A stretch of 64,000 bases of DNA. Origin: an uncultured Planctomycetia bacterium. GTDB lineage: Bacteria > Omnitrophota > Gorgyraeia > 1-14-0-20-64-10. Shown piece by piece: positions 1 to 64,000 of the stretch. How positions within the stretch are numbered: the stretch's first letter is position 1; every line of letters begins with the position of its first letter. Under the pieces are notes generated by a model. That model had not been told where the DNA came from and searched no databases. It saw nothing but the letters and a program-made list of their open reading frames with translations. The translations under genes were made by a program, and so were the position numbers. The stretch lies in contig CAZQXN010000002.1 in NCBI GenBank assembly GCA_964597545.1, forward strand, positions 88,234-152,233. Direction: 5' to 3'.

Positions 1-7
1 CAACACG

Positions 8-3000
8 GTGGATCCTCAAACCCTGGTGGCCGAGTGGGACGTCATCGATCCTGAGACGGGCACTTGGCTGCGGGCCGATGGGCAGGTGGAGATCTCCCTG
101 ATTCCGGATGAAAAGAAGCGCAAGGTCGACGGTTCGCTGGCCGCCTACCGACACTTCGGTTTCAAGGATCCGGTTTCCGCCTATCCGGGTTTGGTGGAGG
201 CGATACGGAATCAACTCAAGCCCGGCGGTGTGGTGTACTACGGTTTCTCCAGCGCGGTGGTCAGCCGCTCTCCGCAGGTGATGATTCGGGCAGTGGCCGA
301 AGCCCTTGCCCGGGAGGATGTGGCGAAGGTGTGGCTCGGCAATGTCACCTGGAACAACGAGACTGCCTTCATGGAGTGGACCGATGAGGCAGACTTCCAT
401 GAGATGGCCACCGGCCTGCCCTTGGCCGAAACCATGGACTACATGGTGGTCAACAGTGAATGGCCGCACGAAGCCGCGCTTGGCGAAGCGCGAGGATTGG
501 CAGAAGCGCTTGAAGGCAGCTATCCGGAGGCCTTGGAGGCGGCGGATCAAGCCATTCAAGAGACCGGAGGTGACAGGGCCGATTTAGCTCAGGAAGCGAT
601 CAAGCGACTCTCAGGGGTTGCGGGCATCAAGAATCCTGTCCGCCAACTCCTGCTGGGCATTTTGCTGTCTGACTGGGGAGACAATTCAACCGGCTGGAAG
701 TTTCGCGGGGGGCGCCCTCTCGGCAAATCGCAGAGCACCGCTCTTCAAAAACGCGGGCTCACCCTGTTGGAGCTTCCCTTTCTCCGGTTGGGGAGATCAC
801 CCATGCGGTTGGGCTACGGCGCGGACCGGAGAGACGTTAATCTGCCCTTGCCGATAGTGGATCCTGCGCAGTTTCGGTTGATTGATAAGATGGTCCGCGG
901 CCACTTTGCCCAGAAGAGCGGGCTGGAGGAGGGCACCCTGGGCAATCCGGATCTGGAGCGTGCGATGATCGAAAGCCCGACTTCGAACCAATGGCACCAG
1001 GCCTTTTTTGAGACGATGCCTACAGGGGCTGATTTCTTCTGGTGGTTTCCAGCGGCGCGCACCTTCATCAAGGACCATCCGCAGGTGATCACGGAAGATT
1101 TCCTGACCCTGCTGTGTGAGTCGGTTTCCAATCCGGGATTCAGCCGCTTCCACCGGCACGCGGCCTTCTGGCTCCTTTCCTCCCTGGCCTCCGAGCCGAT
1201 GGAGCTGCCCCCTGTCGGCGTCATACGGCCGGAGTATGAGTTGATCGTAAGCAACGCCTCACTCCGGCTCGCATGGAAGGATGACGCGCAGGATCAACCC
1301 CTCATTCGGGAGCTTCTTTCGGATGAGGGCATCACGGTGCACTCTCTTGCGATGCTGCCCCGGCAGGGCGCCAATGCGGGAACCTACCGGGCAGAGGTTG
1401 CCATGAGTCCCGGGGCACCCTCCGCAACAGTGGCGGTTAAGATCATCTATCCGATTCGATCCTATCGAGACCGCTTTCCAACCTTCTTCGGGACATTCGC
1501 CGATCTGGATCGCGAGGATCTGGAAGCAGGGCAGGCCAAGCGGCTTGTCTATCAGGAGCTTGCGGGAGATTGGATGGCCCGGCTTTTAAAGACGACCACA
1601 AAGTACCTTGCGTATCAGCACCCCGTGGCCCCTGGGGTGTCGTATCAGGAGGATCCTCCCTACTCTGGGCCAGGACTGGCGGCGACGTTCCCAGAGATCC
1701 ATACCGTTGCTTTAACGCCGCATGTACTCGTTGAGGAGTTTGTGGAGGGGGAGGATCTTGGCTACCTTGTGGAGCGAGGGGAGCACGAACTGCTGCCAGA
1801 TGCTACTCGGGCTGCGCGCTACGCCTATGAGCAGATCTGGGCCCATACGCAGGGTTTTGCCGCAAGCGATCCCAAGCCGACCAACGTGGTGGTTTGGCAG
1901 GAGGCCGGACAATGGCGCGCCAAAGTGGTGGACCTGATCGAGTTTGACCGCAAAACCGATGCAGAACTGCGCAAGCAGCTGGATCACTCTCTCCCGCTTG
2001 CCCTAGCCCGGGTTCCCGGCGGACAGGAGGAGATCCATCAGACGTTCCGGAGGCTGGAGAGCGAGCCCTGGCTGGCGGCTTGGAATGAGGCCTTCCAAGG
2101 TTTTGCCGAGATGGCGTCAGAGCGCCCGGAGCTGTTTGATTCCTTTGGGCTGCTGATTGACCAGAGCGCTGACGGTTTGGGCCAGCATCGGCTTGAGGTC
2201 GTCATCCCTCATCCTGAGCGCCTCAATGACGATGAGCGCGGAATGACGGTGCGCTATCTGGGAGCGATCCTGAACAACGCGGCCTGGCTTTCCATGAAGC
2301 AGCCGAAGGATACCGCCAAATCTCACGCGGTGATTTCTCTTTCCGGCGCATGGGCTCAGCGCGTCAATGACTGGCTGAAGAATGAAACCCGGCTGATTGA
2401 ATCCTTAAGCCCCACCATGCTCTATGGCCCGGTCTCTGTGGAGGTTGTTGGCGCCCTGCCGCCGGCCACCACCACGGCCGCCACCACGCCGGTCGCCTAT
2501 GCCCAGGTCAATGGGAAGAGTTTCAATCCAAGGGCAGGGGTCCCCATTGTGGGGGTGGATCTGGGCGGCACAAACCTCAAGATCAGCATACTTCAGGGCG
2601 GCCGAATGGTTCATGGAGAGGTTATTGCCGATTGGCGTGCCCAGGAGGCCGAGGTTGCCAGAGTAGGGCTGGCTCGATTCCTGGTTGACCAGATTCGCAA
2701 GAGACTCAGCGACGCCGACATTCAAGAGCTGCCCCAGGTGATCGGCATGTCCTGGCCAGGGCCGGTCCGCACCCCCAAGATCCTGGGCTCGGTTTCCATA
2801 GAGACCTTTCTGGCGGGGCTGATTGACAAGGTAAACCAAGGAGAGCTCTCCGGAGATGAGAGCAGGCTTCGCGCAGAGCTTGAGATGATGGAAGCAGGGC
2901 GCTTTATGGCGGCTTTGGGAAGCGCCTTGGACGAGACGGAGATGGAAGAAGTGATCCTCCTGCCTTACCGGGACGCCTTTGCCGAGGCCTTTGGGGTGGC

Positions 3001-4141
3001 GGTGGCCAGCTACCATCCGGCGTTTACGGGCAAAGCCCGCAGCGCCGTGCCCGCTCCAAGGATTGTCATCGTCACCTCCACCCTTGGAACCGGTGTCGCG
3101 ATCTATCTCGTTGAGCCTGACGGTCGGATTGCCCGGGATACACTCCTGTATGAGTTGGGGCGGCTTGTCATCAGCATGGACCCCTCGCAGACCAAGCCCA
3201 ACCGCTCCACGGGGTTGTACGGAACGCTGCGCCAGTTTTTCAGCAACGACGCGGTGCGCCTGGACGATGCCGAACACACCTCGCAAGCCGGTGAGGCGCT
3301 TGCAATGACGGCCCTCGTGCTCGAAGATGCGTTGGGGGCCGGCCGCATGACCCTTTCCGGGGGCAATGCCCGGCTGGAGATCGTCACGGCGGCCGAGGAG
3401 GCGCTGAAATGGATAAACACCTCCACCGAACAACCGACCAGCATGCACATTGAACTCAGCCCTGTTGCTGGGTTGACGGGAGCCGAGCCTATCTACACCC
3501 CCTCGATTGGTGCTGGCTGGGCGGCGTTGGCCGACAGCTTTGCTCCGGTTGAAGAGGAAGCTACTCCGGCAGAGCAGAAGGCCTCTGCGGGTTTGGAGGA
3601 GCTCATCACCATCGCCGAGGACACCATCAACGAGCCCGGCTTTGCCGACGCCTTGGCCTCCGGCCGCGGCACCGTACGCCTTCCCACAGCAGAGGCCAAC
3701 CGCCTCTTCGGCGCCCCCATTGCCCTCATCACCCAAGTCTCGGAGACCACAACCTCCTTCGGCCCTGAGGGCCTGGTCTTCATCGACGACGACCTGATAG
3801 TCAACACCGATGCCTTTGACCCCTTCCCCACGATCTCAACCGGCCCCACCGGAACCGGCACCCTCGCTGTCTTTCCTGAGATCCGCGAAGAGGATTTGGT
3901 TGTTGCCCAGACTGACGACCTCACCCAACTGCAGATCACCACCGCCCTAAACAACACCTTTGCTCCGGGTCAAGCCCCCCGAGTCATCATGGCCGGCTTA
4001 GAAGACGTTCAGACCCTCACCGCCAAGGCCATCGTCACCCTGTGGACCGACCCGAACCTGCCGGATGTGGTGATGATCGGCATTGTTGTGCAGATCAAGA
4101 ATCAGGCTGGAGAGACCTTCCAGCTCATCGTTGCGGCGTAA
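8..4141 (+). CDS. Large multidomain protein (1377 aa within the window; the ORF may continue upstream of position 1). It carries an internal ROK/ASKHA sugar-kinase-like domain at ~nt 2537-3190. Its C-terminal ~180 aa domain is shared with the next ORF.
   Basis: Long uninterrupted ORF. The phosphate-1 motif 'VGVDLGGTNLKISIL', the later 'LGTGVAIYLVEPDG' and 'ELGRLVI' match the ROK glucokinase pattern. An 'AGLEEL' linker precedes a C-terminal domain that is ~85% identical to the C-terminus of ORF 4229..7537. Confidence 0.6.
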   Translation: MDPQTLVAEWDVIDPETGTWLRADGQVEISLIPDEKKRKVDGSLAAYRHFGFKDPVSAYPGLVEAIRNQLKPGGVVYYGFSSAVVSRSPQVMIRAVAEALAREDVAKVWLGNVTWNNETAFMEWTDEADFHEMATGLPLAETMDYMVVNSEWPHEAALGEARGLAEALEGSYPEALEAADQAIQETGGDRADLAQEAIKRLSGVAGIKNPVRQLLLGILLSDWGDNSTGWKFRGGRPLGKSQSTALQKRGLTLLELPFLRLGRSPMRLGYGADRRDVNLPLPIVDPAQFRLIDKMVRGHFAQKSGLEEGTLGNPDLERAMIESPTSNQWHQAFFETMPTGADFFWWFPAARTFIKDHPQVITEDFLTLLCESVSNPGFSRFHRHAAFWLLSSLASEPMELPPVGVIRPEYELIVSNASLRLAWKDDAQDQPLIRELLSDEGITVHSLAMLPRQGANAGTYRAEVAMSPGAPSATVAVKIIYPIRSYRDRFPTFFGTFADLDREDLEAGQAKRLVYQELAGDWMARLLKTTTKYLAYQHPVAPGVSYQEDPPYSGPGLAATFPEIHTVALTPHVLVEEFVEGEDLGYLVERGEHELLPDATRAARYAYEQIWAHTQGFAASDPKPTNVVVWQEAGQWRAKVVDLIEFDRKTDAELRKQLDHSLPLALARVPGGQEEIHQTFRRLESEPWLAAWNEAFQGFAEMASERPELFDSFGLLIDQSADGLGQHRLEVVIPHPERLNDDERGMTVRYLGAILNNAAWLSMKQPKDTAKSHAVISLSGAWAQRVNDWLKNETRLIESLSPTMLYGPVSVEVVGALPPATTTAATTPVAYAQVNGKSFNPRAGVPIVGVDLGGTNLKISILQGGRMVHGEVIADWRAQEAEVARVGLARFLVDQIRKRLSDADIQELPQVIGMSWPGPVRTPKILGSVSIETFLAGLIDKVNQGELSGDESRLRAELEMMEAGRFMAALGSALDETEMEEVILLPYRDAFAEAFGVAVASYHPAFTGKARSAVPAPRIVIVTSTLGTGVAIYLVEPDGRIARDTLLYELGRLVISMDPSQTKPNRSTGLYGTLRQFFSNDAVRLDDAEHTSQAGEALAMTALVLEDALGAGRMTLSGGNARLEIVTAAEEALKWINTSTEQPTSMHIELSPVAGLTGAEPIYTPSIGAGWAALADSFAPVEEEATPAEQKASAGLEELITIAEDTINEPGFADALASGRGTVRLPTAEANRLFGAPIALITQVSETTTSFGPEGLVFIDDDLIVNTDAFDPFPTISTGPTGTGTLAVFPEIREEDLVVAQTDDLTQLQITTALNNTFAPGQAPRVIMAGLEDVQTLTAKAIVTLWTDPNLPDVVMIGIVVQIKNQAGETFQLIVAA
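2537..3190 (+). other. ROK-family (ASKHA fold) sugar-kinase-like domain embedded in the large protein
   Basis: DxGGT-type 'GVDLGGTN', 'MSWPGPV' (cf. ROK 'GIGvPGpv'), 'LGTGVAIY..PDGRI', 'ELGRLVI' (cf. ROK 'EiGH'). Confidence 0.5.
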
Positions 4142-4228
4142 CGTCATCCCCGACTTGATCGGGGATCAGATCCTCGCTTTGACGAGGGTGACAAAAGGAG
4201 TAGCGGGAATGACAGTAAAGGGATTAAA

Positions 4229-7200
4229 TTGAAACGGCTGACAGCGGCATTCCTTGGTTTCTCTTTTGCCCTCTTTCCACAGGTTTTGCCAAAGGTTTGG
4301 GCGGCCGGGACCGACTTGCAAAAGGGGTCAGACCCCTTTACCCCCCGAAGGGGTCAGACCCCTACACTCAGACCTGCTCAGTCTGCAGATCAGAAGGAGA
4401 CCGAAGCCCGCCGGAAAAACCCTGTTTTGGCAGGACTGGAAGAGAGATTAACCGCTCCCTCCGGATTTGACAGACGGGAGTTTCTAAAACGGGGAATAGC
4501 GGGAATGGGGGCTGCAGGCTTGGGGTTGGCCCCTCTCCGGCATCTTCTGGCCCAGGCCGAGCGCGATCCGGAAAAAGCCGCACTGGTAGCGCGCGTTCGC
4601 CGGATGCTGAACCCCGACGATTACAAGGATTCGGTCCGGTTCATCGACAGGCAGCGGATTACAGGGCAGCCCCCTGTGATGCCGATCAACATTCCGGCCG
4701 AGGCCTTAGAGAGGTACCGCCGAGTGCGGGGCAGAGATTTTCGCGGGTTTAATTTCAACGGGCTTCACCGGAGTTACCGATCAGATCCCGATAACCCACA
4801 CTGGGCAGGGCCGGAAGGCTCTGCTCAGATGGCGAAATTCGGGAGGGTTTGGATTTATGATTCAGCCTTGGGTATCAAGGCCGAAGTGGGAGCCGCGCAG
4901 GCAGCCCTGGCCGATGGGCGAAGAGATGACGCCCTTGAACGGTTTAATCTCCTCTGGCGATCATCCCGTGCTTTGGTGGAATTGGGCAAGGACGAGGAGG
5001 CCCTTGGATTCTCCGGCGGCTGGCACTTTTCCTACAACACCGATGGCGACAGCTGGATTGACCCTCGTGCGCCCATGGGCGGGGTCTTGTGGGGCATCAA
5101 CGCTCTGTATGACGCCATCGGTTTTGTATTGACTGCCGACGATCCGGCCATCCGTTCGCATCGACAGGAGGCGCTGGAGCTGTTGGTCTGGGTCGACATG
5201 CTGGTTAAGCGGTTGGTCTTTTTCATGCAGGTGATGGACCCGGACGATCCCAGAGACGGCCTTATCCGGAACATGGTGTACAACAGCTTGATAGATGCAG
5301 GTCTTTCCATGGACGATGCCGGTTACCGCGTTTATGAGGGGCAGCCCAACCGAGCCGGTCAGTTTGTGATCTTTGAACACAATGCCGATTTGGCCGATGT
5401 TCTCCGCAACGCCGCTAAGGTCAATGCCGCAGCCGCCCTGATCGACGCCCGATTCCAGTCTCCGAAATTCCAGAAAGGGTTTATGGACGAGCTGCCGGTG
5501 CGGCACGAGCGGTTGCTCAATGCCCTGTGGGATAAGGCTTGGGTCGGGGACCACTTTGTCACCGCTATGGAGGCGGATGGAACCATCAACACTTCGGTAG
5601 CGCTTGACAACCAGACATGGGTTGCCGGGGTGTTTCTGCCGTACAGCGAGGATCGGGTCTGGCGAGCGCTCGACTATGCCTGGGAGGAATTCCGGACCAA
5701 GGGGCGCGATGGACGGATTGCCACCCGGTTGGGGGACTTGGTGCTGGAGGATGTTCCGGCTGCCGGCAGAAGGTGGGTTCAACAGCTTGCCGACGAGGAA
5801 ATTGCCGCTGTCCACTTCTTTGATTGGAATTTTAAGGACCCGTATGTGGTGGTGCCCGCTGCCCGCCGCCACAAGTTGATCGAGATGGTTCAACCCGAGG
5901 CGAACGAAGGCATTCGGGATCTGCTCATCCGGGTGGCGCTCGTGACGCGAGATCCTCAACGCCGAGAGGCGGCCCTCCGGCGGGCGGAGCTCATCACCAA
6001 GACCCTCTCCATGATCCGGAAGATCTACGGGGGGCTGCCCTATGCCACCAACTATATTCCGGATCTGATGAGCACGCTGCAGGCGATGGCGCCGGAGGCG
6101 AGTTTTGCGACCGTCTCGACCCGCTTGATGGGGGCGCCGGTCGCCCTGATCGGCACAGCTGCGCCGGATCACTTCACCTTCCAGGGGCGCAGGCCCGGCG
6201 AAGCTCCTGCGACGGTTACGCCCATGCGCGAGCCCGCGGTTGAGCCTGCTGTGCCCGCGGTTGAGCCTGCTGTGCCCGCGGTTGAGCCTGCTGTGCCCGC
6301 GGTCCCTGGCAAGCTGTCGGCAAAGGTGCTCGAGCTCAAGCCTGCCTACATGACACTCCAGCTTACAGTCCCCGAGCGCCTCAAGGGCAAGCAGTTCTTC
6401 GCCGTCGCCTTCATCAAGACCGACCAATGGTATCCCCAGCCTTCTATGAGAAAGAGCGAATTGATGAAGCGGGTGCGCTCGAGCGGCGAGGTCACCCTCA
6501 CGACCGTGGTTCCCCGTTCTCCCTTTGTCGGGGGCGGGATCCGCGGCCGGGCGGTTGCCCTCTTTGATAGCGAGGAGGCGTTCGACGCTTTCCTCAAAGA
6601 TTTTTCGAGGGCGGGCGATCGAGCGACCGCGCAGCACGCAGTCCAAATCTTTTTGATCAGCGAAGAGAAACAGGTAACGCCCACCGATCGACTGAGTTTC
6701 CATCACCCATCGATCAACAGCCCTTTGCTCAGCCGCAGCACCTTCCGTGGCCCTGCAGTTGAAGTGGGGCCTGGTTCAGCAGCGTTGGCCGCTGCCCAGC
6801 AGCCTCTCTCGGATACTTTGTTGGCCGAGGTTCTCTCGCCGGCGCCGGCCGGTTCTATGGGGAATCTGCCTCTGGCGATGGGGACCTCGGCCCGACTCTC
6901 TGAAGCGCTCCTCTCGGGCTTGGAAGAAGCCGTTGGTTTCAGCCACACCATTCAGAAGAACCATCTCAGCTTGTCGCAATTGACCGGAAGATTGGAGGAG
7001 CTCATCACCATCGCCGAGGACACCATCAACCAGTCCGGCTTTGCCGACGCCTTGGCCTCCGGCCACGGCACCGTGGTCCTCCCGCCGGCTGAAGCCGGCC
7101 GCCTCTTCGGCGCCCCCATTGCCCTCATCACCCAGGCCGGAGCACCCACCTCAGCCCCTGAGGCGCTGATCTTTGCCGACACCGACCTGATAGGAGTCAA

Positions 7201-7537
7201 CACCACTGCCTTTAGCCCCTTTGCTACTATTCCGGTGGGCTCCACAGGAGACGACATCCTCTCTGCCCTCCCTGAAGTCCGCAAAGGGGATTTGGTTGTT
7301 GCCCAGACTGACGACCTCACCCAACCGCAGATCACCGCCGCCCTAAACAACACCTTTGCTCCGGGCCAAGCCCCCCGAGTGATCATGGCCGGCTTAGAAG
7401 ACGTTCAGACCCTCACCGTCAAGGCCATCGTCACCCTCTGGACCGACCCGAACCTGCCGGATGTCATGGTGATCGGCGTGGTCCTCGAGCTCAAATCCAG
7501 AGCCGGCAACACCTACCTGCTCATCGTTGCGGCGTAA
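4229..7537 (+). CDS. Large secreted protein (1102 aa from the track's TTG start). It has a Sec-like N-terminus, or alternatively a Tat-type signal if translation starts at TTG 4427. It contains an (AVEPAVP)n tandem repeat and a C-terminal ~180 aa domain paralogous to the C-terminus of the first ORF.
   Basis: N-terminus 'MKRLTAAFLGFSFALFPQVLPKVWAAG'. Internal 'SGFDRREFLKRGIAGMGAAGLGLAPLRHLLAQA' looks like a Tat signal. C-terminus 'RLEELITIAEDTINQSGFADALASG...LLIVAA'. Confidence 0.6.
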   Translation: MKRLTAAFLGFSFALFPQVLPKVWAAGTDLQKGSDPFTPRRGQTPTLRPAQSADQKETEARRKNPVLAGLEERLTAPSGFDRREFLKRGIAGMGAAGLGLAPLRHLLAQAERDPEKAALVARVRRMLNPDDYKDSVRFIDRQRITGQPPVMPINIPAEALERYRRVRGRDFRGFNFNGLHRSYRSDPDNPHWAGPEGSAQMAKFGRVWIYDSALGIKAEVGAAQAALADGRRDDALERFNLLWRSSRALVELGKDEEALGFSGGWHFSYNTDGDSWIDPRAPMGGVLWGINALYDAIGFVLTADDPAIRSHRQEALELLVWVDMLVKRLVFFMQVMDPDDPRDGLIRNMVYNSLIDAGLSMDDAGYRVYEGQPNRAGQFVIFEHNADLADVLRNAAKVNAAAALIDARFQSPKFQKGFMDELPVRHERLLNALWDKAWVGDHFVTAMEADGTINTSVALDNQTWVAGVFLPYSEDRVWRALDYAWEEFRTKGRDGRIATRLGDLVLEDVPAAGRRWVQQLADEEIAAVHFFDWNFKDPYVVVPAARRHKLIEMVQPEANEGIRDLLIRVALVTRDPQRREAALRRAELITKTLSMIRKIYGGLPYATNYIPDLMSTLQAMAPEASFATVSTRLMGAPVALIGTAAPDHFTFQGRRPGEAPATVTPMREPAVEPAVPAVEPAVPAVEPAVPAVPGKLSAKVLELKPAYMTLQLTVPERLKGKQFFAVAFIKTDQWYPQPSMRKSELMKRVRSSGEVTLTTVVPRSPFVGGGIRGRAVALFDSEEAFDAFLKDFSRAGDRATAQHAVQIFLISEEKQVTPTDRLSFHHPSINSPLLSRSTFRGPAVEVGPGSAALAAAQQPLSDTLLAEVLSPAPAGSMGNLPLAMGTSARLSEALLSGLEEAVGFSHTIQKNHLSLSQLTGRLEELITIAEDTINQSGFADALASGHGTVVLPPAEAGRLFGAPIALITQAGAPTSAPEALIFADTDLIGVNTTAFSPFATIPVGSTGDDILSALPEVRKGDLVVAQTDDLTQPQITAALNNTFAPGQAPRVIMAGLEDVQTLTVKAIVTLWTDPNLPDVMVIGVVLELKSRAGNTYLLIVAA
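6236..6306 (+). repeat. 21-bp tandem repeat (gcggttgagcctgctgtgccc), ~3.3 copies, in frame, encoding (AVEPAVP)n
   Basis: Direct reading of the sequence: 'PAVEPAVPAVEPAVPAVEPAVPAVPG'. Confidence 0.9.
6992..7537 (+). repeat. ~545-bp direct repeat of 3596..4141 (roughly 85-90% nt identity; includes an exact 37-mer ggaggagctcatcaccatcgccgaggacaccatcaac). It encodes the shared C-terminal domain of the two large ORFs.
   Basis: The nt and aa alignments of the two 3' ends were read directly. Confidence 0.85.
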
Positions 7538-7559
7538 GAGACGAAGTTGCGATAAAATA

Positions 7560-10019
7560 ATGGCTATGCTCCCTGCAAAAGGGTTTAAGCGGTGCGGTTT
7601 ACTGCTGGCCCTCCTCCTGCTTGTTCTTTTGGGATTGCGGATTTCAGGCCCGCAGTCGGATACAGACATGGAGAAACATCCCTCCTTTGTTGAGCCCTCA
7701 GGGGCACCAGCCATTGCTCCCTCCCTGCCTGAGCCCTGCAGGGAGAAGGGCAAGGAGTTGCCCGATCCGATCCTGGTGGATGATTTCGAGACCGGCCAGA
7801 CCCACGGCCTCTTTGCCCAGCGCAAGAACCGCCTGGATGCCTTCCAGGGAACCTGGGCCAGGCGCCCATCCTATACAGTGATCACCAAGGTGCTGGACAG
7901 CCGGCCAGGTTCGGTGGGTAATGCCCTGCGCCTGGAGTACAACAAGGTGGGCGGCTGGTGCGGCTGGTACACCCTCTTAAACGGCATTGACATCTCCTGC
8001 CACAATGCCTTGACCTTCTGGGTTAAGGGAGAGGAAGGGGGGGAGCGCTTTGATATCGGCCTGGCCGATGACACGATGCAGGATTTGCAGATTGACGCCG
8101 TCTACGTCGGATCCATCAAATCTTTTCTGCCGGAGGGCATCACCACCCAATGGCAGCAGGTCAAGATCCCGCTGCAGTCCTTAAGATCGGAGTTGAATCT
8201 GACCCGGATGGGCTCTTTGGTTCTTTGGTTTAGGTACGAAGGCAAGGGGGCGATTGAGGTGGACGACCTTGTCTTTGCCTTTGATGAGGAGATAGAACGG
8301 ATCTTGGAGGAGAATATGCCCCGGGCCCAGCTGGATATCCGCTCTCCCCGGGCCATGTGGGTTTGGAAGTATGATCCGATCAACAATCTGGATGTGCGCG
8401 AGGAGCTCTTAGCCTTCTCTGAGCGCACAGCGATCCAGCGCTTCTATCTCTATCTGGGCGAGGAGCCCATTCCCCAGACGCCTGAAAATTACCAGCAAGG
8501 GTTGGCTGAGTTCCTCCGGCAGTGCCACGCACAGGGGATTGAGGTCCAGGCCCTTCAGGGCAACCCCGTTTGGGCCCTCAAGCGCCACCACTCCAAGGTG
8601 TTGAAGTGGATTGGGGGATTCTTGACTTACAACCGGACGCGCCCCCCCGAGGAATGGATTGACGGGGTGCACATGGACATTGAGCCGTATCTGACCTCTG
8701 AGTGGGAGACCGGCGATCAGAAGAAGCTTAAAGAAGAGTTTTTGGAGCTGATGGCCTCCTGCCGGGAGTTGATCGATGAGGAGAATGGACGCACCGGCGC
8801 TCGCGCCTCGACAGGCTCAGCGCGGACGGAAGATGCCGCGCTGCGGCCGTGGGCTGTGGGGCCGACGGCAGCAATCCCCTTTGTGATGGGGTTGGCGATC
8901 CCGCTTTTCTACGACCGGGAGCCGGAGATGGAGCGTAAACTTCTCGCCTTTCTCGATTACGCTGCCCTCATGGATTACTACGATACCGCCCGGGATATCA
9001 TTGATGCCGGTTGGTCCCATGTTGAGATGGCAAGGGAATTGGGCGTTGCGATGGTGATCGGCATTGAGACCCAGGATTTGATCCAGATGTCGCAGGGCAA
9101 GCGCCGCAACACCTTCATTGAAGAGGGATGGAACGATATGGAGGCGGAGCTGGCCGAAGTCACCAACGCCTTTGCGGGTAACCCCGCCTTTGACGGGTTG
9201 GCGATCCACTGTTATTACGCCTATAAGATTCTTCAGCGGGGGCGAAATGTCCCCACCCGGGAGCGGACCGGTAAGCTCCCCGGATTCACCGCCGCGGAGT
9301 TGCCTTTAGCCGCTCAGATTGACGGGGATCTCTCGGAATGGAACCAAGCCCAGTGGACGCGCATCTTCTTGCGCAAGCAGGCGGTCTATGGCGTCGGGGC
9401 GTGGGAGGGACCGAACGACTATTCCTTCAAGGTCGCTGCCGGCTGGGAGCCGGAGGCCCTCCTGCTGGCCTTTGATGTGACCGACAACACCCACATTCAA
9501 GAAAAACAGAAGGCCGACATGTGGGAGGGGGACCACCTTGAGCTTTGGCTGGATACCGATCTGGAGGGGGACTACGCCGAGGCCGTCAACTCCTCCGACG
9601 ATTTTCAGCTTGGGCTCTCCCCCGGGAATTTCAGCACCTTGCCGCCGGAGGCGCATGTGTGGGTTCCGTCGGTGGATCCCGATGCCTTGGCGGGCATCCA
9701 GGTGGCTGCCCGTAACACCGAAGCCGGATATGCCTTAGAGGTGCGCCTCCCCACAGATTTTCTATTTCAGAATGTTCGAAAGCGCGTAGGGGTGGGACCG
9801 GTGCACTCGGAGATGCCTAAACGGATTACCCCGGAGATGTTCGCCCTGCAGGAGGGGGTGCTCCAGTCGCATCAGCTTACGGCAGGGTTTCGGATGGGGA
9901 TCATGGTGGACGGCTCAGATTCGGATCTGGCCCGGCACCCTCAGAAATGCGTCCTCTCCACCTCAGAGGAACGGCAGTGGGGGGATCCGACCACCTTCAA
10001 TATCTTGGAGTTGCGATGA
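7560..10019 (+). CDS. Membrane-anchored or secreted multidomain glycan-active protein. It contains a 'WCGWYTLL' CBM-like beta-sandwich (~nt 7900-8290), a TIM-barrel glycoside-hydrolase-like domain (~8340-9200) and a CBM9/DOMON-like C-terminal domain (~9300-9800).
   Basis: ATG at 7560 gives 'MAMLPAKGFKRCGLLLALLLLVLLGL' (signal/TM). Motifs 'GGWCGWYTLL...FWVKGEEGGERFDIG...TQWQQVKIPL'. 'GIEVQALQGNPVWA...GVHMDIEPY' is paralogous to ORF 12607..13602. The track start at 7527 overlaps the preceding gene and is less likely. Confidence 0.55.
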   Translation: MAMLPAKGFKRCGLLLALLLLVLLGLRISGPQSDTDMEKHPSFVEPSGAPAIAPSLPEPCREKGKELPDPILVDDFETGQTHGLFAQRKNRLDAFQGTWARRPSYTVITKVLDSRPGSVGNALRLEYNKVGGWCGWYTLLNGIDISCHNALTFWVKGEEGGERFDIGLADDTMQDLQIDAVYVGSIKSFLPEGITTQWQQVKIPLQSLRSELNLTRMGSLVLWFRYEGKGAIEVDDLVFAFDEEIERILEENMPRAQLDIRSPRAMWVWKYDPINNLDVREELLAFSERTAIQRFYLYLGEEPIPQTPENYQQGLAEFLRQCHAQGIEVQALQGNPVWALKRHHSKVLKWIGGFLTYNRTRPPEEWIDGVHMDIEPYLTSEWETGDQKKLKEEFLELMASCRELIDEENGRTGARASTGSARTEDAALRPWAVGPTAAIPFVMGLAIPLFYDREPEMERKLLAFLDYAALMDYYDTARDIIDAGWSHVEMARELGVAMVIGIETQDLIQMSQGKRRNTFIEEGWNDMEAELAEVTNAFAGNPAFDGLAIHCYYAYKILQRGRNVPTRERTGKLPGFTAAELPLAAQIDGDLSEWNQAQWTRIFLRKQAVYGVGAWEGPNDYSFKVAAGWEPEALLLAFDVTDNTHIQEKQKADMWEGDHLELWLDTDLEGDYAEAVNSSDDFQLGLSPGNFSTLPPEAHVWVPSVDPDALAGIQVAARNTEAGYALEVRLPTDFLFQNVRKRVGVGPVHSEMPKRITPEMFALQEGVLQSHQLTAGFRMGIMVDGSDSDLARHPQKCVLSTSEERQWGDPTTFNILELR

Positions 10020-11251
10020 ATCTTTCTATCGCACGATGCATCTTAAGGGTGGGACTAACAGCTTCCCTTGTGGTCACGGGCCCTCAGCGGTCAGCAGCCC
10101 GTGCTGAGGAAGGGGTGCCTGCTGCCGAATCCCCGGCTTTTGCGGGCACTCCATTGGGAGAGATACCCCCCTTTCCGGAGGGGACCCAACTGATTCCCAG
10201 GGTTGCCCGAGTGGCCGAACGGGGCCGGATCGGGGGATATGCGATGCGGCCGTCGAAATATGGTGTATACTATGACGAGCGTAACCACCGACCCGGTTCC
10301 AAGGAAGGGATCTACGTCCGCTACCGCAAGAAACCTTACCCCTCCTTCTGCGGCGCCTATTTGGTCATTGCGGGGGATCTCTCTGCCCATGCCACCATGA
10401 CCTTTTGGGTCAAGGGGGCCAAAGGCGGGGAGGCCTTTGAGATCGGCATGAATGATGTCGTCTCCAACCAGCGGGAGGATGCGGTGATGGTCGGCTCCAT
10501 CTATCGGTACCTTCCGCAAGGGGTGACCACTCAGTGGCAGCAGGTTAAGATTCCGTTGGAGGATTTTTTCGGTGCGGACCTACGCCGGGTCTTCAGCGTG
10601 GTCTTCAACTTCAACGAGACCGGAGAAGGGATCTTCTGGATCGATGAAGTCGCCTTTCATGAGGAGCAGTTGGTCTTCCGGGAGGATGAGATCCTAAGCC
10701 AAGGCCATCTCCTCGTGGACAATTTTGACCACGCCGATGTGAATCTCTTGGGACGCAAGGCCAATGCCTACAAGCGGCTGCCCTCGGTATGCCGCTTTGA
10801 TCGGGTGGAGTCGCCGCGGGTAGGGGACCATGGCCGGAGCTTGCGCTTAAGCTTCGAGAAGAAGTCGACCGGTTGGTGCGGCTATTACACGCTGCTCAAC
10901 CAGATTGACGGCAGCTACTATGACCTGACCCTCTACAAGGAGGTTGCTTTTCAGGTGCGCGGGGGCAAGGGCGGCGAGACCTTCGAGGTCGGAATGGCGG
11001 ATCGATCCTGGCAGACGATCGGCGATTCCGTCAAGGCCGACGCCATCGAGAAATACCTCCCTGCGGGGGTGACCACCCAATGGCAGGAGGCGGTCATACC
11101 GCTGGATGATTTCGGCAAATTGGATTGGACGCAGATGGGTTCCGTGGTCTTTAACTTCCATCGTCCCAGCGCCGGAGAGCTGTACATTGATGATCTGCGT
11201 TTGATCCGCAAAAGCGAGGAGGATCTTCTGGAAGCATGGGACGAAGAATGA
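10016..11251 (+). CDS. Secreted protein with two tandem CBM-like 'WCGYYTLL' beta-sandwich domains
   Basis: ATGA overlap with the upstream stop. Signal 'MNLSIARCILRVGLTASLVVTG'. Two copies of 'FWVKG/FQVRGGKGGE.FE.GM.D...TTQWQ(Q/E)..IPL(E/D)DF'. Confidence 0.6.
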   Translation: MNLSIARCILRVGLTASLVVTGPQRSAARAEEGVPAAESPAFAGTPLGEIPPFPEGTQLIPRVARVAERGRIGGYAMRPSKYGVYYDERNHRPGSKEGIYVRYRKKPYPSFCGAYLVIAGDLSAHATMTFWVKGAKGGEAFEIGMNDVVSNQREDAVMVGSIYRYLPQGVTTQWQQVKIPLEDFFGADLRRVFSVVFNFNETGEGIFWIDEVAFHEEQLVFREDEILSQGHLLVDNFDHADVNLLGRKANAYKRLPSVCRFDRVESPRVGDHGRSLRLSFEKKSTGWCGYYTLLNQIDGSYYDLTLYKEVAFQVRGGKGGETFEVGMADRSWQTIGDSVKADAIEKYLPAGVTTQWQEAVIPLDDFGKLDWTQMGSVVFNFHRPSAGELYIDDLRLIRKSEEDLLEAWDEE

Positions 11252-11862
11252 TGAGACAGGCGGCCGGTATCGGCCTGTGTACCATCGCAGTGGCCCTCTC
11301 GTGCGCTCTTGCCTTGGCGGCAGAGCCGCTTCTCATTGATGACTATGAGGCCGGTGCTGCCAATCGTTTGGGGGGCCGCTCCAACACCTACGTCTCCGCC
11401 CCTTCCCGGGCGTTGGCGATGAAGACCGACAAAGAGGCGCACGCCGGAAAGAGCGCCTTGATGATCAAATACGACAAGAAGAACCAGGGGGGCCCTTATG
11501 GCCAGGGGGGGTGGTGCGGCTACTATACCCTCTTGAAGGTGGGGTCGCGCTACTTTGACGCCACCGAATACAGGGCTTTGACCTTCTGGATCAAGGGGAG
11601 CAGGGGGGGTGAGAATTTCGTGCTGGGGGCTGCCGATCGCCACTGGGAGCAGGTGGGCGATTCGGTGAAGTCCGAGCCGATCGGCAAATATCTGGCCGAA
11701 GGCAAAATCACCGCCGACTGGCAAAAGGCAGTGATTCCCCTGGATACCTTCATGATCGACATGCAGGAGCTTTCCTCCGTTTCCTTTTGTTTTGAGGGTT
11801 CGGTCTTCCCGGCCGGGGCAGGCAAGGGGACCCTCTTTGTGGATGATCTCACACTGGAATAA
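11248..11862 (+). CDS. Secreted single-domain CBM-like ('GGWCGYYTLL') protein
   Basis: ATGA overlap. Signal 'MMRQAAGIGLCTIAVALSCALALAAEP'. Domain motifs 'FWIKGSRGGENFVLG..DRHWEQVGDSVKSEPIGKYL'. Confidence 0.6.
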   Translation: MMRQAAGIGLCTIAVALSCALALAAEPLLIDDYEAGAANRLGGRSNTYVSAPSRALAMKTDKEAHAGKSALMIKYDKKNQGGPYGQGGWCGYYTLLKVGSRYFDATEYRALTFWIKGSRGGENFVLGAADRHWEQVGDSVKSEPIGKYLAEGKITADWQKAVIPLDTFMIDMQELSSVSFCFEGSVFPAGAGKGTLFVDDLTLE

Positions 11863-11891
11863 TAAGCGGAATAATGTTAGGAGGTGTACGA

Positions 11892-12599
11892 ATGAGAAGG
11901 TTGAACGATGCATTAAAACGATGGAGCGCCCTCTCCGTCAAGCTGGCTGCGGCCGGTTTGGCGGTCGGGCTGCTTGCCCTCTCTGCCCGGGCGGCGGCTT
12001 CTCCGCTGCTGGTGGATGATTTTGAGGGGGAAGAAGTGATCAAGAATATGCTTGGCAATCGAGCCAACGTTTTCCTCAAGGCGCCCTCCAAGGCGATGGT
12101 CAGCCGTCGCTCGGAGCAGGTGAACGGCCAGGAAAGCCAGGTCTTGATGCTTCGTTATGACAAGCGCAACTCCGGCGGTCCGTATGACGGCGGGGGGTGG
12201 TGCGGCTATTACACGCTGCTCAAGTCCCCGGGTGCCTTGGTGGCGCCCACCGACGAGAACCCCAATCCCGAACCCCTGGGAGAACAGTACCTTGACGGCA
12301 GCGAGTTGACTCAGGTTTCCTTCTGGGTGCGCGGTGAGAAGGGGGATGAGAATTTTGTCTTAGGGATGTCTGACCGGCACTGGGACAAGATCGGAGATTC
12401 CGTCAAGTCCGAGGAGATCGGCAAGTATCTGCCGCAGGGACGCATCACCACCGAGTGGCAGAAGGCCGTGGTGCCGCTGGACGAGTTCTTCATTGACTAC
12501 GCCCAGTTGGCGGCCGTCTCCGTTGTCTTCGAGGGAGATCTCTTCCCGGAGACCGGCCACGCAGGGACCCTCTACATCGACAACATCACACTTGAATAG
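11892..12599 (+). CDS. Secreted single-domain CBM-like ('GGWCGYYTLL') protein, paralog of the previous ORF
   Basis: AGGAGG Shine-Dalgarno sequence 9 nt upstream of ATG 11892. Signal 'MRRLNDALKRWSALSVKLAAAGLAVGLLALSARAAASP'. 'FWVRGEKGDENFVLGMSDRHWDKIGDSVKSEEIGKYL'. Confidence 0.6.
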   Translation: MRRLNDALKRWSALSVKLAAAGLAVGLLALSARAAASPLLVDDFEGEEVIKNMLGNRANVFLKAPSKAMVSRRSEQVNGQESQVLMLRYDKRNSGGPYDGGGWCGYYTLLKSPGALVAPTDENPNPEPLGEQYLDGSELTQVSFWVRGEKGDENFVLGMSDRHWDKIGDSVKSEEIGKYLPQGRITTEWQKAVVPLDEFFIDYAQLAAVSVVFEGDLFPETGHAGTLYIDNITLE

Positions 12600-12606
12600 G
12601 TCCTGA

Positions 12607-13602
12607 GTGAAGCCAATCTCACCGACTGTCCGTCCCTTCGGGCGGGCTTGCTGCGGGCGGAGGTGGAGGGGGGCAATTGCGCTGGTTTTGGCCGGCTGCC
12701 TCCTCTTGCCCTCCGCCCTGTCAGCTTCTGGGGTTTCTGCCGCGGGCACAGCCTCCAAGGAGCAGGGCGCAGAGCGGCTTGCCCTGTGGGTGTGGGATGC
12801 GCGTGTGGTGACAGAGCCCCGCGCCCAGCATCGCCTGCTCAATTTCTGCAGGCGAGGCGGAGTGGGCATCCTGTATCTGTCTGCCTATGATCTGCGCGCT
12901 CCCATGGATAAGGCTTACCGGTCCTTTAACCGGCGGGCCCATGAGGCCGGGTTGGAGGTCCACGCCTTGGCCGGAGATCCCCGCTGGGCCAAGAGCCGAT
13001 ATCATCACATCCCCTTGAGATGGGCCGACTCGGTTCGCGCCCTCAATCAGAAGGCTCGCCCTGAAGAACGGTTTGACGGACTGCACACCGACATTGAGGC
13101 GTACCTGCTCTCCAAAAGCTGGCGGGAACGCCCCGAGGTGCTCTTGGGCAGCTACCTGGAGTTGACCCGCAAGCTCGCCGGCAAGGCGTGGGAAGCCCCG
13201 CATCCCATCGCCTATGGCGTGGATATCCCCTTCTGGTTTGACGACGACATCTCCTATCGGATTCTTTGGAACGGAAGCATTAAGCCTCCCTCGCATCACG
13301 TGATGGATTTCTCGGACTTTGTCACGGTCATGGCCTATCGGAATTTTGCCGAGGGCCCGGACGGCACCATCCATCTGGTGCGCCTTGAGATGGACTATGG
13401 CGATAAGATCGGCAAGAAGGTCTTTGTGGGACAGGAGACCCAGGAAGACCTTTTCCCCACCTACATTACCTTCGGCGGCACTTCTTGCCGAGTTCTCAAG
13501 CGCGAGATGGGGAAGGTCCGAAGCGCCTACCGGGATCGGACCAGTTTCGGGGGCTTTGCCATCCATCATTATGACAGCTATCGGAAGCTGTGCAGCCAAT
13601 GA
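12607..13602 (+). CDS. Secreted TIM-barrel glycoside-hydrolase-like protein. It is paralogous to the central domain of ORF 7560..10019.
   Basis: Signal 'GAIALVLAGCLLLPSALSASG'. 'GLEVHALAGDPRWA' and 'GLHTDIEAYL' match 'GIEVQALQGNPVWA' and 'GVHMDIEPYL' in the ORF 7560..10019 paralog. The start codon is uncertain. Confidence 0.45.
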   Translation: MKPISPTVRPFGRACCGRRWRGAIALVLAGCLLLPSALSASGVSAAGTASKEQGAERLALWVWDARVVTEPRAQHRLLNFCRRGGVGILYLSAYDLRAPMDKAYRSFNRRAHEAGLEVHALAGDPRWAKSRYHHIPLRWADSVRALNQKARPEERFDGLHTDIEAYLLSKSWRERPEVLLGSYLELTRKLAGKAWEAPHPIAYGVDIPFWFDDDISYRILWNGSIKPPSHHVMDFSDFVTVMAYRNFAEGPDGTIHLVRLEMDYGDKIGKKVFVGQETQEDLFPTYITFGGTSCRVLKREMGKVRSAYRDRTSFGGFAIHHYDSYRKLCSQ

Positions 13603-14513
13603 GTGAGCAGAAGGCAGAAGACAGAAGGCAGAAGGCAAGGGGCCGGGCGGCTGTGGCGTGCTGCTTGCTGTTCGCTGCTTGTTGCTTACCGGTTTTTGCG
13701 GATGTGATCTATGACCTGGAGGGGGGTACCCTCCGAGGTTTGGTGGTGGAAGAGCATTGGGACCGGATCGTGGTGAGCACCGAATGGGGTGAGCAGACGA
13801 TCTTGCGCGAGACGATCGAGGAGATCTTTTTTGACGAGCCTGAGCGCAACCAGCTCTACCTGGGCAACCAAGCCTTAGGGGCGGGGGAGTTCAGCCTTGC
13901 CCAGGGCTTCTTCCGCAAGGCCTTGCGGCTCAACCCCAACTTCCAGGAGGCCAACGATGCCCTCGGCCGCCTTGAGGATCAAGAGGCCAAATTGGCAGCC
14001 CAATTTGACCTTACCCAACCTGTGCCGGTATTGCTCAACCGAATCGGAATGACGGTGGGGTTGACGGATCAGTTTTCCCAGATTCGAATGATCCGCGCAG
14101 ATTCTCCGGCAGATCGGGCGGGCTTGAGCATTGGGGATCTCTTGATAAGTTATTGGGGAGAGTCTCTGGGCTTTCTTCCGGTCGAGGAGATTGCGCGCAG
14201 AATCCTAGGCCCCCCCAGAACCGCCGTTACGCTCACCGTGCAGCGCGAGGTGATGCTCCCCTCTGCTTTGCCCTTTGAGAGGGACTGGCCGGCCATGCAG
14301 ATGGGGATGTCTCGATCCGGGCTTACGGTTCTGGAGGTGACCCCCAAAGGGATGGCTGCCCTGACCGGCTTGCGCTTGGGGGATCGCATTGTCCGGCTCG
14401 ACAAGCAGCCTACCCGCTACATGCCCCTCTCCAAGGCCCGGCGGGTTATGGCAGAGGCCAAGGAAACAGGCGTGACACTGGTCATTCAGCGCGATATAAC
14501 GCTTCAGCGTTAG
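13590..14513 (+). CDS. Secreted protein with an N-terminal TPR-like helix pair and two PDZ domains
   Basis: Signal 'AAVACCLLFAACCLPVFA'. 'FFRKALRLNPNFQEANDALGRL' (TPR-like). 'GLSIGDLLISYWGESLGFLPVEEIARRILGPPRTAVTLTVQRE' and 'GLRLGDRIVRLDKQPTRYMPLSKARRVM' (PDZ-like). Confidence 0.5.
   Translation: MQPMSEQKAEDRRQKARGRAAVACCLLFAACCLPVFADVIYDLEGGTLRGLVVEEHWDRIVVSTEWGEQTILRETIEEIFFDEPERNQLYLGNQALGAGEFSLAQGFFRKALRLNPNFQEANDALGRLEDQEAKLAAQFDLTQPVPVLLNRIGMTVGLTDQFSQIRMIRADSPADRAGLSIGDLLISYWGESLGFLPVEEIARRILGPPRTAVTLTVQREVMLPSALPFERDWPAMQMGMSRSGLTVLEVTPKGMAALTGLRLGDRIVRLDKQPTRYMPLSKARRVMAEAKETGVTLVIQRDITLQR
13608..13640 (+). repeat. Heptanucleotide SSR (cagaagg/cagaaga) x4 in the 5' end of the PDZ-protein gene. 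It lies in the signal-peptide n-region.
   Basis: 'cagaaggcagaagacagaaggcagaaggcaagg'. The unit length is not a multiple of 3. Confidence 0.7.
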
Positions 14514-14562
14514 GAATCGGATTCCATTATTCTATCGATGTCATACAAGGAGGGTTACAGCC

Positions 14563-15132
14563 ATGGCGGAGAAGTTCCGACGAACCCATTACTTAACTGA
14601 TAAGTCTTTACAGATGCGGTATATGGTTTTGACCTTGTTGATGTTGGCGGCCTTCTTCGCTGTCTCCGTAGGGGTCGTCTATGTCACCGGATGGTCGCAC
14701 TTGGTCGAGAAGCTCTCCCAGATTTACCCGCAGGGGCGCTTGGTGGAGATCTTGCGATTGATTTATCTCAGACTCTCCCTGGGTTTCTTGGCCCTGCTTC
14801 CGGTGGCTTTGTTCTTGACCCTTTTCTTCTCGCACACCGTGGCGGGGCCCTTGGTCAGGATCAAGCGCTACCTTCGGCTCATGGCCAAAGGGGAGTTTGA
14901 CTTGGCCCCCTTGGTGCTGAGGCGCTTCGATGAGCTCAAGGATGTGGCGGACTTGATCAACGAAATGACCTCGAAGCTGGGACCCCGCTCTCATGAGCGC
15001 AAACGCCTGATCGACTCCCTTCAGGGGACGGTTCAGGCCCTCCGGCAGGATGTTCAGCGGCTCCCTTCAGCGGGGCAGGAGATTCACCGCAAGGTGAACT
15101 ACCTGGCCGACACCCTGCGCATTTTGGAGTGA
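14563..15132 (+). CDS. Small membrane protein with two TM helices followed by a HAMP-like amphipathic region
   Basis: AAGGAGGG Shine-Dalgarno sequence upstream. Hydrophobic segments 'YMVLTLLMLAAFFAVSVGVVYV' and 'LGFLALLPVALFLTLFF'. HAMP-like 'AGPLVRIKRYLRLMAKGEFDL...DELKDVADLINEMTSKLG'. Confidence 0.45.
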   Translation: MAEKFRRTHYLTDKSLQMRYMVLTLLMLAAFFAVSVGVVYVTGWSHLVEKLSQIYPQGRLVEILRLIYLRLSLGFLALLPVALFLTLFFSHTVAGPLVRIKRYLRLMAKGEFDLAPLVLRRFDELKDVADLINEMTSKLGPRSHERKRLIDSLQGTVQALRQDVQRLPSAGQEIHRKVNYLADTLRILE

Positions 15133-15707
15133 CGATGAAGCGACTACTCATTGCGGCACTGGCGGTTGGGGTGGCTTTTACCCCCCTGGTGCAGGCTCAG
15201 GAGGCGTTGCAGAGGGAGGGGCGGGACAGCGACGAAGACGGCACCCCGGATGAATGGTGGTATTACGGCCCGCTGACACCGGTGCCCGATGAAGATCCGG
15301 AGCTGACCAAGAAGCGAGCCCTGGTTCGGATTGAGCGGGACCGCGACGCCGACGGCAAGCCCGAGGTGTGGATCCATTTTGAAGCCGGCACCCACCTGCG
15401 CTCCGAGGTGGACCGCGATGCCGACGGCTCCCCGGACCTGGTGCGCTTCATGAAGGACGGGCGCCCCGAGCGGGAACAGGCCGACCTCAACTTCGACGGC
15501 ACCCTGGATGCCTGGGTCTTCTATAAGGAAGGGATCAAGGACCTGATGATCATGGACAAGAACTACGACGGCCGCCCCGATGCCTGGTTCTACTACGGGC
15601 AGGGGGGGTGGAAGCTGGTTTCCGGCAAGGTGGATGAGGATTTTGACGGCACCGTAGACCGCGTCTTCGGCCCGCCCCCCGAGGAGGAGACCCGCCAGCC
15701 CTGGTAG
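15129..15707 (+). CDS. Secreted protein with ~6 DxDxDG-type (calcium-binding-like) repeats
   Basis: Signal 'MKRLLIAALAVGVAFTPLVQAQE'. Repeats 'DEDGTPDEWWYY', 'DRDADGKPEVWIHF', 'DRDADGSPDLVRFM', 'DLNFDGTLDAWVFY', 'DKNYDGRPDAWFYY', 'DEDFDGTVDRVF'. Confidence 0.5.
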   Translation: MTMKRLLIAALAVGVAFTPLVQAQEALQREGRDSDEDGTPDEWWYYGPLTPVPDEDPELTKKRALVRIERDRDADGKPEVWIHFEAGTHLRSEVDRDADGSPDLVRFMKDGRPEREQADLNFDGTLDAWVFYKEGIKDLMIMDKNYDGRPDAWFYYGQGGWKLVSGKVDEDFDGTVDRVFGPPPEEETRQPW

Positions 15708-15713
15708 CTCCCC

Positions 15714-15742
15714 TTGACGGGGGTATTCCGCCGTGGTATAAA
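15714..15742 (+). promoter_or_regulatory. Sigma70-like promoter candidate upstream of nagB (TTGACG-N17-TATAAA)
   Basis: -35 TTGACG at 15714-15719, a 17-nt spacer, -10 TATAAA at 15737-15742. An AAGGAGG Shine-Dalgarno sequence sits at ~15841 before ATG 15860. Confidence 0.4.
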
Positions 15743-15859
15743 GTAGATTCTATTTGATGGCCCCATGCAGCGCCAGGGGGCCTTCCGCGTGCCAAGGATT
15801 GTTCCATCTTCTTTGCGCCTACCGAGTTCCAAAGCAAACATAAGGAGGAGTGTTTCAGC

Positions 15860-16627
15860 ATGGAAGTTGTTATCAGAGATACCATTGACGAAGTTTCAAA
15901 GCTGTCCGCAGAGATCATTGCCGACATCATTCGGCGCAAGCCTCGCGCCATCTTGGGGCTGGCTACCGGATCTACGCCGGTTGGAACCTACAAGGAGCTC
16001 ATCCGGCTCCACAAAGAGGAAGGGCTCGATTTCTCTCGGGTCATTACCTTCAACCTCGATGAGTACGTCGGTTTGACGCACGATCATCCCCAGAGCTACC
16101 ACTACTTCATGTGGGATAACCTCTTCAAGCACATCAACGTCAACGCCAAGAATGTCCACATCCCCGATGGAACCGCCAAGGATGTCCCCGGCTTCTGCCG
16201 CGAGTACGAGGAGCAGATTGTCAAGGCCGGCGGATTGGACGCGCAGCTTCTGGGCATCGGCTCCAACGGGCACATCGCCTTCAACGAGCCCGGCTCCTCT
16301 CTGGGGTCCCGCACTCGCGTCAAGACCCTGGATGACCGCACGCGCCAAGACAACGCTCGGTTCTTCAGCAACCTCAACGAGGTTCCCAAGTATGCCATCA
16401 CCATGGGGATCGGCACCATCATGGAAGCTCGTCAGTTGATCTTGCTCGCCAACGGCGCCGGCAAGGCAGAGGCGATCGCCCAGACCTGCGAGGGCCCGAT
16501 TACCGCCATGGTTCCGGCGACCATCGTTCAGCTGCATCCCAAGGCGACCATTGTGGTGGACAAGGCTGCCGGTACGAAGCTCACCCGGGAATATCCCGCA
16601 GAGCCGCACGTACTGGTGCTCCACTAA
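15860..16627 (+). CDS. nagB: Glucosamine-6-phosphate deaminase (isomerase)
   Basis: 'LGLATGSTPVGTYKELI', 'ITFNLDEYVGL', 'LLGIGSNGHIAFNEPGSSLGSRTRVKTL', 'VPKYAITMGIGTIM', 'VQLHPKATIVVD'. These are collinear with E. coli NagB motifs. Confidence 0.9.
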   Translation: MEVVIRDTIDEVSKLSAEIIADIIRRKPRAILGLATGSTPVGTYKELIRLHKEEGLDFSRVITFNLDEYVGLTHDHPQSYHYFMWDNLFKHINVNAKNVHIPDGTAKDVPGFCREYEEQIVKAGGLDAQLLGIGSNGHIAFNEPGSSLGSRTRVKTLDDRTRQDNARFFSNLNEVPKYAITMGIGTIMEARQLILLANGAGKAEAIAQTCEGPITAMVPATIVQLHPKATIVVDKAAGTKLTREYPAEPHVLVLH

Positions 16628-16660
16628 ACGACCCGACAGAAAACGAAACGGATATCAGCG

Positions 16661-18622
16661 ATGAGCCTTCCCAAGTTTGACATCGTAAAGGCCTTGGAGG
16701 AGGCATCCTCCAGTTCAGAGCTTGTCTGTGGCGTCAGATCCGCCAAGAAGCGGACGGCACTGTTAGGCGCCAAGCCGGCCGCTTTACGCAAGGCAGGCTT
16801 TAAACCCCTGACCCCAGCCCAGATCAAAACCCTCAAAGCCCAGGGCAACGCAGCCCAGGACTGGAAGGAGATCTGGGTCGGCTCCGGTTTTGACCCGAAG
16901 CGTGTTCGGCGCTCATCCTTTGCGGGGCCGGTTCTCTTGGAGGCGGCCTCCGGGACCGTCAAGGTCGAGGGGGTAACCTTTCCCAGGGGGCTGTCCCATG
17001 CGACCCTCTCCCACTGCGTGGTGGGCAAGAATGCCCTCATCCAAAATGTCCGGCTTTTAAACCGGACCGTGGTTGAGGAGGGGGCAGTGCTCTTTGATGT
17101 GGGGACGGTCACCAAGGGCAAGCGTGATACCTTTGCCAACGGCCTGGAGGTGTTGGTTGCCGTAGAGACCGGCGGGCGTGAAGTTCCCCTCTTTGCGGAG
17201 CTGACCGTTGACGGGGCTGAGGTGCTCTCTCGCTCCCGCGCAGACAAGGCCCTTTTGGCCGGTTACCAGGAACGGCTGGACAGCTACGTCAAGAGCGTCA
17301 CCTTGCCCTTCAATGTGATCGGCAAGGGGGCTTGCGTGCTTCATACCCCTCGCCTGCAAGATGTCTTCTTGGGAACGGCCGCTGTCATTGACTCTGCCCA
17401 GCAGGTGGAGGATGTGACGGTCTTAAGCAACGAGGAAGAGGCGACCGAGATCTCTCAAGGGGCAATTGTGAAGTCCTCCATCCTCCAGTGGGGTTCTGAA
17501 GTGACCTCCGCTGCTTTGGTGGATTCCTCCCTCTTAACCGAGCACTCCCATGTGGAGCGCAAGGGGTTGGTGACCCATGCGATTTTGGGTCCCAACACCG
17601 GTGTGGCCGAAGGAGAGGTGACCTCAGCCCTATTGGGTCCCTTTGTGGGTTTCCATCACCAGTCCCTCTTGATTGCGGCTCTCTGGCCTGAGGGCAAGGG
17701 CAACGTCGGCTACGGCGCCAACATCGGCTCCAACCACACCGCCAAGGCTCCGGACCAGGAGATCTGGCCCGGGGAGGGAACCTTCTTCGGGCTGGGGGTG
17801 AACATCAAGTTCCCCTCGGACCTGACAGGATCTCCCTACACCATCATCGCCAGCGGGGTGAGCATGCTGCCGCAGAAGGTGGAGTTTCCCTTCTCCCTCA
17901 TCAACACGCCTGCGGTGACGCAGCCTAAGCTCTCTCCGGCCTACAATGAGATCATGCCGGGCTGGGTCCTCTCGGACAACATCTACATGGTCAAAAGGAA
18001 CGAGGGCAAGTATCAGAAGCGCAACAAGGCCCGCCGCTCCAAGTTTGTCTTTGAGGTTTTCCGCCCCGAGGTTGTGGATCTGATGAAGGATGCCCGAAAG
18101 CGCCTTGAGGTCAAAGAGCCCCAAGAGGCGTATACCGGAAAGCAGATTGCTGGTCTTGGCAAGAATTACATGTCAGAGCGCAGCCGCCAGAAGGGGATCG
18201 AGACCTACACCTTCTACATCGGTTGCTATGCCCTCTTGGGACTCAAGCGGCAGTTGGAGGCATTCGTCCACAAGGGTGAGACTTCCCAGATTCCGGGGAT
18301 TCTCGAGCGCAAGAGCGACTGCGCCCGCTGGGAGCATGAGCGGTTGATCCTGGCCGAGGAATTCTCTGGCAAGGATCTCAAAACCCTGCTCATGGATCTG
18401 GTGGAGCGACAGGAGAAGATTGCCGAGCAAGTGCAAAGCTCCAAGGAAAAGGACGACCGCAGGGGCGCTGAAGTGATCTCCGATTACACCGAGGCGCATC
18501 CCCCCGCATCCGAGGACGGCTTTGTCCAGGAAACCCGAAAGGCCACCGACACCCTCAAGCAGGAGGTCCAGCGCCTAGAGGGCATCATTCAAGACCTCTC
18601 CGCACAAGCAACAACCACCTAA
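16661..18622 (+). CDS. 653-aa protein with left-handed beta-helix (hexapeptide-repeat-like) segments and a C-terminal coiled coil. Function unknown.
   Basis: Repeating short beta-strand periodicity ('GKNALIQNVRLLNRTVVEEGAVLFDVGTVT', 'GVAEGEVTSALLGPFVGFHH'). C-terminus 'LKQEVQRLEGIIQDLSAQ'. No catalytic assignment is possible from the sequence alone. Confidence 0.35.
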   Translation: MSLPKFDIVKALEEASSSSELVCGVRSAKKRTALLGAKPAALRKAGFKPLTPAQIKTLKAQGNAAQDWKEIWVGSGFDPKRVRRSSFAGPVLLEAASGTVKVEGVTFPRGLSHATLSHCVVGKNALIQNVRLLNRTVVEEGAVLFDVGTVTKGKRDTFANGLEVLVAVETGGREVPLFAELTVDGAEVLSRSRADKALLAGYQERLDSYVKSVTLPFNVIGKGACVLHTPRLQDVFLGTAAVIDSAQQVEDVTVLSNEEEATEISQGAIVKSSILQWGSEVTSAALVDSSLLTEHSHVERKGLVTHAILGPNTGVAEGEVTSALLGPFVGFHHQSLLIAALWPEGKGNVGYGANIGSNHTAKAPDQEIWPGEGTFFGLGVNIKFPSDLTGSPYTIIASGVSMLPQKVEFPFSLINTPAVTQPKLSPAYNEIMPGWVLSDNIYMVKRNEGKYQKRNKARRSKFVFEVFRPEVVDLMKDARKRLEVKEPQEAYTGKQIAGLGKNYMSERSRQKGIETYTFYIGCYALLGLKRQLEAFVHKGETSQIPGILERKSDCARWEHERLILAEEFSGKDLKTLLMDLVERQEKIAEQVQSSKEKDDRRGAEVISDYTEAHPPASEDGFVQETRKATDTLKQEVQRLEGIIQDLSAQATTT

Positions 18623-18626
18623 GCCT

Positions 18627-18675
18627 GGTACCGGGTACAAATGCTCTTTTTGAGTGTACCCGGTACCGGTTTTTT
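18627..18675 (+). terminator. Perfect 13-bp-stem hairpin (ggtaccgggtaca-N15-tgtacccggtacc) followed by a T7 run. It is a Rho-independent terminator for the upstream gene and also the left REP-like element flanking the RAYT gene.
   Basis: Arms 18627-18639 and 18655-18667 are exact reverse complements. 'ggttttttt' follows immediately, 5 nt after the stop at 18622. Confidence 0.75.
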
Positions 18676-18708
18676 TAGTGCATAGATTGCATTATTAGCA
18701 TACAATTT

Positions 18709-19281
18709 ATGGATATGGGAAGGCAACATCGAATAGTAAGCGAGACTGGCTGCTACCATGTTGTCGCGCGCGGCAATAGCCAAAAAGCGGTCTTCCGGCA
18801 GAAGCAAGATTACTGGGCGTATCGCCATCTCTTAGGGGAATATGGGAGGCGCCATGCCGCACAGATCTACCACTATTGTTTAATGAGTAATCATATCCAC
18901 CTGGCGCTGCGCATTGAGAGCCTGAAGCAGCTTAGTCAGATGATGCATGACGTGCAACGTGCATATTCCCGGCATCGCCAGATGCAGGATCAAGTAACCG
19001 GACAATTGTGGCAGGGGCGGTTCCAAAGCTACCCCATCAATGATGAAAACTATTTTTTGGCATGCGGGCGCTATATTGAACGTAACCCCATAGAAGGTGG
19101 ACTAACAGCCGACCCAGGAAATTATCCTTGGTCAAGCTATCGGTTTTATGCGTATGGCGTAAAGGACTGGATTGTAGTTGCTTCGCCGCTCTATGCAAGT
19201 ATGGGCAGGGTGCCCCAGGAGCGTCAGAGTGCCTATCGCACCTTCATTGACAATGGTACCGGGTACAAATGCCCTTTTTGA
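18709..19281 (+). CDS. IS200-like / REP-associated tyrosine (Y1, HuH) transposase
   Basis: 'YHVVARGNSQKAVF', HuH motif 'CLMSNHIHLAL', 'YIERNPIEGGL...YPWSSY' (catalytic Tyr region). The annotated 3' end reads into the right hairpin, so the true stop may lie slightly upstream or the hairpin is translated. Confidence 0.7.
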   Translation: MDMGRQHRIVSETGCYHVVARGNSQKAVFRQKQDYWAYRHLLGEYGRRHAAQIYHYCLMSNHIHLALRIESLKQLSQMMHDVQRAYSRHRQMQDQVTGQLWQGRFQSYPINDENYFLACGRYIERNPIEGGLTADPGNYPWSSYRFYAYGVKDWIVVASPLYASMGRVPQERQSAYRTFIDNGTGYKCPF

Positions 19282-19305
19282 GTGTACCCGGTACCGGTTT
19301 AGGGG

Positions 19306-21378
19306 TTATTTCCAGTGGGAGGACCAGAGCAGCCAGATCCGGGAGTCTTGGGTCCGGACGTGGTCGTTGTCCCGGTCCTTGTCGTAACGGTATTCGCCGT
19401 TGAGCTCCAGGCGCCACTCGTCAAAGACGTCGTAGCCTAAGCTCAAGCGGGTTGCCAGCAGGGGGCGCTGGGCCAGGTCCGAGTCAAAGTCAGCCAGGTG
19501 CAGATAGACCGAAGGGGTGGCCGACCACTTCCGGCGCTTGTCGCGGCTCAGCTTCCGGTAGGGCCAGATGAAGTTGGCCCCGAAGGAGTGGCCCGTGGCA
19601 TGGCGCAGGTTGCTCTCGGTGGCCGGGACCGGGTCGATGAGCTTGCCGTCCTGAAAGGTGTAGTTAAGCCCGGCAGAGGCGTTGGACCAGAGCCTCAAGG
19701 AGCCCGACGCATTGACCTCGTGCTGCAGGCCGTGGTGCCGGGTCTCATTGAACAGCTCATCGAAGAATTCATAGCGGTACCGGGCGGAGAGGAGCGCCCG
19801 CTTGAATAAGGGCAGGGCCAGGCGGGAGCCGACGGTCCAACGGATCTCATCCTCGAAGGCGGTGCCGTTTTCATGCCGTTCCTCTTTGAGAGGGTGCTCC
19901 CACCAGTACGTTCCAAAGGCCGACCACTGCAGGTGCCCCAGATGATGGGCCAACTCTGCCCGCAAGTTGGTGGTGCGCACCTTGGAGGGGCGCGTGGCCG
20001 GACCCGGAGAGGAGGTGGTGTCGGTCATGCTTGCCCTCATGCGCGGTTTTGGCCAGCCGGCGGGCACCTTGATCCCGAGGTCTGCGTGATACCATGCCTG
20101 CCGGGTCTGCTCTACGTTGTCCTCATCGTCCAAGTCGTTGCGGTACCAACTGGCAGCCAAGTCCAGATCAAAGGGTCCCAGCGGCGCGAAATTGAACTTG
20201 TGGTGCGTGAACTGCCGGCCGGCGCTTAAGCCCTTGACGTTGTTGACGGCACCCGAGGGCAGGTCTGCCAGGAGCAGGTAGTCGGGTCCGGTGCGCTCAA
20301 CGACGGCGTCCCACTTGATCCACGGCTGGATGAAGGTGGACTGCACCAGGAAGGCAAGGTCCTTGAGTTTCTCGTTGTTGCCGAAGCGGTCTTCCTTCAA
20401 GTTGTCATCGGTCTCGCTGTAGCTCTCGTATGCCTTGACGAACCAGGTGTCGGGGATGAAGGTGATCTCCTGGTTTAAGTTGTAGACGGTGTTGTCGCGG
20501 CGCTTATTGGCGATGTTGACCGCATGGATTCTCCCGGTGTCCCGCGTCTTGACGACACTGGCCCCCAGCCGCACGCGGTCTTCAATGATCTTCCAGCGGC
20601 TGCGCACCCCCATGACGCTCCTGGGGTAGATGTATTCGTCGCGGTCCTCCAGCCAGTAAGGATACCCTCCGTAGAGGGCCTGGAAGTCATGCCGCTCGCC
20701 GGTCAAGAGCAGGTTGATCCCCCTCAGGCGCGAGCTCCTCAAGAAATAATAGCTGGGGAAGGTGGCGGTATCTCCCAACCCCAGATGGGAAGCGCCCTCG
20801 GCGCCGTATTCACCGGGTTTCTCGAAGAAATCGGCCAGGAGGGTCCGGTAGCGCAGGTCGTTGTGGCCGTTCCTAAAGCCCTCCAGGTCCAGGCGGATGT
20901 GCGCGTCGATGCCGTCGCGGCCCTCCATGAAGGCTTCCAGGCGCTGGTTGATCTGCCAGCCATGGCTGTCAAAATCTTGGTCGGACTGTCTGTCGGCGTC
21001 GCGGCGCTGTCGAAGGACCCTCAGGCGCTCATGGATGTGGTGCTTGCGGCGCAGAGCGCGCTCAATCACAAACTCCCTCTCTTGAGGGTTCTGGACTCCG
21101 GCCATGGCACGCTCCACGTACTCCTGGAAGAGGGACTGGCTTTGAGTTTCTTTGGAGAGCTTGCCCAGCTCAGCCAGCGCCTGCTCGAACCGCCCCCTGC
21201 GCATCATGTGATCCACCCGCGCCAAGAGAAGGGTCTCTTGCGAGGTCAGGGGCTTTGCGTAAGCAGGCGGAAGGTTGAGGGTGAAAGAGGAAAGGAGCAG
21301 CAGGCAGCAGGCAGCAGGCAGCAGGCAGGCAATCGCTCCTGCTTTCTGCTTGCCGCTTTCTGCCTCCCGGATTTTCAC
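19306..21378 (-). CDS. Outer-membrane protein with an N-terminal helical (TPR-like) periplasmic region and a C-terminal beta-barrel (PgaA/BcsC/Slam-like architecture)
   Basis: Likely GTG start at 21378 giving the signal 'VKIREAESGKQKAGAIACLLPAACCLLLLSSFTLNLPPAYA'. Helical region 'ETLLLARVDHMMRRGRFEQALAELGKL'. The C-terminal half is rich in alternating aromatic residues and ends '...RIWLLWSSHWK'. The track start at 21651 overlaps the upstream gene and is rejected. Confidence 0.45.
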   Translation of the reverse strand: MKIREAESGKQKAGAIACLLPAACCLLLLSSFTLNLPPAYAKPLTSQETLLLARVDHMMRRGRFEQALAELGKLSKETQSQSLFQEYVERAMAGVQNPQEREFVIERALRRKHHIHERLRVLRQRRDADRQSDQDFDSHGWQINQRLEAFMEGRDGIDAHIRLDLEGFRNGHNDLRYRTLLADFFEKPGEYGAEGASHLGLGDTATFPSYYFLRSSRLRGINLLLTGERHDFQALYGGYPYWLEDRDEYIYPRSVMGVRSRWKIIEDRVRLGASVVKTRDTGRIHAVNIANKRRDNTVYNLNQEITFIPDTWFVKAYESYSETDDNLKEDRFGNNEKLKDLAFLVQSTFIQPWIKWDAVVERTGPDYLLLADLPSGAVNNVKGLSAGRQFTHHKFNFAPLGPFDLDLAASWYRNDLDDEDNVEQTRQAWYHADLGIKVPAGWPKPRMRASMTDTTSSPGPATRPSKVRTTNLRAELAHHLGHLQWSAFGTYWWEHPLKEERHENGTAFEDEIRWTVGSRLALPLFKRALLSARYRYEFFDELFNETRHHGLQHEVNASGSLRLWSNASAGLNYTFQDGKLIDPVPATESNLRHATGHSFGANFIWPYRKLSRDKRRKWSATPSVYLHLADFDSDLAQRPLLATRLSLGYDVFDEWRLELNGEYRYDKDRDNDHVRTQDSRIWLLWSSHWK
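21296..21330 (-). repeat. Heptanucleotide SSR (gcagcag)x4.5 on the plus strand (ctgctgc on the coding strand) inside the signal-peptide-coding region of the outer-membrane protein gene
   Basis: 'gcagcaggcagcaggcagcaggcagcaggcaggc'. It encodes 'LLPAACCLLLL'. The unit is 7 nt, so a copy-number change would frameshift. Confidence 0.7.
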
Positions 21379-22409
21379 GGGTTCCACAGCTCCACGATCA
21401 GATTGGCCGAGTAAGAGCCCTCCACGGCGGTGGCGCCGGCATCGGTGGCCATGTAGACCGTGAAGGGGCTGTTGAGGGTGAAGTCGCCGGTCACGTTGGC
21501 GTCGGCCACAAAGCGGCTGTCGGTGGAGTCTTGCCCGATGAGCCGCCGCCAACTGACGGGGTCTCCGGTCATGTCCACCAGATCCGGCAGGCGGACCCAG
21601 CTGGCGGTCATGACACTGCGCCTGTCCTCCAAGAGCTCGGGGCCGATCCAATAGTCATCATCGTCCACCGAAGGGGGGCCGGCCAGCTGGCCGTCCCAGC
21701 CGGTATCCTGGATGTCGGGCCCGTAGTTGAGCATCCAGAGCTTCATGGGGATGAAGAAACGTCCATCCAGAGAAACCAGGCCTGCCGGTGAGAGGCGATG
21801 CAGGGCGTCCCGAACACCATGAAAGCGGGCGGCGTTGTCGGTGTAGATGCGCACGACAAAGGGCTGATCGGTTCTGATCCGGTTGAAGCGGTAGAAGCTC
21901 CACCGGATTTCAATCGGGGTCGGATGCATGAATCGGCCCGGGGGTAAGGTGCCGAGGTTGAGCGCTTCCGGGAAGACCCTCAAGCTCTCTGTTTCGGTGC
22001 CGATGTGCAGGGGGTATTCTCCGGAGAGCCGGTCTGAGACATCGCCGTTACCGTCATACAAGGGAAAGGTCACCGTATAGTTGCCGGCCGCTACGACATA
22101 GCTGTCGGTCAGGACCCGGGTTTCACCGGCCGGGATTGTGGCGGTCAAAACCGGGGTCAGGGTGCTCTCGACCTCGGTGTCGATGTTGGTCAGGGTGATG
22201 TCCACCTCGGCGAACTGAGCGGTCGACTCATTGTTTCTGACGGTGACGTCAAAGCGGATCGTGTCGGTCGGATGATGATGTTGGTCATAGGAATAGGAGA
22301 CGATCTCCAGGTCAAACTGGGCCAGGGCCGGCGTTGCCAAGAGTCCGATGCAGAGCGCTGCCGCGAAGATCTCCGGCAAGCGGGAGCAGTATGATCGAAA
22401 CCGGCTCAT
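21375..22409 (-). CDS. Secreted protein (344 aa), paralog of ORF 23275..23976. Candidate fibre/subunit protein.
   Basis: Signal 'MSRFRSYCSRLPEIFAAALCIGLLATPALAQ'. 'RIYTDNAARFHGVRDAL..LVSLDGRFFIPMKL' aligns with 'RCYTDNLAFGGVLGAV..LISEDGRFSIPLEI' in the paralog. The C-termini 'SYSANLIVELWNP' and 'TYDTVLYIEIIAAP' also match. Confidence 0.45.
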   Translation of the reverse strand: MSRFRSYCSRLPEIFAAALCIGLLATPALAQFDLEIVSYSYDQHHHPTDTIRFDVTVRNNESTAQFAEVDITLTNIDTEVESTLTPVLTATIPAGETRVLTDSYVVAAGNYTVTFPLYDGNGDVSDRLSGEYPLHIGTETESLRVFPEALNLGTLPPGRFMHPTPIEIRWSFYRFNRIRTDQPFVVRIYTDNAARFHGVRDALHRLSPAGLVSLDGRFFIPMKLWMLNYGPDIQDTGWDGQLAGPPSVDDDDYWIGPELLEDRRSVMTASWVRLPDLVDMTGDPVSWRRLIGQDSTDSRFVADANVTGDFTLNSPFTVYMATDAGATAVEGSYSANLIVELWNP

Positions 22410-23278
22410 GGCGTCACCACCACGGTTTCCTCCTTGGTCACCTCAAAGACAAGCTCCTTTTGGAGCAGCTGAGCCTGGTCTGCCTCGGCTGTGATGACCG
22501 CCTTGTACTGACCGGCATCGGGCAGGGGCAGCACGGTTGGGATTTGGAGCGCGGCCTTGGGCAGAATCGGCATCGATCTACCCAGGGCGGTCACCCGCAC
22601 GACATTGCCCTCAGCGTCAAAGAGGGCCACCGTCCCGGAGGGGCGGACGTGCACGCTGCCCCGGTTGCGCAGGGTGGTTGTCAGCCACAGCAGGGTGGGG
22701 GCCTCTTCGGAGAACTCGTCAAATTCACCGACCTGTTCTCGGTGTTGAGCGGTGAGCCCCTCGATTGAAAGCTCGATCCGCTGGCGCCCCTCGATCATCA
22801 CATAGACCGGAAGGGCCAAGCGGGGAACGATGGAGATGACGCCCTGGGGGCGGTCTTTCTTGTCTGCGGCCGATTGGATCGGCAGCTCATCCACCAGGAT
22901 GGCGGCGACATACTCGGCGGCGGTGTCGCGCGCAATGTTGGCCGGCGGGGTCACGGTGTAGGTGACCTCTGCGGCGGATTCCGGCGCCAGCGTGAAGTCC
23001 GAAGGTTCAAAGGCAATCCACGCTTCTGCCGAGGGCAGGGTGATCCCCGTTTGCAGAAAGCGGTAAGGTCCGGTCCTGATCCGTGCGTTGACGGCAACAT
23101 CTTTTGAATTGGTGATGGAGAGCGTTCCGGTGACCGGTTGATCCGGGGCGAGGACCACTTCCAGGCGGGCGGGCTCAACATCGAGCGCCCAAGCTGCCGG
23201 GGCGCAGAGGAGCAGGGCAATGCCGCAGGTCCCTGCGGCCATGAGAGAGCACCAGCGGGTCGCAAGAGGTTTTTTCAT
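22406..23278 (-). CDS. Periplasmic PapD-like (pilus-assembly chaperone-like / MSP-fold) candidate
   Basis: Signal 'MKKPLATRWCSLMAAGTCGIALLLCAPAAWA'. 'LEVVLAPDQPVTGTLSITNSKDVAVNARIRT' and 'IAFEPSDFTLAPESAAEVTYTV' resemble the two conserved strands of the PapD N-domain. The gene is overlap-coupled to its neighbours. Confidence 0.35.
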   Translation of the reverse strand: MKKPLATRWCSLMAAGTCGIALLLCAPAAWALDVEPARLEVVLAPDQPVTGTLSITNSKDVAVNARIRTGPYRFLQTGITLPSAEAWIAFEPSDFTLAPESAAEVTYTVTPPANIARDTAAEYVAAILVDELPIQSAADKKDRPQGVISIVPRLALPVYVMIEGRQRIELSIEGLTAQHREQVGEFDEFSEEAPTLLWLTTTLRNRGSVHVRPSGTVALFDAEGNVVRVTALGRSMPILPKAALQIPTVLPLPDAGQYKAVITAEADQAQLLQKELVFEVTKEETVVVTP

Positions 23279-23976
23279 GGGGCCGCGATGATCTCGATGT
23301 AGAGCACGGTGTCGTAGGTCCCCCGGACAGCCGATTCAGAGACATCGGTGCGAAGGATGAGGGGGAAGGGGGTTCCAATCGTGATGTCCCCCAACGGATT
23401 GTCGTCCGAGGTGTAGAGCACCTCATCCGGGCCGGCAACCCAGAGAGTATTCCTGGGATCAATCCCCATGAGGATCACATCGCTGTACTCCGCCTCTTGG
23501 GTTTCGTTATTCAGCCGGTACGGGATGTAGCCGGGCTCATTGATGTCGGGGATTCGCCTGAAGACATTAACACCGAAATTCGGGGATTGGATCTCCAGGG
23601 GGATCGAGAAGCGCCCGTCCTCTGAGATCAGACCCGAGGGGTTGGGCGTCCGGACGGCCCCCAAGACGCCGCCAAAGGCCAAGTTATCGGTGTAGCAGCG
23701 CATGATCCAGGGATAGGGGCCGTTGTAGAGCCCCTCCACGATGATCTCCCCGATCTGCTGGCGGCCCGGCTCTGTGACGGTAAAGCCCACCGCTTCGGTG
23801 AAGGTGTAGCCGCCGAAGGATTCCACCGCGGCGGTGATGTACACCTCCTGCTGAACGGTTGCCTCGGCCTCCTGAGGGCAGGGCCTCAGGCCCCAGGCGC
23901 CCAGCGCGATGCCGGCAATCAACAGGAGTTTCACAATGGGTGCGGGACGGTTCACGATGAATGATTTCATAGCCAT
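23275..23976 (-). CDS. Secreted protein (233 aa), paralog of ORF 21375..22409
   Basis: Signal 'MAMKSFIVNRPAPIVKLLLIAGIALGAWG'. The paralogy was read directly. Its stop overlaps the chaperone-like gene start by 4 nt. Confidence 0.45.
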   Translation of the reverse strand: MAMKSFIVNRPAPIVKLLLIAGIALGAWGLRPCPQEAEATVQQEVYITAAVESFGGYTFTEAVGFTVTEPGRQQIGEIIVEGLYNGPYPWIMRCYTDNLAFGGVLGAVRTPNPSGLISEDGRFSIPLEIQSPNFGVNVFRRIPDINEPGYIPYRLNNETQEAEYSDVILMGIDPRNTLWVAGPDEVLYTSDDNPLGDITIGTPFPLILRTDVSESAVRGTYDTVLYIEIIAAP

Positions 23977-24629
23977 CCTTTCGCCTGCATGGTTTTCTCA
24001 ATGTCCTCAAAGGTTTCAAAGGGAAGGGTGGTAATGCCCTCCTCCTTACACCAACAGCTCAGCTCATCCTTGGCAAAGGTGTGGGTCGCTGCTTTTGCGG
24101 GGCAGCGGTCGGTGACGCCGTTGCCCACGAAGAGGGTGGTATAACCCTGGTTGTTCCAGGTGCGGATGGGGTCGGCCTTGCAGTGCCCGCAGTCGTGGCA
24201 ACTTTGAGACGGATACGGAAACTCCACCTGCCAGGTGCCGTTGACGCGCGCAATCTTATTGGCCAGGTACGGTACCGGCCACAGGCCGGATGCGCGCATG
24301 ACCGCCTCCACGCAGAGATTGAAGCCGCCGCTTAAGAGCACCACCGGAATGCCTTTGGTCTGCATCCGCTTGAAAAAGGCTGGGAAGGCAGGGTCAAGCT
24401 GCACATCTTCCTTGAGCAGCGCCTCAAGCTCTGCTTGGTTTGCGCGAACTGTCGCCATCTCCTGCTTGAGACCCTCCCGAATGGACAGCGCTCCGGAAAC
24501 AACGCGTCCTTGGATCTCTTTCCAGCCTGGTGCCCCGTAGCGGTTTAAGATCTCCACCAGGGTGTCTTGCCGAGTGACCGTTCCATCAAAGTCACAGGCA
24601 ACCAGTATGCCAGATTCCATCCCTGACAT
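23967..24629 (-). CDS. HAD-superfamily phosphatase of the MtnX type (2-hydroxy-3-keto-5-methylthiopentenyl-1-phosphate phosphatase family)
   Basis: 'ILVACDFDGTVT' (DxDGT nucleophile motif), 'LSIREGLK', 'VLLSGGFNLCVEAV', the Cys cluster 'SCHDCGHCKADP' and 'FVGNGVTDRCPAKAATHTFAKDEL' are collinear with B. subtilis MtnX ('ICDFDGTIT', 'LSIKEG', 'ISGGMDFFV', 'HSCKGTC..CGCCK', 'IGDSVTDVEAAK..FARD'). Confidence 0.6.
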   Translation of the reverse strand: MSGMESGILVACDFDGTVTRQDTLVEILNRYGAPGWKEIQGRVVSGALSIREGLKQEMATVRANQAELEALLKEDVQLDPAFPAFFKRMQTKGIPVVLLSGGFNLCVEAVMRASGLWPVPYLANKIARVNGTWQVEFPYPSQSCHDCGHCKADPIRTWNNQGYTTLFVGNGVTDRCPAKAATHTFAKDELSCWCKEEGITTLPFETFEDIEKTMQAKGWL

Positions 24630-24718
24630 TATCCTGGACTTTTCAAAGCCTTGTCAATCTTTTCAACTCAATGGTAGACTAGGATTTTCGTGAGAAGGCC
24701 GGAAAAATAACCTGATCC

Positions 24719-26974
24719 GTGAAACCTAAATTTCCCTTCCGTTTCGCCAGCCTTCGCTCCTGGGTCCTTCCTTGGATTCTGGGGGCGGTGGGTGCTTTGT
24801 GCCTTGCCCAGCCGATCCAGGCAGCTCGCCAAGAAGTCATAACCCTTAATTTCTGGGAATTGGCGGTCGGCGAGGACCTGATGCGCTCTCTCTTGGACAA
24901 GTTTGAGCGGCAGAATCCCGGCATCCGGGTCCGTTTCCAGCAGCTCTCCTGGGATTATGGGCTGGATAAGATCATTACCGCCGTTGCCGCCGACAACGCG
25001 CCGGATGTTGTGGAGCTGGGGACCGACTGGGTACCGCAGTTTGCCGCCTCCGGGGTGCTGCGAGATCTGACCGAGCCCCTTACCCCCATCAAAGAGCAGT
25101 ATTTCCTCTGGGATCCGGTCACCTACGAGGGAAGGCTCTACGGGATGCCGTGGTTGGCCGGAATCCGGCTCCTCTTTTACAACCGGGAGCTTTTTGCCGA
25201 GGCCGGACTGAATCCGGATCGTCCGCCAACGACCTGGGGAGAGCTCAGCCGCGCTGCCCAGGCGGTGAGCGCCTTAGGGCCGGACATCTACGGCATCGGG
25301 CTCCATGTCGGGGAGGCCTACGCCCCCTGGCAGCAGTTCCTTCCTTTTGTCTGGGGCAACGGCGGCCAGGTCTTAAGTGACGATTGGAGCCGGTGCCTGC
25401 TGGACCAGCCGCCGGCAGTTAACGCCATGCAGTTCTATCATTCCCTCAAGCCCTCTGCCTTGGTAGAGCGCCAGCCCCAGGTCAACCAGCTCTTTGCCGA
25501 GGGCAAGGTGGGAGTTCAGCTCTCAGGCTCCTGGAACTTTGCGGTGATTCCCCGGATGAATCCGACCCTCAACTACGGCGTGGGACTGCTGCCCAGGCCT
25601 GCGCCGCACCGGGGCACCCCTGCCTCTTTTGTGGGGGGCGAAGTTCTCGTCTGCACCAAAAGCTCCCGCCACCCAGAAGCAGCACTCAAACTCATTCGTT
25701 TCCTGGCTGAGCCGGAGCAGGCAATGGCCATTGTGGAGGCCCAGCAGAATATTGTTCCCACAGCCAAGTCGACCATGCGCGATCCCTATTACCAGGCCCA
25801 CCCCGAGCAGAGGCTTTTCTTTGAGCAGGTCCGCTTTGCTGTGGCCCCGCCGGCGCATCCCCGCTGGGTTCGGATGCAGGAGCGGATCACCCGGGCAATC
25901 GAAGAGGTGATCTTCAAGGATGCCGACCCGGCCGAGGTGCTGGGCAGAACCACCGCCGAGATCGACCGGATCTTGGCGCGACCCGAGGTGGAGGACCGGG
26001 TCAGCGATGCCATTGCCTTTGGCACCTTCCTCTTCTTCTTGGCAGGATTGGCCCTGGTGGCCTGGGTGGTGAAGCGCCGCCGGGGGATTCGAGGAAAGGA
26101 GTGGAGCTTGGGGAGCCTGGGGACGAGCGCAGTCTTTATCGGGCCGTGGCTGGCGATCTTCCTGGGATTCAGCTTGATTCCGCTGTTGCACTCTTTTCTG
26201 TTGAGCTTCTCCCGCTACAATCTGCTGACCTCTGAGATCGGTTTTGTGGGGTTGCGCAACTTCACGGAGGTGCTCAGAGAGCCCGAGTTCCTCAAGGCCC
26301 TCTGGCACACCATCTTCTTTGCGATAGGCACCATCCCCCCCACCATGGCGCTGGCCCTCTTTGCGGCGGTTTTGATCAACACCAAGATTCCCTTTAAGCG
26401 CCTCTACCAGGCCGGGATGTTTTTGCCGGTGGCCACCTCGGTGATCGTCATCGCGACCATCTTTACCTATCTCTACGCGCAGGACGGTCTGATCAACCGC
26501 GTTCTGGAGTGGCTGCATCTGCCCAGCCCCTCTCCGGCGTGGCTGCTCAACACGAAGTGGGCGCTGCCGGCGATCATGTTCATGAATGTGTGGGCCAGCT
26601 TCGGCTATTACATGATTCTTTTTTTGGCGGGGCTGCAGACGATCTCCTCCGAGCTCTACGAGGCCGCCTCCATTGACGGAGCCAACGAATGGCAGAAGTT
26701 CTGTTATGTCACCCTGCCGCAGTTAAAACCCATACTTCTCTTGGCGGTGGTCATCAACACCATCCGGGCCCTCCAGGTCTTCCCTGAGATCTTTGCCATG
26801 ACCCAGGGCGGTCCCCTGGGTTCCACCACGACGGTGGTGTACTACCTCTACGAGACCGGGTTCCACCGCTTTGACATGGGCCATGCCGCGGCCGTCGGCT
26901 ACATCCTCTTCTTCATCACGATGGGCTTCTCCTGGCTGCAGATCAGGGCTTTTAAGGTGGAGGAGAACGCCTGA
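24719..26974 (+). CDS. ABC sugar transporter: a family-1 extracellular solute-binding domain (N-terminal ~430 aa) fused in one ORF to a MalF/UgpA-type permease (C-terminal ~320 aa)
   Basis: Signal 'FASLRSWVLPWILGAVGALCLAQPIQA'. SBP-like 'ITLNFWELAVGE...GIRVRFQQLSWDYGLDKI'. Then TM segments and the permease EAA loop 'EAASIDGANEWQKFCYVTLPQLKP'. One continuous 751-aa frame. Confidence 0.7.
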   Translation: MKPKFPFRFASLRSWVLPWILGAVGALCLAQPIQAARQEVITLNFWELAVGEDLMRSLLDKFERQNPGIRVRFQQLSWDYGLDKIITAVAADNAPDVVELGTDWVPQFAASGVLRDLTEPLTPIKEQYFLWDPVTYEGRLYGMPWLAGIRLLFYNRELFAEAGLNPDRPPTTWGELSRAAQAVSALGPDIYGIGLHVGEAYAPWQQFLPFVWGNGGQVLSDDWSRCLLDQPPAVNAMQFYHSLKPSALVERQPQVNQLFAEGKVGVQLSGSWNFAVIPRMNPTLNYGVGLLPRPAPHRGTPASFVGGEVLVCTKSSRHPEAALKLIRFLAEPEQAMAIVEAQQNIVPTAKSTMRDPYYQAHPEQRLFFEQVRFAVAPPAHPRWVRMQERITRAIEEVIFKDADPAEVLGRTTAEIDRILARPEVEDRVSDAIAFGTFLFFLAGLALVAWVVKRRRGIRGKEWSLGSLGTSAVFIGPWLAIFLGFSLIPLLHSFLLSFSRYNLLTSEIGFVGLRNFTEVLREPEFLKALWHTIFFAIGTIPPTMALALFAAVLINTKIPFKRLYQAGMFLPVATSVIVIATIFTYLYAQDGLINRVLEWLHLPSPSPAWLLNTKWALPAIMFMNVWASFGYYMILFLAGLQTISSELYEAASIDGANEWQKFCYVTLPQLKPILLLAVVINTIRALQVFPEIFAMTQGGPLGSTTTVVYYLYETGFHRFDMGHAAAVGYILFFITMGFSWLQIRAFKVEENA

Positions 26975-28266
26975 TGCGCGAGCGGATGCTGATTACCACG
27001 GCGGTCTCGGTGCTGACGGTCATGCTGGTCTTGACCCTCATGCCCCTTTTGATGATGTTCTACACCTCGGTCAAGCCGACCGGCACCCTCTTTGAACGGG
27101 CGCAGGAGGTTCTGGTGGCCGACTTTCAAATCGGAGCCCTCAACTCCATCGGCGGGCCGATTGCCGTCGAAGGGGCCGAGACCTCTGAGATTGAGATGGC
27201 CTTTGTGCCTGCCGTGCCGCAGGCCAGAAGCAATCGGGCGATGGAGATCCGTTTTAATGCCCAGGGGGAGCCGGTGCGCTGGGTCACCCGGGTCGGCCAG
27301 GACATGCGGAAATTCTCCTGGCTGGAGTTCCGGATCAAGGGGGCGGCCGGCGGAGAGAGCTTTACCGTGGATCTGGTGGACCTTAAAGGAAGGCGCACCA
27401 GCCTCGGCATCCAGGAGTTCAAGCGCGGGGGCCTCACCTCCAACTGGGAGACGATCCGCATCCCGATGGAGGCCTTTCACCTGACGCTGCTCACCCCGCG
27501 GCTGGTGGAGCGCCGCGCCCAGGATTTGGCGCTGACCTTCAACCAGGGGGCCGGCACGGTTTACCTGGATGACATCAAGCTCATCTTCAAGGAGTGGACC
27601 CTCAACAACTATTGGGATGTGTTGATCAGCGGTCCCTTTGGCCGCTATGCCGCCAACTCCATGGGGATCTCCCTGGTGGTGACCTTCGGCAACCTCCTTT
27701 TTGCCACCATGGTCGGTTACGCCTTTGCCCGCCGGGACTTTCCCTTTAAGAAGACCCTCTTTTTCATGATCATCGGCTCCATCGCTATCCCTCCGCAGGT
27801 GCTGATGGTGCCGGTCTTTATCCTGATGAAGCACATCGGCTGGCTCAACACCTACTGGGCTTTGACCATCCCGAGCTTGGTCCTGCCCTTCAATGTCTTC
27901 TTCATGCGCCAGTACATCTCCAAATTGCCGACGGCGGTTGAGGAGGCGGCCCGGATTGACGGCGCCAGCGAGTGGCAGATCTTCTGGCGGGTCATCACCC
28001 CCTTGTCTCAGCCGGCGCTGGCGGTGGTGGGGATCAATACCTTTATGGGTTCCTGGAACACCTTTCTCTATCCCTTCCTTTTGACCAATACCGTGGAGAT
28101 GCGCACCCTGCCGGTCGGTCTGGCCCTTTACAAATCCCTCCACGGGGTCGACTGGGTGCATCTGATGGCCGGATCGGCCATTACCGCCATTCCGGTGATC
28201 ATTGCCTTCCTGGTTTTCCAGCGCTACATCATCGAGGGTTTGACGCGAGGTTCGACCGTTGGCTAA
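26974..28266 (+). CDS. ABC transporter permease (MalG/UgpE-type) with a ~115-aa CBM-like beta-sandwich inserted in the first periplasmic loop (~nt 27241-27590)
   Basis: ATGA start overlap. TM1 'LITTAVSVLTVMLVLTLMPLLMM'. Insert 'FRIKGAAGGESFTVDLVD...TSNWETIRIPMEAF...TVYLDDIKLIF' resembles the 'FWVKG..GGE.F..G...TQWQ..IPL..F...LYIDDL' domain of ORFs 7560-12599. EAA loop 'EEAARIDGASEWQIFWRVITPLSQPA'. Confidence 0.65.
   Translation: MRERMLITTAVSVLTVMLVLTLMPLLMMFYTSVKPTGTLFERAQEVLVADFQIGALNSIGGPIAVEGAETSEIEMAFVPAVPQARSNRAMEIRFNAQGEPVRWVTRVGQDMRKFSWLEFRIKGAAGGESFTVDLVDLKGRRTSLGIQEFKRGGLTSNWETIRIPMEAFHLTLLTPRLVERRAQDLALTFNQGAGTVYLDDIKLIFKEWTLNNYWDVLISGPFGRYAANSMGISLVVTFGNLLFATMVGYAFARRDFPFKKTLFFMIIGSIAIPPQVLMVPVFILMKHIGWLNTYWALTIPSLVLPFNVFFMRQYISKLPTAVEEAARIDGASEWQIFWRVITPLSQPALAVVGINTFMGSWNTFLYPFLLTNTVEMRTLPVGLALYKSLHGVDWVHLMAGSAITAIPVIIAFLVFQRYIIEGLTRGSTVG
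27241..27590 (+). other. CBM-like beta-sandwich insert in the periplasmic loop of the MalG-type permease
   Basis: See the CDS 26974..28266 evidence. Confidence 0.5.
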
Positions 28267-28304
28267 GAGTCTGACGCTTTGGTACCGGCAAGAGACCCAT
28301 TGCT

Positions 28305-28331
28305 GTACCAAAGGGTCAGACCCTTTGGTAC
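28305..28331 (+). repeat. 27-bp near-perfect palindrome gtaccaaagggtcagaccctttggtac in the permease-nagA spacer (REP-like; a related half-copy lies at 34553-34579 after the GH94 gene)
   Basis: Self-complementary except at the central base. It shares GTACC ends and a 'gggtcagaccc' core with the 4324-4362 repeats. Confidence 0.75.
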
Positions 28332-28343
28332 AAGTGAGGATGG

Positions 28344-29546
28344 ATGATGCGTAGGCGGGAGTGGTTTCTAGGCAAGGTGGCCACCCCCCTTGATCTTTTC
28401 GAGCAGGGTGCGGTGGGTATCGAAGGGGACCGGATTTTCTATGTCGGCGAGGCTCAGACCGCACCCAGGAGCCCCCAAGAGCCTGCGCGCACTTTCAACG
28501 GTTGGATCACCCCGGGCATGGTTGACGTCCATGTCCACGGCGGCGGCGGCGGTTCCATCCTGGAAGGAACTCCAGAGGCGGTTATCCAAGCCAGCCGCGC
28601 TTTAGTCGCACACGGGGTCACCAGCTTCCTGGCTACGACCGTCACCGGTGAGGATCTCAGCCGCTGCCGGCACCTTGAGGTGGCCGCTGAGACAGCGCAA
28701 CGCCCACCCGACGATGGGGCAAAGATCCTGGGGATCCATGTCGAGGGGCCCTATGTCAACATGGCTCGCCACAATATGATTCATCCAAGCCGGGTGTGGC
28801 CGCCGGAGCGAAAAAGCTTCGAGGGGCTGCTCAAACTCATGCAGGGAAAGCTCAAGATGATGACCATTGCCCCCGAGCTACCGGGCGCCCTGGATTTGAT
28901 CCAGCACTTGAAGGAGAATGGTGTCGTGGCCTCTCTGGGTCACACCGAGGCAACCCTGGAAGAGGCCCGGGCCGGTTTTGCCGCAGGCATTCAACACGTC
29001 ACTCATCTCTACAACGCCATGCAGGGTCTCAGCCACCGTGAGCCCGGCGCGCTGGGAGCTGTCTTGATGGATCACGCGGTGACCGCGCAGATCATCGCGG
29101 ACGGGGTTCATGTGCACCCGGATCTTTTGCGCTGGACTTGCCGGGTTTTGTCTCCGGAACGCCTGGTCTTGATGACCGATGGCCTGCCCTCCTCAGGGTT
29201 GCCGCAAGGGGAAGGGGAGTATGAGGGGGAGCCTTACACCGTGGTTGATGGTGCTGCTTGGTCCAAAGGGGGGGCGGCCAAGGGCAAGTTGATCGGCACC
29301 ACCTTGGCTCTAGATCAGATGGTTGTGCGTGCCATGCGCTTCATGGGGGTTGATTTCCCTCAGGCGGTCGCCATGGCGTCGCTGTACCCGGCCCGCGCGC
29401 TGGGAATGACACATGAGGTCGGCTCCCTGGCCGCAGGCTGCAAGGCCGACTTGACCCTCTGGAGTGAGGATTATCAACTGCAGGAGACCCTTTTGAGCGG
29501 TAGGACGGTCTGGCAGAGAAAGGAAGCACACTGCAATGTCTCTTGA
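28344..29546 (+). CDS. nagA: N-acetylglucosamine-6-phosphate deacetylase
   Basis: 'GMVDVHVHGGGGGS', 'ILGIHVEGPYVN', 'MTIAPELPGA', 'SLGHTEATLEEARAGFAAGIQHVTHLYNAM', 'REPGALGAVL', 'IADGVHVHPD', 'LMTDG', 'SLYPARALGM'. These are collinear with E. coli NagA. Confidence 0.9.
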   Translation: MMRRREWFLGKVATPLDLFEQGAVGIEGDRIFYVGEAQTAPRSPQEPARTFNGWITPGMVDVHVHGGGGGSILEGTPEAVIQASRALVAHGVTSFLATTVTGEDLSRCRHLEVAAETAQRPPDDGAKILGIHVEGPYVNMARHNMIHPSRVWPPERKSFEGLLKLMQGKLKMMTIAPELPGALDLIQHLKENGVVASLGHTEATLEEARAGFAAGIQHVTHLYNAMQGLSHREPGALGAVLMDHAVTAQIIADGVHVHPDLLRWTCRVLSPERLVLMTDGLPSSGLPQGEGEYEGEPYTVVDGAAWSKGGAAKGKLIGTTLALDQMVVRAMRFMGVDFPQAVAMASLYPARALGMTHEVGSLAAGCKADLTLWSEDYQLQETLLSGRTVWQRKEAHCNVS

Positions 29547-30534
29547 GCTGGGTATCAGCTACTACGGAAACCGTATCCCTTGGCGCGTTCAGGAAGACCT
29601 CAGGGCCATTCAAGAGAGTGGGTGCACCTATGTGCTCCATACCTTCAGCGAAGAGGATGTGGAGTTTTACCAGGGGGCAGTGGCCGAGATTGCGGAGCTG
29701 ACCCGCAAAGCGGGCCTTAAGGTCTGGCTGGATCCCTGGGGGGTAGGGCAGATCTTTGGGGGGGAGACCTACTCCAATCTGATTGCCACCAACTTGTCGG
29801 TCCGGCAGATGAGTTCAGAGGGACAATCCCTTCCGATTGCCTGCATCAACCACCCGGCACTCAAGGAGTATCTCCACCACTGGATTACCGCTGCTGCCCG
29901 CGCAAAACCTGATGTTCTCTTTTGGGATGAGCCGCACTTTAAGATCTACCCCGAGCCTGGGGGGGCACCCCCCAAGACATGGGCCTGCCGCTGTCCCATT
30001 TGTGAGGCCCGATTTAAGAAGCTGACCGGCAGCGCCATGCCCAAGGAGTTTGACCCTCAGGTGCAGGCCTTTAAGGAAGACTCCCTGGTGGAGTTGACCC
30101 GGTGGCTGTGCGATGAGACCCGGGCGCGCGGCATCCGCCCGGCAGTGTGCCTGCTTCCTTTTGAGAACTCCTCTACCGTCAACGATTGGGAAAAAATAGC
30201 TGCCATTGACTCCCTGGAGATCATCGGCACCGACCCCTACTGGAAGCCGCATCAGCCTGAGGTGGACAAGCATGTGGGGCGTTTTTCCAAGCGGATTGCA
30301 GAGCTGGCCCGCCGGCATAAAAAGGAAGGACAGATCTGGATCTTGAACTTCAATATCCCCAAGGGAGAGGAGGGGACGATCCGCACCGCGATTGACGCTG
30401 CCTATCAAGAGGGGATCCGCAACTTCGCCGCCTGGAGCTATTATGGGGCCAGCTACATCCGGCTGCGGGCCGAAGATCCACCGGCAGTTTGGAAAACTCT
30501 GTCGGACTGCTACCACCAACTTAAGAAGCAATAG
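29536..30534 (+). CDS. Hypothetical protein (332 aa), possibly a TIM-barrel glycosidase-like fold. Function unknown.
   Basis: It sits in an operon-like position between nagA and the terminator hairpin. 'GLKVWLDPWGVGQIFGG', 'CRCPICEARF'. I recognise no diagnostic motif. Confidence 0.3.
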   Translation: MSLELGISYYGNRIPWRVQEDLRAIQESGCTYVLHTFSEEDVEFYQGAVAEIAELTRKAGLKVWLDPWGVGQIFGGETYSNLIATNLSVRQMSSEGQSLPIACINHPALKEYLHHWITAAARAKPDVLFWDEPHFKIYPEPGGAPPKTWACRCPICEARFKKLTGSAMPKEFDPQVQAFKEDSLVELTRWLCDETRARGIRPAVCLLPFENSSTVNDWEKIAAIDSLEIIGTDPYWKPHQPEVDKHVGRFSKRIAELARRHKKEGQIWILNFNIPKGEEGTIRTAIDAAYQEGIRNFAAWSYYGASYIRLRAEDPPAVWKTLSDCYHQLKKQ

Positions 30535-30601
30535 GGGACGGTCCATTTTGGGACAGTCTGGCTATGGTGTGTCCCCAAATGGAGCGTCCCCAGTCCTTTT
30601 T
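30534..30601 (+). terminator. Long imperfect hairpin (ggggacggtccattttgggaca / loop / gtgtccccaaatggagcgtcccc) followed by a T-run. Rho-independent terminator candidate.
   Basis: Arms 30534-30555 and 30569-30591 are near reverse complements. 'cctttttcc' follows. It starts at the stop codon of the upstream gene. Confidence 0.6.
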
Positions 30602-30603
30602 CC

Positions 30604-30633
30604 TTGACAGGGCAGGATAACTCAGGGTATTTA
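30604..30633 (+). promoter_or_regulatory. Promoter candidate (TTGACA-N18-TATTTA) in an AT-rich leader upstream of the ROK regulator gene
   Basis: TTGACA at 30604-30609 and 'tattta' at 30628-30633. The 30600-30700 interval is markedly AT-rich relative to the window. Confidence 0.3.
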
Positions 30634-30717
30634 TAACTGTTTGAATACATTACAATTCGGTATCAGGGGCTGCAGCCTACAGCGCCTGATGCTGCAACCT
30701 AAAGGGACTTCCCACAC

Positions 30718-31920
30718 ATGAGGACGACTGAATTGGAAGCACACTCCCTGACAGAACGCGAACGCAAAAACGTATCCATCCTTGAAGCCATCAAGCGCTA
30801 CGGCCCTATTTCCCGAACAGACATTTCGAAGCTGACCAAGCTCAACATCGTCACGGTCTCCAACTACGTCAACAACTTCATCGAGCAGGGGATTGTCATT
30901 GAAAAGGGTTTGGACATCTCCTCCGGCGGTCGGCGCCCCACCATCGTGGTCCTCAACCCCAAGGCGGTCTATGTGGTGGGGGTGGATCTGGGTGTCTTTG
31001 TGGTGCGCACGGTCTTGGCCGACCTGGAGGGCAACGTCATTGCCCAGGCCGAGGCCCCCCGCCCCCGGGATACCGCAGATTCGGTGGTCCGGGTCTTGAC
31101 CGGCGAGATCGAGCGCGTCATTGCCCAGGCCGAGATCGACACCAAGAAGCTTAAAGGCATTCAGATCGGAGCTTCCGGGGTGATTGATCGTGAGGTCGGC
31201 ACCATCCGCTGCACCGAAGGGGTCGCCTCCATCTACGTTCCGATCACCGCCCTGCTCCAGGAGAAGTTCAAGCTGCCGGTCAAGCTCGAGCACGACGTCA
31301 CCACCGCTGCCTACGGGGAATGGTCCCTGGGGGCCGGCACCGATGTGGACATCATGCTCTTTATGTACTCCGGGGTAGGCTGCGGGATGATCATCAACGG
31401 AGAGATCTACCACGGCATCAGCGGAACGGCCGGAGAGGTGTCGATTCGAGATCAGCTGGATATCGGCGACGTCTGGATCGGCAACATCGCCGCCCTCAAG
31501 CCCTGGGCGGCCCATCTCGGGATTCCGGATGATGCCCGCGAGGCCCTGGAGAAGGGCGCGGTTTCCAAGATCTCGGAGCTGATTCAAGGGGATTTGGATA
31601 AGATCACGATCGAGACCGTCTTTGAGGCGGTCAAGGCCGGAGACAAAATCGCCACCGAAATCGTGCAGAAGGCCGGAGAGCGGCTGGGGGTGAGGATCTC
31701 CTTCTTGGTCAACCTCTTAAACCCCGGCGCCGTTGTGATCGGCGGCGGAGTCGAGGCCGCGGGTCCGGCTCTGATTGAGTCGGTCAAGAAGATGATCCGC
31801 CTGTGCGCCTTTGAAGAGATGGCCAATGCAGTCAAGGTAGTGCCCGCCCGCTTAGGCAACAACTGCGTTGCCCTGGGCGCTGCCAGCCTTGTGATTCGGG
31901 ACGTCTTCGCTTCGGTGTAA
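30718..31920 (+). CDS. ROK-family transcriptional regulator (NagC/Mlc-like: N-terminal wHTH plus ROK sugar-kinase-like domain)
   Basis: HTH 'ERERKNVSILEAIKRYGPISRTDISKLTKLNIVTVSNYVNNFIEQGIV'. ROK motifs 'VGVDLGVFVVRTVLADLEGNVI', 'IGASGVIDREVGTIR', 'GAGTDVDIMLFMYSGVGCGMIINGEIYHGISGTAGEVS', 'LGAASL'. Confidence 0.8.
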   Translation: MRTTELEAHSLTERERKNVSILEAIKRYGPISRTDISKLTKLNIVTVSNYVNNFIEQGIVIEKGLDISSGGRRPTIVVLNPKAVYVVGVDLGVFVVRTVLADLEGNVIAQAEAPRPRDTADSVVRVLTGEIERVIAQAEIDTKKLKGIQIGASGVIDREVGTIRCTEGVASIYVPITALLQEKFKLPVKLEHDVTTAAYGEWSLGAGTDVDIMLFMYSGVGCGMIINGEIYHGISGTAGEVSIRDQLDIGDVWIGNIAALKPWAAHLGIPDDAREALEKGAVSKISELIQGDLDKITIETVFEAVKAGDKIATEIVQKAGERLGVRISFLVNLLNPGAVVIGGGVEAAGPALIESVKKMIRLCAFEEMANAVKVVPARLGNNCVALGAASLVIRDVFASV

Positions 31921-32070
31921 GGGGTTACCCGCCTGCGCGTATTCCCTTAAGGTGCGGGGTCGCACCATCCGCGGTTGACGAATGGGTTAAAGGCGCTTGA
32001 GGCGCCAAAGACAAGAGCGGTACCATGTAGTCCGCAACTTCTTCTAAGACAACTCGTTACAACAACATCC

Positions 32071-32102
32071 GGTACCTGGTACCAATTACAGGTACCGATT
32101 TT
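32071..32102 (+). promoter_or_regulatory. Palindromic GGTACC-core motif (ggtacctggtacc ... ggtaccgattt) 15-45 nt upstream of the GH94 start codon. Candidate operator, or a REP-family element.
   Basis: The same 'aaatcggtacc(a/t)ggtacc' unit recurs at 45785, 45927 and 45954 in this window. Confidence 0.35.
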
Positions 32103-32117
32103 AACGTTGGAGGCTTC

Positions 32118-34568
32118 ATGCAGTACGGACATTTCAGCTCAGATGGGCGCGAATACATCGTAACCCGCCCCAACACCCCCCGCCCATGGTTCAACTACCT
32201 CTTTAACGACGTCTACCACTGTTTGATCTCCCAGACCGGCGGCGGTTTTTCCTATTACCGGGATCCCAAGTACTATCGGGTCCATCGCTACGACCACATC
32301 AGCTCAGACCGACCCGGCCGCTACCTCTTCCTCAAGGATGTGACCAAGGGCTCGGCTGCGAAGGAGCCGATCTGGTCGCTCAACTGGCAGCCGTCCTGCA
32401 AGAAGCTGGACCGCTGGGAAGCGCGGCACGGCCTGGGTTACACCAAAATTTCCTCGACCCACAACGGCATCCAGGGAGAGATCACCTACTTTGTGGCCAA
32501 GGAGGCCCCGGTAGAGCTGTGGCTGGTCTCCTTGAAGAATGCCTCCAAGCGCAAGCGCACCCTCTCGGTCTATCCCTTTGTGGAGTTTGTCAGCGGCGAC
32601 GTGGCCCTGGAAACCCATTACCGGAACATCCTCTGCCTCTACAACGAGGCCGCTTTTGATCCCAAGTCCAAGGCGATTATCTCCTTCAAGCATCCCTTCA
32701 AGAAGGAGCACAAGCCGGGCTTCGCTTTCTTTTCAACCACGCTTCCCGTTGACAGCTGGGAGGCCCACCAGGAGCACTTCCTGGGTCCCTACGGCCACCG
32801 CTCTACTCCGAAGGGGTTGACCCAGACGCGCCTGGGCCGCCATGCCGTGCGCGGCGAGGACATGGTGGGTGTCTTCCAGAGCACCGTGACCTTGAAGCCC
32901 GGAGAGTCCAAGGAGTTCGCCGTGGTCTTAGGAATGACCGAGATGCGGGATGAGATCTCCAAGCACCTCAAGCATTTTCGCTCGGTGGAGCAGGTGCGCC
33001 GGGAGCTCGACTGCGTCCGGGAATACTGGAGAGAATCCTTGGAGTCGATCTGGGTTGACACACCGGACAAGGATTTCAATCTCATGGTCAATCTCTGGGG
33101 GAAATATCAACTCTTTGCCATTACCCACTGGCGGGGCACCTCCCATTACCACGGGGCCGAAGGGGGCCAGGGGTACCGCGACACCTGCCAGGATGTGGAG
33201 GGGCTCTTAAGCCTGGACACTCCCACCTCCCTGGAGAAGCTGGAGCGGCTGCTTTACTATCAGTACAAATCCGGCCATGCGGTCTCGGGGTTCTCCGAGG
33301 TCGAAGGCACTTGGGAGAACACCGGAGCAGCCGGGGTCATCAAGAAGGCAGATGTGGCGGTCTGGCTGCCCTACAGCGTCGTTGCCTACATCAAGGAGAC
33401 CGGGGACACCGATTTCCTTAAGAAAGAGATTCCTTTCCACGACACCGGATCAGCCACCGTCTATGAGCATGTGCTTCGCGCTGTGCGCTACCTCTACAGC
33501 GCCCGCGGCAAGCACGGCCTGCCCCTGATCGGTCACGCCGACTGGAACGATGCCTACGACCATGTGGGCGTCAAGGGCAAGGGTGAGAGCATCTGGCTTG
33601 GGATGGCGCTGGTTCGGGCCTGCAAGCAGGTGGCCGAGCTTGCCGAATTCATCAAGGATGAGAAGGTGGCCCAAGAGATGAAGGAAAAGGCCGAGGCCTT
33701 GACCCGCATTGTCAACCGGGAGGGATGGGAGGATTCCTGGTACCTGGCTGCCTTCAATGACGAAGGCCGAAAGATCGGCTCCAAGCAGAACAAAGAGGGC
33801 AAGGTACCCTTGAACTCCCAAACCTGGGCGATCCTCTCCGGGGTGGTGTCGCAGGAACGGCTGCCCAAGATCCTAGACCGGATTGACCGGACGCTGGGCA
33901 CCCCTTATGGGCCGGCTCTCTTCCTGCCCAGCTATACCGCCTTCAATCCCGGGATCGGGCGGGTGACCGCCTTTGCCGCCGGCACCAAGGAGAATGCAGC
34001 GGTCTTTTCTCATGCCTGCGCTTTCAAGGTGGTGGCTGACTGCACCATTGACCGCGGCGAGCAGGCGTACGACACCTTCGCGAAACTCATGCCCACTTCC
34101 AAGGCCAAACGGGACCACGACCGGTACAAGGTTGAGCCCTTTGTCTGGTCTGAGTATGTGATCGGCCCGGGCTCGGCAGATCGTTTCGGGGAAGGGGCCT
34201 TCACCTGGAACACCGGGACCACCCCCTGGATGTACAACGCCGCCACCGAGTGGATGCTGGGGGCCCGGCGGGAATTCAAGGGCCTCTTGATTGACCCCTG
34301 TTTGCCGAAGCGGTGGAAGTGGGCCAAGATCAAGCGTCCGTTCCGGGGGGCGACCTACGAGATCACCATACGCAATCCCGAAGGGGTGACCTCCGGGGTC
34401 AAGAAGCTTACCGTCGACGGTGTCGAGCAGGAGGATTGCCTGATCGAACCGCACGGAGACGGAGAGACCCATGAGGTTCAAGTGGTTTTAGGTCGCGCAG
34501 GCGGGAAAAACCGCCGCAAGAGGAATACCTCGACAGCTCGACAATCCGGTTTGTACCAAAGGGTCTGA
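32118..34568 (+). CDS. GH94-family glycoside phosphorylase (cellobiose / N,N'-diacetylchitobiose phosphorylase-like)
   Basis: N-terminus 'MQYGHFSSDGREYIVTRPNTPRPWFNYLFNDVYHCLISQTGGGFSYYRDPKYYRVHRY...GRYLFLKD' closely parallels the cellobiose phosphorylase N-terminus ('MRYGHFDD..REYVITTPHTPYPWINYLG...LSHQAGGYSFYRDAK..RLTRY...GRYLYV'). Its ~800-aa length fits. Substrate assignment to chitobiose is only suggested by the nag context. Confidence 0.8.
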   Translation: MQYGHFSSDGREYIVTRPNTPRPWFNYLFNDVYHCLISQTGGGFSYYRDPKYYRVHRYDHISSDRPGRYLFLKDVTKGSAAKEPIWSLNWQPSCKKLDRWEARHGLGYTKISSTHNGIQGEITYFVAKEAPVELWLVSLKNASKRKRTLSVYPFVEFVSGDVALETHYRNILCLYNEAAFDPKSKAIISFKHPFKKEHKPGFAFFSTTLPVDSWEAHQEHFLGPYGHRSTPKGLTQTRLGRHAVRGEDMVGVFQSTVTLKPGESKEFAVVLGMTEMRDEISKHLKHFRSVEQVRRELDCVREYWRESLESIWVDTPDKDFNLMVNLWGKYQLFAITHWRGTSHYHGAEGGQGYRDTCQDVEGLLSLDTPTSLEKLERLLYYQYKSGHAVSGFSEVEGTWENTGAAGVIKKADVAVWLPYSVVAYIKETGDTDFLKKEIPFHDTGSATVYEHVLRAVRYLYSARGKHGLPLIGHADWNDAYDHVGVKGKGESIWLGMALVRACKQVAELAEFIKDEKVAQEMKEKAEALTRIVNREGWEDSWYLAAFNDEGRKIGSKQNKEGKVPLNSQTWAILSGVVSQERLPKILDRIDRTLGTPYGPALFLPSYTAFNPGIGRVTAFAAGTKENAAVFSHACAFKVVADCTIDRGEQAYDTFAKLMPTSKAKRDHDRYKVEPFVWSEYVIGPGSADRFGEGAFTWNTGTTPWMYNAATEWMLGARREFKGLLIDPCLPKRWKWAKIKRPFRGATYEITIRNPEGVTSGVKKLTVDGVEQEDCLIEPHGDGETHEVQVVLGRAGGKNRRKRNTSTARQSGLYQRV

Positions 34569-34687
34569 CCCCTACGTACAAGAAGGTAACCCGTTACCCC
34601 TTTCGGGGTAAGAGAAAATGTTAGGTATAATTAAATCTAGTTCACACCCTTGACTTTTAACGGGTTAGAGGGTATATTTTAACTACA

Positions 34688-36475
34688 ATGGTTGCTCATC
34701 CCAAACCCATACATCCCCGAGTGGGTTGTAGCCGAGCGGCTGCCGGGCTTGCGCTTCTTCTTGCCGGAGCATCCCTTGCTCTGGCAGCCCCCGAAGAGCC
34801 CCCCGCCACCTTCTGGGAGCGGCACGGCAAGGTTGAGGAAGAAAAACCCGCTTCCACCACCGCCACCGATTACCGCCCCCAGGGCCCGATTGAGCAGATC
34901 CCCTTAACCTTAGCCACCTTACGCATCCCCACCCAGCACGGCTCCTTAAAGCGTGACCATTCCGCACGGGAGCCGATCATCGTTCACATCCAGGATGCCC
35001 ATGCCAACTATGAAGCCCAGAAGCACCTGGCCGCGATCTTAGAGCACCTGATCCTCTCGCATGGCCTCTCCCTGGTTTTGGTGGAGGGGGGTTCCCGCAA
35101 CGACTCTCTTTCCTACATGCGCACCTATGCGCCTTTGCAGAAGCGGCGCGAGGTGGCAGAGGAGTTCTTAAAGGCCGGCAAGATCTCCGGCGAAAATTAC
35201 CTGGATTTGACCAGCGACTACGATTTCACCGTCTACGGCATCGAGCGGCCTGAGCTTTACGACGAGAACATGGAGGCCTTCTTCAATGTGGAGCGGGTCC
35301 AGAAGAGCGCTTTGGCGGCCATCTCAGGGTTCCGAGAGGCGGTCGCCACCCTCAAGACCCAGCTTTACCCCCAAGCGGTGCTGGATCTGGAGGCCAAGGA
35401 GCAGGAGGTCAAGGACGGCCTCATCCCCCTGGCCCACCATTACGAACAGCTTTCCAATGAGGCCAAAGGGGCAGGGGTGAAGGTGGATGAGGAGGAGCTT
35501 CCCAACTTCATGCGCTTCTTGAATGCCAGCCGCCTGGAGCGGGAGATGGACTTCAAGGCCGTGGAGGCGGAGCGGACCAAATTCCTGGAATCGCTCACCC
35601 GAACCTTACCCAAAGCAGAGATGGATTCCCTCCTGGATCAGAGCCTGGAGCTCAAGCGCGGCCTCATCACCCCCGCCTCGTTCTACGGGCACTTAAAGAG
35701 CTATTTCAAGCCCGAGGCGGAGGGGGACTACCCGGTCTTGACCCGCTACATCCGGTACCTGGAGCTTTTCGATGGGATCGACCACGCCGCCCTCTTCACC
35801 GAGGTTGAAACCCTGAGTGACAAGATCAAGATGAGCTACCTGAACAACCGTTCCCAGAAAAAGCTTTTCCAGGTGGCCAAGGATGTGGGGGTATTGGGAG
35901 ACCTGCTGGACCTGAAGCTGACCCCGGATGCCTATGAGTATTACCGCACCCACAAGCGGGAATTCAGGCCCGATCGCTGGGCCGACACCCTTCGGGGCCT
36001 GGGCAGGCGGCAGAAGCCCAAGCTCACCTTTGCCTTGACCCCGGGTCCCTTGAATGCCGCCATGCCGGCGATGTCGAGCTTCTACGAGGTGGCCCGCAAA
36101 AGGGACGAGGCGATGGTCGCCAACGCCTTAAAGCAGATCGAGGCCTTTGAGGTGCCCTTTGCCGTGCTGATCGCCGGAGGTTTCCACACCCCGGCCTTTG
36201 AGCGCCTCTTCAGAAAGAGCAAGGTTTCCTACGCGGTGGTGGCTCCCAAGGTGGGCAAGGTGACCGCCGCCGACACCGAGAAGTACCACCGGGTCTTAAA
36301 GGAGACCTATGTTCCGATGTCAGAGAAGTACCGCAAGAAGATGGGAGTTGCCCCTGTCGCCGCACCCCTGCGCGCTGCGCGTGAGACAGAGCCGATTTCC
36401 GGCGCAGGCGCAGTGACCTCAAGGCCGCCCACATCCTCGGAGGGCGTGGCAGTCGCCTTCGCCCCAGAGGAGTAA
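34688..36475 (+). CDS. Secreted hypothetical protein (595 aa) immediately upstream of the 3089-aa gene
   Basis: Signal 'AAAGLALLLAGASLALAAPEEP'. I recognise no catalytic motif. Confidence 0.35.
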   Translation: MVAHPKPIHPRVGCSRAAAGLALLLAGASLALAAPEEPPATFWERHGKVEEEKPASTTATDYRPQGPIEQIPLTLATLRIPTQHGSLKRDHSAREPIIVHIQDAHANYEAQKHLAAILEHLILSHGLSLVLVEGGSRNDSLSYMRTYAPLQKRREVAEEFLKAGKISGENYLDLTSDYDFTVYGIERPELYDENMEAFFNVERVQKSALAAISGFREAVATLKTQLYPQAVLDLEAKEQEVKDGLIPLAHHYEQLSNEAKGAGVKVDEEELPNFMRFLNASRLEREMDFKAVEAERTKFLESLTRTLPKAEMDSLLDQSLELKRGLITPASFYGHLKSYFKPEAEGDYPVLTRYIRYLELFDGIDHAALFTEVETLSDKIKMSYLNNRSQKKLFQVAKDVGVLGDLLDLKLTPDAYEYYRTHKREFRPDRWADTLRGLGRRQKPKLTFALTPGPLNAAMPAMSSFYEVARKRDEAMVANALKQIEAFEVPFAVLIAGGFHTPAFERLFRKSKVSYAVVAPKVGKVTAADTEKYHRVLKETYVPMSEKYRKKMGVAPVAAPLRAARETEPISGAGAVTSRPPTSSEGVAVAFAPEE

Positions 36476-36504
36476 CCGAGTCGACAACCCGGGAGGTTGA
36501 ATTC

Positions 36505-39500
36505 GTGAAACGACAACAGAGTGGTTGTGCGCGCCGATTGATTTCCGCACTTACAATCCTTTCCTTTATCTTTACACAAGCTGTTCCGGCGTGGGCACTG
36601 CGGCCGACGCAAGAGGAGGCCTCGCCACGCGCCTCTGCGCTGCGGGAGTCCCAGGAAGACAAGACCCTTCTTCAACTGCGCCAGGCCTTGTTTCAAGTAG
36701 GACGCTTTTTCCGACCGGCTTCAGCCTCCCCCGCGACAGGATTGGAGGAGACTCTAAGGGTCGCAGCCTCCATTCATCCACCCATTACCCTGCGAATCGG
36801 TGCGGATAGAATCTCCACCCTTCATGCCGGCCGCCACACCCGTGTTGAGCGTGGAGATTGCGGTTGTTTTGTCCGGGTGGGAAAGCCGCAGAGCCAGGGG
36901 GGGCTTGATCCCAATGAACTGGTTTTGACCGCGGCTCGGGCTTTGGAGCCCCGCGGCTATCAATCGGCCAGCGCCGGGGTCATTACGCTTGGAGATGATC
37001 CCAGCTTCGACGTTCGCAAGGTACTCGGAGGTGCGGATGAGTTGGAGCCGATCCTTAGCGGACATCCCCTGCCGGATGGCGGCGTGCAATTGGTCCACCT
37101 TCGGTGGCCGACAGAGGGAAAGCCTTCAGAGGATAACCAGCATCCCACCATCATTCGGCCGGATCAGACCAACCCGGCCGAGGTCGAGTTCATCTTTAAT
37201 GGGGACATCACGAACTTTCGGGAGATCGATGATTTTCTGGCGGAGCACGGTATTCACCGGCCCAGCGGCGTGGAGACCGATGCCTGGTCGGCAGCGGCGC
37301 TGATCTGGTACTACTTCCAGCTGCCCTCTGAAGAGCAGATTTCGGGCAGGGCCAAGGCAATCTACATGAGGGATCGGATCGAGGGCAGGGATAAAGAGAA
37401 TTGGGAACAGGCCGCAGAAGAGCTTAAGGCCGAAGGAGTTCACATGCCTTTGCTGGAGGCGGTTCATCTGGCCTATGGTCGCCTGGAAGGGGACTTCGCC
37501 CTGATCGCAGTTTCCGAGAAGGAGCCGGGCAAGGCCATCGGCGCTCTCAAGGGACAGAAGCCCCTTGTGGCGGGGCGGGGTCAAGATGCCGAAACCGGAA
37601 ACTTCCTTGCCTCAGAGGCCTCCACCTTCATTGATTATACCGACCAGAATCAAACCCTTCAGTCGGGAGACATCGTGGTGCTCACGCAGGATGAGGTGAC
37701 CTTTTATCGCCGGAGGGAGGAGGGTCACCCGGGCAGGTTGGCCTTGGAGGTGATCCCCCCCGAGGAGCGCCCCATTCAACCGCTTGATATTGAAGAGGTG
37801 AAGGTGAGCAAGGTGTTCCGGGGCAGGGAATTCTCAACCTTTACCGAGAAGGAGGTTGCTGAGGGAGGGGAAGCCATACGCAGAACCATAGAGCATCAGG
37901 GTCGACTCCCTGTCCTGCGGGACCGGATTGAGGGCCGCGCAGAGCCGATGCCCGGATTGAATCTTACGGATGAAGACTGGCGAAAGGCCCGCGGACTTCT
38001 TCTGGTTGCCATGGGAACGGCCAACTATGCTGCGGAAGCGGCTGCCCCTCACCTGTTCGGCGATCTGGCTCTGGGGGGGGATTCTCCGGAGCCTTTTTCC
38101 GTGCGCGTTGAAACCGGCACCACTCTCTTCGATGTCTTAAGGGCTCAGATTCTCACGCTTGTCCGCCGGTCCGATCCAAACGTGAGGCAGCCAACCGACT
38201 TAGACGGCTGGGTGGCACTGATTAAGCAGCACCAAGGCGGTGCGCTCAAGCCCCTGTTTGCTCAATACCAAGGATTCATCGGAATTGCCGTCAGCCAGTC
38301 CGGCAACACCATGGATACCAACCAGATTGTGATCTTGCTTCAGGCGCTCGGGGTTCGCTTCATTGGGGTGGTGAACAAGCCGATCGATACACCCCTGCCC
38401 CGGTTGACCAAGGAGGATGGAGGGCTCTTTAGAACCAAGGCCGGGGCAGAGATGGGTGTGGCCTCGACAAAGGCCTTTGTCGCGCAAGTGATTGCGCTCA
38501 GACTCATCTCTGTCTATGCGGGTCTGGTCCGGGAGACCCTCCCCCCGGATGAGGCCGCCATGCAATTGGGGGCAATCCACAACCTGCCCGGCATTGTTGA
38601 GAAGTGGCTTGCAGACCCGAGCAAGCAGGAAGCGATCCGGAGGATTGCCCGCTTGCTCGCCAATCAGCAGACCTTGATGTTTCTTTCCCGCGGAGTGCAG
38701 GTTCCCGTCTCCAAGGAGGGGGCGCTGAAGCTGCTTGAGCTGGCTTATCTGTTTACCGTGGGGATGGATGCCGCCTTGATGAAACACGGTTTTATCGCCT
38801 ATTTCCCTGAGTCCCGGGACCCAGCTTTCACTAAGTTTGCTGTGGCGATTTTGACGGACCGGGTCAGCTTAAAGGAAACCTTGACCAATCTGAGTGAGGC
38901 TCGGAGCCGTTATGGACATGTGGTGGGCATCGCCTTTGAGAGCGACCGCGCAGAAGTGCTTCCTCACGTCGATGATCTCATCACCATCCCCGATGTTCCC
39001 GATGAGTTGGCCGCCATCGTAGGCGTTTTGCCTCTTCAAGCTTTGGCTGTTGAAACCACCAAGCGGATCAACAGAACCGGGGAGAATCTTGCTGCTTGGG
39101 CGGAGATGCTCTATTGGAAGCTCCGACAGTTGGAAACCGGAGTCAGCGGGGTTACTCAGCAGGAGCTTTTCAAGACCGCAAAGAGTGTTTTAGAACATTA
39201 CAGCCGGTTTACAGATGACGGACGCCTCGAGCTGCTGCCCACCGCCAAGACGCGTCAGGTTTACTACCTGATCAAGGCCGCGGTTGAGGCGGGAGAGCAG
39301 GGAGAGTATTCACAGATGGAGGCGGGTGTCCGGGATGCAATCCGCGCCCTTCGAGGACAGAGCCTCTCTCTGATCATGTTTTTTGATCATGAACTGGCCC
39401 GTCTTGCAGCCCCTGATCAGGATGAGTCGGATGCCATTCTGACGGCGCAAGAGCGGGCACAGGTGGTCCGTATCATGGGAGATGTTTCCTTCGAGGAGGG

Positions 39501-42500
39501 GAATACCCCCTCCGAAGTGCTCAAGAAGCTTTCGGCAGATCTGGCTGTCTTCTACAGCCAGGCGGTCAGCCGGGGTAGCACCATGAAGGGGCGGTGGAGG
39601 GATTGGCGGTTTAACAAGGGGCTGGGTACATTCCTTGGACGGGATCTGGATAAGCCCCGAGGGCTGGCCAAGGAGGTGACCGTGGATCTGCTTGAAGCGG
39701 ATCTGCGGAGCCAATTGGCCAACCTGGGGGTTCCGGAGGATCAGCTGGATACCACATTCCTCGGTCTTCAGGAGTTGCTGCCGGGGGGACAGATTCATGA
39801 GCAGCCCGGGGTACTGAAGGTTGTTGCTCGGCTTTCAGGTGTCCCTGAGGGAACGCTGCGCCGCCGAGCCATGATGCATGAACAGGCCCACCAGATATTG
39901 CGCCGGGCCGCCCCATCGCAGGATCTGCTTTGGGCCGTGCATCAGGCGGTTGAGGCGGCCGATCTCAGGCGCGTCGAGGAAGATCCCCGCTCCTTCGTCC
40001 CTTTTCAAGCCGCCTTCGAAAAAAGGTTTCGCGGCGGCCACTTTCCCACACGGCAGAAGTTTCTTGAGGAGCTGGTGGCCAAGTACGCCCTTGCCCGACT
40101 GACCGGCACTGCAGAAACGCGCTATGCGCAGGTCGCCCCGGAGATGGAGCAGCTCTTCAACGGCACGAATCTTGATTGGCTGCCTGATGTGAAGGAGGCA
40201 TTGGCGGCTGATCTGGGCATTCCTGCGGAGCGGATGGATCAAGCGGGCATGATGCCCGGGACCTTTGGCCAGCTTTTTGATCCCAGCTTCCGCCCAGAGT
40301 GGGACCAGCGGGCTTCCACTGCCACCCCGGAGGTGATCAAGGCCAGGCAGATGAGCCGGCTGGGGCGAGCACTCGGTTTACAACCGGGGTTGGGGTGGGA
40401 CGCCAGAGAGATGCGGCTCCAGAGATCATTGGCCCGTTACGACCGCGCCCTGCGGACAGCGGCTCCGATTCCAAAGGTCGACCCCGCTGTTCAGGCGGGC
40501 CAGGAGGAGGGGGGGCTCGTTGTTTTCGAGGTGGGCGAGGTCGCCCTGGACAACGAGGTTCGCTACACCCCAGCGAAGCGTTACGCAGATCGACAGTACA
40601 GGCTGGACCGCGCTTTGATGGATATGGTCCGTCCTTGGTTGGAGGCGATTGGGGCGGAGATCAGCGTCAAGTATGGCGATTCTTTGGCCAGGAGCTGGAG
40701 ACACCCGCAGCCTTCCGGCTCTGATCAGAGGCGCTTCTTTAGACTGGAACGGGGAGATGCAGTTGCAACCATCGCTCCGGCCTATCGAGGCCCAATGGCA
40801 GCAACGGCTCATCGGATCTTGCTGGTTGCTGTCAAGGATTCCCCTCAGGAGCCAACGCGCTACTGGCTGCTGCCTTCGGACAGCCGCCTCCAGAACAGAT
40901 TGCAGCGGCTCGCAGGGCATTTCCTGAAGGGCGAGCCCATTCCGGGGCCCCTGCTGTCCGGCTTCCTCTCCCCAGAGCTTCGGTTCGCAACCGATGTTCT
41001 TGATGCCGCAGCGGAGCGTTTCATCCAGCTTCAGTGGGAGCATTCCGAGGAGGTGAGACTCACCTTTGGCGATGCGATCCCCGGGCCCCAAGCGAATCAG
41101 ACCACCCTTTTCATCATAGGACCGCGCCATTCGCACGGCATGCTTGATGCCTTGACGACACCATTGAATCCGGACCATGCGGATCTGAATATCTCAGCGT
41201 CTCGTTCGATCGATAACGTTGCCGCCTTTCCCTTTGATTTCTGCTACGTTGTTGTCGACGCACCCCCGGAGCAGTTGCGGCAGCCGCGCGACACCTTAGA
41301 CGGACAGAGCGTTCTGGGTGCGATTCGAGAACGGGTTGATACCTTGAACCGCTTACGAACCCCTCAAGCACTTCCTGTAAAGCCCGCCACTTCATCTCCG
41401 CCAGCCGTGACTGCCGGCGGCCTGGAGGAGCTGGTTGTAGGGCGGGACTATGCGGATGCTCGGCACGTTGCGGGAATCCAATTTTTGCAGGCTGTCCAGC
41501 TCAGCGGCCGCACGCGGCTTGGCAGCGGGATCTATCTGGATCCCACCCATGGAGGGCAATTTCCGGATGCGGTGATCACGATCGGCGAAGGAACGGTTCT
41601 CTTTGATAATGCCAAGCTCTACGGCCCCATGGTCATTGGCAGAAGTGCCGAGGTCGGCGGGATTCTGGCGGGGACCGCCGAGAGTCCCCTGATTGTCGGC
41701 GCGGGAGCCACGATTCACCGATCGAACGCCGACGTTAAACGAAGTGTTATCGGGCCGGAGGCCGTGGTGGATGGAGCCGACATCGCCGATTCGACTGTGG
41801 TGCCGTTTCTGCGGGGAGTTCGGATTATTGCTCCGGCCGCGGCGGACACCGGCGCTGTTCTGGAGGGAGGCGCAGTTGCCTTCGGAGGGACTGTCGGGAC
41901 CCACGTCAAGCTACGGCGCCATTCGGTGGTAGGCCCCTTTGCCGCATTGGGCAATGCATCAGAGCACAAAGGGGTGGTTTTCATCGGGGCGACCCCGGAT
42001 GCCAATATTGAATTCCCCCATGCCGGTTTTACCGCATCGCTCATGGCGACCGCATTTCTCCCTGAAGGAGATCCGGGTTCCAAGGCGTATTACGACTCTT
42101 ACCGGCAGACCCTTCGGGCGGTGATGTTTGGCGAGTTGGTTGATGCGCGAAAAGCCGACCTCCCATCCCGCTCACCGGTGTCTGGCTCGGGTGCCGCGTG
42201 GCAGTTGGTCTACGCGGTGGATGATTCGGACGTTTCCTTCATGGCGATCCGAGATAACTTCGGGGCTTTTACAGCCGTCAGTGACTACAATTCGTTCACC
42301 GGAGAGAAATCCGGCTCCACCGCCGAAGGGGGAACGGCAACCGGAGTCCACTCGGCTCTGAAGGCCCCAGTTGCGCTGCGCCACCTGATTGCCGTTGGCA
42401 ATCTAAGCCAGGCCACAGGGGATGTGGCCGCCGGGACGCTGACTGCGGGGACGGATCAATTCACCCTTCCGGAATACCGCAGCCTCGAGAGGCCCTTTGC

Positions 42501-45500
42501 CCTCGGCAGTCACTTTGACCAGGATGTGGCTGTTCAGATGGATTACTTCAGGCGGCTTCAAGTGATGGCCGAGGTATTCCTGGAGGGCGCTCAGCGGGCG
42601 CAGGATCCATTTACCTTGGCCGGTTTTACGGCCTCCCTTGAGGCGGTTCGAGGCCAATACCAGGAGCTGGGTCCGCGGTTTCGCAAGGCGCTGGAAGGGG
42701 GCCTGGACCGCACCATTGAAGCGGTTACCGCCAGGATTCAATCTGTCTCCTCTGACGAAGGGGAACGCCTCGGTGAGCGGCTGGATCGCTTCAAGCAGGT
42801 TGTTGAGGGCAGGCCTCAAGTCATTTCCGAGCTAGAGACCATCGGTGAGGCCATCGGCAGCGCTGCCGACGCTGTTGCGCCCGCCACCCAAGCGTCCATT
42901 GCCCAGGCGGTTGTCCAGCAGACCATTAATCCCGGCTCTGTCTGGGTCAATCCGCTGGCTGCCTCCGGTCTGGAGGAGGAGCCGCTGGATAAGGTGATTG
43001 AGCATCTGCTCGCCGTCCCGGCCGGACTCTCCATCCAGAACCCTCAGGCTTATTGGCTTGAGCAGATGGCGGCGGCTCAGGTGAGCGACCTTGATTCGCT
43101 GGAGGTTTTTTTGTCGGATAGGGCAGTTCCGAATGATGCCCTGGATTTCCAACAGCGGCAGCGTTTGCTGGATCTTCTGGACAACTACGACGCCCTCCAC
43201 CAGGTTTTCCGGGTGAACATGGAGATGAGCCGCCTAGAGACGGTCAATCTGATCCTGGCCCAGGCGCAAGCCAACGATTCAACGTTCGCGCAGGAGGTCC
43301 GGGGCGTTCTGGATGTTCCGGATTCCGCGCTGCCCACCGGCGGCGAGCTTGAGGAGATCATCCGTTTGGCCGAGGTGCTGATTGAAGCCGGCGGCAACAG
43401 CGCCCGGGCAGTCCGGGAGATGGCCCGGGCGGCCCAACGGGTTGCCATCAGCGAAACCCCGGTCCATGACGACGGCGGCAACTACGGCAAGTGGCGCTTC
43501 TTGCTGGAGGAGCTCTTTGGCCGGTTTCTGGTTTCATTGGGAGGGGACCTTGCCAACCACCGGACCGTGGAGCCGACACATTTGATTCGGCAGGTCATGG
43601 CCGACCGGCTCCCGCAGAAGGGAACGGAGGCCTGGACCGATGCCGATACCCCTCGATCCCTTCTGATCAAGGAGATCGCCACCGCCTTTGCTTCTTACCG
43701 GCTTCAGCACGGTGAGCCGGATTTTTCAGAGGAAGCGTTCCTGGTGCGGACGCTGGCCAGCTTGATCTCCGCGCACCGGATCTTAAGCAGCGCCTTCCCT
43801 GACATCCTGGAAACCAAAGTCCTCTCCAAGGCAAGCAGCCAGAATGTAGCCGGTGTGGCGGTCGCGCTGCGCTCCGGCTTCCTGGTTCCGCAGACGCAGA
43901 CGGTCAACCCCGAGCAGCTTGCCAGAGCCCTTCTTCTCTGGAACCGTCTGTTGGGGTTGTCCAAGCGGGACGGGATGGTGCTGCCGGCGACCCTGGACGG
44001 GGCACGGCTCTATTTTGTCTACTCGGATCGCCTCGCGGCGGAGGAAGCGTCTCCAGAGGGTGTTGTAGAGTCCATTCGGCTGGGAGATGCCGAGATCGAT
44101 CCAAACGATTACTTCGTCCTTGCGCTGCCCGGCAAGAGCCTGGTCTTGACCGATGGATTGGGCCGGCGGCTGCAGTACGAGGCGGGTGAGCGCGCCTATG
44201 TCGCTCGAGAAGACGGCGAAATAGTCAACCGCTTCGAGGCGTTTCCCGCCCAGATCAGCAAGGCGATCCACCAGCGGCTCAGAACGGTCGATGAGATCTC
44301 CCTGGTTCGCGGGGAGGACCACGCCAGCGAAGAAGACACCCTCTACAAAGATGCCCAGGTCATCGCCTGGGGGGCAGAGTTCCCCTACAGAGCTCTGCCT
44401 CAGGCAAGCCCTGTTTCGCAGCGGCTGTATCAGGCGATTCTGGACGGTGAAACGCAAATGGAGACCATCGTCTTTGGACCCGGCTCTGAGGGTACCTCCA
44501 TCGCACCCCTCTTCTGGCGTCGAGAAACAGTGGAGTTTCTCCGGCAGCTTGCTAAGCGCAGGAGGGATGGCAGGCGGGTACCCAGGGCGGTCTTCATCTT
44601 CAATCCAACCGAGACCAACGACTCCTTTGGCCTGGGGGTTGAAGGGCAGATCCGCAACCACGAGATGATCATGCGCGAGGTCCTCAAGGATGAGACAGTT
44701 CAGTTTGAGGAGCTCTTTCCGGAGATCCTGCTCTTTGACCACACCGATCCCTGGGTGACCGCACCGAACCCGGCGGTGGCCAAGGAGATGGAGCAGATCA
44801 CAGGCAAACCGGTTGCGCCTGAGGATGTGGATTATGCTCGGATTCTCGGCCCTTCAGCGGATGAGGAGGCGGCCGGAGTGATGCACGGCCGCGTCAAGAA
44901 AAACCGCCGGCCGCTCCCTGTTGACGATGCGCTCATCCAACGACTCAGAGATCGGTTCGAGGCGGCCGGAGGAAAAGTCCATCTGGCTCCCTTTGCCGAT
45001 GTTCGGGCAACGGTGGAGTCCAGCCGGGGCAAGATCTCCATTGAGGCACGCGTGCAGGCCATCACCCACCGAGCGGCTCCCATACTCTTTCCAAAGAGCA
45101 GGGACCTTCTGCTTCAGGCCGCTGTCCGGCAAGAGGGCCGGATCTACGAGCAGAAGCACGGAACGCTCCCAGCCCCGCAGCAGCTGGCAGAGTTCCTCAA
45201 CAAGTTCGGGTATGAGACAAATGCCGACGAGGTTGCTGCCATCGCCGCCGGCCAGGAGGAGGCGGATCTGCTTGTCAGTGAAGCCATCGCCTCGGGCCAG
45301 CTTGCCGCCCAAGATTTCTACGCCAAGCCCAGTTCCGCGGGGGGGACCACCTACGTGGTCCCGGTTCCGGCCCGGCAGGAACCAGCCCCCATGGAGCTGT
45401 GGTGGCAGGCCGGCCTTGAGGAGCCCAAGACAGTACCCCCTCACACACGGAAGATCCTCTACGCTGCCACCCTCGCCGCAGCCATAGCTCAGCGCAACGA

Positions 45501-45774
45501 TCAGCCCCCCGCAGAGAACGCCCGATTTGTCCTCAATGAAGCTGTTGCCGGGGGCAACCCGGCCCTCTGGCTGCCGAGCCGGCATCCTCTGCCACCCTCC
45601 ATCACCCTGACCGAGGAGCTTTCCATTCAACTGGTGGCCTCTGCGCAGGAGTTTCCCCGGACCATTGCCCTTTTGCTGGATTTGGCCGAGAAGGCCGGCA
45701 TGACGCTTCGGATCAACGCGCTCCGTTTCTTCACGGTGGAGAATCAGGTCTATGCCATCGTGACAGCGACGTAA
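36505..45774 (+). CDS. Giant secreted multidomain protein (3089 aa). It has a signal peptide and the conserved post-signal module. It embeds a full-length diverged GlmS-like region (GATase-II-like plus two SIS domains) at ~36859-39110 and a left-handed beta-helix at ~41521-42030. Recurrent G-L/Q-E-E linkers punctuate it.
   Basis: Single uninterrupted frame. N-terminus 'RRLISALTILSFIFTQAVPAWALRP..RASALRESQ'. See the domain features below. Confidence 0.7.
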   Translation: MKRQQSGCARRLISALTILSFIFTQAVPAWALRPTQEEASPRASALRESQEDKTLLQLRQALFQVGRFFRPASASPATGLEETLRVAASIHPPITLRIGADRISTLHAGRHTRVERGDCGCFVRVGKPQSQGGLDPNELVLTAARALEPRGYQSASAGVITLGDDPSFDVRKVLGGADELEPILSGHPLPDGGVQLVHLRWPTEGKPSEDNQHPTIIRPDQTNPAEVEFIFNGDITNFREIDDFLAEHGIHRPSGVETDAWSAAALIWYYFQLPSEEQISGRAKAIYMRDRIEGRDKENWEQAAEELKAEGVHMPLLEAVHLAYGRLEGDFALIAVSEKEPGKAIGALKGQKPLVAGRGQDAETGNFLASEASTFIDYTDQNQTLQSGDIVVLTQDEVTFYRRREEGHPGRLALEVIPPEERPIQPLDIEEVKVSKVFRGREFSTFTEKEVAEGGEAIRRTIEHQGRLPVLRDRIEGRAEPMPGLNLTDEDWRKARGLLLVAMGTANYAAEAAAPHLFGDLALGGDSPEPFSVRVETGTTLFDVLRAQILTLVRRSDPNVRQPTDLDGWVALIKQHQGGALKPLFAQYQGFIGIAVSQSGNTMDTNQIVILLQALGVRFIGVVNKPIDTPLPRLTKEDGGLFRTKAGAEMGVASTKAFVAQVIALRLISVYAGLVRETLPPDEAAMQLGAIHNLPGIVEKWLADPSKQEAIRRIARLLANQQTLMFLSRGVQVPVSKEGALKLLELAYLFTVGMDAALMKHGFIAYFPESRDPAFTKFAVAILTDRVSLKETLTNLSEARSRYGHVVGIAFESDRAEVLPHVDDLITIPDVPDELAAIVGVLPLQALAVETTKRINRTGENLAAWAEMLYWKLRQLETGVSGVTQQELFKTAKSVLEHYSRFTDDGRLELLPTAKTRQVYYLIKAAVEAGEQGEYSQMEAGVRDAIRALRGQSLSLIMFFDHELARLAAPDQDESDAILTAQERAQVVRIMGDVSFEEGNTPSEVLKKLSADLAVFYSQAVSRGSTMKGRWRDWRFNKGLGTFLGRDLDKPRGLAKEVTVDLLEADLRSQLANLGVPEDQLDTTFLGLQELLPGGQIHEQPGVLKVVARLSGVPEGTLRRRAMMHEQAHQILRRAAPSQDLLWAVHQAVEAADLRRVEEDPRSFVPFQAAFEKRFRGGHFPTRQKFLEELVAKYALARLTGTAETRYAQVAPEMEQLFNGTNLDWLPDVKEALAADLGIPAERMDQAGMMPGTFGQLFDPSFRPEWDQRASTATPEVIKARQMSRLGRALGLQPGLGWDAREMRLQRSLARYDRALRTAAPIPKVDPAVQAGQEEGGLVVFEVGEVALDNEVRYTPAKRYADRQYRLDRALMDMVRPWLEAIGAEISVKYGDSLARSWRHPQPSGSDQRRFFRLERGDAVATIAPAYRGPMAATAHRILLVAVKDSPQEPTRYWLLPSDSRLQNRLQRLAGHFLKGEPIPGPLLSGFLSPELRFATDVLDAAAERFIQLQWEHSEEVRLTFGDAIPGPQANQTTLFIIGPRHSHGMLDALTTPLNPDHADLNISASRSIDNVAAFPFDFCYVVVDAPPEQLRQPRDTLDGQSVLGAIRERVDTLNRLRTPQALPVKPATSSPPAVTAGGLEELVVGRDYADARHVAGIQFLQAVQLSGRTRLGSGIYLDPTHGGQFPDAVITIGEGTVLFDNAKLYGPMVIGRSAEVGGILAGTAESPLIVGAGATIHRSNADVKRSVIGPEAVVDGADIADSTVVPFLRGVRIIAPAAADTGAVLEGGAVAFGGTVGTHVKLRRHSVVGPFAALGNASEHKGVVFIGATPDANIEFPHAGFTASLMATAFLPEGDPGSKAYYDSYRQTLRAVMFGELVDARKADLPSRSPVSGSGAAWQLVYAVDDSDVSFMAIRDNFGAFTAVSDYNSFTGEKSGSTAEGGTATGVHSALKAPVALRHLIAVGNLSQATGDVAAGTLTAGTDQFTLPEYRSLERPFALGSHFDQDVAVQMDYFRRLQVMAEVFLEGAQRAQDPFTLAGFTASLEAVRGQYQELGPRFRKALEGGLDRTIEAVTARIQSVSSDEGERLGERLDRFKQVVEGRPQVISELETIGEAIGSAADAVAPATQASIAQAVVQQTINPGSVWVNPLAASGLEEEPLDKVIEHLLAVPAGLSIQNPQAYWLEQMAAAQVSDLDSLEVFLSDRAVPNDALDFQQRQRLLDLLDNYDALHQVFRVNMEMSRLETVNLILAQAQANDSTFAQEVRGVLDVPDSALPTGGELEEIIRLAEVLIEAGGNSARAVREMARAAQRVAISETPVHDDGGNYGKWRFLLEELFGRFLVSLGGDLANHRTVEPTHLIRQVMADRLPQKGTEAWTDADTPRSLLIKEIATAFASYRLQHGEPDFSEEAFLVRTLASLISAHRILSSAFPDILETKVLSKASSQNVAGVAVALRSGFLVPQTQTVNPEQLARALLLWNRLLGLSKRDGMVLPATLDGARLYFVYSDRLAAEEASPEGVVESIRLGDAEIDPNDYFVLALPGKSLVLTDGLGRRLQYEAGERAYVAREDGEIVNRFEAFPAQISKAIHQRLRTVDEISLVRGEDHASEEDTLYKDAQVIAWGAEFPYRALPQASPVSQRLYQAILDGETQMETIVFGPGSEGTSIAPLFWRRETVEFLRQLAKRRRDGRRVPRAVFIFNPTETNDSFGLGVEGQIRNHEMIMREVLKDETVQFEELFPEILLFDHTDPWVTAPNPAVAKEMEQITGKPVAPEDVDYARILGPSADEEAAGVMHGRVKKNRRPLPVDDALIQRLRDRFEAAGGKVHLAPFADVRATVESSRGKISIEARVQAITHRAAPILFPKSRDLLLQAAVRQEGRIYEQKHGTLPAPQQLAEFLNKFGYETNADEVAAIAAGQEEADLLVSEAIASGQLAAQDFYAKPSSAGGTTYVVPVPARQEPAPMELWWQAGLEEPKTVPPHTRKILYAATLAAAIAQRNDQPPAENARFVLNEAVAGGNPALWLPSRHPLPPSITLTEELSIQLVASAQEFPRTIALLLDLAEKAGMTLRINALRFFTVENQVYAIVTAT
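36859..39110 (+). other. GlmS-like (glutamine--fructose-6-phosphate aminotransferase-like) region inside the giant protein: a degenerate class-II glutaminase-like domain followed by two SIS domains
   Basis: 'CGCFVRVG' (cf. N-terminal CGIVG), 'LEPRGYQSASAGVI' (cf. 'LEYRGYDSAGLAV'), 'LVHLRWPTEGKPSEDNQHP' (cf. 'IAHTRWATHGEPSEANAHP'), 'IFNGDITNF' (cf. 'VHNGIIENH'), 'IAVSQSGNTMDT' (cf. 'SQSGETADT'), 'GVASTKAFVAQV' (cf. 'GVASTKAFTTQL'), 'KEGALKLLELAYL' (cf. 'LEGALKLKEISYI'), 'PLQALAV' (cf. 'PLQLLAY'). Several catalytic positions are substituted (T to E in 'WPTEG', E to N in 'SQSGNT'). Confidence 0.65.
41521..42030 (+). other. Left-handed parallel beta-helix (hexapeptide-repeat, acyltransferase-like) domain inside the giant protein
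   Basis: 'VITIGEGTVLFDNAKLYGPMVIGRSAEVGGILAGTAESPLIVGAGATIHRSNADVKRSVIGPEAVVDGADIADSTVV' shows the [LIV]-G-x-x-x-x periodicity. Confidence 0.5.
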
Positions 45775-45784
45775 CCTTAAAATC

Positions 45785-45797
45785 GGTACCAGGTACC
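45785..45797 (+). repeat. ggtaccaggtacc palindrome in the 46-nt spacer between the two largest genes. It is the first of three closely spaced copies; the others are at 45927 and 45954.
   Basis: 'aaatcggtaccaggtaccaaag' in the intergenic spacer. Confidence 0.8.
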
Positions 45798-45820
45798 AAA
45801 GAAAAAGACACGACGAGATT

Positions 45821-48800
45821 ATGAATGGTTTAGACAACAGAAAAATCTGGATTCGACTCAGCGCCTGGGTGGTGATCCAGGCGCTGGTTGTTACCCATCT
45901 TTCCCCGGCCTTTGCTGAACCCAAAATCGGTACCAGGTACCAAGATCAGAAATCGGTACCTGGTACCAAGACCTTGCGGGCAAGCCAACGGGAGTCCAAG
46001 GGGGGCCTTGAGGAACTCAGAGAGGCCCTCACCGAAGACGCTCCTCAGGCGCCTACCGAAACTTCCCCTGCTTCCGGTTTGGAAGAGACGATGGTGGATG
46101 CAGGGGGAGTTCATGGCCCCGGTTTCGGGCTTCTGCTTGAAGCGGATGAGGCGGCGTTGGGGCGTTATGGGACGGAAGCGGCCAAGGAGTTTGCGAAAAC
46201 AGGAGTTCCGGTTCCCAAGCTGGGCGAGGGCGAACGGGTCGGACGCTCCAGTTTGTCTTTTTCCGGAAGGGCGAACGGAATCTTCGGCCGCGCCAAGATC
46301 GGGCAGTTTCAGCTGAATGCAGAGGAGCGCCACCGCCGGCCGCAGGCGGCAGCGACCCGAAACCGGCTTCAAGCGGGCTTGAACTTCTTAGCCGGTCAGC
46401 AGCGGCGCGAGAGAGCCCAAAGTGAACTCGTCCTTGAACTGCTCCCCTTAATCACCCCCCTGGTTCGCCTTAACGCCTCTGCGGCGGCGCTGAGGAGCGC
46501 TGAGCGCCGGATGGATGAGCTCATTGATCGGTTGGATGCTCTCGGGGAGGGCAGGGGAGTCCGCGCTGAGGTTGCCCGTCAGCTTCAGGCACATCTTGAG
46601 GCGTGGAGAGGCGGCGCCGGGGAAAATCAACTCATGACTCAGGCGCAGAGAGTTCTGCTCGCCCAGCGCGTGGATGCCTTAATCCTGGAGGGTCAGCTCT
46701 CTGCTGGGGCGTTGCAGCAAGCAGAGCGGCTCCAAGAACAGCTGGAGCAGGAGCGCTACGGGGTCTATGAAGATCAAGCGCCAGAGAAGCAAAAAGGGAT
46801 TTCTTTCAACGGAGTCTCTTTGATCGCGCATCTGATCTCTTTTGCCCGGATTCCGACCCAGCGCTTAGCCCAGCGCCTTGCCCAGAGCAGCGCCAAAGGG
46901 AGAATCCCCTTGGAGCTGTGGGTAGATCACGATCGCCTGCTGGACATTCCGCCGTTGTCTGATTTGCGGTACCGGGGCGAGGAGCGGGTGATGCGCCTGG
47001 ATTTGACCACTCCTCACAGGGTCAACGGTTTTGATGCTGGCGGGCAGTTGTATGGTTTGGCCCTCTTTAATCAACTTCAGGCTGTGGTTCAAGCCGCTGA
47101 GCCGGCCGGACCCACTCCTCCCTGGTTGGACCCGGTGGAGTTGGGCGCCAAGGAGAATCTCTTAACGAGCTTTACCTGCTATGAGACCTGGGCCCCTCAA
47201 GCTCAGCAGGCCCTTGCTCAGACCTTGAAGGATCGCCACATCGACAGCGGCCACCATTTCAGATGGTTCCTGACCAGCGGCGCTTATGGGACGCCGCTGG
47301 AGAAGGAGTTGGCGGCCGAGCGGCTCATGGGCCGGACACGGCTTGTCCTGGAATATGACCAGGGTGATCCGGATGATCCCGAGTCGATCATCTCCATACT
47401 CGAATCCGAAACCGATCTGGAGGTTTTGAGCGATCGGATCGCACCCCTACTCACAGGCAGCGCCAGTCCGGCAATGGCCGCGGCCAATGCCGCACGAGTA
47501 GGGCGCTGGGCGCAGAGCACCGGCCGACTGCTGGTGGGCACCCGAGCGGGACTTGCCTCCTTTGTGGAGGCGATTGCGATGGCCGGAGCCCGCCAGCTTT
47601 CCGTGAAGGAGTTGGAAGCCCAAGTCCGGGGCTTGGTGGCTTGGCTGGATGAAACCCGGGTGGATCTCCAGACTCCGGAGCTTGGGGCGGTTAGAGATTT
47701 CAGTGCGGTCAGAGGGGTTGCGATGGAGTTGGTGAACCTCGCCGGCCAGAAGACCGTCTTTGATGCCCAGCTTCAGGGGGCGATTCAGCGCTTTGACGCG
47801 CGGCTTGGAGAATTCCATGCCTCGGTAGTGAAGGAGCTGCGCTCCTTAAGAACAGAACAGGCCGGGGTCATAGCGCGAGAGAAGGCGGCGAGCGGCCGCT
47901 CCAGGCGCGAGAGCCGTTTGGCCCGGGATCTTGCCGTGATCCAAAAGAAGGTGGACCAGCTGGATGGCATCATGAGCGCTCTTAAAGAGGCGCGGGCTCA
48001 AGCTCCCAAGGGAGAGCCCGTCCAGGTCATCATCTTCCAGCGGCCTTCGGCCAGAGGGGTGCGCAACATTGCCGTGGGCGCTACCGGCAAGGACATCTAC
48101 TTCTCTACCGATCCCAAGCTGAATGCTCTCTTAGCGAAAGGCGCCCACAACGCCCACTTCACCCCATTTGAGCGGGTTTATATTGCCGTGGTGGATGTCC
48201 TGGTCGAACCCCTTCCGGCATACGCCAATTTCTTCATGCTTGAGCTGAAGGGCGGCCGGAATGAGCTGGTTCCCTTTGTGGACCGCAAGGCGATGCTCGC
48301 GATGTTTTCCAACTCATCCGACAGCATGCGCCAGAACATCCGGCACCGGTTTGAGTCGTGGTGGATCGGCATGGCCCAGCGGATTGTGGCGCGCCAGATG
48401 CAGGCAGAGGACGAAGTGGAGCGGATCCAGCGAGAGCACGGGGTGGATGAGGCCGATGCGCTCCGTTGGCTCATCTGGGAAAGGGGTTGGGAGCCGCTGG
48501 TGGGGCAGGTGGCGGCGGTTGCGGAGCGGACGCGCGATAATCTTCTAGAGCAGGTTTTTTCCCTCAAGGGAAAGTACCTGATCGATGAGCGGGATGCCTT
48601 GGAATTGGCGGTTCGGGATGATAGCTCAACCCAGAATCTCTTAGGCCGCCTGCGGGATCAGGCGGAGGCGGCCGATGAGCCGTTTGACCAGTTTCTGGAC
48701 ACCTTTACCAGGAGGCACCGCCTGATTCAGCGGGGCAGGGTACTGGCTCAGCGCGCCCTGGAGAGACCCCAAGGCATGTTCCAGGTCCATAATCTCACCA

Positions 48801-51800
48801 CCATGGGTCCTTTTGAGACCGCGACCAGCAACCGGGAGGTGCTGGAACGATCTTTCGCGGCCGGCAATGTGGTGGATCATTACCGGCTGGACGGCAAAGT
48901 CCGAGCCATCTTAAGACATTGGAATGACCGGACGACCGCCGTCGCTGAAACTGTAGTCCGGGAGTTGGATTACAGCGGCTATCTGGATGAGGCGATTGAA
49001 GAGTTTCGCGGCAGCCCCTCCAATCCGAAAGATCGGGCACGCGGATTGCGCTCCATCATGGACAGCTACCCTGAGGTGGGGGATGAGGTGATCAAGATCG
49101 TCCTGCTCCTTGAAGCGCAGGAAAAGCGGCGCTGGGAGGGGCGGCTGGTTGAAGCGGCCGGAACACTCATGGAAAGCGCCCCCTACCAGAAAGAAGCAGA
49201 GGATCTTGAAGCTGTTGCCGGGGAGAACGGCTGGGATCTCCAGACCCCGGAGGGGCGTTTCCGGGCCACCTTTGAGGTATTAAAGCGTTCCTCTCCCTTG
49301 CGCGAGGCGGCAATCTCCCAAGCTGGACCGATTCGCTCGGCTGCAGGGGATCTTGTGGAGATTGAGGCGGTCGAGGAGAGGGTCAGGTTTCATACCGAGA
49401 GTCCGACCCAACAAGAAGACTGGCGGCTTCGGGCTGCGCGGGCAGTGCTGGATGACTTCGGGGTGGAGCCTGCTTCCGGAAAGAACCCTCTTGAAACCGT
49501 TGAGGCAAACCCCGATTACCAGAGGGCCTACCGCGCCTCTCTCTATTCCTGGGCCAGGGATGAAGTGATCGAGACACTTGGTTTGGCAGAGGCGCAGGAG
49601 GATTTTCTCTATCTTCGCAATGCCGGCTCCACCGGAATGGGGCTTTTGACCGCTCGCGAGCAGGCGATCTGGGAGACGGGCTTAAGTCACGAGCTGGACA
49701 ATCCCCGCTTTCAGTATAACGCCACCGGACCCGCCCAAGGTTTTCTCCAGGGAGCTTCCATGAGCCAGATCGACACCGGAAGGGATCAAGTTCCCTCGGT
49801 GATTGGGCTCAGGAAGATGGTGGCCGGTCTGGACGTCAGGGCGACAGCCGAGGCAGCGCGCGTCTATGAGACCTTTAACCTGGCTGGGGTTACCCGGATG
49901 AATGATCCCAGGATAGAGGAGATCTTGAAGGTTGTCGCCAACTTGCTCTGGGGAGCCCATCACTACCTCACAGAGGGGATCCACGTCAATATCCAGGCAG
50001 TGGGCGGGGACACGATGCCGATGGCGCATGAGCAGGCGGTGGCTGAGAACATGGCCGCTGACCTGGGGGCAGCGATCAGGCGGCACGCGCCCGCCGGCTT
50101 TAACTGGACCCTGGAGCGGTTTGTGAGGGAGTGGAACCTTCGCTTGGACCGGCTGATCAAGAACGGGCTTTGGTTCTACGGGGGTTTTTGCATCTTAAAG
50201 GAGCCCAACCTCCTTTTTGCGGCGATCAAGGCAACACTGCATCCGGAAACGCGCAATCAGATGCTGGAGGCCTTTGGGGTGCCTCCCCAACTGCGGCCGG
50301 AGGTGCTGGCGGATCTTCGGCGCGCCATGCGGATGCGTCAGGCCTTTGAGAGCGAGGAGGAGTGGACCGAGCATGCCCACCGCTTCTTGATGAGCCGACA
50401 AAAGGTCTATTTTGAGAAGCTTCTTCCGGTCGCAGAAACCCAAGGGCCGGGCACCACCCTTTCAACCACCCTGCATCTTCCGCGGCTTCCGGCCCTGCTA
50501 AAGTATCTGCAGCTTCGGGGGATCATTGCGGAGTCGGGGAGGCGCCAGGATGAGCGGACCCTTCAGTTCCGGTTGGCCGATTGGGTCAACAAAATGCTGG
50601 CGCAGGCCAGCATCGTCAACCGGATGGGGCTGGTGCGCAAAATTCATGAGACCCGCCGGGTCCTGGAGGAGCTGGGGGTTCCAATGTCTGAGGCGGTCAT
50701 CGTCAGGGGCGCTCCTTATAAGGCCGGCTCTGAGCTGGAGTACGACGCTTTTCTTAAAGCCATTTTTGCGATCACCGATGTGCGGGGTTCCCCGGGCATT
50801 TACATCCTTTTGATCGACAGTTTGCTTGGCAAGGATGGATTTTTCGATGAGTTTGATCGCGAGGGGAAGGAGCTGGTGCGGGAGCTTCTAGGCGGAGATG
50901 CCGGGTTCATTCCGCCGGCGGATGTCCGGTTTGTCGGACCGGGTAGCATCGGAGATGCCTACGATTTTGTTCCCCGGAACATACAGCAGAAGCATTATGG
51001 CGGAATGGATCTCAACACCATTCACAAGGAGGCGGTTGAACTGCTTGGACGGCACGGGATCAGCAGGGAGCAGATCCGCGCCGCCGCGCAAGAGCATGGG
51101 GCTGATCTGACCAAGTGGAGCGTCTTGAACGACCTTGATGCAGGGGACCGGGAGGAGGTGCTTCAGGCATTGGCCGGTTGGCGGTTGATCCTAGCCAACG
51201 GAGAGCGAGGTCTTTTCCGCAGCTACGCCCAGGCGATCCAGGGAGCCCATGTCATTGATCTGGGCATTCCAGAGCCGGAGCTGCTGGATTTGCTGGATGA
51301 GCCAACTCGGCTTCTAGGCCTGGCGCGCCAGGGCCGGGGACCGGACGCGCCGGTGGCCTTGATTGACGCGACCGCCGGATCCGCTGACTCTGCCTTAGGG
51401 ATCCGGCAGCCGATTTGGCCCAAGCTCAAGGAGCTCCTCGCCCTGGGGAGGAGGGTGGATGTCGAGGGTAAACCCTATTACACGGTGGGCTACGGAGGCT
51501 CTATCGATGAGACAGTTCAGCAGGCCCGGATAGAGCAGGAGGCCCAGGGCACCTTCGGGGAGGATCTGGAGGCGGCCCTCCTTGCCGGTGATTATGAAAC
51601 AGCGGATCGGCTCTTCACGAACTTTCAGGGCTGGGTCCGCAACAACAACAAGCACAATGAGGCGCAGGACGATCTAAGCTGGGTTATCGGAAAGCGCATG
51701 GGCGGGCAGGATGCCAGGACTGAGCCGACCCTTCCTGGGGAGAAGGGCCTCCGTACCGTCCGCAGGTTTGACATCCAGGCGCGCGTGATGAGCCGGCTGG

Positions 51801-54800
51801 CCGCCGAGGATTTTTCCCTGGCGCAGGCGAATACGGCGGATCTGGTGATGGCAGGGTTGTTTTATCGGTTGAACGGCCGGCTCAGCCGAGAGGAGCTGGA
51901 TGCACGCCTCTCAAGGCTGGCCCAGGCGCTTGAGGATTACCGGACCCATACCGGAGGAGATCCAACCAGGAAACCGGCGATTGTCAATGTCAGCCAAGAC
52001 GACGTTGATTTTGTTGCCCAAAAGGTTCTCTTGACCCGCTATGAGCCGGATCGAGAGGAAGAGCAGGAGCGGGTTCTTGCTACTGGGCAGCGCGGTGCCG
52101 GAAAAGCGGTAGAACAGGGGGCCGAACGCGCAGTGCAGGCCAAACGCGCGGCTCGGGTTTCAAGCAGCCGGGTTGCGGCTCAGCGCACTCAGCAGAGGAA
52201 GGCTTTCCAGGCGGCCAGGGACGGGAAGGCCGGCAGCGGATTGGAAGAGGTGTCTGAGGGGGTGGATCAGGCCATGGAGGCAGTTTCAGCCCATGGCGTG
52301 CCGTTGGCTCAGATTACCCCTGAGGCCTTCGGGCGGTTTCTGGGGCATGCCCAAACAGCGGTGGAGGCGCTGGTGGATGCTGTGCTGCCGCCGGATACCT
52401 CCTTGACCGCTGAGCAGGCCGAACTCAGGCGCCAGGCCCTCGAGTTTTCGCACCAGTTCTTCAATGACGGAGGGGCAATTCGCCGGGAAGCGTATTACGA
52501 GAGGCAGGGGGGCGCCAATGTCGGTTTGGGTCCGGCGCTCGGAGAGCTGGCCTGGCAGGCCAGGGAGGATGAGGGGCTTCGCGAGACAGTGGCCCAGGTG
52601 GAAGTGCTCCTTCAAACTGCGATGTTTGTGGATGCCATGGTCGAGGTCGAAACCCCGGCCCGGTTCTATGAGCAGCTGGTGGAGATCTTTGAGATGACGC
52701 TTGACAGCCATCGCTTTTACGCCTTGCCTTACCTCTGGTCTGAGCGGGAGCGGGGGCTGGCCTTTTCCGGCTATTCCTACGATGAGAAGTTTGCCCTCTC
52801 TCGCCGTCTCTACGGATGGCTCTACCGGTATCTGCATGCCCAGTTCCTGGAAAGGACCGAATTCGGACAGATGCCGGCGGAATACGTTGATGCCGTGCTG
52901 GGCGATGCCACCCGGGGTGTCTGGCACATCGGGATTGGCCATCTAGAAAACGAAGACCTTCAGCACTGGATGAGTTTCAAGCGGTTCCGAGACCTGGCCT
53001 TCTGGAGGAATGAGCATTACATGCTTCCCTTTGTGCTGACGGGGGCCTCTCCGACTGTCTTTAAAATGGAGAGCCGAACCAACCTCATCTTTACCTACGG
53101 AATGGGGGATATGACGGTGGCCACCCACTTGACCCGCGCCCCTCTGCTGGAGAAGCACGATACCAATGTTTTTCAGACGGCCTATCCTGTCCATGCCGAA
53201 ACCGGTGATGACACGCACCCGCTGGAGCCCCAGATCCATGACGGGCTGACCTATGTTTCGCTGAGACGCCTTCACGAGATCTTGGCCGGCATCGGCACGC
53301 CGGGCGCTGAGATAGACAGAATTTCCGGCGGAATTGTCCGGCAATTTGAGGAGGAGATGCGGCGTCAGGGTTACAACGAGCGCCAGATAGAAGCTGTCAA
53401 GGCCAGTCCCCACGGGATTGCTGTGCCGATCCTCGTTCAATTCTCGCAGCCGGCGGCGGTTCACGGAGGATATGTCCATGATTTCCGGCGGGAGAGAGGC
53501 CCGTTTGATCGTGACGGAGGTCACTGGAACCAGACCACCTTGACCAACGCCTTTACCTTTGCCGAGAGATTCACCTGGGAGTCGCTGGCCGGAAGCGGTG
53601 TGATGCGCCCCTGGCAGATGAACATTCTTCACCAGGAATACAGGGATTGGGTGGAGGAGGGGCTCAGCACAGAGCAGATTGCCGATAAACTGCTGGCGCG
53701 CATCGTTGATTTCATGAACAGCACCCCGCGCTTAACCCATGAAGGGCGCTTGGTCACTCGGGCAGAGATGGAGTCGGGCGGGCGCCAGATGCTGATTGCG
53801 CTGTTGATGCAGGGCAGGGAGTTTGTCGAGAAGGATCTTGAGTTGGTTGTGCACCACGCCTTAGGTATATTGCGGGGACAGAATGCGGTCTTCAAGGAGT
53901 TCTTAGAGTCCTACGCGACCCAGTACTTGACGCGTGAAGCCCAAGAGATGATCGCCGAGTGGTTTTCCAGGGTGCGCGGCATCCCCGTCAGCCTCGACCA
54001 CTATCCGCTCACCGCCCTCTTTGATTACAGCAGGGCGATCATGGTGCTGGGACCTGACGGATACGAAGTCCCCTACCTCATTCTGGTCCTTGCCACGCAG
54101 GAGATCGCCAACTTCGGCATGCAGGGGGGGCTCTTTGTCTTAACCCCGGAGATGATCCGCCCCCACTATCGGGAAGCGTACATGGATGCTTTGGTGGGGG
54201 CTGCCGACGCCTCTATCAAATCCGAGAACCAATTCTTGGACGATGCGCAGCGCCGCGAAGAGATCCTAAGAGAGTTTGGCAGATTGTATGAGGTAGAGGA
54301 GCTTGACGACATCATCGCAACTCCCAGGAGAAATCTTGCCGGGGTGGCCGATTCCGACTCTCACTACCAGATGGTAGATGCGAAGCTCATGCTCACGGAT
54401 GATGCCGAGGGGAATCTGCGCTGGTATTGGGACGAGGTCGCCGAGCGCCGCCTCTTTCTCTTTGATCTGGAAGACAACCCCAATGCCGACGTTGCCATCT
54501 TTGATGAGAGCGGTTCGCCGGTCACATGGGATGCTGAGCATCCCATCCCGATGTGGGAGAAGCCCGATCCAGCGGATGAGAGCACCTGGAAGCCAATCCC
54601 TTATTATTACAAGGATGCTACCGGCCAACAGCATCAAATCCAGATCGCCTACGCGGCCAAGCTCGAGCGTAACCCCGGCCAAGGGCTGATGGGCCCTTAC
54701 GACAGGATGCTTCCGCTTCACCGAAAAGGAGAGGGGGCAGAGCGCTTGCTTGCCGCCATGGGGCAGATGGGCGCCCAGGTCATGGCAAACCGCGCCAGTA

Positions 54801-57800
54801 TCGCAGCCGCCCCTACGCCCGCGCCCAACGATCTCCAACCACAACTGTTGGTCAATCCCACCTACACGCCGATTCCCACGGGGGAGCGAATCTCCCTGGA
54901 GGCCGGTGAGACCGGTGAGGAGTGGGCGCAGTGGGCTTGGGAGAGGGCCAGTGCGGATCTGGGTCTGTCCGGGCTCGAGGAGGGTGACGCCATTGCACCG
55001 GCAAGCTTAAGCGTGGTGCTCACCCATTACCTGGTTGCCGGGGTCACTGCCCGCTACAACTCCTCACCTGCTGACCTTCAGGAGGCGCTGAGAAATCCCA
55101 CTCGCGCTGCCCACATGGCCCGCGCTGCAGAACGCTTCCTGGCTGACGCAGAGCTTGCAGGCCACCTGGAGGAGGCAGGTGTCCGGCTGACAGGGGATCA
55201 GCCGATCACCGCCACCCTACAGGATTCTTCGTACAGGAGCCGCGTTGTCCAATTGGCGATGGATTATCTTCAGTTGGAGGAACGGTTCACGCCGCTGGCG
55301 GTGGCACCCGAGCCCTTAAGCGCTGAAGAGCTTGAGACCCTCTTTACGGATCAGACCGTATACGCCGGAATCTTCTCTGTCAGCCCCTTGGCAGAGCAGT
55401 TGGAGCTGGCGACTCTGCAGAGGGATTTTGACCGATTCTCGCCAGACGGCAAGGCAGTCCGGGTGATCGGGGTCTCCAAGGAGGATCTCAATCGCGACGC
55501 TACCGCGAACCGCTTCCTGGTGGCGGACCCCTCTGGCCGGGTGAGAGAGGTTCGTTCGCTCGATTCCGTCAAGATCGACCGGGCGCATGTCTTAGAGCTG
55601 GACCATGCCAAGGAATTGGCTGACCACCGGGAGATCTGGGAGCTCCTCGACGCTCTTCTGGTGCCGGTAGTCAACCCCTGGGAGTCGGCGGCCAAGGCCG
55701 ACGACAAGTTCCAAACCCATGCAATCTTGCGCGACGCCGGTATCGCAACCCCCTTAGCCGAGAAGGCCGTCGGGATTATCTCTGCCCGTAAGAAGGTGGA
55801 GGAGGCGCTGACCTCACTGGTGAGGAGGCATCTTGAGCGGCAGGGAGCCCTTCAGCAGCCGGGAGTCCACCCCGTGAGCCTCTTTGCCCAGCCCAACATC
55901 GGAAGCCGCGGGGAGAATCTTGGCTTCGGCGCCTTTGAGGTTGTCGTCAGAGAAGGTGAGGCGCTGGAGATTCATCCGGAACAGCGCGGCTGGAGCGATC
56001 TACTGGAGCATGCCGACCGGCTCATTAAGAGACGTGATGCCGTGCTCACCGAGGAACGGGGAAGCGCAACCTACCAAGGCCGGAATGTGGTCTTGAAGCT
56101 CCTTGCCCTCTCTCCGGACGGGGGCCGGAGCTTCCAGGTGGAGTCGGGCGTGGCGCTGGTGGCCCGAGGCCCAGGGGAGTTCGCCTCTCCTGCACACGGG
56201 GCTGAGTTTGTTGAGATCAATGCCGCACTGCGGGATCTTAGATTTCCCGAGGGCCAGTCCCTTACACAGGGATCACTCAGCGCGATTCTTGGGACTGCTG
56301 CCGAAGCAGCCAGGGTCATTGGAGCCGGCCAGATCCTCGGCGTGGATCTCCTGCTGGAGTTTCAAGAGGATCGGATGGTTGCGGTGGTCAAAGAGGTTAA
56401 TGCCCGGCCCGGTGAGCTGTGGCGGTTCAATCGCATTGAGCCCCTCGATGAACCGGCCACAGGTCCTTCGACGCCGCTCAGGACAGGCCTGGAGGAAGGA
56501 GCCTCGGCTCCGCTCACCTCCTCCCTGCTGCCCCAAATGGCCGCTCCCGGCGTTACCGGAATTCGGAAGACCTACCCCCTCTGGCAATGGCAGAGGATGG
56601 TTTCTGATCCGGAGGGAAGTGGATTCAAAGCGATGCTGGCTGAGGAGTTTCATGCGGATCAGATTGATGAAGAGATTGTGCGCGTCAGAACGCTAATTGA
56701 TGCTGCGATGGGAAGAGAGGTCCAGATCAGAAGCCAAGAAGCCGAGCCCCTCTTTGATCCTGGCGCTCCGGTGGCGCTGAGCTTCGCCCCGGGGCGAGTC
56801 CGCTACAAGGGCGGCCACACCGATATTAAGGGGTCAGGAGAAAAGACCATCAACGCCGCCACCCATTTTGGCGTGTGGGCCCTGACCCAAGTCCTCCACG
56901 ACCCCAAGACCGCCGGCCGCGTGATCGCAGATAACCTTGCGCCCGAGCATGACCCATTCGCTTTTGGCCTCTTTGATGAGGGGATATTACCCCCTGTGGG
57001 GATTCGCCAGATTCGTCCGGATTGGCTTAATTTTGCTGAGACCCACGGCAGCCCCTACAAGTGGGAGGCCAACATCAAGGGGGTTCCGGCATTTATTCGG
57101 ACCGATTATCTGGATCCGACCGGAGACCGCCGCCGGGCCATGGAGGGGTGGGGAATCCGCCTGCTCTTGTCTGAGAGCACCATTCCGACCGGCAAGGGTC
57201 TGTCCACCTCCTCGGCATTACCGGCGGTCTTTGTTTGGGGGATTCAGCCCTTTTTGCCCCCCGAAGTCCGGCTGAGTCCGCAGCAGTTGAATGATGTGGA
57301 TTACGTCGCCTATTACGGCGGCGACCGAGCCGGAACCGCGGACATGACAACGATCAATCTGGGAGCGCTCGACACCATTCTGGTACTGGACTCTTTCCCT
57401 GAGGGTGTTGCCGCTACAGTAACACTACCCCCTGATTTTAGATACCTGATCGTTGACTCTGGAATTGAACGGTTAGACGCCGCTTCTCAGGAGATAAGGA
57501 CTCAAAACTTTGCCGCCTTCATTAAATCTATGACCGGAATGGGGCCGGCCTTTGCCACGATCTGGCTGAGGCATCTGTCCAGGAGCCGGCCGAGGGAGTA
57601 CAGACAGCTTGAGGAGCTTCTGCTGACCCACGAGGCAGGGCATCCCTTTGGCCTTTTGCGCGAGTTAAGCGAAACCGGCGCACTGACCGATCCCCGCTAT
57701 AACCCGATGGTAGACGGCGACACCGCTGATGCGCGGGAGGAATTTATTCGCAAGGTCATGGGAGAGATTCCAAATGGCATGACCGTTGAAGACATCCGGA

Positions 57801-60800
57801 CGGCCGTTGTCGAGGAGGACCTGCAGGGGTTGCTGGACGGTTTGCTGGCCGGTTTCACCCCTCTTCTGGGGGCGCATCAGGGTCAAGACGCAAAGGCTTT
57901 TCGGAGGCAAGAGCCGCAGGTTTTTAGCGCGCTTCAGATGCAGTCGGTCATCCCCATGCGCCAAATGGCGCTCTATCAATACGAAGAGGGTAGGCGTATT
58001 CAAGCCTATGTTGAGGCTGCCCGGCGAGGGGATGCCAAAACTCTTGTTGAGCTCTACCGTCAGGCCCATGACGGAGACCGGGCGCTCTGGAGTTTGGGGC
58101 CGGGCGGTGAGTTCGTCTTGACCCCTTGGGGTGAGAGCCAACCCAAAGAGGCCTTCTTCCGGAGCATCCCTGAGATGGATGAGCTTGCGGATCAATTCCG
58201 GGCGCACATGGAAGGCCTTTTTGCAGAGAGGATGGGCACCCCGGTCGCGGAGCTGCGCGTCTTGGCGGCCGGTTTGGGCGGGGCCTTTGCTCTGGGTGTT
58301 CGAGGGACAGATGAGGTACCTGTTGAGGAGGCGGTAGCTGCCGCGAAGAGGTGGTTTGACGAGCGCAAGCTGGAGGTCATTGAGGTCAGGCCCGGCGGGG
58401 GGGCAATGACCGTCGAGATGCCCACTTCACCCCCCACCTCCGCTTCTGCCACCGGCCAGGAGGAGATGTTGGGAGGGGTGCAAGAGCAGATTCGGCAGGC
58501 CAGCCCGCCAGGGGTGACGTTCGATCCCCGGCCTCGCGGCATCCAAGCGAATGGCAGGACGGCTTCTCAACAGGAGTTCAGCCTCCTCAGTTTTGTCTGG
58601 CAGCCATCTTCCGCGGTGGATGGTCTAAGCGCCGCAGAGCAGCTGCGGGCGGCCTGGCGCCAGGAAGGATTTCCTCCGGAGGCGCGGATACAAGGGGGCC
58701 CACATTTCCTCAATGTAGCCCTCCTGGATAAGCTCGATACGATGAAGAGTATTCTAAGGGAAGAGCTTCCAGACAGAGAGGTGGCTATCATTGCGGGGGA
58801 TGTCCCTGTCGTGGACTTCATCCGAGAGGATCAATTGGAGCAGTTTCCGCTTCAAGATTTTGTTCAGGTTTTGGTTCAGGGGCGGGGTGCGCCGGAACCA
58901 GAAGAGTACCCCCATGTTGCCCACGCCGGCAAAGGTGGCGACGGTGTAGATGATCTGCTTCGGGCCCTCACAGAGGCGATGGCAGAGGAGGGTGCGACGT
59001 ACGGAGACCTTCCCGAGTGGTTGTCCGGGTCCCTGCCGGATACGATGAAGCAAAAGCCCATCGACCCCCAGAAACTGGCGCTCTTTCTTGATGTGGACGG
59101 TACGGTGCTGGAACCGAAAGACACCTTTGATCCGGCGCAGGACGGTGTCCAAGGCCAGCATTTTCAAGGCGAGCGGGTGAAGCTGCTGACACAGCTTGCA
59201 GGCAAAGGGGTTGAGACCGCATTCCTCACAGCCAAGAATGCATTTGGCGATGTTGCTGCGGGGGGCGTTCATGACGATAGCCTGCGGCTGGTTGTTCCTC
59301 TGGGCAGTGCCCTGGAGGCGGCCGGTGTCCCTCAAGGGAGGATTCGATACGACGGGCTTTTTGGGCAGCAGCAAGCGCGGTACCAACCCGCCGGAGGGCT
59401 TCTCTGGAGTCGGGCAGAACTGCCGGAAGGCAGGCAACCCTTCACCCTCCGGGAAGCGGCAGCCATTCTTCGCAAACAGCTGGAGGTTGTCCAAGCCAAT
59501 CTTCAATCTGCCGGCTTGCAGGAGAATCCCCTTTCCCAGGTGGAAGGAGAGATCCGGGATGCAGGCAAACAGTTGGGATTGGACCTCTATCCGCAGTGGG
59601 GTGCCATCGATCCGGATGGCAGAGATGCTGCTCACAATCCGCTCTTTCTGGTCATCGAGTGGGACTCTGACCGATCCAACGCCGTTGATGCTGAGAAAGC
59701 TGGCGAGCAATTAAAGACCGATTTAAAAGCAATCCATCCCCTATTACCAGGCAGGGTGGTTCCGAGAGGCAACCTACTCAGCGTGGTTCTGCCATCAAAG
59801 CTGTGGAGTTTAAAGAGCATTGTAGAAACAGGATTTCCAAACAAACGAGTGGTGTTGGTCATTGGGGACCGGCTGAATACAGATTTCTACCATCCAGGGT
59901 TGGGTCACTCATTTCTGGACGCTCCTTACGCCTATGCGCAATTATTGCTGCGCAAGGTCGATCCAGCCTCGATACAACCTTATCCTAACCTTGTGATGAC
60001 CGAACAGGAAACAGAGGCAGGTTTCGATCAGGTCATGCAAGTGTTGCTCGATGCCATCGCCTCAAAGGGGCGCTATGAAACGCTGCCTTTCCTAGGTCCT
60101 GCCTTGAGCGCTCAGGGGGTGACAGGGCCGATCCAGCCGTCAGAGATCCTGATCTTTTCCGATGTGGATGGCACGATTTTGAGCTCCTTGGATACGTTTG
60201 TAGAGGCTGAGGATGGTGTGCAGGAGCAGACATTCCAGGCAGATCGGCTGGATCGAATGGTTCAGCTGGTTGGTCGCGGGGTTGGTTTCCAAACTTTGGG
60301 GGGGAAGGTGCTCCACGACCTCTCGGGGACCCGCGTTCGGACGGATGCCCAGCGGCTCATGGATCCCTTTGTGGCCACCCTATTGGATCGGAAGATCCCC
60401 TTGCGTGAAGTGGCCTACAATGGCGGTTTAGGGGTTCAGCGGGCTCAACCCATTGCCGCCGGTGAGTACAATTTCAGTAGGGGTGGTTTCCCAACGGAGT
60501 TGGAGGAGCTCACCGATCAGCAAGCGATTCAAGTTTTTCACCTGATGCTGGAGGCCATCCAGGCGAACATTCGTCCGGATGCCACCGGCCAAGAGGAGGT
60601 CATCCCGCTTCCTGCGGGGGCTGCCCAAGGGCACCTTGTTATTCTAACTCCCGATATGGTTGAACCTGCGATCGGGGCCTTGTCTATCTTGAAGCCTCCA
60701 CCCGGCGAAACCCTACAACTGGCCGCCATTGTTTCCAATGCACGTCAGGCAGCCGTGGTTACTGTCGGTTTGGAAGAGGCAGGGTTAACCCTTGCCCACC

Positions 60801-61009
60801 CGATGGTGAATCTCCAGGAAACCGGTTGGACCTTGGGAGAAGCGATCGTGGATATCCAAATTCGCGCCTGGGCCGATGCCATAGAGACTTTTGTGGTACA
60901 AACCTTCGGCCAGCTTAAAGGTTTGGGAGCTTACCTTAAGATCCCAGCTGCCTCCATTCGCACCTGGTTCAAGCGAGTCGAACGAGCCGTGCTGGGGATT
61001 CAAGCATAA
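45821..61009 (+). CDS. Giant secreted multidomain protein (5062 aa). It has a signal peptide and the conserved post-signal module. Embedded enzyme-like folds: an ATP-grasp (~55600-56415), a GHMP kinase (~56900-58420) and two HAD-like DxDGT modules (~59070-59330 and ~60140-60400). Recurrent G-L/Q-E-E linkers punctuate it.
   Basis: Single 15-kb frame with ATG start. N-terminus 'IWIRLSAWVVIQALVVTHLSPAFAEPK...LRASQRESKGGLEEL'. Confidence 0.7.
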   Translation: MNGLDNRKIWIRLSAWVVIQALVVTHLSPAFAEPKIGTRYQDQKSVPGTKTLRASQRESKGGLEELREALTEDAPQAPTETSPASGLEETMVDAGGVHGPGFGLLLEADEAALGRYGTEAAKEFAKTGVPVPKLGEGERVGRSSLSFSGRANGIFGRAKIGQFQLNAEERHRRPQAAATRNRLQAGLNFLAGQQRRERAQSELVLELLPLITPLVRLNASAAALRSAERRMDELIDRLDALGEGRGVRAEVARQLQAHLEAWRGGAGENQLMTQAQRVLLAQRVDALILEGQLSAGALQQAERLQEQLEQERYGVYEDQAPEKQKGISFNGVSLIAHLISFARIPTQRLAQRLAQSSAKGRIPLELWVDHDRLLDIPPLSDLRYRGEERVMRLDLTTPHRVNGFDAGGQLYGLALFNQLQAVVQAAEPAGPTPPWLDPVELGAKENLLTSFTCYETWAPQAQQALAQTLKDRHIDSGHHFRWFLTSGAYGTPLEKELAAERLMGRTRLVLEYDQGDPDDPESIISILESETDLEVLSDRIAPLLTGSASPAMAAANAARVGRWAQSTGRLLVGTRAGLASFVEAIAMAGARQLSVKELEAQVRGLVAWLDETRVDLQTPELGAVRDFSAVRGVAMELVNLAGQKTVFDAQLQGAIQRFDARLGEFHASVVKELRSLRTEQAGVIAREKAASGRSRRESRLARDLAVIQKKVDQLDGIMSALKEARAQAPKGEPVQVIIFQRPSARGVRNIAVGATGKDIYFSTDPKLNALLAKGAHNAHFTPFERVYIAVVDVLVEPLPAYANFFMLELKGGRNELVPFVDRKAMLAMFSNSSDSMRQNIRHRFESWWIGMAQRIVARQMQAEDEVERIQREHGVDEADALRWLIWERGWEPLVGQVAAVAERTRDNLLEQVFSLKGKYLIDERDALELAVRDDSSTQNLLGRLRDQAEAADEPFDQFLDTFTRRHRLIQRGRVLAQRALERPQGMFQVHNLTTMGPFETATSNREVLERSFAAGNVVDHYRLDGKVRAILRHWNDRTTAVAETVVRELDYSGYLDEAIEEFRGSPSNPKDRARGLRSIMDSYPEVGDEVIKIVLLLEAQEKRRWEGRLVEAAGTLMESAPYQKEAEDLEAVAGENGWDLQTPEGRFRATFEVLKRSSPLREAAISQAGPIRSAAGDLVEIEAVEERVRFHTESPTQQEDWRLRAARAVLDDFGVEPASGKNPLETVEANPDYQRAYRASLYSWARDEVIETLGLAEAQEDFLYLRNAGSTGMGLLTAREQAIWETGLSHELDNPRFQYNATGPAQGFLQGASMSQIDTGRDQVPSVIGLRKMVAGLDVRATAEAARVYETFNLAGVTRMNDPRIEEILKVVANLLWGAHHYLTEGIHVNIQAVGGDTMPMAHEQAVAENMAADLGAAIRRHAPAGFNWTLERFVREWNLRLDRLIKNGLWFYGGFCILKEPNLLFAAIKATLHPETRNQMLEAFGVPPQLRPEVLADLRRAMRMRQAFESEEEWTEHAHRFLMSRQKVYFEKLLPVAETQGPGTTLSTTLHLPRLPALLKYLQLRGIIAESGRRQDERTLQFRLADWVNKMLAQASIVNRMGLVRKIHETRRVLEELGVPMSEAVIVRGAPYKAGSELEYDAFLKAIFAITDVRGSPGIYILLIDSLLGKDGFFDEFDREGKELVRELLGGDAGFIPPADVRFVGPGSIGDAYDFVPRNIQQKHYGGMDLNTIHKEAVELLGRHGISREQIRAAAQEHGADLTKWSVLNDLDAGDREEVLQALAGWRLILANGERGLFRSYAQAIQGAHVIDLGIPEPELLDLLDEPTRLLGLARQGRGPDAPVALIDATAGSADSALGIRQPIWPKLKELLALGRRVDVEGKPYYTVGYGGSIDETVQQARIEQEAQGTFGEDLEAALLAGDYETADRLFTNFQGWVRNNNKHNEAQDDLSWVIGKRMGGQDARTEPTLPGEKGLRTVRRFDIQARVMSRLAAEDFSLAQANTADLVMAGLFYRLNGRLSREELDARLSRLAQALEDYRTHTGGDPTRKPAIVNVSQDDVDFVAQKVLLTRYEPDREEEQERVLATGQRGAGKAVEQGAERAVQAKRAARVSSSRVAAQRTQQRKAFQAARDGKAGSGLEEVSEGVDQAMEAVSAHGVPLAQITPEAFGRFLGHAQTAVEALVDAVLPPDTSLTAEQAELRRQALEFSHQFFNDGGAIRREAYYERQGGANVGLGPALGELAWQAREDEGLRETVAQVEVLLQTAMFVDAMVEVETPARFYEQLVEIFEMTLDSHRFYALPYLWSERERGLAFSGYSYDEKFALSRRLYGWLYRYLHAQFLERTEFGQMPAEYVDAVLGDATRGVWHIGIGHLENEDLQHWMSFKRFRDLAFWRNEHYMLPFVLTGASPTVFKMESRTNLIFTYGMGDMTVATHLTRAPLLEKHDTNVFQTAYPVHAETGDDTHPLEPQIHDGLTYVSLRRLHEILAGIGTPGAEIDRISGGIVRQFEEEMRRQGYNERQIEAVKASPHGIAVPILVQFSQPAAVHGGYVHDFRRERGPFDRDGGHWNQTTLTNAFTFAERFTWESLAGSGVMRPWQMNILHQEYRDWVEEGLSTEQIADKLLARIVDFMNSTPRLTHEGRLVTRAEMESGGRQMLIALLMQGREFVEKDLELVVHHALGILRGQNAVFKEFLESYATQYLTREAQEMIAEWFSRVRGIPVSLDHYPLTALFDYSRAIMVLGPDGYEVPYLILVLATQEIANFGMQGGLFVLTPEMIRPHYREAYMDALVGAADASIKSENQFLDDAQRREEILREFGRLYEVEELDDIIATPRRNLAGVADSDSHYQMVDAKLMLTDDAEGNLRWYWDEVAERRLFLFDLEDNPNADVAIFDESGSPVTWDAEHPIPMWEKPDPADESTWKPIPYYYKDATGQQHQIQIAYAAKLERNPGQGLMGPYDRMLPLHRKGEGAERLLAAMGQMGAQVMANRASIAAAPTPAPNDLQPQLLVNPTYTPIPTGERISLEAGETGEEWAQWAWERASADLGLSGLEEGDAIAPASLSVVLTHYLVAGVTARYNSSPADLQEALRNPTRAAHMARAAERFLADAELAGHLEEAGVRLTGDQPITATLQDSSYRSRVVQLAMDYLQLEERFTPLAVAPEPLSAEELETLFTDQTVYAGIFSVSPLAEQLELATLQRDFDRFSPDGKAVRVIGVSKEDLNRDATANRFLVADPSGRVREVRSLDSVKIDRAHVLELDHAKELADHREIWELLDALLVPVVNPWESAAKADDKFQTHAILRDAGIATPLAEKAVGIISARKKVEEALTSLVRRHLERQGALQQPGVHPVSLFAQPNIGSRGENLGFGAFEVVVREGEALEIHPEQRGWSDLLEHADRLIKRRDAVLTEERGSATYQGRNVVLKLLALSPDGGRSFQVESGVALVARGPGEFASPAHGAEFVEINAALRDLRFPEGQSLTQGSLSAILGTAAEAARVIGAGQILGVDLLLEFQEDRMVAVVKEVNARPGELWRFNRIEPLDEPATGPSTPLRTGLEEGASAPLTSSLLPQMAAPGVTGIRKTYPLWQWQRMVSDPEGSGFKAMLAEEFHADQIDEEIVRVRTLIDAAMGREVQIRSQEAEPLFDPGAPVALSFAPGRVRYKGGHTDIKGSGEKTINAATHFGVWALTQVLHDPKTAGRVIADNLAPEHDPFAFGLFDEGILPPVGIRQIRPDWLNFAETHGSPYKWEANIKGVPAFIRTDYLDPTGDRRRAMEGWGIRLLLSESTIPTGKGLSTSSALPAVFVWGIQPFLPPEVRLSPQQLNDVDYVAYYGGDRAGTADMTTINLGALDTILVLDSFPEGVAATVTLPPDFRYLIVDSGIERLDAASQEIRTQNFAAFIKSMTGMGPAFATIWLRHLSRSRPREYRQLEELLLTHEAGHPFGLLRELSETGALTDPRYNPMVDGDTADAREEFIRKVMGEIPNGMTVEDIRTAVVEEDLQGLLDGLLAGFTPLLGAHQGQDAKAFRRQEPQVFSALQMQSVIPMRQMALYQYEEGRRIQAYVEAARRGDAKTLVELYRQAHDGDRALWSLGPGGEFVLTPWGESQPKEAFFRSIPEMDELADQFRAHMEGLFAERMGTPVAELRVLAAGLGGAFALGVRGTDEVPVEEAVAAAKRWFDERKLEVIEVRPGGGAMTVEMPTSPPTSASATGQEEMLGGVQEQIRQASPPGVTFDPRPRGIQANGRTASQQEFSLLSFVWQPSSAVDGLSAAEQLRAAWRQEGFPPEARIQGGPHFLNVALLDKLDTMKSILREELPDREVAIIAGDVPVVDFIREDQLEQFPLQDFVQVLVQGRGAPEPEEYPHVAHAGKGGDGVDDLLRALTEAMAEEGATYGDLPEWLSGSLPDTMKQKPIDPQKLALFLDVDGTVLEPKDTFDPAQDGVQGQHFQGERVKLLTQLAGKGVETAFLTAKNAFGDVAAGGVHDDSLRLVVPLGSALEAAGVPQGRIRYDGLFGQQQARYQPAGGLLWSRAELPEGRQPFTLREAAAILRKQLEVVQANLQSAGLQENPLSQVEGEIRDAGKQLGLDLYPQWGAIDPDGRDAAHNPLFLVIEWDSDRSNAVDAEKAGEQLKTDLKAIHPLLPGRVVPRGNLLSVVLPSKLWSLKSIVETGFPNKRVVLVIGDRLNTDFYHPGLGHSFLDAPYAYAQLLLRKVDPASIQPYPNLVMTEQETEAGFDQVMQVLLDAIASKGRYETLPFLGPALSAQGVTGPIQPSEILIFSDVDGTILSSLDTFVEAEDGVQEQTFQADRLDRMVQLVGRGVGFQTLGGKVLHDLSGTRVRTDAQRLMDPFVATLLDRKIPLREVAYNGGLGVQRAQPIAAGEYNFSRGGFPTELEELTDQQAIQVFHLMLEAIQANIRPDATGQEEVIPLPAGAAQGHLVILTPDMVEPAIGALSILKPPPGETLQLAAIVSNARQAAVVTVGLEEAGLTLAHPMVNLQETGWTLGEAIVDIQIRAWADAIETFVVQTFGQLKGLGAYLKIPAASIRTWFKRVERAVLGIQA
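45923..45970 (+). repeat. Two tandem near-palindromic 19-nt units (atcggtaccaggtaccaag / atcggtacctggtaccaag) lying in frame in the post-signal-peptide linker of the 5062-aa gene
   Basis: They encode 'KIGTRYQDQKSVPGTK'. The units differ only at the central base, and each contains two KpnI-like GGTACC sites. Confidence 0.8.
55600..56415 (+). other. ATP-grasp-like domain
   Basis: 'VVNPWESAAKADDKFQTHAILRDAGIATPLAEKAV', 'LFAQPNIGSRGENLGF', 'ILGVDLLLEFQEDRMVAVVKEVNARPG' match the ATP-grasp B/C-subdomain pattern (K-loop, 'vvKP..Gs.G.Gv', 'GvD......g.yvlEvN..PG'). Confidence 0.5.
56900..58420 (+). other. GHMP-kinase-like domain (sugar / small-molecule kinase fold)
   Basis: Motif II 'IPTGKGLSTSSALPAV' (P-x-G-x-G-L-S-S-S-A) at ~57183-57221. 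C-terminal motif 'LRVLAAGLGGAFALGV' at ~58264-58299. Confidence 0.5.
59070..60400 (+). other. Two repeated HAD-like modules (DxDGT nucleophile motif) inside the 5062-aa protein
   Basis: 'LALFLDVDGTVLEPKDTFDPAQDGVQGQHFQGERVKLLTQLAGKGV' and 'ILIFSDVDGTILSSLDTFVEAEDGVQEQTFQADRLDRMVQLVGRGV' are internal paralogs ~1.1 kb apart. Confidence 0.45.
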
Positions 61010-61017
61010 AGCATAAT

Positions 61018-61039
61018 GGGGACGGTCCATTTTGGGACA
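61018..61039 (+). repeat. 22-nt exact repeat 'ggggacggtccattttgggaca', identical to the left arm of the terminator hairpin at 30534-30555. Here it has no right arm. It lies between the two giant genes and overlaps the start of the third giant gene.
   Basis: Direct comparison of the two loci. Confidence 0.85.
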
Positions 61040-64000
61040 CTCTAACATTCGCACAATACGTTGGATTCGCCTCAGCGCCTGGATTACTTTCCAGGCGCTG
61101 ATTGTTACCGGCCTTTCTTCTGCCTTTGCCGAACCAAAAGCCAGTATCGGGTACAAGCTTGTACCCGATACTGAAGCGCTGCGAGCGCCCCAGCGCCAAG
61201 AGGGCGGGCTTGAGGAGATCCAAACATCCCTGTCCGCCGGCCAGGAGGAGATGCCTACCCGGTCTGAAGGGGCGTTTGATGTTGTGGATGGCCCCACCAC
61301 GTTGGTGAAGAATTTGCCCTCAGATACTACCCCTGAACGGCCCTACCGGGGAGATGTGGCGAGTTCAGTCCTAGGATTGGCCGACAAGATTCTGCCGAGG
61401 CGGGTTGATACCCAGATTGCCTTTGTGGCGGTGTACAACGATGCGGGGATCGCTGATTCCTTTGTGTTCGACATCGCAGATCCCATCGCCAGTGTCCGCG
61501 ACTTTGCCGAGGCCAAGGGGATTGCGCTTGATCAGCTTATGGTTGCCATGGATGTGAGCTCTTCTGCGGTCAACACCGAATGGCTCCCCGATGCGCTGGT
61601 GGAGATCGGAATCCCCCGAGACAACATCATCGCTTTCCCCCAGATCCAGCAGGCGATCAACGTGGCCCTCAACAACAATCCCCGCCGGAAGCTGCATGAG
61701 CGCTCCCCGTGGTTTACCAAGTCGTTCGACATCTTGATTGGGAGTGTGGGGGCAACCGAAGTGTCCGGATGGATCAATGCCATTGCGCCCCTGCCCGGCG
61801 TGCACGCCCGCCTTTTCTTTGCACCATCTGCCGCCCGAAAGGGTCCTCGTCAAGCCCGAGATATGGACTCCCTTTACAGCATGCGGTTGACGAATCAGAG
61901 GAATGTTGCCGGCGAGCGAAGGACGACGTTCGAACTGGCGGATCTGGTTGACATGGGTGACCCCCACAAGATGTACGCCTCCACCCTGGTGACCGGCTAC
62001 ATGAATATTCCGGGAATAGAGTATGACACCATGGGGGTGACCACTTACACCAAGGTGTTTCAGCAGGGGTGCGATCCGGTCATCTTGGTGGATCGTTTCA
62101 ACTACGCGATCTCAAGGCAGGATGCCCGGGCGCAAGCCATCGCTGTCACTGAGGGTTTCGAGGGGCGGTATCCAGACGTTTACGAGTGGCTGCTGCATCA
62201 TGGGGGATCGATTCCGCCTCGTCCGGTCCAGCACGACGTCGTTAAAGCGGCTTCAGCTGCAGCGATCCCGACTCAGTGGGACAAATCCGGATGGCCGGAG
62301 GAGTTTTTGGGGCTGAGTCTGGTTTCCTCCCGGGGGTATGACCTTCAAGGCAATCCTGTAAAGACGCCGTTTCCCATCCGGGGCGACGGACACCGGGATA
62401 CCCAGGCCGCTGCCATTGCCTCCGGCTGGCTGCGCGGAATAGCAATCGGCGGCCAAGTGGATGCTGAGCAAGCCAAGCAGGCGGCCGACCGGCTTGCGCG
62501 GGATGCCATGGGCGAGAGGATAGCGTTGAACCCTGCCCCCCACCCAGTGACAGTGGGGGCCTTTGAGGGGGCCAGAGACGGTTCTGCTTCCTGGAAATAT
62601 GGGATGGTGCTGGACGCCGGCCAGGAGGAGCGCTCAGAGCTTCAGCAGAGGGTGGCCGAGGTGCCGAAAGGGAGCCTGTTTCTGCCCCTGGAGCTTGGCG
62701 GCACGACCCTAAGGGCTGCCCTGGCGGATGCGGGGACGAATGAGGTGCTTACATCGTTGGAGCGCGAATGGAAGTTTCTTCCCGGAAGCAAGCCGAGCGG
62801 CTCAGAGAATATAGCCCCCGTGAATGAACAGATCCGCGCTCTCGTTGAGGAGCTCACCCGTTTGGCGGGAATCGACATTCAGGATGTGAGCCGCTTGCCG
62901 ATCAGCGCCACAGGGGAGTTTAACGAAGGGACGACCGGGGGCACTTTTGAACGGCGGGCCGGGTATGTCCGGCTTCAGTTTTATTTGCCCTATACCAGGC
63001 TCAATATGCTGGCACACATTGCGGGCACTCTGGGTGTCGCAGAGGATCGGTTCAGTCTGTACAGCGATGTAAAAACCGCCCTCGTTGCTGAGGAGCGTTT
63101 CGGAGGGCACGGTTTAGGGCCGGGCAGGGCAGGGTATCTGACGGTCAGCACCGGCGTCGATTTGGCCCTGATGAGCACAGACGGCGAGCCCATTCCCATA
63201 GAGCTGGAGCAGTACCCTGTGAGCGGCGGTAAGAATGTCGGACACTTCGCCTCAGGAGCCCACTTGGCCGGCTTGGCAAGGGAGGAGATTGGACGCACCG
63301 GGGATAGCGTCATCATGGAGTTGGTGGGTGATGACCCCTCCCAGATCGACACTCAGGTCTTGGGTCAAGCATTTCGAGCAGGAAGCGCGCTTGCCATTCG
63401 GTTGTACCAGCAGGCGGCTCAAGTCATAGGAGAGGCCATTGTTCAGGCGGTCCAGAAAGAGGAAGACCACCTCGCAAGGGAAGGGGGCCTTCGAATCGTT
63501 GCCGGCGGCGGGGTCATAGAAGGGGTTAACAGTTTTATGCCGCTGAGCGGTTCTGAGCGGCGCACCATGGTCACAATGCTTCAGGATGCCGTGGATGGCG
63601 CTCGCTATTCTGCCGGCATGGAAAGAGAGATTGAGATCGCGCTTTCTCGGTTGAAGCCCAACCACCGCGGTTTGCTTGGAGCTGTGGCGCTGGCCAGCGC
63701 CGGCCTGGAGGAGACGCCCGCCGCTTCTCTGGCTCATAAGATTACCCAGAATCTCAGCGGCGACATCGCCTCTCTGCTGCCGGCCCTGCAGATTCAAAGC
63801 ATGGATTTTATGGAAAGCGGAATTCCCGGGTGGGAGCGGCTGGTTTATACCCTTGCCGACGGATCCCACTGGAGGGGCGGCATCGTGCATGAGGATGTCC
63901 CGCGCGATCAGATTCATAAGACCGCCGCTGTCAGCCCCGGCAGCATGGTAAGGGGGGCTGCTACCCGGCTGAAGGCAGGCGCCACGGTCCTCAATACCGC
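61032..64000 (+). CDS. Third giant-family gene (3'-partial, >980 aa, runs off the window). It has a signal peptide and the conserved post-signal module, and a ROK/BadF-type ASKHA kinase-like domain at ~62680-63530.
   Basis: The six-frame track omits it because it has no stop. The frame was verified by translating several stretches ('WIRLSAWITFQALIVTGLSSAFAEPK', 'LQQRVAEVPKGSLFLPLELGGTTLRAALADAG', 'LTVSTGVDLALM', 'IVAGGGVIEG'). Probable TTG start at 61032. Recurrent 'GGLEEI', 'AGQEE' and 'SAGLEET' motifs. Confidence 0.6.
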   Translation, partial: MGHSNIRTIRWIRLSAWITFQALIVTGLSSAFAEPKASIGYKLVPDTEALRAPQRQEGGLEEIQTSLSAGQEEMPTRSEGAFDVVDGPTTLVKNLPSDTTPERPYRGDVASSVLGLADKILPRRVDTQIAFVAVYNDAGIADSFVFDIADPIASVRDFAEAKGIALDQLMVAMDVSSSAVNTEWLPDALVEIGIPRDNIIAFPQIQQAINVALNNNPRRKLHERSPWFTKSFDILIGSVGATEVSGWINAIAPLPGVHARLFFAPSAARKGPRQARDMDSLYSMRLTNQRNVAGERRTTFELADLVDMGDPHKMYASTLVTGYMNIPGIEYDTMGVTTYTKVFQQGCDPVILVDRFNYAISRQDARAQAIAVTEGFEGRYPDVYEWLLHHGGSIPPRPVQHDVVKAASAAAIPTQWDKSGWPEEFLGLSLVSSRGYDLQGNPVKTPFPIRGDGHRDTQAAAIASGWLRGIAIGGQVDAEQAKQAADRLARDAMGERIALNPAPHPVTVGAFEGARDGSASWKYGMVLDAGQEERSELQQRVAEVPKGSLFLPLELGGTTLRAALADAGTNEVLTSLEREWKFLPGSKPSGSENIAPVNEQIRALVEELTRLAGIDIQDVSRLPISATGEFNEGTTGGTFERRAGYVRLQFYLPYTRLNMLAHIAGTLGVAEDRFSLYSDVKTALVAEERFGGHGLGPGRAGYLTVSTGVDLALMSTDGEPIPIELEQYPVSGGKNVGHFASGAHLAGLAREEIGRTGDSVIMELVGDDPSQIDTQVLGQAFRAGSALAIRLYQQAAQVIGEAIVQAVQKEEDHLAREGGLRIVAGGGVIEGVNSFMPLSGSERRTMVTMLQDAVDGARYSAGMEREIEIALSRLKPNHRGLLGAVALASAGLEETPAASLAHKITQNLSGDIASLLPALQIQSMDFMESGIPGWERLVYTLADGSHWRGGIVHEDVPRDQIHKTAAVSPGSMVRGAATRLKAGATVLNT
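61143..61172 (+). repeat. Perfect 30-bp palindrome agtatcgggtacaagcttgtacccgatact lying in frame in the post-signal linker of the third giant gene. Its arms (cgggtaca/tgtacccg) match the REP arms flanking the RAYT gene.
   Basis: The sequence is self-complementary. It encodes 'SIGYKLVPDT'. It occupies the same protein position as the GGTACC units in the 5062-aa gene. Confidence 0.85.

Follow-up and report, generated by a model that had tools for sequence, protein, structure and literature searches.

The repeated unit and its occurrences

We analysed a 64-kb stretch of DNA from an Omnitrophota genome, hereafter the window. It includes a single gene for a Y1 transposase (18709-19281, plus strand, 190 aa), a gene for a ROK/wHTH protein (30718-31920), a GH94 gene starting with an ATG at 32118, and giant genes, among them those encoding proteins of 3089 and 5062 aa. 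The motif GGTACC-W-GGTACC occurs exactly at 32071, 45785, 45929, and 45955, i.e., four times in the window, where dinucleotide shuffles give a chance expectation of 0.05 matches. Three of the copies share an identical 20-mer, AAATCGGTACCWGGTACCAA, at 45780, 45924, and 45950; the fourth, at 32066, differs from it by 3 mismatches, and none is expected by chance. An inverted half-site, AAATCGGTACC, lies on the minus strand at 32091-32101. These results bear out the first-pass annotation, which had placed one copy and the half-site upstream of GH94, one copy in a 46-nt spacer, and two about 100 nt into a gene, and had recognised the ROK-family regulator gene at 30718. Its description of a dyad with 13-bp spacing was wrong: the centres of the two hexamers are separated by 7 bp, and 13 bp is the length of the full core.

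A unit has two parts, a 5' foot, (T)AAATC, and then the core, GGTAC-CWG-GTACC. Written out as a string, the W-centre unit is AAATCGGTACCWGGTACC. When one mismatch is allowed, the window contains 8 matches, a number reached in 0 of 100 dinucleotide shuffles. The one-mismatch relatives, GGTACCGGGTACA and TGTACCCGGTACC at 18627, 18655, 19255, and 19283, had been overlooked, and they bracket the transposase gene. Intergenic DNA makes up 1.9% of the window, yet it contains five of the eight matches. Altogether, the repeat occupies four dispersed sites. A search of the literature for the core sequences returned no matching paper. We dropped an effect of KpnI-type restriction sites as a source of the motif because it leaves the fixed foot, the doublets, and the linkage to the transposase unexplained; a CRISPR-like array was excluded by the gaps of 13-14 nt and the alternating orientation.

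The units occur alone or as inverted doublets with hairpin potential. The solo unit AAAATCGGTACCAGGTACCAA (45779-45799) lies between the genes of the 3089-aa and 5062-aa proteins, in the spacer at 45775-45820 (46 nt); it starts 5 nt past the TAA of the former, stops 21 nt short of the ATG of the latter, and folds weakly (5-bp stem, CAG triloop, -2.6 kcal/mol). The other elements have folding z-scores from -4.6 to -7.0. A degenerate inverted doublet, atcCGGTACCTGGTACC-aattaca-GGTACCGATTTT, at 32066-32102 has a 9-bp stem (-9.3 kcal/mol, z = -4.6), and the doublet at 45923-45970 has a 13-bp stem (-14.5 kcal/mol, z = -5.8) in which the centres of the two units are complementary (A, then T). Of 38 pairs of neighbouring units, 25 have complementary bases at their centres; the figure is 22 of 26 once two loci with tandem arrays are set aside. 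The core of a single unit can form a 5-bp stem with a triloop, and two units with complementary centres form a 13-bp hairpin.

A RAYT-type transposase gene between two copies of the repeat

The product of the gene at 18709-19281 matches the Pfam family Y1_Tnp (E = 2e-13). The best NCBIfam model is NF047646 (REP-associated tyrosine transposase, RAYT), with a score of 67.7 bits that is under the curated cut-off of 80; the IS200 model scores 18.2 bits. The HuH residues H62 and H64 and the catalytic tyrosine Y122 are invariant across 26 homologues. A search of the PDB with the sequence of the window RAYT alone gave no match, and it is only with the profile of the family that the E. coli TnpAREP structure (4ER8) is reached, as the top match (E = 1.8e-7), above the TnpA of ISDra2.

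The gene is bracketed on each side by a 47-nt hairpin with GGTACCGGGTACA arms. The left hairpin (18626-18672), TGGTACCGGGTACA-N15-TGTACCCGGTACCGGTTT, has a 13-bp stem (-17.3 kcal/mol with DNA parameters, z = -6.4). The right one (19254-19300) matches it with 98% identity and has the same orientation; it extends over the final nine codons of the gene and its stop codon, such that GGTACCGGGTACAAA encodes the C-terminal tail of the protein, NGTGYK. Both hairpins (family D13) are related to the dispersed units: over 18 positions, their arms (AAACCGGTACCGGGTACA) and the unit AAATCGGTACCAGGTACC agree in 15. They are G-centre variants, unlike the dispersed units, which have W centres. The W-centre copies could be relics, or they could rely on a different RAYT.

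RAYT loci in related lineages and in metagenomes

The RAYT gene is found at the same chromosomal site, between a DUF4954 gene and a minus-strand gene, in five related lineages (L025, L032, L112/L113, L114, and L115). In all five, the flanks of the gene contain GTACC-N-GGTAC repeats, with A or T at the centre in four, and the flank in L025 has an exact W-centre unit, AAATCGGTACCAGGTACCAAG. Overall, repeats flank RAYT genes at L025, L032, L066, L112, L114, L115, L058, and L077. RAYTs with G-centre flanks and those with W-centre flanks do not form separate clusters, all pairs being 50-63% identical. In a set of 79 nonredundant metagenomic RAYT loci, 16 of the 17 matches to the motif are no more than 150 nt away from the RAYT gene, although these flanks represent 6.8% of the sequence of the loci (binomial P about 3e-18); the 17th adjoins a truncated RAYT fragment. 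The repeats are physically linked to RAYT genes in many lineages.

The explanation that we favour, with a probability of roughly 85%, is that the units are repeats of the REP type, both singlets and REPIN-like doublets that form hairpins, and that their family is cognate to a RAYT-like HuH/Y1 transposase lineage harboured by this Omnitrophota genome. The first-pass annotation had kept as a fallback that the units were simply REP copies, and the presence of the motif on the flanks of a RAYT-type transposase gene, both here and in numerous related loci, supports it.

An unlikely alternative is that the hairpins are the ends of an active insertion sequence of the IS200/IS605 type, with the solo units and doublets as miniature derivatives (MITE- or PATE-like), and that there is no domesticated RAYT-REP system. 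IS200/IS605 elements and PATEs also combine a Y1 HuH transposase with subterminal hairpins and presumably move by single-strand cut and paste, and the match to Y1_Tnp speaks for this reading. Other observations agree with mobility: the majority of the homologues are on very short contigs, as expected of multicopy elements that break assemblies; the 675-bp hairpin-gene-hairpin cassette differs as a block between close relatives; and L063 contains the gene twice, once in truncated form. Against this, the protein matches the RAYT model and the TnpAREP structure better than their IS200 counterparts, it is encoded by one copy in 64 kb, and it has no accompanying tnpB. Both of its flanks have the same hairpin, with no distinct left and right ends, and the dispersed units, of 20-48 nt, lack the context of IS ends. 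The gene is at the same site in six lineages whose neighbouring genes are 41% to 96% identical, which argues for long residence over repeated insertion. Several observations nevertheless weigh against the explanation that we favour: the hairpins bracketing the RAYT gene of the window are G-centre variants, the canonical 5' tag of REPs is missing, the RAYT score is under the curated cut-off, and the RAYT of the window is only 50% identical to that of a close relative, L025, where the neighbouring genes are 90-96% identical. Classical RAYTs, by contrast, are described as evolving slowly and vertically.

Palindromes within the giant genes

The copies within the gene of the 5062-aa protein begin 103 and 129 nt into the ORF and together form a 48-nt REPIN-like doublet (45923-45970). 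It corresponds to codons 35-50 (KIGTRYQDQKSVPGTK), so that 16 in-frame codons are added just past the signal peptide. Its two units are read in different frames, which implies that the repeat exists at the level of the DNA and not of the protein. A search for orthologues with the first 600 aa of the protein gave no match at E <= 1e-5. Since no homologue lacking the segment was found, its insertion, as opposed to long residence, stays putative. The third giant gene contains a perfect 30-nt palindrome at 61143-61172, AGTATCGGGTACAAG followed by CTTGTACCCGATACT (-15.6 kcal/mol, z = -7.0). Alignments of the leaders place it at the position homologous to that of the doublet, and its arms are similar to those (CGGGTACAA) on the flanks of the RAYT gene.

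The doublet is similar to Rickettsia palindromic elements and to other in-frame REPs in that it comprises a whole number of codons and lies in a region that is probably tolerant, the linker after a signal peptide. It differs from the Rickettsia elements by its size (48 nt versus about 100-150 nt) and by its linkage to a RAYT. REPs within genes, particularly close to N-termini, have been documented (PMC3733652, PMC6006769).

The elements could instead have been selected by the host as RNA or DNA structures with a mainly posttranscriptional role, as stabilisers of mRNA 3' ends, as modulators of translation near stop codons, or as a pause hairpin after the signal peptide. E. coli REPs affect mRNA decay and the translation of the upstream gene. 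The doublets here do fold into stable hairpins, one unit begins 5 nt past a stop codon, and in both paralogous giant genes the signal peptide is followed, at the same position, by a strong palindrome. We nevertheless regard this explanation as very improbable. The leader of the third paralogue, at 36505, has no palindrome; the solo unit folds weakly; the orthologous loci of related genomes (see below) are devoid of the elements; and positions 17000-64000 contain no match to an Rfam family at gathering thresholds. Moreover, the linkage to RAYTs accounts for the distribution of the units without invoking any function for the host. As REP-type repeats, the units might still influence the stability or the translation of the mRNAs of neighbouring genes; the general roles of REPs are described elsewhere (PMC3479197).

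The copy upstream of GH94

The first-pass annotation had taken the units, one of which is in the doublet at 32066-32102, for a candidate operator, with the ROK regulator as a possible ligand. On this alternative, they would be operators of the adjacent NagC/Mlc-like ROK repressor, or of another dimeric HTH regulator, and would coregulate GH94 and the genes of the giant secreted proteins. The layout resembles that of known ROK operators, with a palindrome near a sugar-catabolic gene that adjoins the gene of a ROK regulator. The near-perfect 13-bp palindrome is 17-52 nt before the start of GH94 and beside the gene of a winged-helix ROK protein; the unit ends 33 nt, and the half-site 17 nt, upstream of the ATG, and 6 nt separate the end of the doublet from the GGAGG ribosome-binding site.

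We compared this region with four orthologous ROK-GH94 loci from related Omnitrophota (L021-L024), which have the same gene order and GH94 proteins that are 73-76% identical. The spacer between ROK and GH94 has 197 nt in the window and 15-43 nt in these loci. The motif GTAC[CA]N[GT]GTAC has no match anywhere in the four loci (13-22 kb each), whereas genuine promoter boxes, which precede ROK and the gene of a 595-aa protein, are conserved. In the orthologous loci, where the spacers are short, GH94 is probably cotranscribed with ROK from the conserved promoter upstream of the latter. In the window, we found no sigma-70-like promoter in 31800-32200, which includes the GH94 spacer. NagC/Mlc operators are AT-rich sites of 23 bp; the repeat is GC-rich, away from a promoter, and not conserved in orthologues. 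It is also found 5 nt past a stop codon inside an operon, twice within a coding sequence, around transposase genes, and in unrelated phyla in unrelated contexts. With the motif absent from orthologous promoters and present in such places, the operator hypothesis has hardly any probability left to it.

The repeat in other phyla

The same doublet, of about 46 nt, is present on six contigs of one Planctomycetia MAG and in MAGs of Clostridiales, Herbinix, and Anaerolineaceae, in all cases with unrelated flanks. There is no RAYT gene near the motif in these loci of other phyla (L001-L020, 8 kb each), which is uninformative because genomes have few RAYT genes. In the loci from AT-rich genomes, most matches to the motif are outside ORFs of at least 120 aa; the coverage by ORFs is uninformative for the Planctomycetia contigs (64% GC), in which all frames contain long spurious ORFs.

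We tentatively suggest, with odds somewhat short of even, that the GTACC-N-GGTAC palindromes form an undescribed "GTAC-core" superfamily of REPs, apart from those tagged with GTAG or CGTC. It would be associated with a subclade of RAYTs without the residues that contact GTAG, its repeat would be kept nearly unchanged across at least four phyla (Omnitrophota, Planctomycetota, Chloroflexota/Anaerolineae, and Bacillota/Clostridia), and the REPtron cassette would be exchanged, or diversify rapidly at a fixed site, between close relatives.

Comparison with known REPtrons and implications

The REP, BIME, and REPIN repeats of E. coli, Pseudomonas, and Stenotrophomonas, and their RAYT (TnpAREP) REPtrons, share many traits with the system described here: short palindromic repeats, here probably mostly in the spacers after genes, singlets together with inverted doublets that form hairpins, an HuH/Y1 transposase gene bracketed by the same repeats, a RAYT whose chromosomal site is fixed among related genomes, and occasional in-frame copies inside genes (PMC3116915, PMC5581495, PMC6006769, PMC3733652). 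By definition, the hairpin foot of a REP bears a conserved 5' tetranucleotide, GT[AG]G or CGTC (PMC6006769, PMC3733652). In contrast, neither the unit nor the hairpins flanking the RAYT contain GTAG, GTGG, CGTC, or their complements. The repeats are of an atypical REP/REPIN-like type that lacks the canonical tag. The residues of E. coli TnpAREP that contact GTAG (E100, H101, and R104) are not conserved here. Three further differences set the system apart. The core is a near-perfect 13-nt palindrome made of two direct GGTACC hexamers; classical REPs are specific to a lineage, but essentially this one sequence recurs in several phyla; and the RAYT diverges far faster than the neighbouring genes.

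The RAYT gene, which lies 13 kb upstream of the first W-centre unit, and its two flanking hairpins would constitute a REPtron. By analogy with E. coli TnpAREP and the IS200/IS605 transposases, the RAYT may mobilise the repeats by recognising single-stranded hairpins, which it would cut and rejoin, thereby dispersing copies. Most copies would land in spacers just past stop codons, and an occasional one would land in frame in a tolerant coding linker, here after a signal peptide.

This explanation removes a false regulatory lead, as no shared operator ties GH94 to the cluster of giant genes. The in-frame doublet past a signal peptide is a further case of selfish palindromes tolerated in genes. 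More broadly, the data document a REP-RAYT pair in the uncultured phylum Omnitrophota, with a tagless repeat that recurs almost unchanged in distant phyla. Such a repeat would widen the known range of sequences recognised by RAYTs, and it would serve as a marker in metagenomes for these elements, which probably cause breaks in assemblies.

A repeat bracketing a transposase gene

The first-pass annotation had picked out a recurrent ~19-nt unit as a candidate operator of the ROK regulator. The repeat is real: GGTACC-N-GGTACC with at most one mismatch has eight matches in the window against 0.05 expected, and intergenic DNA, 1.9% of the window, contains five of them. Four matches are exact with an A/T (W) centre (32071, 45785, 45929 and 45955), placed relative to genes as first described. 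The sole correction concerns the dyad, whose hexamers are 7 bp apart; the 13 bp given as their spacing is how long the whole core is. A perfect 20-mer, AAATCGGTACCWGGTACCAA, stands at 45780, 45924 and 45950; the sequence at 32066 differs from it at three positions, and an inverted half-site, AAATCGGTACC, lies at 32091-32101. The remaining matches (18627, 18655, 19255 and 19283) read GGTACCGGGTACA or TGTACCCGGTACC and make up two copies of a 47-nt hairpin.

A 190-aa ORF at 18709-19281, the only Y1 transposase gene in the window, has one of these hairpins on each side (98% identical; -17.3 kcal/mol and z = -6.4 each), with an arm, AAACCGGTACCGGGTACA, that agrees with the unit AAATCGGTACCAGGTACC in 15 of 18 positions. 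An arrangement in which copies of a scattered repeat also enclose a transposase gene is the hallmark of a REPtron (PMC6006769, PMC3116915). We assign the units to the REP/REPIN-like repeats of a REP-associated tyrosine transposase (RAYT) system, with a probability of about 0.85; the fallback of the first-pass annotation, that they are simply REP copies, is supported by a RAYT bracketed by the repeat both here and in relatives.

An IS200-type reading of the repeats is unlikely. The ORF matches Pfam Y1_Tnp and scores 67.7 bits with the NCBI model for REP-associated tyrosine transposases (below its cut-off of 80) and 18.2 bits with the IS200 model. The HuH motif and catalytic tyrosine are unchanged throughout 26 homologs, and the family profile ranks E. 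coli TnpAREP (4ER8, E = 1.8e-7) above ISDra2 TnpA. The system nevertheless departs from textbook REP-RAYT pairs. The repeat lacks the canonical GT[AG]G or CGTC tag, and the residues through which TnpAREP reportedly contacts GTAG (E100, H101 and R104; PMC6006769) are not conserved. Moreover, the flanks of the window's own RAYT have a G centre, whereas the dispersed copies have a W centre.

Linkage of the repeat to RAYT genes in other genomes

Each of the five nearest homologs of the RAYT (49-53% identical) occupies the same chromosomal site as in the window, between a DUF4954 gene and a minus-strand gene, and each (5/5) is flanked by GTACC-N-GGTAC repeats. One of these loci, L025, has the exact unit AAATCGGTACCAGGTACCAAG upstream of the gene and ATCGGTACCTGGTACCGATTTT directly 3' of its stop codon. 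There are W-centre doublets at the RAYTs of L032, L112/L113 and L115, and a G-centre pair resembling the window's at that of L114. In several syntenic RAYTs, GTACCTGGTACC encodes the C-terminal tail (...VPGT or ...PGTK).

Scanning metagenomes yielded another 80 RAYT loci (35-49% identity), of which the 79 non-redundant ones were used for the motif count. Sixteen of their 17 motif matches, from seven independent loci, fall within 150 nt of the RAYT, in flanks that make up 6.8% of the sequence (binomial P ~3e-18); the other adjoins a truncated RAYT fragment. The flank repeats of more distant RAYTs (L027) are unrelated to the unit, which fits the expectation of one repeat per RAYT lineage.

A further departure from the textbook systems is that the window and L025 RAYTs are only ~50% identical in protein sequence, although the genes on either side share 90-96% identity. 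Between window 18626-19300 and L025 3040-3815, homology at the nucleotide level ends exactly at the outer repeats, and all six syntenic RAYTs are 50-63% identical pairwise. The comparison with L025 suggests that the hairpin-RAYT-hairpin cassette was replaced, or diverged very fast, at a fixed site.

Folding of the units and copies within giant genes

The unit consists of (T)AAATC, GGTAC-CWG-GTACC and AA(G). A single unit can fold no further than a 5-bp stem with a triloop (-2.6 kcal/mol); where two units have complementary centres, a 13-bp stem results, and the doublet at 45923-45970 reaches -14.5 kcal/mol (z = -5.8). Centres are complementary in 25 of 38 pairs of neighbouring units, or in 22 of 26 once two Firmicutes loci with tandem arrays are left out. 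In Clostridiales and Herbinix MAGs, the GTACCWGGTAC core forms tandem direct arrays of period 12 or 22 nt (L007 300-380 and 6095-6160; L016 295-345 and 3960-4040); none was seen in the window.

The doublet spans exactly 16 codons (K35-K50) of the 5062-aa gene (start 45821), directly after a probable signal peptide, recognised by inspection alone (basic n-region, hydrophobic core, AFA|EP). The first of its two units begins at codon position 2 and the second at position 1, which makes the repeat a feature of the DNA and not of the protein. REPs within genes, often close to N-termini, are documented (PMC3733652, PMC6006769). The gene starting at 61032 shares a ~80-aa leader with the 5062-aa gene (52% identity) and has at the homologous place a perfect palindrome of 30 nt with arms (ATCGGGTACAAG) similar to those flanking the RAYT. 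The leader at 36505 (3089-aa gene) has a linker of similar length and no palindrome. A host function of these foldable units that is mainly post-transcriptional is very unlikely.

The three consecutive giant genes (3089, 5062 and >989 aa) have only this leader in common (36505-36750, 45821-46065 and 61032-61265; signal peptide, LRxSQ and GLEE), with no similarity detectable past it. No homolog of the N-terminal 600 aa of the 5062-aa protein (45821-47620) was found at E <= 1e-5 in a collection of 5.8 billion proteins, and a SIS domain in the 3089-aa protein is the only Pfam domain in the bulk of the two longest. Two giant genes have, within the stretch that codes for the signal peptide, a hairpin with a 10-bp stem, CAGCGCCTGG-N8-CCAGGCGCTG (45859-45886 and 61074-61101), its stems identical and its loops different at most positions.

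Other repeats occur in the window. A second palindromic family, TGTACCAAAGGGTCWGACCCTTTGGTACA, lies in the spacer 3' of ORF 26974-28266 (28267-28332) and over the GH94 stop codon at 34568 (34552-34580). A third repeat, GGGACGGTCCATTTTGGGACA, occurs as an inverted pair (30535-30555 and 30570-30590) within the enlarged spacer 5' of ROK, and once more (61019-61039) across the TTG start codon (61032) of the third giant gene. Across ~500 nt of their 3' parts (3593-4098 and 6992-7494), two adjacent large genes share 85-90% identity, and the second also has a 21-nt unit in three perfect tandem copies (6232-6303).

Occurrence in other phyla

In 596 Gb of species-representative genomes the exact 19-mer AATCGGTACCWGGTACCAA has 20 occurrences, where we estimate about 9 by chance under equal base frequencies. 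None is from Omnitrophota, the candidate phylum to which the window's MAG belongs, and the source genome is thus absent from this collection. Six are on separate contigs of a single Planctomycetia MAG, with others in MAGs of Herbinix, Clostridiales and Anaerolineaceae. At most of the 20 the unit is half of one and the same doublet, AAATCGGTACCAGGTACCAA-N6-AATCGGTACCTGGTACCG; the flanks are unrelated to one another, and the unit often starts right at TAA. Such behaviour is that of a small mobile repeat and not of a regulon.

Orthologous ROK-GH94 loci

Both genes named in the first-pass annotation, ROK/wHTH (30718-31920) and GH94 (32118-34568), are confirmed, and a unit does lie in the spacer between them, but that the units are operators of this regulator is highly improbable. 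GH94 orthologs (73-76% identity) lie on four contigs of Omnitrophota relatives with a common gene order (ABC transporter ... ROK - GH94 - ~590-aa gene - giant gene). The comparison of orthologous promoters that had been proposed as a check went against the operator: GTAC[CA]N[GT]GTAC has zero occurrences across these four 13-22 kb loci, where the promoter boxes are conserved. The ROK-GH94 spacer is 15-43 nt long in them versus 197 nt in the window, and no promoter-like site was found within the latter. The motif is thus a lineage-specific insertion into an enlarged spacer, and not a conserved operator.

The conserved promoter-like boxes are TTGACA-N17-GTATTTATAA 5' of ROK (~30600-30645), AAATCTAGTT..TTGACT-N17-TATATT 5' of the 595-aa gene (~34634-34680) and TTGTCAA..TAGACT in the divergent HAD/ABC spacer (~24650-24690). 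These are better places in which to search for the ROK operator.

Follow-up and report, generated by a model that had tools for sequence, protein, structure and literature searches.

What does a bacterium do with polypeptides of up to 5062 residues in which enzyme folds that normally work in the cytoplasm stand behind a secretion signal? The question is raised by a 64,000-nucleotide stretch of DNA (the window) from an uncultured member of the Omnitrophota, a phylum of which giant proteins are a hallmark. The original prediction described exported giants built from folds of sugar-phosphate and nucleotide-sugar enzymes beside an amino-sugar catabolic and import locus, and this description is supported. 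Five large ORFs are concerned:

2..4141, plus strand: N1, 1377+ aa, truncated by the window start (ORF open to position 2)
4229..7537, plus strand: N2, 1102 aa, with its own signal peptide, unlike the family leader
36505..45774, plus strand: giant A, 3089 aa, GTG start, Shine-Dalgarno GGGAGG 8 nt upstream
45821..61009, plus strand: giant B, 5062 aa, identical to an NCBI protein (P0004) encoded on a 156-kb contig
61032..64000, plus strand: giant C, >989 aa, cut by the window end, TTG start probable

The 3089-aa, 5062-aa and >980-aa ORFs announced by the original prediction are real. The frames of A, B and C contain no in-frame stops; those of A and B run stop-free for 9.3 and 15.2 kb at 60% GC, and that of C is open from 61017 to the window end. 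Homologs of comparable size are found in independent assemblies (JGI, ENA, Logan and NCBI), which excludes a frameshift or chimera artefact. An in-frame TGA within one module of a relative (locus L001) indicates that single-site errors or mutations do occur, but the junctions described below keep the reading frame and their peptide sequence is conserved, and the chance that the giants are ordinary genes fused by mis-assembly or frameshift is negligible.

Signal peptides were called by eye and from hydropathy. The N-termini of A, B and C are textbook Sec-type leaders, in which a positively charged n-region precedes a hydrophobic core and AxA, as had been predicted; the leader of C, like that of B, is type 2. 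The same claim for the ORFs at the start of the window holds for N2 but not for N1, which shows no signal peptide because the window edge truncates it. The 'conserved post-signal module' also exists; it corresponds to the first junction-motif copy.

36505..36750, plus strand: leader of A, family-specific Sec-type signal LISALTILSFIFTQAVPAWA/LRP, then a spacer, with ATGLEE at nt 36739 (aa 79) as the first clear junction
45821..46087, plus strand: leader of B, type 2, IRLSAWVVIQALVVTHLSPAFA/EP, with two leader-proximal junctions, GGLEE at nt 46004 and SGLEE at nt 46076

Searched against 1.84 billion representatives, a profile of this leader retrieved 31 proteins, and almost all of them measure 1.3–4.9 kaa. 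These members carry the first junction, usually internal junctions, and a terminal module after the last one. Counted from the predicted signal-peptidase cut, the first junction lies 8–20 residues downstream in most of them and farther away in A, B and C. The terminal module measures ∼ 120–250 aa in complete members and has the conserved pattern ...NLFGI.L...W..F....A.QA-stop. Relatives of A sit on contigs titled Candidatus Omnitrophota, and the metagenome-assembled genomes that hold relatives belong to that group, a lineage known for giant genes. The giants are a rare, lineage-specific Omnitrophota family, and N2, A, B, C and probably N1 follow a three-part plan of leader, chain of enzyme-sized modules and terminal module. 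A distant low-GC relative locus (L010) has leader-type proteins and a gene like the Tiki gene described below, without junction motifs, which tells against the polyprotein reading proposed further on.

The most informative feature of the locus is the G-L/Q-E-E element, which the original prediction noticed and which is indeed real, but which it treated as a linker. The long low-complexity linkers that it also described are absent; what links the modules is a five-residue junction motif, [A/T/S/G]-G-[L/M/Q]-E-E, whose flanks are uninformative, with small and polar residues only slightly enriched. G[LQ]EE occurs 23 times on the plus strand, always within the five large ORFs, against 0.87 copies expected from composition and a maximum of 5 in 2000 shuffles. 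When five loci were pooled, the giants (26.5 kaa) held 31 strict motifs and 48 neighbour genes (21.5 kaa) none (P about 1e-11). Position −1, which lies outside the search pattern, is A, T, S or G at 59 of 66 internal sites. Outside A and B the junctions are placed as follows.

nt 920, 2021 and 3590, plus strand: junctions of N1
nt 4433 (aa 69, first) and 6917 (internal), plus strand: junctions of N2
nt 61206, 61239, 62619 and 63702, plus strand: junctions of giant C

GELEE at aa 2280 and LGLQEL at aa 1087 of A were rejected as junctions, and VGLEEA at aa 4983 of B (GLEE at nt 60767), which lies inside the terminal module, is probably not one.

Does the motif act as peptide or as RNA? Written as codons it reads GGN-(C/T)TG/CAG/ATG-GAG-GAG, similar to a Shine-Dalgarno GGAGGAG, and it could in principle cause ribosome pausing or internal initiation, with the modules made or folded separately. 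Position +1 would agree with this, since the chemically unlike L, M and Q share an NNG codon; TTG is over-used, and 21 of 34 motifs contain GGAGG, a marginal excess (15.8 ± 2.9 expected, P = 0.05). However, GGAGG is missing from the other 13, most motifs have no in-frame start codon downstream, the small residue at −1 has no RNA rationale, and more distant relatives preserve the peptide pattern as AGAEE, AGVEE or AGTEE. Because the junction codons vary, Glu codons are used at background frequency and downstream in-frame starts are missing, a Shine-Dalgarno artefact was rejected as the main cause of GLEE/GQEE, and we regard a role at the RNA level as highly unlikely.

As a peptide, the motif marks module boundaries. 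Among internal BLAST endpoints, 25 of 97 fall ≤ 10 aa from a motif (3.7 expected; maximum 12 in 5000 randomizations). The segments delimited in this way in A and B are:

36739..40497, plus strand: A2, 1253 aa, GlmS-like, ending at junction AGQEE at nt 40498
40498..41418, plus strand: A3, 307 aa, homologous to the module after the same junction in P0002, P0003, P0030 and L004
41419..42966, plus strand: A4, 516 aa, left-handed beta-helix (LbH) acetyltransferase-like, LbH E 0.0025–0.03
42967..45249, plus strand: A5, 761 aa, faint CofD signal only
45250..45771, plus strand: terminal segments of A, 54 aa bounded by the nt 45250 and nt 45412 junctions, followed by a C-terminal module of 120 aa with the end ...YAIVTAT
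46076..54970, plus strand: core of B, modules of 2054 and 911 aa, collinear with the leaderless P0005 and P0006 of other lineages
54971..56485, plus strand: B5, 505 aa, RimK-type ATP-grasp-like, E-x-N motif EVNARPG
56486..58453, plus strand: B6, 656 aa, GHMP kinase-like, orthologous to the L001 module interrupted by the in-frame TGA
58454..60586, plus strand: B7 and B8, tandem paralogs of 353 and 358 aa, 30% identical (E 7e-38)
60587..61006, plus strand: C-terminal module of B, 140 aa, ending ...VLGIQA, a divergent member of the family terminal module

A5 (aa 2157–2918 of A) is 51% identical to aa 3880–4645 of P0047, and in both proteins both ends lie 1–3 residues from junctions. The LbH of A4 starts at a GGLEE junction, and its distance from the motif is 0–2 in A, P0002 (aa 2255) and L006 (aa 2557). 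In P0003, P0029 and P0036/L004, [A/T]GLEE or AGAEE stands right behind ...LAKSVTVE, where native GlmS ends. B7 and B8 each run from junction to junction (GQEE at nt 58454, a degenerate GLQE at nt 59513). P0005 and P0006 are collinear with B over about 3 kaa (P0005 including the ATP-grasp-like region) but have neither a signal-type leader nor junction motifs, and the P0005 alignment has gaps exactly at the B junctions at aa 2140 (SGLEE, nt 52238) and aa 3051 (nt 54971). P0005 has a GHMP domain in precomputed Pfam annotation, and members of the P0006 cluster are labelled Latescibacterota, Gemmatimonadota or Myxococcota in their genome records; both proteins are presumably cytoplasmic single-chain multi-enzymes. 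With no leader, no motifs and a different locus context, P0005 (locus L003) was rejected as a family member and used as outgroup.

Are the modules enzymes? Pfam searches with whole giants and junction-cut segments gave SIS alone above threshold; all other domain assignments stay below the curated family cut-offs. The predicted GlmS-like GATase-II plus SIS assignment is robust, and those of GHMP, ATP-grasp, LbH, ROK and HAD are weak but consistent. A2 comprises a GATase-II domain, two SIS domains (SQSGNT) and the catalytic tail LAKEVTVD, to which large insertions and some 270 aa of C-terminal extension are added; its phmmer alignment with Escherichia coli GlmS (2j6h, E 1.7e-32) spans GATase, SIS and the tail. 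B5 matches five RimK-type NCBIfam families (best E 6.8e-5). B6 matches AbGHMP (9ulx) with E 2.5e-5 and scores 17.7 bits for Pfam GHMP_kinases_N against a cut-off of 22.3. B7 and B8 each contain HAD-like DVDGT and GD..D motifs, the HAD assignment being based solely on DxDGT and an E of 0.12. Giant C contains a 460-aa module and a 361-aa ROK/ASKHA-like module, the latter found by pairwise comparison with the window's own ROK protein (E 4e-6) and without the Cys-rich zinc motif. N1 gives a faint CofD-like signal at aa 57–159 and a faint ROK-type signal, so that the ROK domain claimed for it comes down to E 0.18; its C-terminal 183-aa module is common to N2 (74% identity). phmmer against PDB sequences returned no match for B5, B8 or C3. 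No family was assigned to A3, to A5 apart from the faint CofD signal, to the two core modules of B or to the 460-aa module of giant C.

The original prediction, pointing to substituted catalytic positions, suggested binding or decoy modules in place of active enzymes; these would be dead enzyme folds that bind sugars or sugar nucleotides extracellularly. The scores below threshold of every module but SIS imply strong divergence, the ROK-like module lacks its zinc motif and a cofactor supply is not expected outside the cytoplasm, all of which would suit such a role. The catalytic residues tell against it. In A2, checked residue by residue (GlmS numbering), Cys1, Arg26, Arg73, Trp74, Asn98, Gly99, Asp123, Ser347, Gln348, Ser349, Thr352, Lys485, Glu488, His504 and Lys603 are conserved, 15 of 15 canonical catalytic and substrate-binding residues. 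The changes that had been cited (A75P, H77E and E351N) are not at catalytic positions. By inspection, B6 keeps PGRV/GGHTD, PTGKGLSTSSA and the catalytic Asp, and the HAD DxDGT and ATP-grasp E-x-N motifs are present. Judged by sequence, the modules look catalytically intact, and we consider decoys very unlikely.

How might such enzymes become free of the chain? The first module of most family members, directly after the first junction copy, has a C39-type ('double-glycine') peptidase fold, a papain fold with catalytic Cys and His. Across at least 17 members the CxxC of this module is invariant and G-x-H nearly so. Sequence support for C39 is non-significant (Pfam E 0.2; PDB profile E 0.25–2), and around CxxC the model is of low confidence. 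Cleavage by C39 enzymes follows two small residues, and [ATSG]-G fits this. Canonical double-glycine sites have Gly at P2, Gly, Ala or Ser at P1 and conserved upstream hydrophobics, whereas the junction is small-then-Gly and unconserved upstream. A family HMM found no C39-like module in six frames of the 64-kb window, and for the window giants action in trans by a peptidase encoded elsewhere must therefore be assumed.

We suggest, at about even strength for and against, that the giants are Sec-exported polyproteins cut at the junctions. The chain would leave through Sec unfolded and then be cut, probably after the Gly, most likely by a C39-type cysteine peptidase acting in trans on the window giants. 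Cutting would free individual enzymes, and the giants would then be bacterial polyproteins. The GlmS-like module would in addition need Ntn-type autoprocessing at GD/C: its nucleophile lies internally (GD/CGCF, Cys119 of A, nt 36859), and in relatives it follows the peptidase module as G/CCG or GD/CGT, so that exposing it as the mature N-terminus would need processing.

An inter-modular, leader-coupled motif would be explained equally well if the giants were exported and kept intact, each working as a single large scaffold in the periplasm or at the surface, an 'extracellular metabolon' or coat. In that case selection would have kept the junction as a hinge or spacer between modules, whether to cap a helix, to favour solubility or prevent aggregation, or to bind a chaperone or export factor; the window, with no protease module, agrees with this. 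We find it possible but doubtful. The motif, five residues long, strict in its small residue at −1 and with uninformative flanks, resembles an enzyme recognition site more than a hinge, and no hinge is needed so close behind the signal-peptidase site, where most members have a copy, nor does a hinge account for the C39-fold peptidase right after that copy. Moreover, an Ntn glutaminase needs a free N-terminal Cys, and at least some processing is therefore required.

The neighbouring genes are these.

24719..34568, plus strand: companion locus, with an SBP-permease fusion, a permease with CBM30, NagA, a 332-aa hypothetical protein, ROK and GH94 phosphorylase
34688..36475, plus strand: Tiki/TraB/EreA-fold protein, 595 aa, signal peptide, conserved HIQDAH...E and GGFH motifs

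As predicted, the giants flank a nag/GH94/ABC-importer locus, whose enzymes have no signal peptides. In L001, L008 and L009 giants are preceded by the same gene order, in L004 by its ROK-GH94 end alone; L011 and L012, compared by size only, have ORFs of matching size at this position. In seven loci the Tiki/TraB-like gene directly precedes the first giant. Its product has the alpha/beta fold and conserved His/Glu motifs of the Tiki/TraB/EreA/ChaN superfamily, and every organism-level name among its 116 homologs is Omnitrophica or Omnitrophota (one weak match is labelled only 'bacterium'). It is a candidate auxiliary hydrolase, predicted to be exported, and may be a second processing or maturation factor. 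The window as a whole is cellular chromosome, with the amino-sugar locus, an IS200 element and no viral genes.

To what extent is this arrangement known? Omnitrophota giants that form a 'multi-enzyme metabolic cluster', with ROK and HAD among their domains and with one class that has a signal peptide only, have been described (Nielsen & Lui, 2026; bioRxiv 10.64898/2026.06.07.730766), and giant genes are reported to adjoin carbohydrate importers (West-Roberts et al., 2023; bioRxiv 10.1101/2023.11.21.568195). The general class is thus known from two preprints, and the original statement that neither arrangement nor repertoire is known was overstated. Published and present giants share the phylum, many enzyme domains tiling one polypeptide and carbohydrate-importer neighbours; in the window these are many distinct domains with no single repeat dominating (GlmS-like, LbH, ATP-grasp, GHMP, two HAD-like and ROK-like). 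A C39 peptidase near the N-terminus beside a signal peptide, with processing suggested, is likewise common to both, and West-Roberts et al. suggested that Omnitrophota giants undergo proteolysis, stating that the cleavage points are unknown (bioRxiv 10.1101/2023.11.21.568195). The junction or cleavage motif, the family leader and the terminal module are not reported in either preprint. The published catalogues start at 10 or 30 kaa, and most of their proteins have SecA-like domains and numerous TM helices, whereas the present giants have 1–5 kaa and no internal TM; the complete ORFs (1102, 3089 and 5062 aa) stay below the 10,000-aa threshold of class 1 of Nielsen & Lui. Archaeovorins (West-Roberts et al., 2023) have numerous TM regions and a divergent SecA DEAD helicase, and the giants have neither: no convincing internal hydrophobic helix and no SecA match in Pfam at E ≤ 1.

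In PCAT, ComA and LagD the peptidase belongs to an ABC exporter, whereas here it is a module of the substrate itself, and the one ABC system in the neighbourhood is an importer that depends on an SBP. Double-glycine systems use GG leaders with an upstream consensus, in contrast to the hydrophobic Sec-type leader and internally recurring [ATSG]-G plus (L/M/Q)-E-E of the giants. MARTX toxins are secreted proteins of 3–5 kaa in which an internal cysteine protease domain (CPD) cuts short sites and releases several enzymatic modules. The giants are alike in size, modules and short inter-module sites but differ in that Pfam finds neither RTX or glycine-rich repeats nor an InsP6-activated CPD in A, B and C. 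In viral polyproteins, a long ORF is cut at short recurrent sites into enzymes by its own cysteine protease; the giants, by contrast, lie on a cellular chromosome without viral genes and carry Sec-targeting leaders.

Where would the released enzymes work? Enzymes that depend on glutamine, ATP or NAD have no obvious substrates outside the cytoplasm, which is a point against the polyprotein reading. One answer, which we consider unlikely, is that Sec leader, C39-type peptidase and [ATSG]-G/LEE sites serve to export active amino- and nucleotide-sugar enzymes into a host or prey cell as 'metabolic farming' effectors. A GlmS-like enzyme, kinases, phosphatases, an acetyltransferase and a ligase would be delivered, and their requirement for glutamine, ATP and sugar phosphates would place their action inside that cell, where they would redirect its central metabolism into amino sugars. 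The bacterium would then import and consume these through the ABC importer/GH94/NagA/NagB locus always encoded alongside. If true, Omnitrophota giant proteins would have a defined cleavage code for the first time.

The five-residue junction code can be tested as a concrete hypothesis: module boundaries coincide with it, it is coupled to an export leader and it co-occurs with a C39-type peptidase module. It permits giant ORFs to be split computationally into units for structure prediction, predicts specific neo-termini for proteomics and can be scanned for across the catalogue of far larger giants. An apparently competent GlmS and kinases behind a secretion signal pose the puzzle of where such enzymes work, and this puzzle bears on the predatory or host-dependent lifestyle proposed for the phylum.

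The window (60% GC) holds two large ORFs (N1 and N2) at its start and three consecutive giant ORFs (A, B and C) in its second half:

8-4141, large ORF N1, truncated by the window edge, its frame being open as far back as position 2
4229-7537, large ORF N2
36505-45774, giant A, 3089 aa, a stop-free frame
45821-61009, giant B, 5062 aa, a stop-free frame
61017 to the window end, the open frame of giant C, with a probable TTG start at 61032

An NCBI protein located on a 156-kb contig has exactly the same sequence as B. Because homologs of similar size are found in JGI, ENA, Logan and NCBI assemblies, the ORFs are not assembly or frameshift artefacts, an explanation we consider excluded; together with the long stop-free frames, this bears out the giant genes of the original prediction. 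Contigs bearing relatives of A are titled Candidatus Omnitrophota, plus two labelled uncultured Planctomycetia. In L001, a related locus in another assembly, the GHMP-like module is interrupted halfway by an in-frame TGA (L001:26852-26854; PGNFKFF*VESGV versus PPDFRYLIVDSGI in B), so that gene calling gives two 'giants' of one frame where the window has a single ORF. A sequencing error, a recent nonsense mutation and recoding are all candidate causes.

The peptide G[LQ]EE occurs 23 times on the + strand of the window, against 0.87 copies expected from composition. All copies lie within the five large ORFs, and the ordinary genes that separate these ORFs, 29 kb in total, have none on that strand. 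The elements are thus present as predicted, but they are not simply linkers: they belong to a junction motif, [A/T/S/G]-G-[L/M/Q]-E-E, a short peptide between modules that is the key feature of these proteins. Across five loci the strict form [ATSG]G[LMQ]EE is found 31 times in 26.5 kaa of giants versus 0 times in 21.5 kaa of neighbours (48 genes; P about 1e-11). Position -1, left outside the search pattern, is A, T, S or G at 59 of 66 internal sites of the wider family, and the flanks of these sites carry almost no information. A Shine-Dalgarno artefact was suspected, as CTG/CAG-GAG-GAG contains GGAGG, and was rejected as the main cause in view of variable codons and Glu codon use at background level. 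A role of the motif at the RNA level, at most secondary, is highly improbable given the same codon data and an enrichment of GGAGG that is marginal (21 of 34 junction motifs versus 15.8 +/- 2.9 expected, P = 0.05).

Among related giants, 25 of 97 internal BLAST endpoints lie at most 10 residues from the motif (3.7 expected). A block shared by A (2157-2918) and the database homolog P0047 (3880-4645) is 51% identical and flanked by different modules; both its ends are 1-3 residues from junctions in each protein. In A, P0002 and L006 the start of the left-handed beta-helix (LbH) module falls within 0-2 residues of the motif, and the two HAD-like units of B (58454-59512 and 59513-60586) are paralogs from junction to junction (30% identity, E 7e-38). 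AGAEE, AGLEE or TGLEE comes directly after ...LAKSVTVE, the native C-terminus of GlmS, in P0003, P0029 and P0036/L004. P0001, a homolog of A, carries a WD40 beta-propeller module (aa 1310-1600) right after the post-GlmS junction, and A has none at that place: a module has clearly been inserted at a junction here.

A leader profile (FFALLTILSxTFTQAxPAWA|LRP) matches just 31 proteins among 1.84 billion representatives, nearly all of 1.3-4.9 kaa. In most of them the first [AST]GLEE stands 8-20 residues past ALRP, more junctions follow inside, and the last lies 120-250 residues before the C-terminus. This last junction bounds a terminal module (...NLFGI.L...W..F....A.QA*) conserved in 14 members, of which B carries a divergent copy. 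B and C have a second leader type, N2 and the L009 giant other signal peptides; junctions are kept in all four despite the differing leaders. N1 and N2 share an end module of ~183 aa ending ...LIVAA (at 3590-4138 and 6992-7534, respectively), 74% identical between them. As A and B end in other modules, terminal modules seem to have been duplicated or exchanged recently.

P0005, a 4159-aa protein of another lineage, is collinear with B over about 3 kaa and has neither a signal-type N-terminus nor junction motifs. Its alignment is gapped at B junctions 2140 and 3051, which indicates that the motif was inserted into linkers of a pre-existing multi-domain protein; since P0005 lacks both leader and motifs, we place the insertion in the leader-gaining lineage. 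In a distant Omnitrophota genome (L010:269-11864, GC 38%) the genes that come after the Tiki-like gene encode proteins with signal peptides, 589, 1115 (with a UDP-glucose pyrophosphorylase domain) and more than 1238 aa long. None of the three contains junction motifs, and the 589-aa protein ends ...LIDILIQA, resembling ...VLGIQA of B. Exported nucleotide-sugar enzymes may be a wider theme than the junction system.

From these sequence patterns we propose, with moderate confidence, that the giants are exported polyproteins cut at their junctions. Sec would carry the chain across the membrane, and cleavage at [ATSG]-G|(L/M/Q)-E-E, the putative scissile bond, would then release the enzymes as separate units; exposing Cys119 of the GlmS-like module would take an Ntn autoprocessing step as well. 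The main rival, an uncleaved scaffold in which the motif is a hinge or binding site, seems to us rather unlikely. For cleavage, the candidate enzyme would be a C39 peptidase of the double-glycine type, working either in cis or in trans. After the first junction, at least 17 family members have a module of ~300 aa in which CxxC is invariant and G-x-H nearly so; the start of an Ntn-type glutaminase (G|CCG or GD|CG) comes next. This peptidase-like module was not found in the 64-kb window; in A and P0001 the leader leads straight into GlmS with no such module between.

Directly upstream of A (34688-36475, +) lies the gene of a 595-aa protein of the Tiki/TraB/EreA fold, which carries a signal peptide, unlike NagA, NagB, ROK and GH94. 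In seven loci (the window, L001, L004, L008, L009, L011 and L012) this Tiki-like gene stands ahead of the first giant, and its product is a second candidate for processing the giants. It has 116 homologs, for which all organism-level names are Omnitrophica/Omnitrophota; one weak match is labelled just 'bacterium'. In L009 only, a 148-aa protein consisting largely of DVAVLKQ heptad repeats is encoded between Tiki-like gene and giant (L009:11747-12193).

The GlmS-like module of A aligns with E. coli GlmS (phmmer, E 1.7e-32) over the glutaminase domain, the SIS region and, beyond an insertion of ~190 residues, the catalytic tail (GRDLDKPRGLAKEVTVD against GTDVDQPRNLAKSVTVE); on this alignment the assignment is firm. 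Alignment and translation show that Cys1, Arg26, Arg73, Trp74, Asn98, Gly99, Asp123, Ser347, Gln348, Ser349, Thr352, Lys485, Glu488, His504 and Lys603 are all kept. The other predicted domains fall below curated thresholds, which SIS alone reaches (Pfam on A, B and C): GHMP matches AbGHMP (9ulx) at E 2.5e-5 with its signature motifs retained, ATP-grasp five RimK-type NCBIfam models (best E 6.8e-5), LbH the CysE, EpsC and GlmU models (E 0.0025-0.03), the ROK-like module of C the window's own ROK (E 4e-6), and the HAD-like units reach just E 0.12 with DxDGT retained. The modules are highly diverged, yet inactivation is not apparent. The changes cited originally as substitutions of catalytic residues in the GlmS-like module fall at non-catalytic positions, and the decoy or binding modules proposed on that basis are very unlikely, as they conflict with the conserved catalytic residues and motifs. 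A cytoplasmic DUF4954 left-handed beta-helix protein without signal peptide is encoded in the same locus (16661-18622). It shows weak similarity (E 0.008) to the LbH module of A, the L008 giant has a DUF4954 match, and the protein may be source or paralog of the giants' LbH modules.

The conserved sugar locus contains an IS200/Y1 transposase gene whose position differs between the window (18709-19281) and L001 (L001:2322-2957), which suggests an active element in the lineage. The ABC importer (24719-28266) is unusual: one 751-aa protein combines the solute-binding protein with a permease, and a CBM30-like domain is inserted in the second permease. The layout recurs in L001 (permease-CBM30 seen, locus cut upstream) and is conserved in L008 and L009 (no CBM30 match recorded). 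Four consecutive signal-peptide proteins with CBM30, CBM11 and CBM9 carbohydrate-binding modules are encoded at 7527-12599, directly downstream of N2. Four consecutive ORFs on the - strand (19306-23976; 781, 344, 290 and 233 aa) have essentially no family matches, at least three with signal-peptide-like N-termini; a cytoplasmic HAD hydrolase gene is next.

Giant genes are known from Omnitrophota (PMC10066038; bioRxiv 10.1101/2023.11.21.568195), and in a 2026 preprint (10.64898/2026.06.07.730766) giants classed as 'multi-enzyme metabolic cluster' contain sugar-metabolism, ROK and HAD domains, and one topology class has a signal peptide only. Those giants are at least 10 kaa and mostly have many TM helices, whereas the window proteins are of 1-5 kaa with no convincing internal TM helix. 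Earlier work already covers multi-enzyme giants of Omnitrophota, the presence of C39 domains close to their N-termini and the idea that they undergo proteolysis, so that the arrangement, originally not recognised from any characterised system, belongs to a general class already described, albeit for the larger proteins. Absent from the literature searched are the junction motif, the link between this motif and a family-specific leader and terminal module, its status as an insertion when compared with leaderless homologs, and the conserved Tiki-like neighbour. The motif offers a concrete, testable starting point for explaining how such giants work. Putative export is puzzling for enzymes that depend on glutamine and ATP, as substrates for them are not obvious outside the cytoplasm. 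The amino-sugar import and catabolic locus is invariantly paired with the giants; both this pairing and the lifestyle proposed for the phylum would be consistent with a hypothetical delivery of the enzymes into host or prey cells.

Follow-up and report, generated by a model that had tools for sequence, protein, structure and literature searches.

A recurrent G-[L/Q]-E-E signal at module junctions of giant proteins in Candidatus Omnitrophota, with a TIKI-superfamily neighbour as candidate processing enzyme

Introduction

MARTX toxins are secreted bacterial proteins of 3,500–5,200 aa with exchangeable modules; the stretches that link the modules are unstructured and hold the small-Leu-small sites at which the toxins are cut (PMC2900308, PMC5218395). 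The MARTX effector RRSP belongs to the TIKI family and is a site-specific endopeptidase with the catalytic set E3900, H3902, E3930 and H4030 (PMC6254334), and TIKI1 is likewise described as a site-specific endopeptidase (PMC8191133). Very long proteins are known from the phylum Omnitrophota (West-Roberts et al. 2023; bioRxiv 10.64898/2026.06.07.730766). Neither account reports cleavage points, one of them says so explicitly, and in a paper describing these proteins the lack of known cleavage points blocked their splitting for structure prediction. The locus presented here bears on whether such proteins act as single chains or as many cut products.

We analysed a 64,000-nt stretch of DNA (the window) that belongs to Candidatus Omnitrophota and whose gene order recurs in Omnitrophota MAGs. 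It encodes five giant ORFs, G1 to G5, in which a sequence-only reading had noticed a recurrent tetrapeptide and proposed either a protease cleavage signal or a conserved linker. The tetrapeptide is a selected signal at module boundaries, for which protease cleavage is a plausible use and no more than plausible. We put at roughly 60% the probability that the motif sites are cleaved by site-specific endoproteolysis and that the giants are Sec-exported multi-enzyme polyproteins; in that reading export and cleavage are what we infer, as are the bond that is cut and the enzyme that cuts it.

The giants are like MARTX toxins in being modular with short inter-module sites, at which cleavage is predicted, but they differ in most particulars. 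They have N-terminal Sec-type leaders, not type I secretion signals; their motif is longer than small-Leu-small and acidic (G-[L/Q]-E-E), with A-S-L-G in distant relatives; their modules resemble sugar-metabolism enzymes, not toxins; and where MARTX toxins process themselves at several sites through a cysteine protease domain, the enzyme proposed for the giants is a protein of its own, with a TIKI fold, that would act in trans. Neither peptidase C80 (CPD) nor RTX repeats were found in G1–G5 at E ≤ 0.1 or 0.01 (Pfam, NCBIfam). The likeness to viral polyproteins is that one ORF holds several units split, by prediction, at a short lineage-specific sequence, and that the polyprotein of two distant loci (L031, L036) includes the candidate enzyme. 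Unlike those of viruses, however, the giants are cellular and predicted to be exported, and the candidate enzyme has a fold that bears no relation to that of chymotrypsin-like proteases. With the Omnitrophota long proteins of both accounts the giants share a phylum and a sugar-metabolism flavour (ROK and others), but at 1.1–5.1 kaa they are smaller than the ‘multi-enzyme metabolic clusters’ of the preprint, in which many different enzyme families line up along a single polypeptide and whose cut-off is at least 10 kaa. Domains of the kind reported by West-Roberts et al. 2023 for the Archaeovorin and Dockerin types (C39 and S8 peptidase, dockerin, SecA), which also have many transmembrane segments, gave no Pfam matches in the giants. 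The motif and its TIKI-like partner are absent from both accounts, and no prior description of them was found.

Motif statistics

An exact count over the five giants, all on the + strand (11,624 aa), gives 16 GLEE and seven GQEE, or 23 sites, where residue frequencies predict 0.59 and 0.27. This agrees with the sequence-only reading, which had reported at least 14 of the first and several of the second with a chance expectation for GLEE below one; all 19 peptides that it quoted are present. The Poisson probability for GLEE is 5e-18, and correction for the 160,000 possible tetrapeptides leaves it at 9e-13. No other tetrapeptide is as frequent in the giants, and the top count of any tetrapeptide in 200 composition-preserving shuffles was at most 10. 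All 23 occurrences on the + strand, in any frame, fall inside the giants, and the 23 other ORFs of the window (9,422 aa) contain no GLEE or GQEE. The span first given for the motif, 36733–62700, covers G3–G5 only; five sites lie outside it in G1 and G2 (920–6928) and one at 63702.

The form of the motif is strict. Within the giants the second residue of G-x-E-E is always L or Q (other residues, 0 against 4.7 expected, P = 0.009), and G-L-E is followed only by E (16 times) or D (twice). In 22 of the 23 sites a small residue (A, S, G or T) stands at position −1, as had been noticed in general terms. The motif [A/S/T/G]-G-[L/Q]-E-E is confirmed as real and far beyond chance. P/S/T/A make up 41.6% of the 14 residues upstream of sites, compared with 27.8% at positions drawn at random (P < 0.0005), and these upstream stretches are poor in hydrophobic residues. 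Two example junction peptides are PPAVTAGGLEELVVGR and PTSASATGQEEMLGG.

At all four positions of the sites, synonymous codons for Gly, Leu, Gln and Glu are used as in the background of the giants, so selection acts on the protein, and on this ground a nucleotide-level signal of the Shine-Dalgarno kind was rejected. The sequence GGN-CTG-GAG-GAG does contain GGAGG, which could act as an internal Shine-Dalgarno-like element, and modules do recombine at the sites, as they would at a DNA recombination site. Yet GAA, which breaks GGAGG, is used at the expected frequency, four different Leu codons occur, and no consistent start codon follows the sites; a compositional artefact would have to be squared with shuffles that never come near the observed count. 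We consider explanations of this class scarcely credible. G-x-E resembles phage prohead-protease sites, but a prohead-protease substrate was rejected as a candidate, these being bacterial chromosome genes with no phage structural context.

Giant proteins and their sites

Sites are named by giant and residue number, and all coordinates of giants and sites are on the + strand. G1 (8..4141) runs off the left end of the window, with 1377 aa seen, and gives weak CofD-like and ABC1-like Pfam matches. Its sites are G1-305 (KS-GLEE-G, 920..931), G1-672 (PG-GQEE-I, 2021..2032) and G1-1195 (SA-GLEE-L, 3590..3601), with AGLED at aa 1330. G2 (4229..7537, 1102 aa) is predicted to be exported by a Sec-type leader (..KVWA|AG) and has G2-69 (LA-GLEE-R, 4433..4444), the first site after the leader, and G2-897 (LS-GLEE-A, 6917..6928), with AGLED at aa 1055. 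The C-terminal 183 aa of G1 are 74% identical to G2, and this common domain starts exactly at the GLEE of G1-1195. The sequence-only reading had two peptides opening the shared domain; SAGLEELIT of G1 does so, whereas GRLEELIT of G2 (aa 921) reads R-L-E-E and is a degenerate copy of the G1 site. The degenerate GRLEE (6989–7000) lies 24 aa downstream of G2-897, and the pair looks like site turnover.

G3 (36505..45774, 3089 aa) is predicted to be exported by a conserved leader (aa 1–31, ..PAWA|LR), for which a profile search returned four short fragments only, and carries GlmS-like and left-handed-beta-helix acyltransferase-like modules. An exact look-up in the assembly index gave no record of G3 or of a GH94 protein of the window. 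The first of its six sites after the leader, G3-79 (AT-GLEE-T, 36739..36750), aligns with AS-GQEE-Y of the related locus L038. G3-1332 (QA-GQEE-G, 40498..40509) is an orthologous junction. A homology block with protein P0002 begins exactly at G3-1639 (AG-GLEE-L, 41419..41430), where P0002 has VV-GLEE-L, and G3-2155 (AS-GLEE-E, 42967..42978) is aligned with KT-GLEE-S of the same protein. The remaining two are G3-2916 (AA-GQEE-A, 45250..45261) and G3-2970 (QA-GLEE-P, 45412..45423), the latter 119 aa from the C-terminus.

G4 (45821..61009, 5062 aa), predicted to be exported (leader aa 1–32, ..PAFA|EP), gives weak GHMP/galactokinase-like and ATP-grasp-like matches and has eight sites. These begin with G4-62 (KG-GLEE-L, 46004..46015) and G4-86 (AS-GLEE-T, 46076..46087), followed by G4-2140 (GS-GLEE-V, 52238..52249), G4-3051 (LS-GLEE-G, 54971..54982) and G4-3556 (RT-GLEE-G, 56486..56497), 24 aa after which a homology block with the giant of locus L001 begins. 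G4-4212 (AT-GQEE-M, 58454..58465) aligns with SA-GAEE-L of L001, beyond which the homology of the L001 protein passes from G4 to G5. The last are G4-4923 (AT-GQEE-V, 60587..60598) and G4-4983 (TV-GLEE-A, 60767..60778), which is 79 aa from the C-terminus and has the sole non-small residue at −1. G5 (61017..64000), with 994 aa seen before the right end of the window and a start codon that is not fixed, is likewise predicted to be exported (..SAFA|EP). Its four sites are G5-64 (EG-GLEE-I, 61206..61217), G5-75 (SA-GQEE-M, 61239..61250), G5-535 (DA-GQEE-R, 62619..62630), which lies 15 aa ahead of a ROK-like kinase core, and G5-896 (SA-GLEE-T, 63702..63713), whose following module is homologous to the module after the L001 SA-GAEE. 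The segment between the last two, aa 535–896, is one ROK-like kinase core.

Throughout the giants the first site comes soon after the leader, further sites lie 32–119 aa from the C-terminus, and near both ends there are paired sites only 11–60 aa apart. A single motif-delimited segment may hold more than one domain (e.g. G3 79–1332).

Junctions in related loci

The junction position is conserved while the motif takes lineage-specific forms. Aligned in seven relatives, junction G3-1332 reads AGQEE, AGLEQ, AGLEE, AGLEE, TGLEE, AGAEE and AGLEG, with unconserved flanks. Of 18 BLAST block ends in G3, five fall within 10 aa of a site, against a chance coverage of 4% (P = 6e-4). The giant of L001 shows a module swap with its breakpoint at a site, a segment like G4 3878–4216 being joined through SAGAEE to one like G5 918–992. 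The TIKI-like protein of L038 shares 91% identity with that of the window, while the adjoining giant is related only over its first 84 aa; though otherwise unrelated, that giant uses G[LQ]EE four times.

More distant loci have other forms. L031 and L032 have GASLG at five sites and ASLG at a sixth, L036 has SLGS three times, and several of these distant sites follow P/S-rich stretches. No recurrent motif was found in several distant giants, and unbiased trimer enrichment in distant giants was too noisy to define more forms. The forms track the TIKI-like tree by lineage, for which shared ancestry alone would suffice. Lineage-specific forms argue for recognition by a trans-acting factor rather than for a passive linker. 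Site density varies widely; an orthologue in L003 has an N-terminal site only in ~3,200 aa, so many domain boundaries carry no site.

The same comparisons weigh against an element whose role would be structural alone, for instance as a helix N-cap or the end of a linker, and which would pass down with the modules without any factor reading it. Such an element would not account for the strict L/Q rule and the absence of other G-x-E-E, for recurrence in non-homologous modules and in the unrelated giants of a close relative, for a whole set that changes form between lineages (GASLG included), or for the site turnover in G2. Although acidic residues often follow Gly where helices begin, and the sites do stand at module starts, we regard this explanation as very improbable.

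The TIKI-like neighbour

Directly upstream of G3 lies a gene (34688..36475, +) for a 595-aa protein of the TIKI/TraB/EreA/ChaN fold, predicted to be secreted (leader aa 1–33, ..LALA|AP). Its structure model, a confident one (pLDDT 88.8), has the parallel-sheet alpha/beta core common to Ere, ChaN, TraB and RRSP, and the best-matching TIKI-fold structures are mostly esterase-type. The protein itself has no Pfam match, with neither PF04187 nor PF01963 reaching threshold, and no PDB sequence match; PF04187 matches two of six homologues with a marginal E = 0.014. It differs from TIKI, TraB-PrgY, RRSP, erythromycin esterase and ChaN in that its core is split by a helical insertion of ~300 aa. The protein contains no G[LQ]EE motif.

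The catalytic-type residues are D103-x-H105 (34988–35002), E133 (35078–35092) and H500 in GGFH (36176–36187). Among 74 homologues no change occurs at E133, R472 or H500 and hardly any at D103 or H105, and all five are kept in 19 locus sequences, fused forms included. As far as sequence goes, D103-x-H105, E133 and H500 resemble the TIKI 2His/2Glu set and the 28-residue His-to-Glu spacing is that of RRSP, but the first acid is Asp in place of the Glu of the TIKI superfamily.

A homologue adjoins the giant in every related locus inspected that reaches one (25% to 91% identity), and in the inspected loci lies directly upstream where a downstream giant exists. In distant L031 and L036 it is fused as the first module of the giant, followed by the local motif. 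The protein is far more conserved than the giants. All of its 114 matches have source names in Omnitrophota or Omnitrophica, bar one labelled ‘bacterium’, and judging by these names the family appears to be restricted to Omnitrophota. No second TIKI-like copy lies near G1 and G2 within the window.

A co-encoded protease, for which the sequence-only reading had advised a search, has a candidate in this TIKI-superfamily hydrolase with its predicted secretion. The giants and the other scanned ORFs of the window, unannotated ones included, gave no match to any peptidase family. That the 595-aa protein is the cutter of the motif sites is a tentative assignment; the TIKI superfamily also includes esterases and a haem-binding protein, which counts against a protease role.

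The cut might instead be made by an enzyme encoded elsewhere, such as a general periplasmic endopeptidase specific for Glu or Leu, or the giants might contain a module that cuts them autoproteolytically; the TIKI-like neighbour would then be another pathway enzyme, e.g. an esterase. The esterase-type structure matches suit this, as do the TIKI-like units of L031 and L036, which behave as ordinary polyprotein modules, and our view takes in 64 kb of the genome. It has to contend with the lack of any peptidase family in the scanned ORFs and with a TIKI-like gene that is the one partner beside the giants across that whole range of identity and outstrips them in conservation. We judge it fairly improbable.

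Proposed processing

In the reading we prefer, with cleavage at the motif, the leader of each giant would be removed at AxA and the precursor cut at every motif, at the end of a Pro/Ser/Thr/Ala-rich linker. The products would be units of 180–2,050 aa (GlmS-like, acyltransferase-like, ROK-like kinase and unknown folds) together with short N- and C-terminal peptides of 11–79 aa, and the candidate cutter would be the secreted 595-aa hydrolase encoded upstream of G3. Since the signal is short, portable and apparently read in trans, it could also serve as a joint for module exchange between giants.

We suggest, with due reserve, that an Omnitrophota clade may follow a virus-like polyprotein strategy, in which exported giants would be diced at a 4–5-residue signal (AGLEE, AGQEE, AGAEE, AGLEx or GASLG, by lineage) by a co-inherited TIKI-superfamily endopeptidase. 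The junction would double as a shuffling breakpoint, and this would explain why unrelated giants stand beside 91%-identical putative protease genes. The locus offers a defined junction signal in lineage-specific forms, an expressible candidate enzyme and exact termini to seek in metaproteomes. If the proposal is true, a simple search for motifs could give the giant proteins of Omnitrophota the cleavage map they lack, a processed and exported multi-enzyme polyprotein system would be added to bacterial cell biology, and the TIKI/TraB superfamily would acquire a processing role in bacteria for which the substrate motif is known.

Enzyme-like modules

As a polyprotein should, the ORFs hold several complete enzyme units that occur independently (GlmS-like, ROK-like core, rearranged modules), with a conserved short signal at the junctions. 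The modules are diverged and mostly fall below family thresholds (Pfam, NCBIfam); the sites do mark module boundaries, but the description of them as falling between recognisable domains was overstated, almost nothing being recognisable by Pfam. The GlmS-like module of G3 matches NF001484 (E = 2e-87), with ordinary 610-aa GlmS proteins also matched. An exhaustive search with G3 aa 1–1200 found at least eight more long GlmS-containing proteins, one of eight (P0125) using GLEE, and the other listed matches are ordinary GlmS.

Class II amidotransferases require Cys as residue 1. The GlmS-like glutaminase of G3 has its Ntn-type nucleophile Cys in G-D-C-G-C-F (36853..36870, +; aa 117–122), internal to the precursor, so some processing is needed if the module is active. 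This bears on a reading without cleavage, in which a conserved partner would read the motif as a short linear docking or modification site in linkers and the giants would remain intact as beads on a string; the partner could be a chaperone or scaffold, a modifying enzyme, or a factor for export or sorting. That reading likewise accounts for the motif statistics, for specificity read in trans, for forms that differ by lineage and for the position in linkers; optional docking fits the uneven site density, the TIKI fold has the non-protease members ChaN and Ere, and a protein with TPR and double PDZ domains is encoded at 13590–14513. PDZ domains usually bind C-termini, however, which counts against docking at internal motifs. 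The internal Cys would require proteolysis, the first sites soon after leaders, the near-C-terminal sites and the close pairs look like pro-peptide trimming, and the neighbour retains a full hydrolase-type residue set. We think intact giants unlikely.

Against cleavage of exported giants, our preferred reading, it counts that ATP- or UTP-dependent modules outside the cytoplasm are hard to explain. Structure prediction of G3 1200–1760, across two sites, was uninformative (pLDDT 31), so the linker state is read from composition alone. G3 1639–2236 has marginal beta-helix similarity, and only that, to a stand-alone DUF4954 protein (16661–18622). Other genes of the window include those for sugar transport and amino-sugar catabolism, and a GH94 protein is also encoded.

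Motif counts and codon use

Five giant open reading frames lie on the + strand of the window: G1 (8-4141, cut at the window's left end), G2 (4229-7537, 1102 aa), G3 (36505-45774, 3089 aa), G4 (45821-61009, 5062 aa) and G5 (61017 onward, cut at the right end). They have few detectable homologues. Their 11,624 aa hold 16 copies of GLEE and 7 of GQEE, where composition predicts 0.59 and 0.27; for GLEE the enrichment has P = 5e-18, or 9e-13 once corrected for all tetrapeptides. GLEE is, alone, the commonest tetrapeptide of the giants, and shuffling 200 times never gave a tetrapeptide more than 10 copies. Every one of the 23 + strand matches, whichever the frame, is within the giants, and the 23 other window ORFs (9,422 aa) contain none.

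The recurrence of the motif is thus confirmed and strengthened. The peptides quoted in the sequence-only reading are all present, and its claims of a frequency beyond chance and of a preceding small residue hold (A, S, G or T at position -1 in 22/23 sites); farther out no position is conserved. Its span of 36733-62700 takes in sites of G3-G5 but omits five in G1 and G2 and one at 63702. The motif is also sharper than was stated: in G-x-E-E of the giants x is only L or Q (other residues 0, with 4.7 expected; P = 0.009), and G-L-E is followed by E (16) or D (2) and nothing else.

At the sites Gly, Leu, Gln and Glu codons occur in the proportions seen elsewhere in the giants, Leu is written with four different codons, GAA (which destroys GGAGG) has its expected frequency, and no consistent start codon follows. 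Since codon use at the sites is that of the background, selection acts on the amino acids. Codon use rules out internal ribosome-binding sites or recombination sites, and we reject a DNA-level signal or artefact, whose probability we consider negligible.

Site position and leaders

The segments between sites measure 182-2,054 aa, with short peptides of 11-79 aa at both protein ends. Over the 14 residues upstream of sites P, S, T and A are abundant (41.6%; random positions, 27.8%; P < 0.0005), and hydrophobic residues are scarce there. Sites coincide with limits of homology: a block shared by G3 and the related protein P0002 starts exactly at GLEEL in both, and of 18 block ends in G3, five are no more than 10 aa from a site, where chance coverage is 4% (P = 6e-4). 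G1 and G2 have in common a C-terminal domain of 183 aa (74% identity), which had been said to start at the motif in both; it does so in G1, but 'GRLEELIT' of G2 is an R-L-E-E variant. There (6917-7000) a degenerate GRLEE stands where G1 has AGLEE, with SGLEEA 24 residues upstream, an apparent case of site turnover in which the ancestral site decayed and a new one arose in the linker. The placement of sites between recognisable domains was overstated, as Pfam recognises almost none of the domains and some segments contain more than a single one: G3 79-1332 comprises a GlmS homologue (NF001484, E = 2e-87), matched at aa 592-850 by ordinary 610-aa GlmS proteins, and some 460 further residues. In G5, segment 535-896 is a ROK-like kinase core; it lacks the DNA-binding domain that the stand-alone ROK protein has.

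G2-G5 carry Sec-type leaders (basic n-region, hydrophobic core, AxA end), and the first site follows 10-60 residues later. The G3-type leader, RFxAxLTILSxTFTQAxPAWA|LR (36505-36597), is unusually conserved and recurs at related loci L003, L004, L005 and L007 and in related proteins P0001-P0005 and P0125; G4 and G5 share a second type, RLSAWxxxQALxV..AFA|EP. Leaders this well conserved point to a dedicated targeting step in addition to ordinary Sec export, and the N-terminal hydrophobic segment may be a cleaved leader or an anchor. At the other end, otherwise unrelated giants share a tail (G4 60900-61009): ..NLFGIxL....W.. at the C-termini of P0001, P0003, L015 and L016, and an [IL]QA-stop ending in G4, P0001, P0003 and L016. 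G1 and G2 end in LIVAA instead, with AGLED (3995-4006, 7391-7402) about 50 aa before the end. The tail may be a sorting or pro-peptide signal.

Motif forms among relatives

A search with the protein directly upstream of G3, the TIKI-like neighbour described below, placed the locus among groundwater MAGs of Candidatus Omnitrophota and yielded 35 related loci and 114 proteins; the named sources of its hits were all Omnitrophota/Omnitrophica, bar one labelled 'bacterium'. This neighbour is far better conserved than the giants. At the junction G3-1332 the motif keeps its position amid unconserved flanks, reading VQ-AGQEE in G3, VA-AGLEQ in P0001, AP-AGLEE in P0002, VQ-AGLEE in L015 and L017, VE-TGLEE in L007, VE-AGAEE in L001/P0003 and VE-AGLEG in L016. 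Sites G3-79, G3-1639, G3-2155 and G4-4212 also align with sites of relatives.

The form of the motif is a property of the organism and not of the module. AGAE and GAEE, five copies each, are jointly the commonest tetrapeptides of the L001 giants; AGLE, with six, is the commonest in L016; P0001 has five AGLEx. Two remote loci, at about 25% identity, have G-A-S-L-G (at five sites, with ASLG as a sixth) or S-L-G-S, and P/S-rich stretches precede several of these. At L038 the TIKI-like protein is 91% identical to that of the window, and the giant (annotated as 4030 aa, 3325 aa in the locus) is unrelated to G3 past its first 84 residues and still carries GQEE, GLEE, GLEE and GQEE. Only those residues are common to L038:1986-11962 and window 36505-45774, an extremely fast turnover. 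One site is a breakpoint of module exchange: in L001, sequence like G4 3878-4216 is joined through SAGAEE to sequence like G5 918-992. Site density is uneven: in L003 the N-terminal site stands alone, and no recurrent motif appears in several distant giants. An in-frame TGA (L001:26852-26854, at the position of Ile3877 in G4) divides one continuous L001 giant frame into called genes of 2562 and 2600 aa; read-through, a nonsense mutation or a sequencing error could account for it.

A purely structural element is highly improbable, as it would not account for the strict choice of L or Q, for the motif's reuse in unrelated modules or for the lineage-wide changes of form.

The TIKI-like neighbour

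The candidate processing hydrolase is this 595-aa protein (34688-36475, +), itself equipped with a Sec-type leader. In the closer loci inspected, the gene immediately upstream of the G3-type giant encodes its homologue; in the more distant ones the homologue adjoins a giant. The two are fused in L031 and L036, where the homologue makes up the giant's first module, after the leader and before the first local motif. Sequence searches alone were almost uninformative. Its structure model (74-sequence alignment) is confident, with pLDDT 88.8 and pTM 0.84, and D103-x-H105, E133, R472 and H500 vary hardly or not at all, even in the fused forms of 25% identity. The arrangement of acid-x-His, Glu 28 residues later and His resembles that of RRSP, which has E-x-H in place of D-x-H (PMC6254334). 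RRSP is a site-specific endopeptidase whose cut in Ras falls between Tyr32 and Asp33, within an acidic stretch (PMC6254334), and TIKI1 is described as one that takes eight N-terminal residues off secreted Wnt3a (PMC8191133). The TIKI superfamily also takes in esterases and haem binders, so that its fold by itself leaves the activity unsettled.

Within the TIKI-like family itself (66 kaa), GLEE occurs once and [ASTG]-G-[LQ]-E-[ED] never. The window has no second TIKI-like copy, and no other peptidase family was found in the giants or the scanned window ORFs; cleavage by some other protease, a sub-case of the same model, seems rather unlikely. Beside the invariant Glu (35078-35092) G-L-E-E lineages have EGGSRNDS, and S-L-G lineages (L031, L036) EGANEKLN; speculatively, the Arg of the former might pair with acidic residues of the motif.

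Predicted processing

The giants would be exported precursors from which the leader is removed, followed by cuts at each junction signal, yielding separate enzyme-like units and short terminal peptides, with the TIKI-like protein the best candidate for the cutter. Earlier the motif had been offered as a protease signal or inter-module linker: its role as a junction signal is well supported, and cleavage there is a plausible prediction. An uncleaved docking or modification motif would explain the statistics equally well, yet we think it rather unlikely, since it fits less well with sites soon after the leader and near the C-terminus and with a hydrolase-type neighbour. Nucleotide-dependent enzyme modules outside the cytoplasm are hard to reconcile with the exported-precursor reading.

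Among Ntn amidotransferases, the GlmS-type glutaminase needs its nucleophile Cys as residue 1. In G3 this Cys is aa 119, in a conserved G-D-C-G (36853-36870, aa 117-122); G-D-C-G is likewise internal in P0002 and P0003 (near aa 345) and is present in P0123 and P0125, with the variant H-A-G-C-G in P0124. An internal Cys, given that need, is an independent hint of processing. For the glutaminase to be active, a cut would have to fall exactly before the Cys, where there is no GLEE motif.

Functionally the closest case is the MARTX toxins, secreted giants of modular build that are cleaved at short sites in the linkers between modules (PMC2900308); viral polyproteins follow a similar logic. The MARTX-defining protease domain and RTX repeats were not detected in the giants, which are therefore not MARTX members. 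Cutting after Leu/Gln (A-G-L|E-E) would parallel the small-Leu-small sites of MARTX (PMC2900308) and, we speculate, would unify GLEE and GASLG as small-small-Leu; a cut after the conserved Glu is an equally possible speculation. Polyprotein processing in an unexpected setting is plausible. The phylum is known for giant genes, and two papers on them (West-Roberts et al. 2023; bioRxiv 10.64898/2026.06.07.730766) give no cleavage points, one calling their absence limiting. Both leave the motif and the TIKI-like partner unmentioned, and a literature search found nothing else. Cleavage of the giants is now testable.

Other window genes

The remaining content (window G+C about 60%) reads as ordinary bacterial sugar utilisation: secreted CBM9/11/30 proteins, an ABC sugar transporter, a NagA-like amidohydrolase with a NagB-like isomerase, and a ROK regulator/kinase with a GH94 phosphorylase. 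Among the secreted CBM proteins is a small TPR plus two-PDZ protein (13590-14513), which might bind new C-termini should the giants be cut. The gene at 18709-19281 encodes an IS200-type Y1 transposase; the matching L001 neighbourhood has a Y1 transposase too, and if both stem from a single insertion this is unusual for a mobile element. The transporter (24719-28266) shows unusual fusions, of a solute-binding protein to a permease (24719-26974) and of a second permease to a CBM30 domain (26974-28266), the latter also found in L001.
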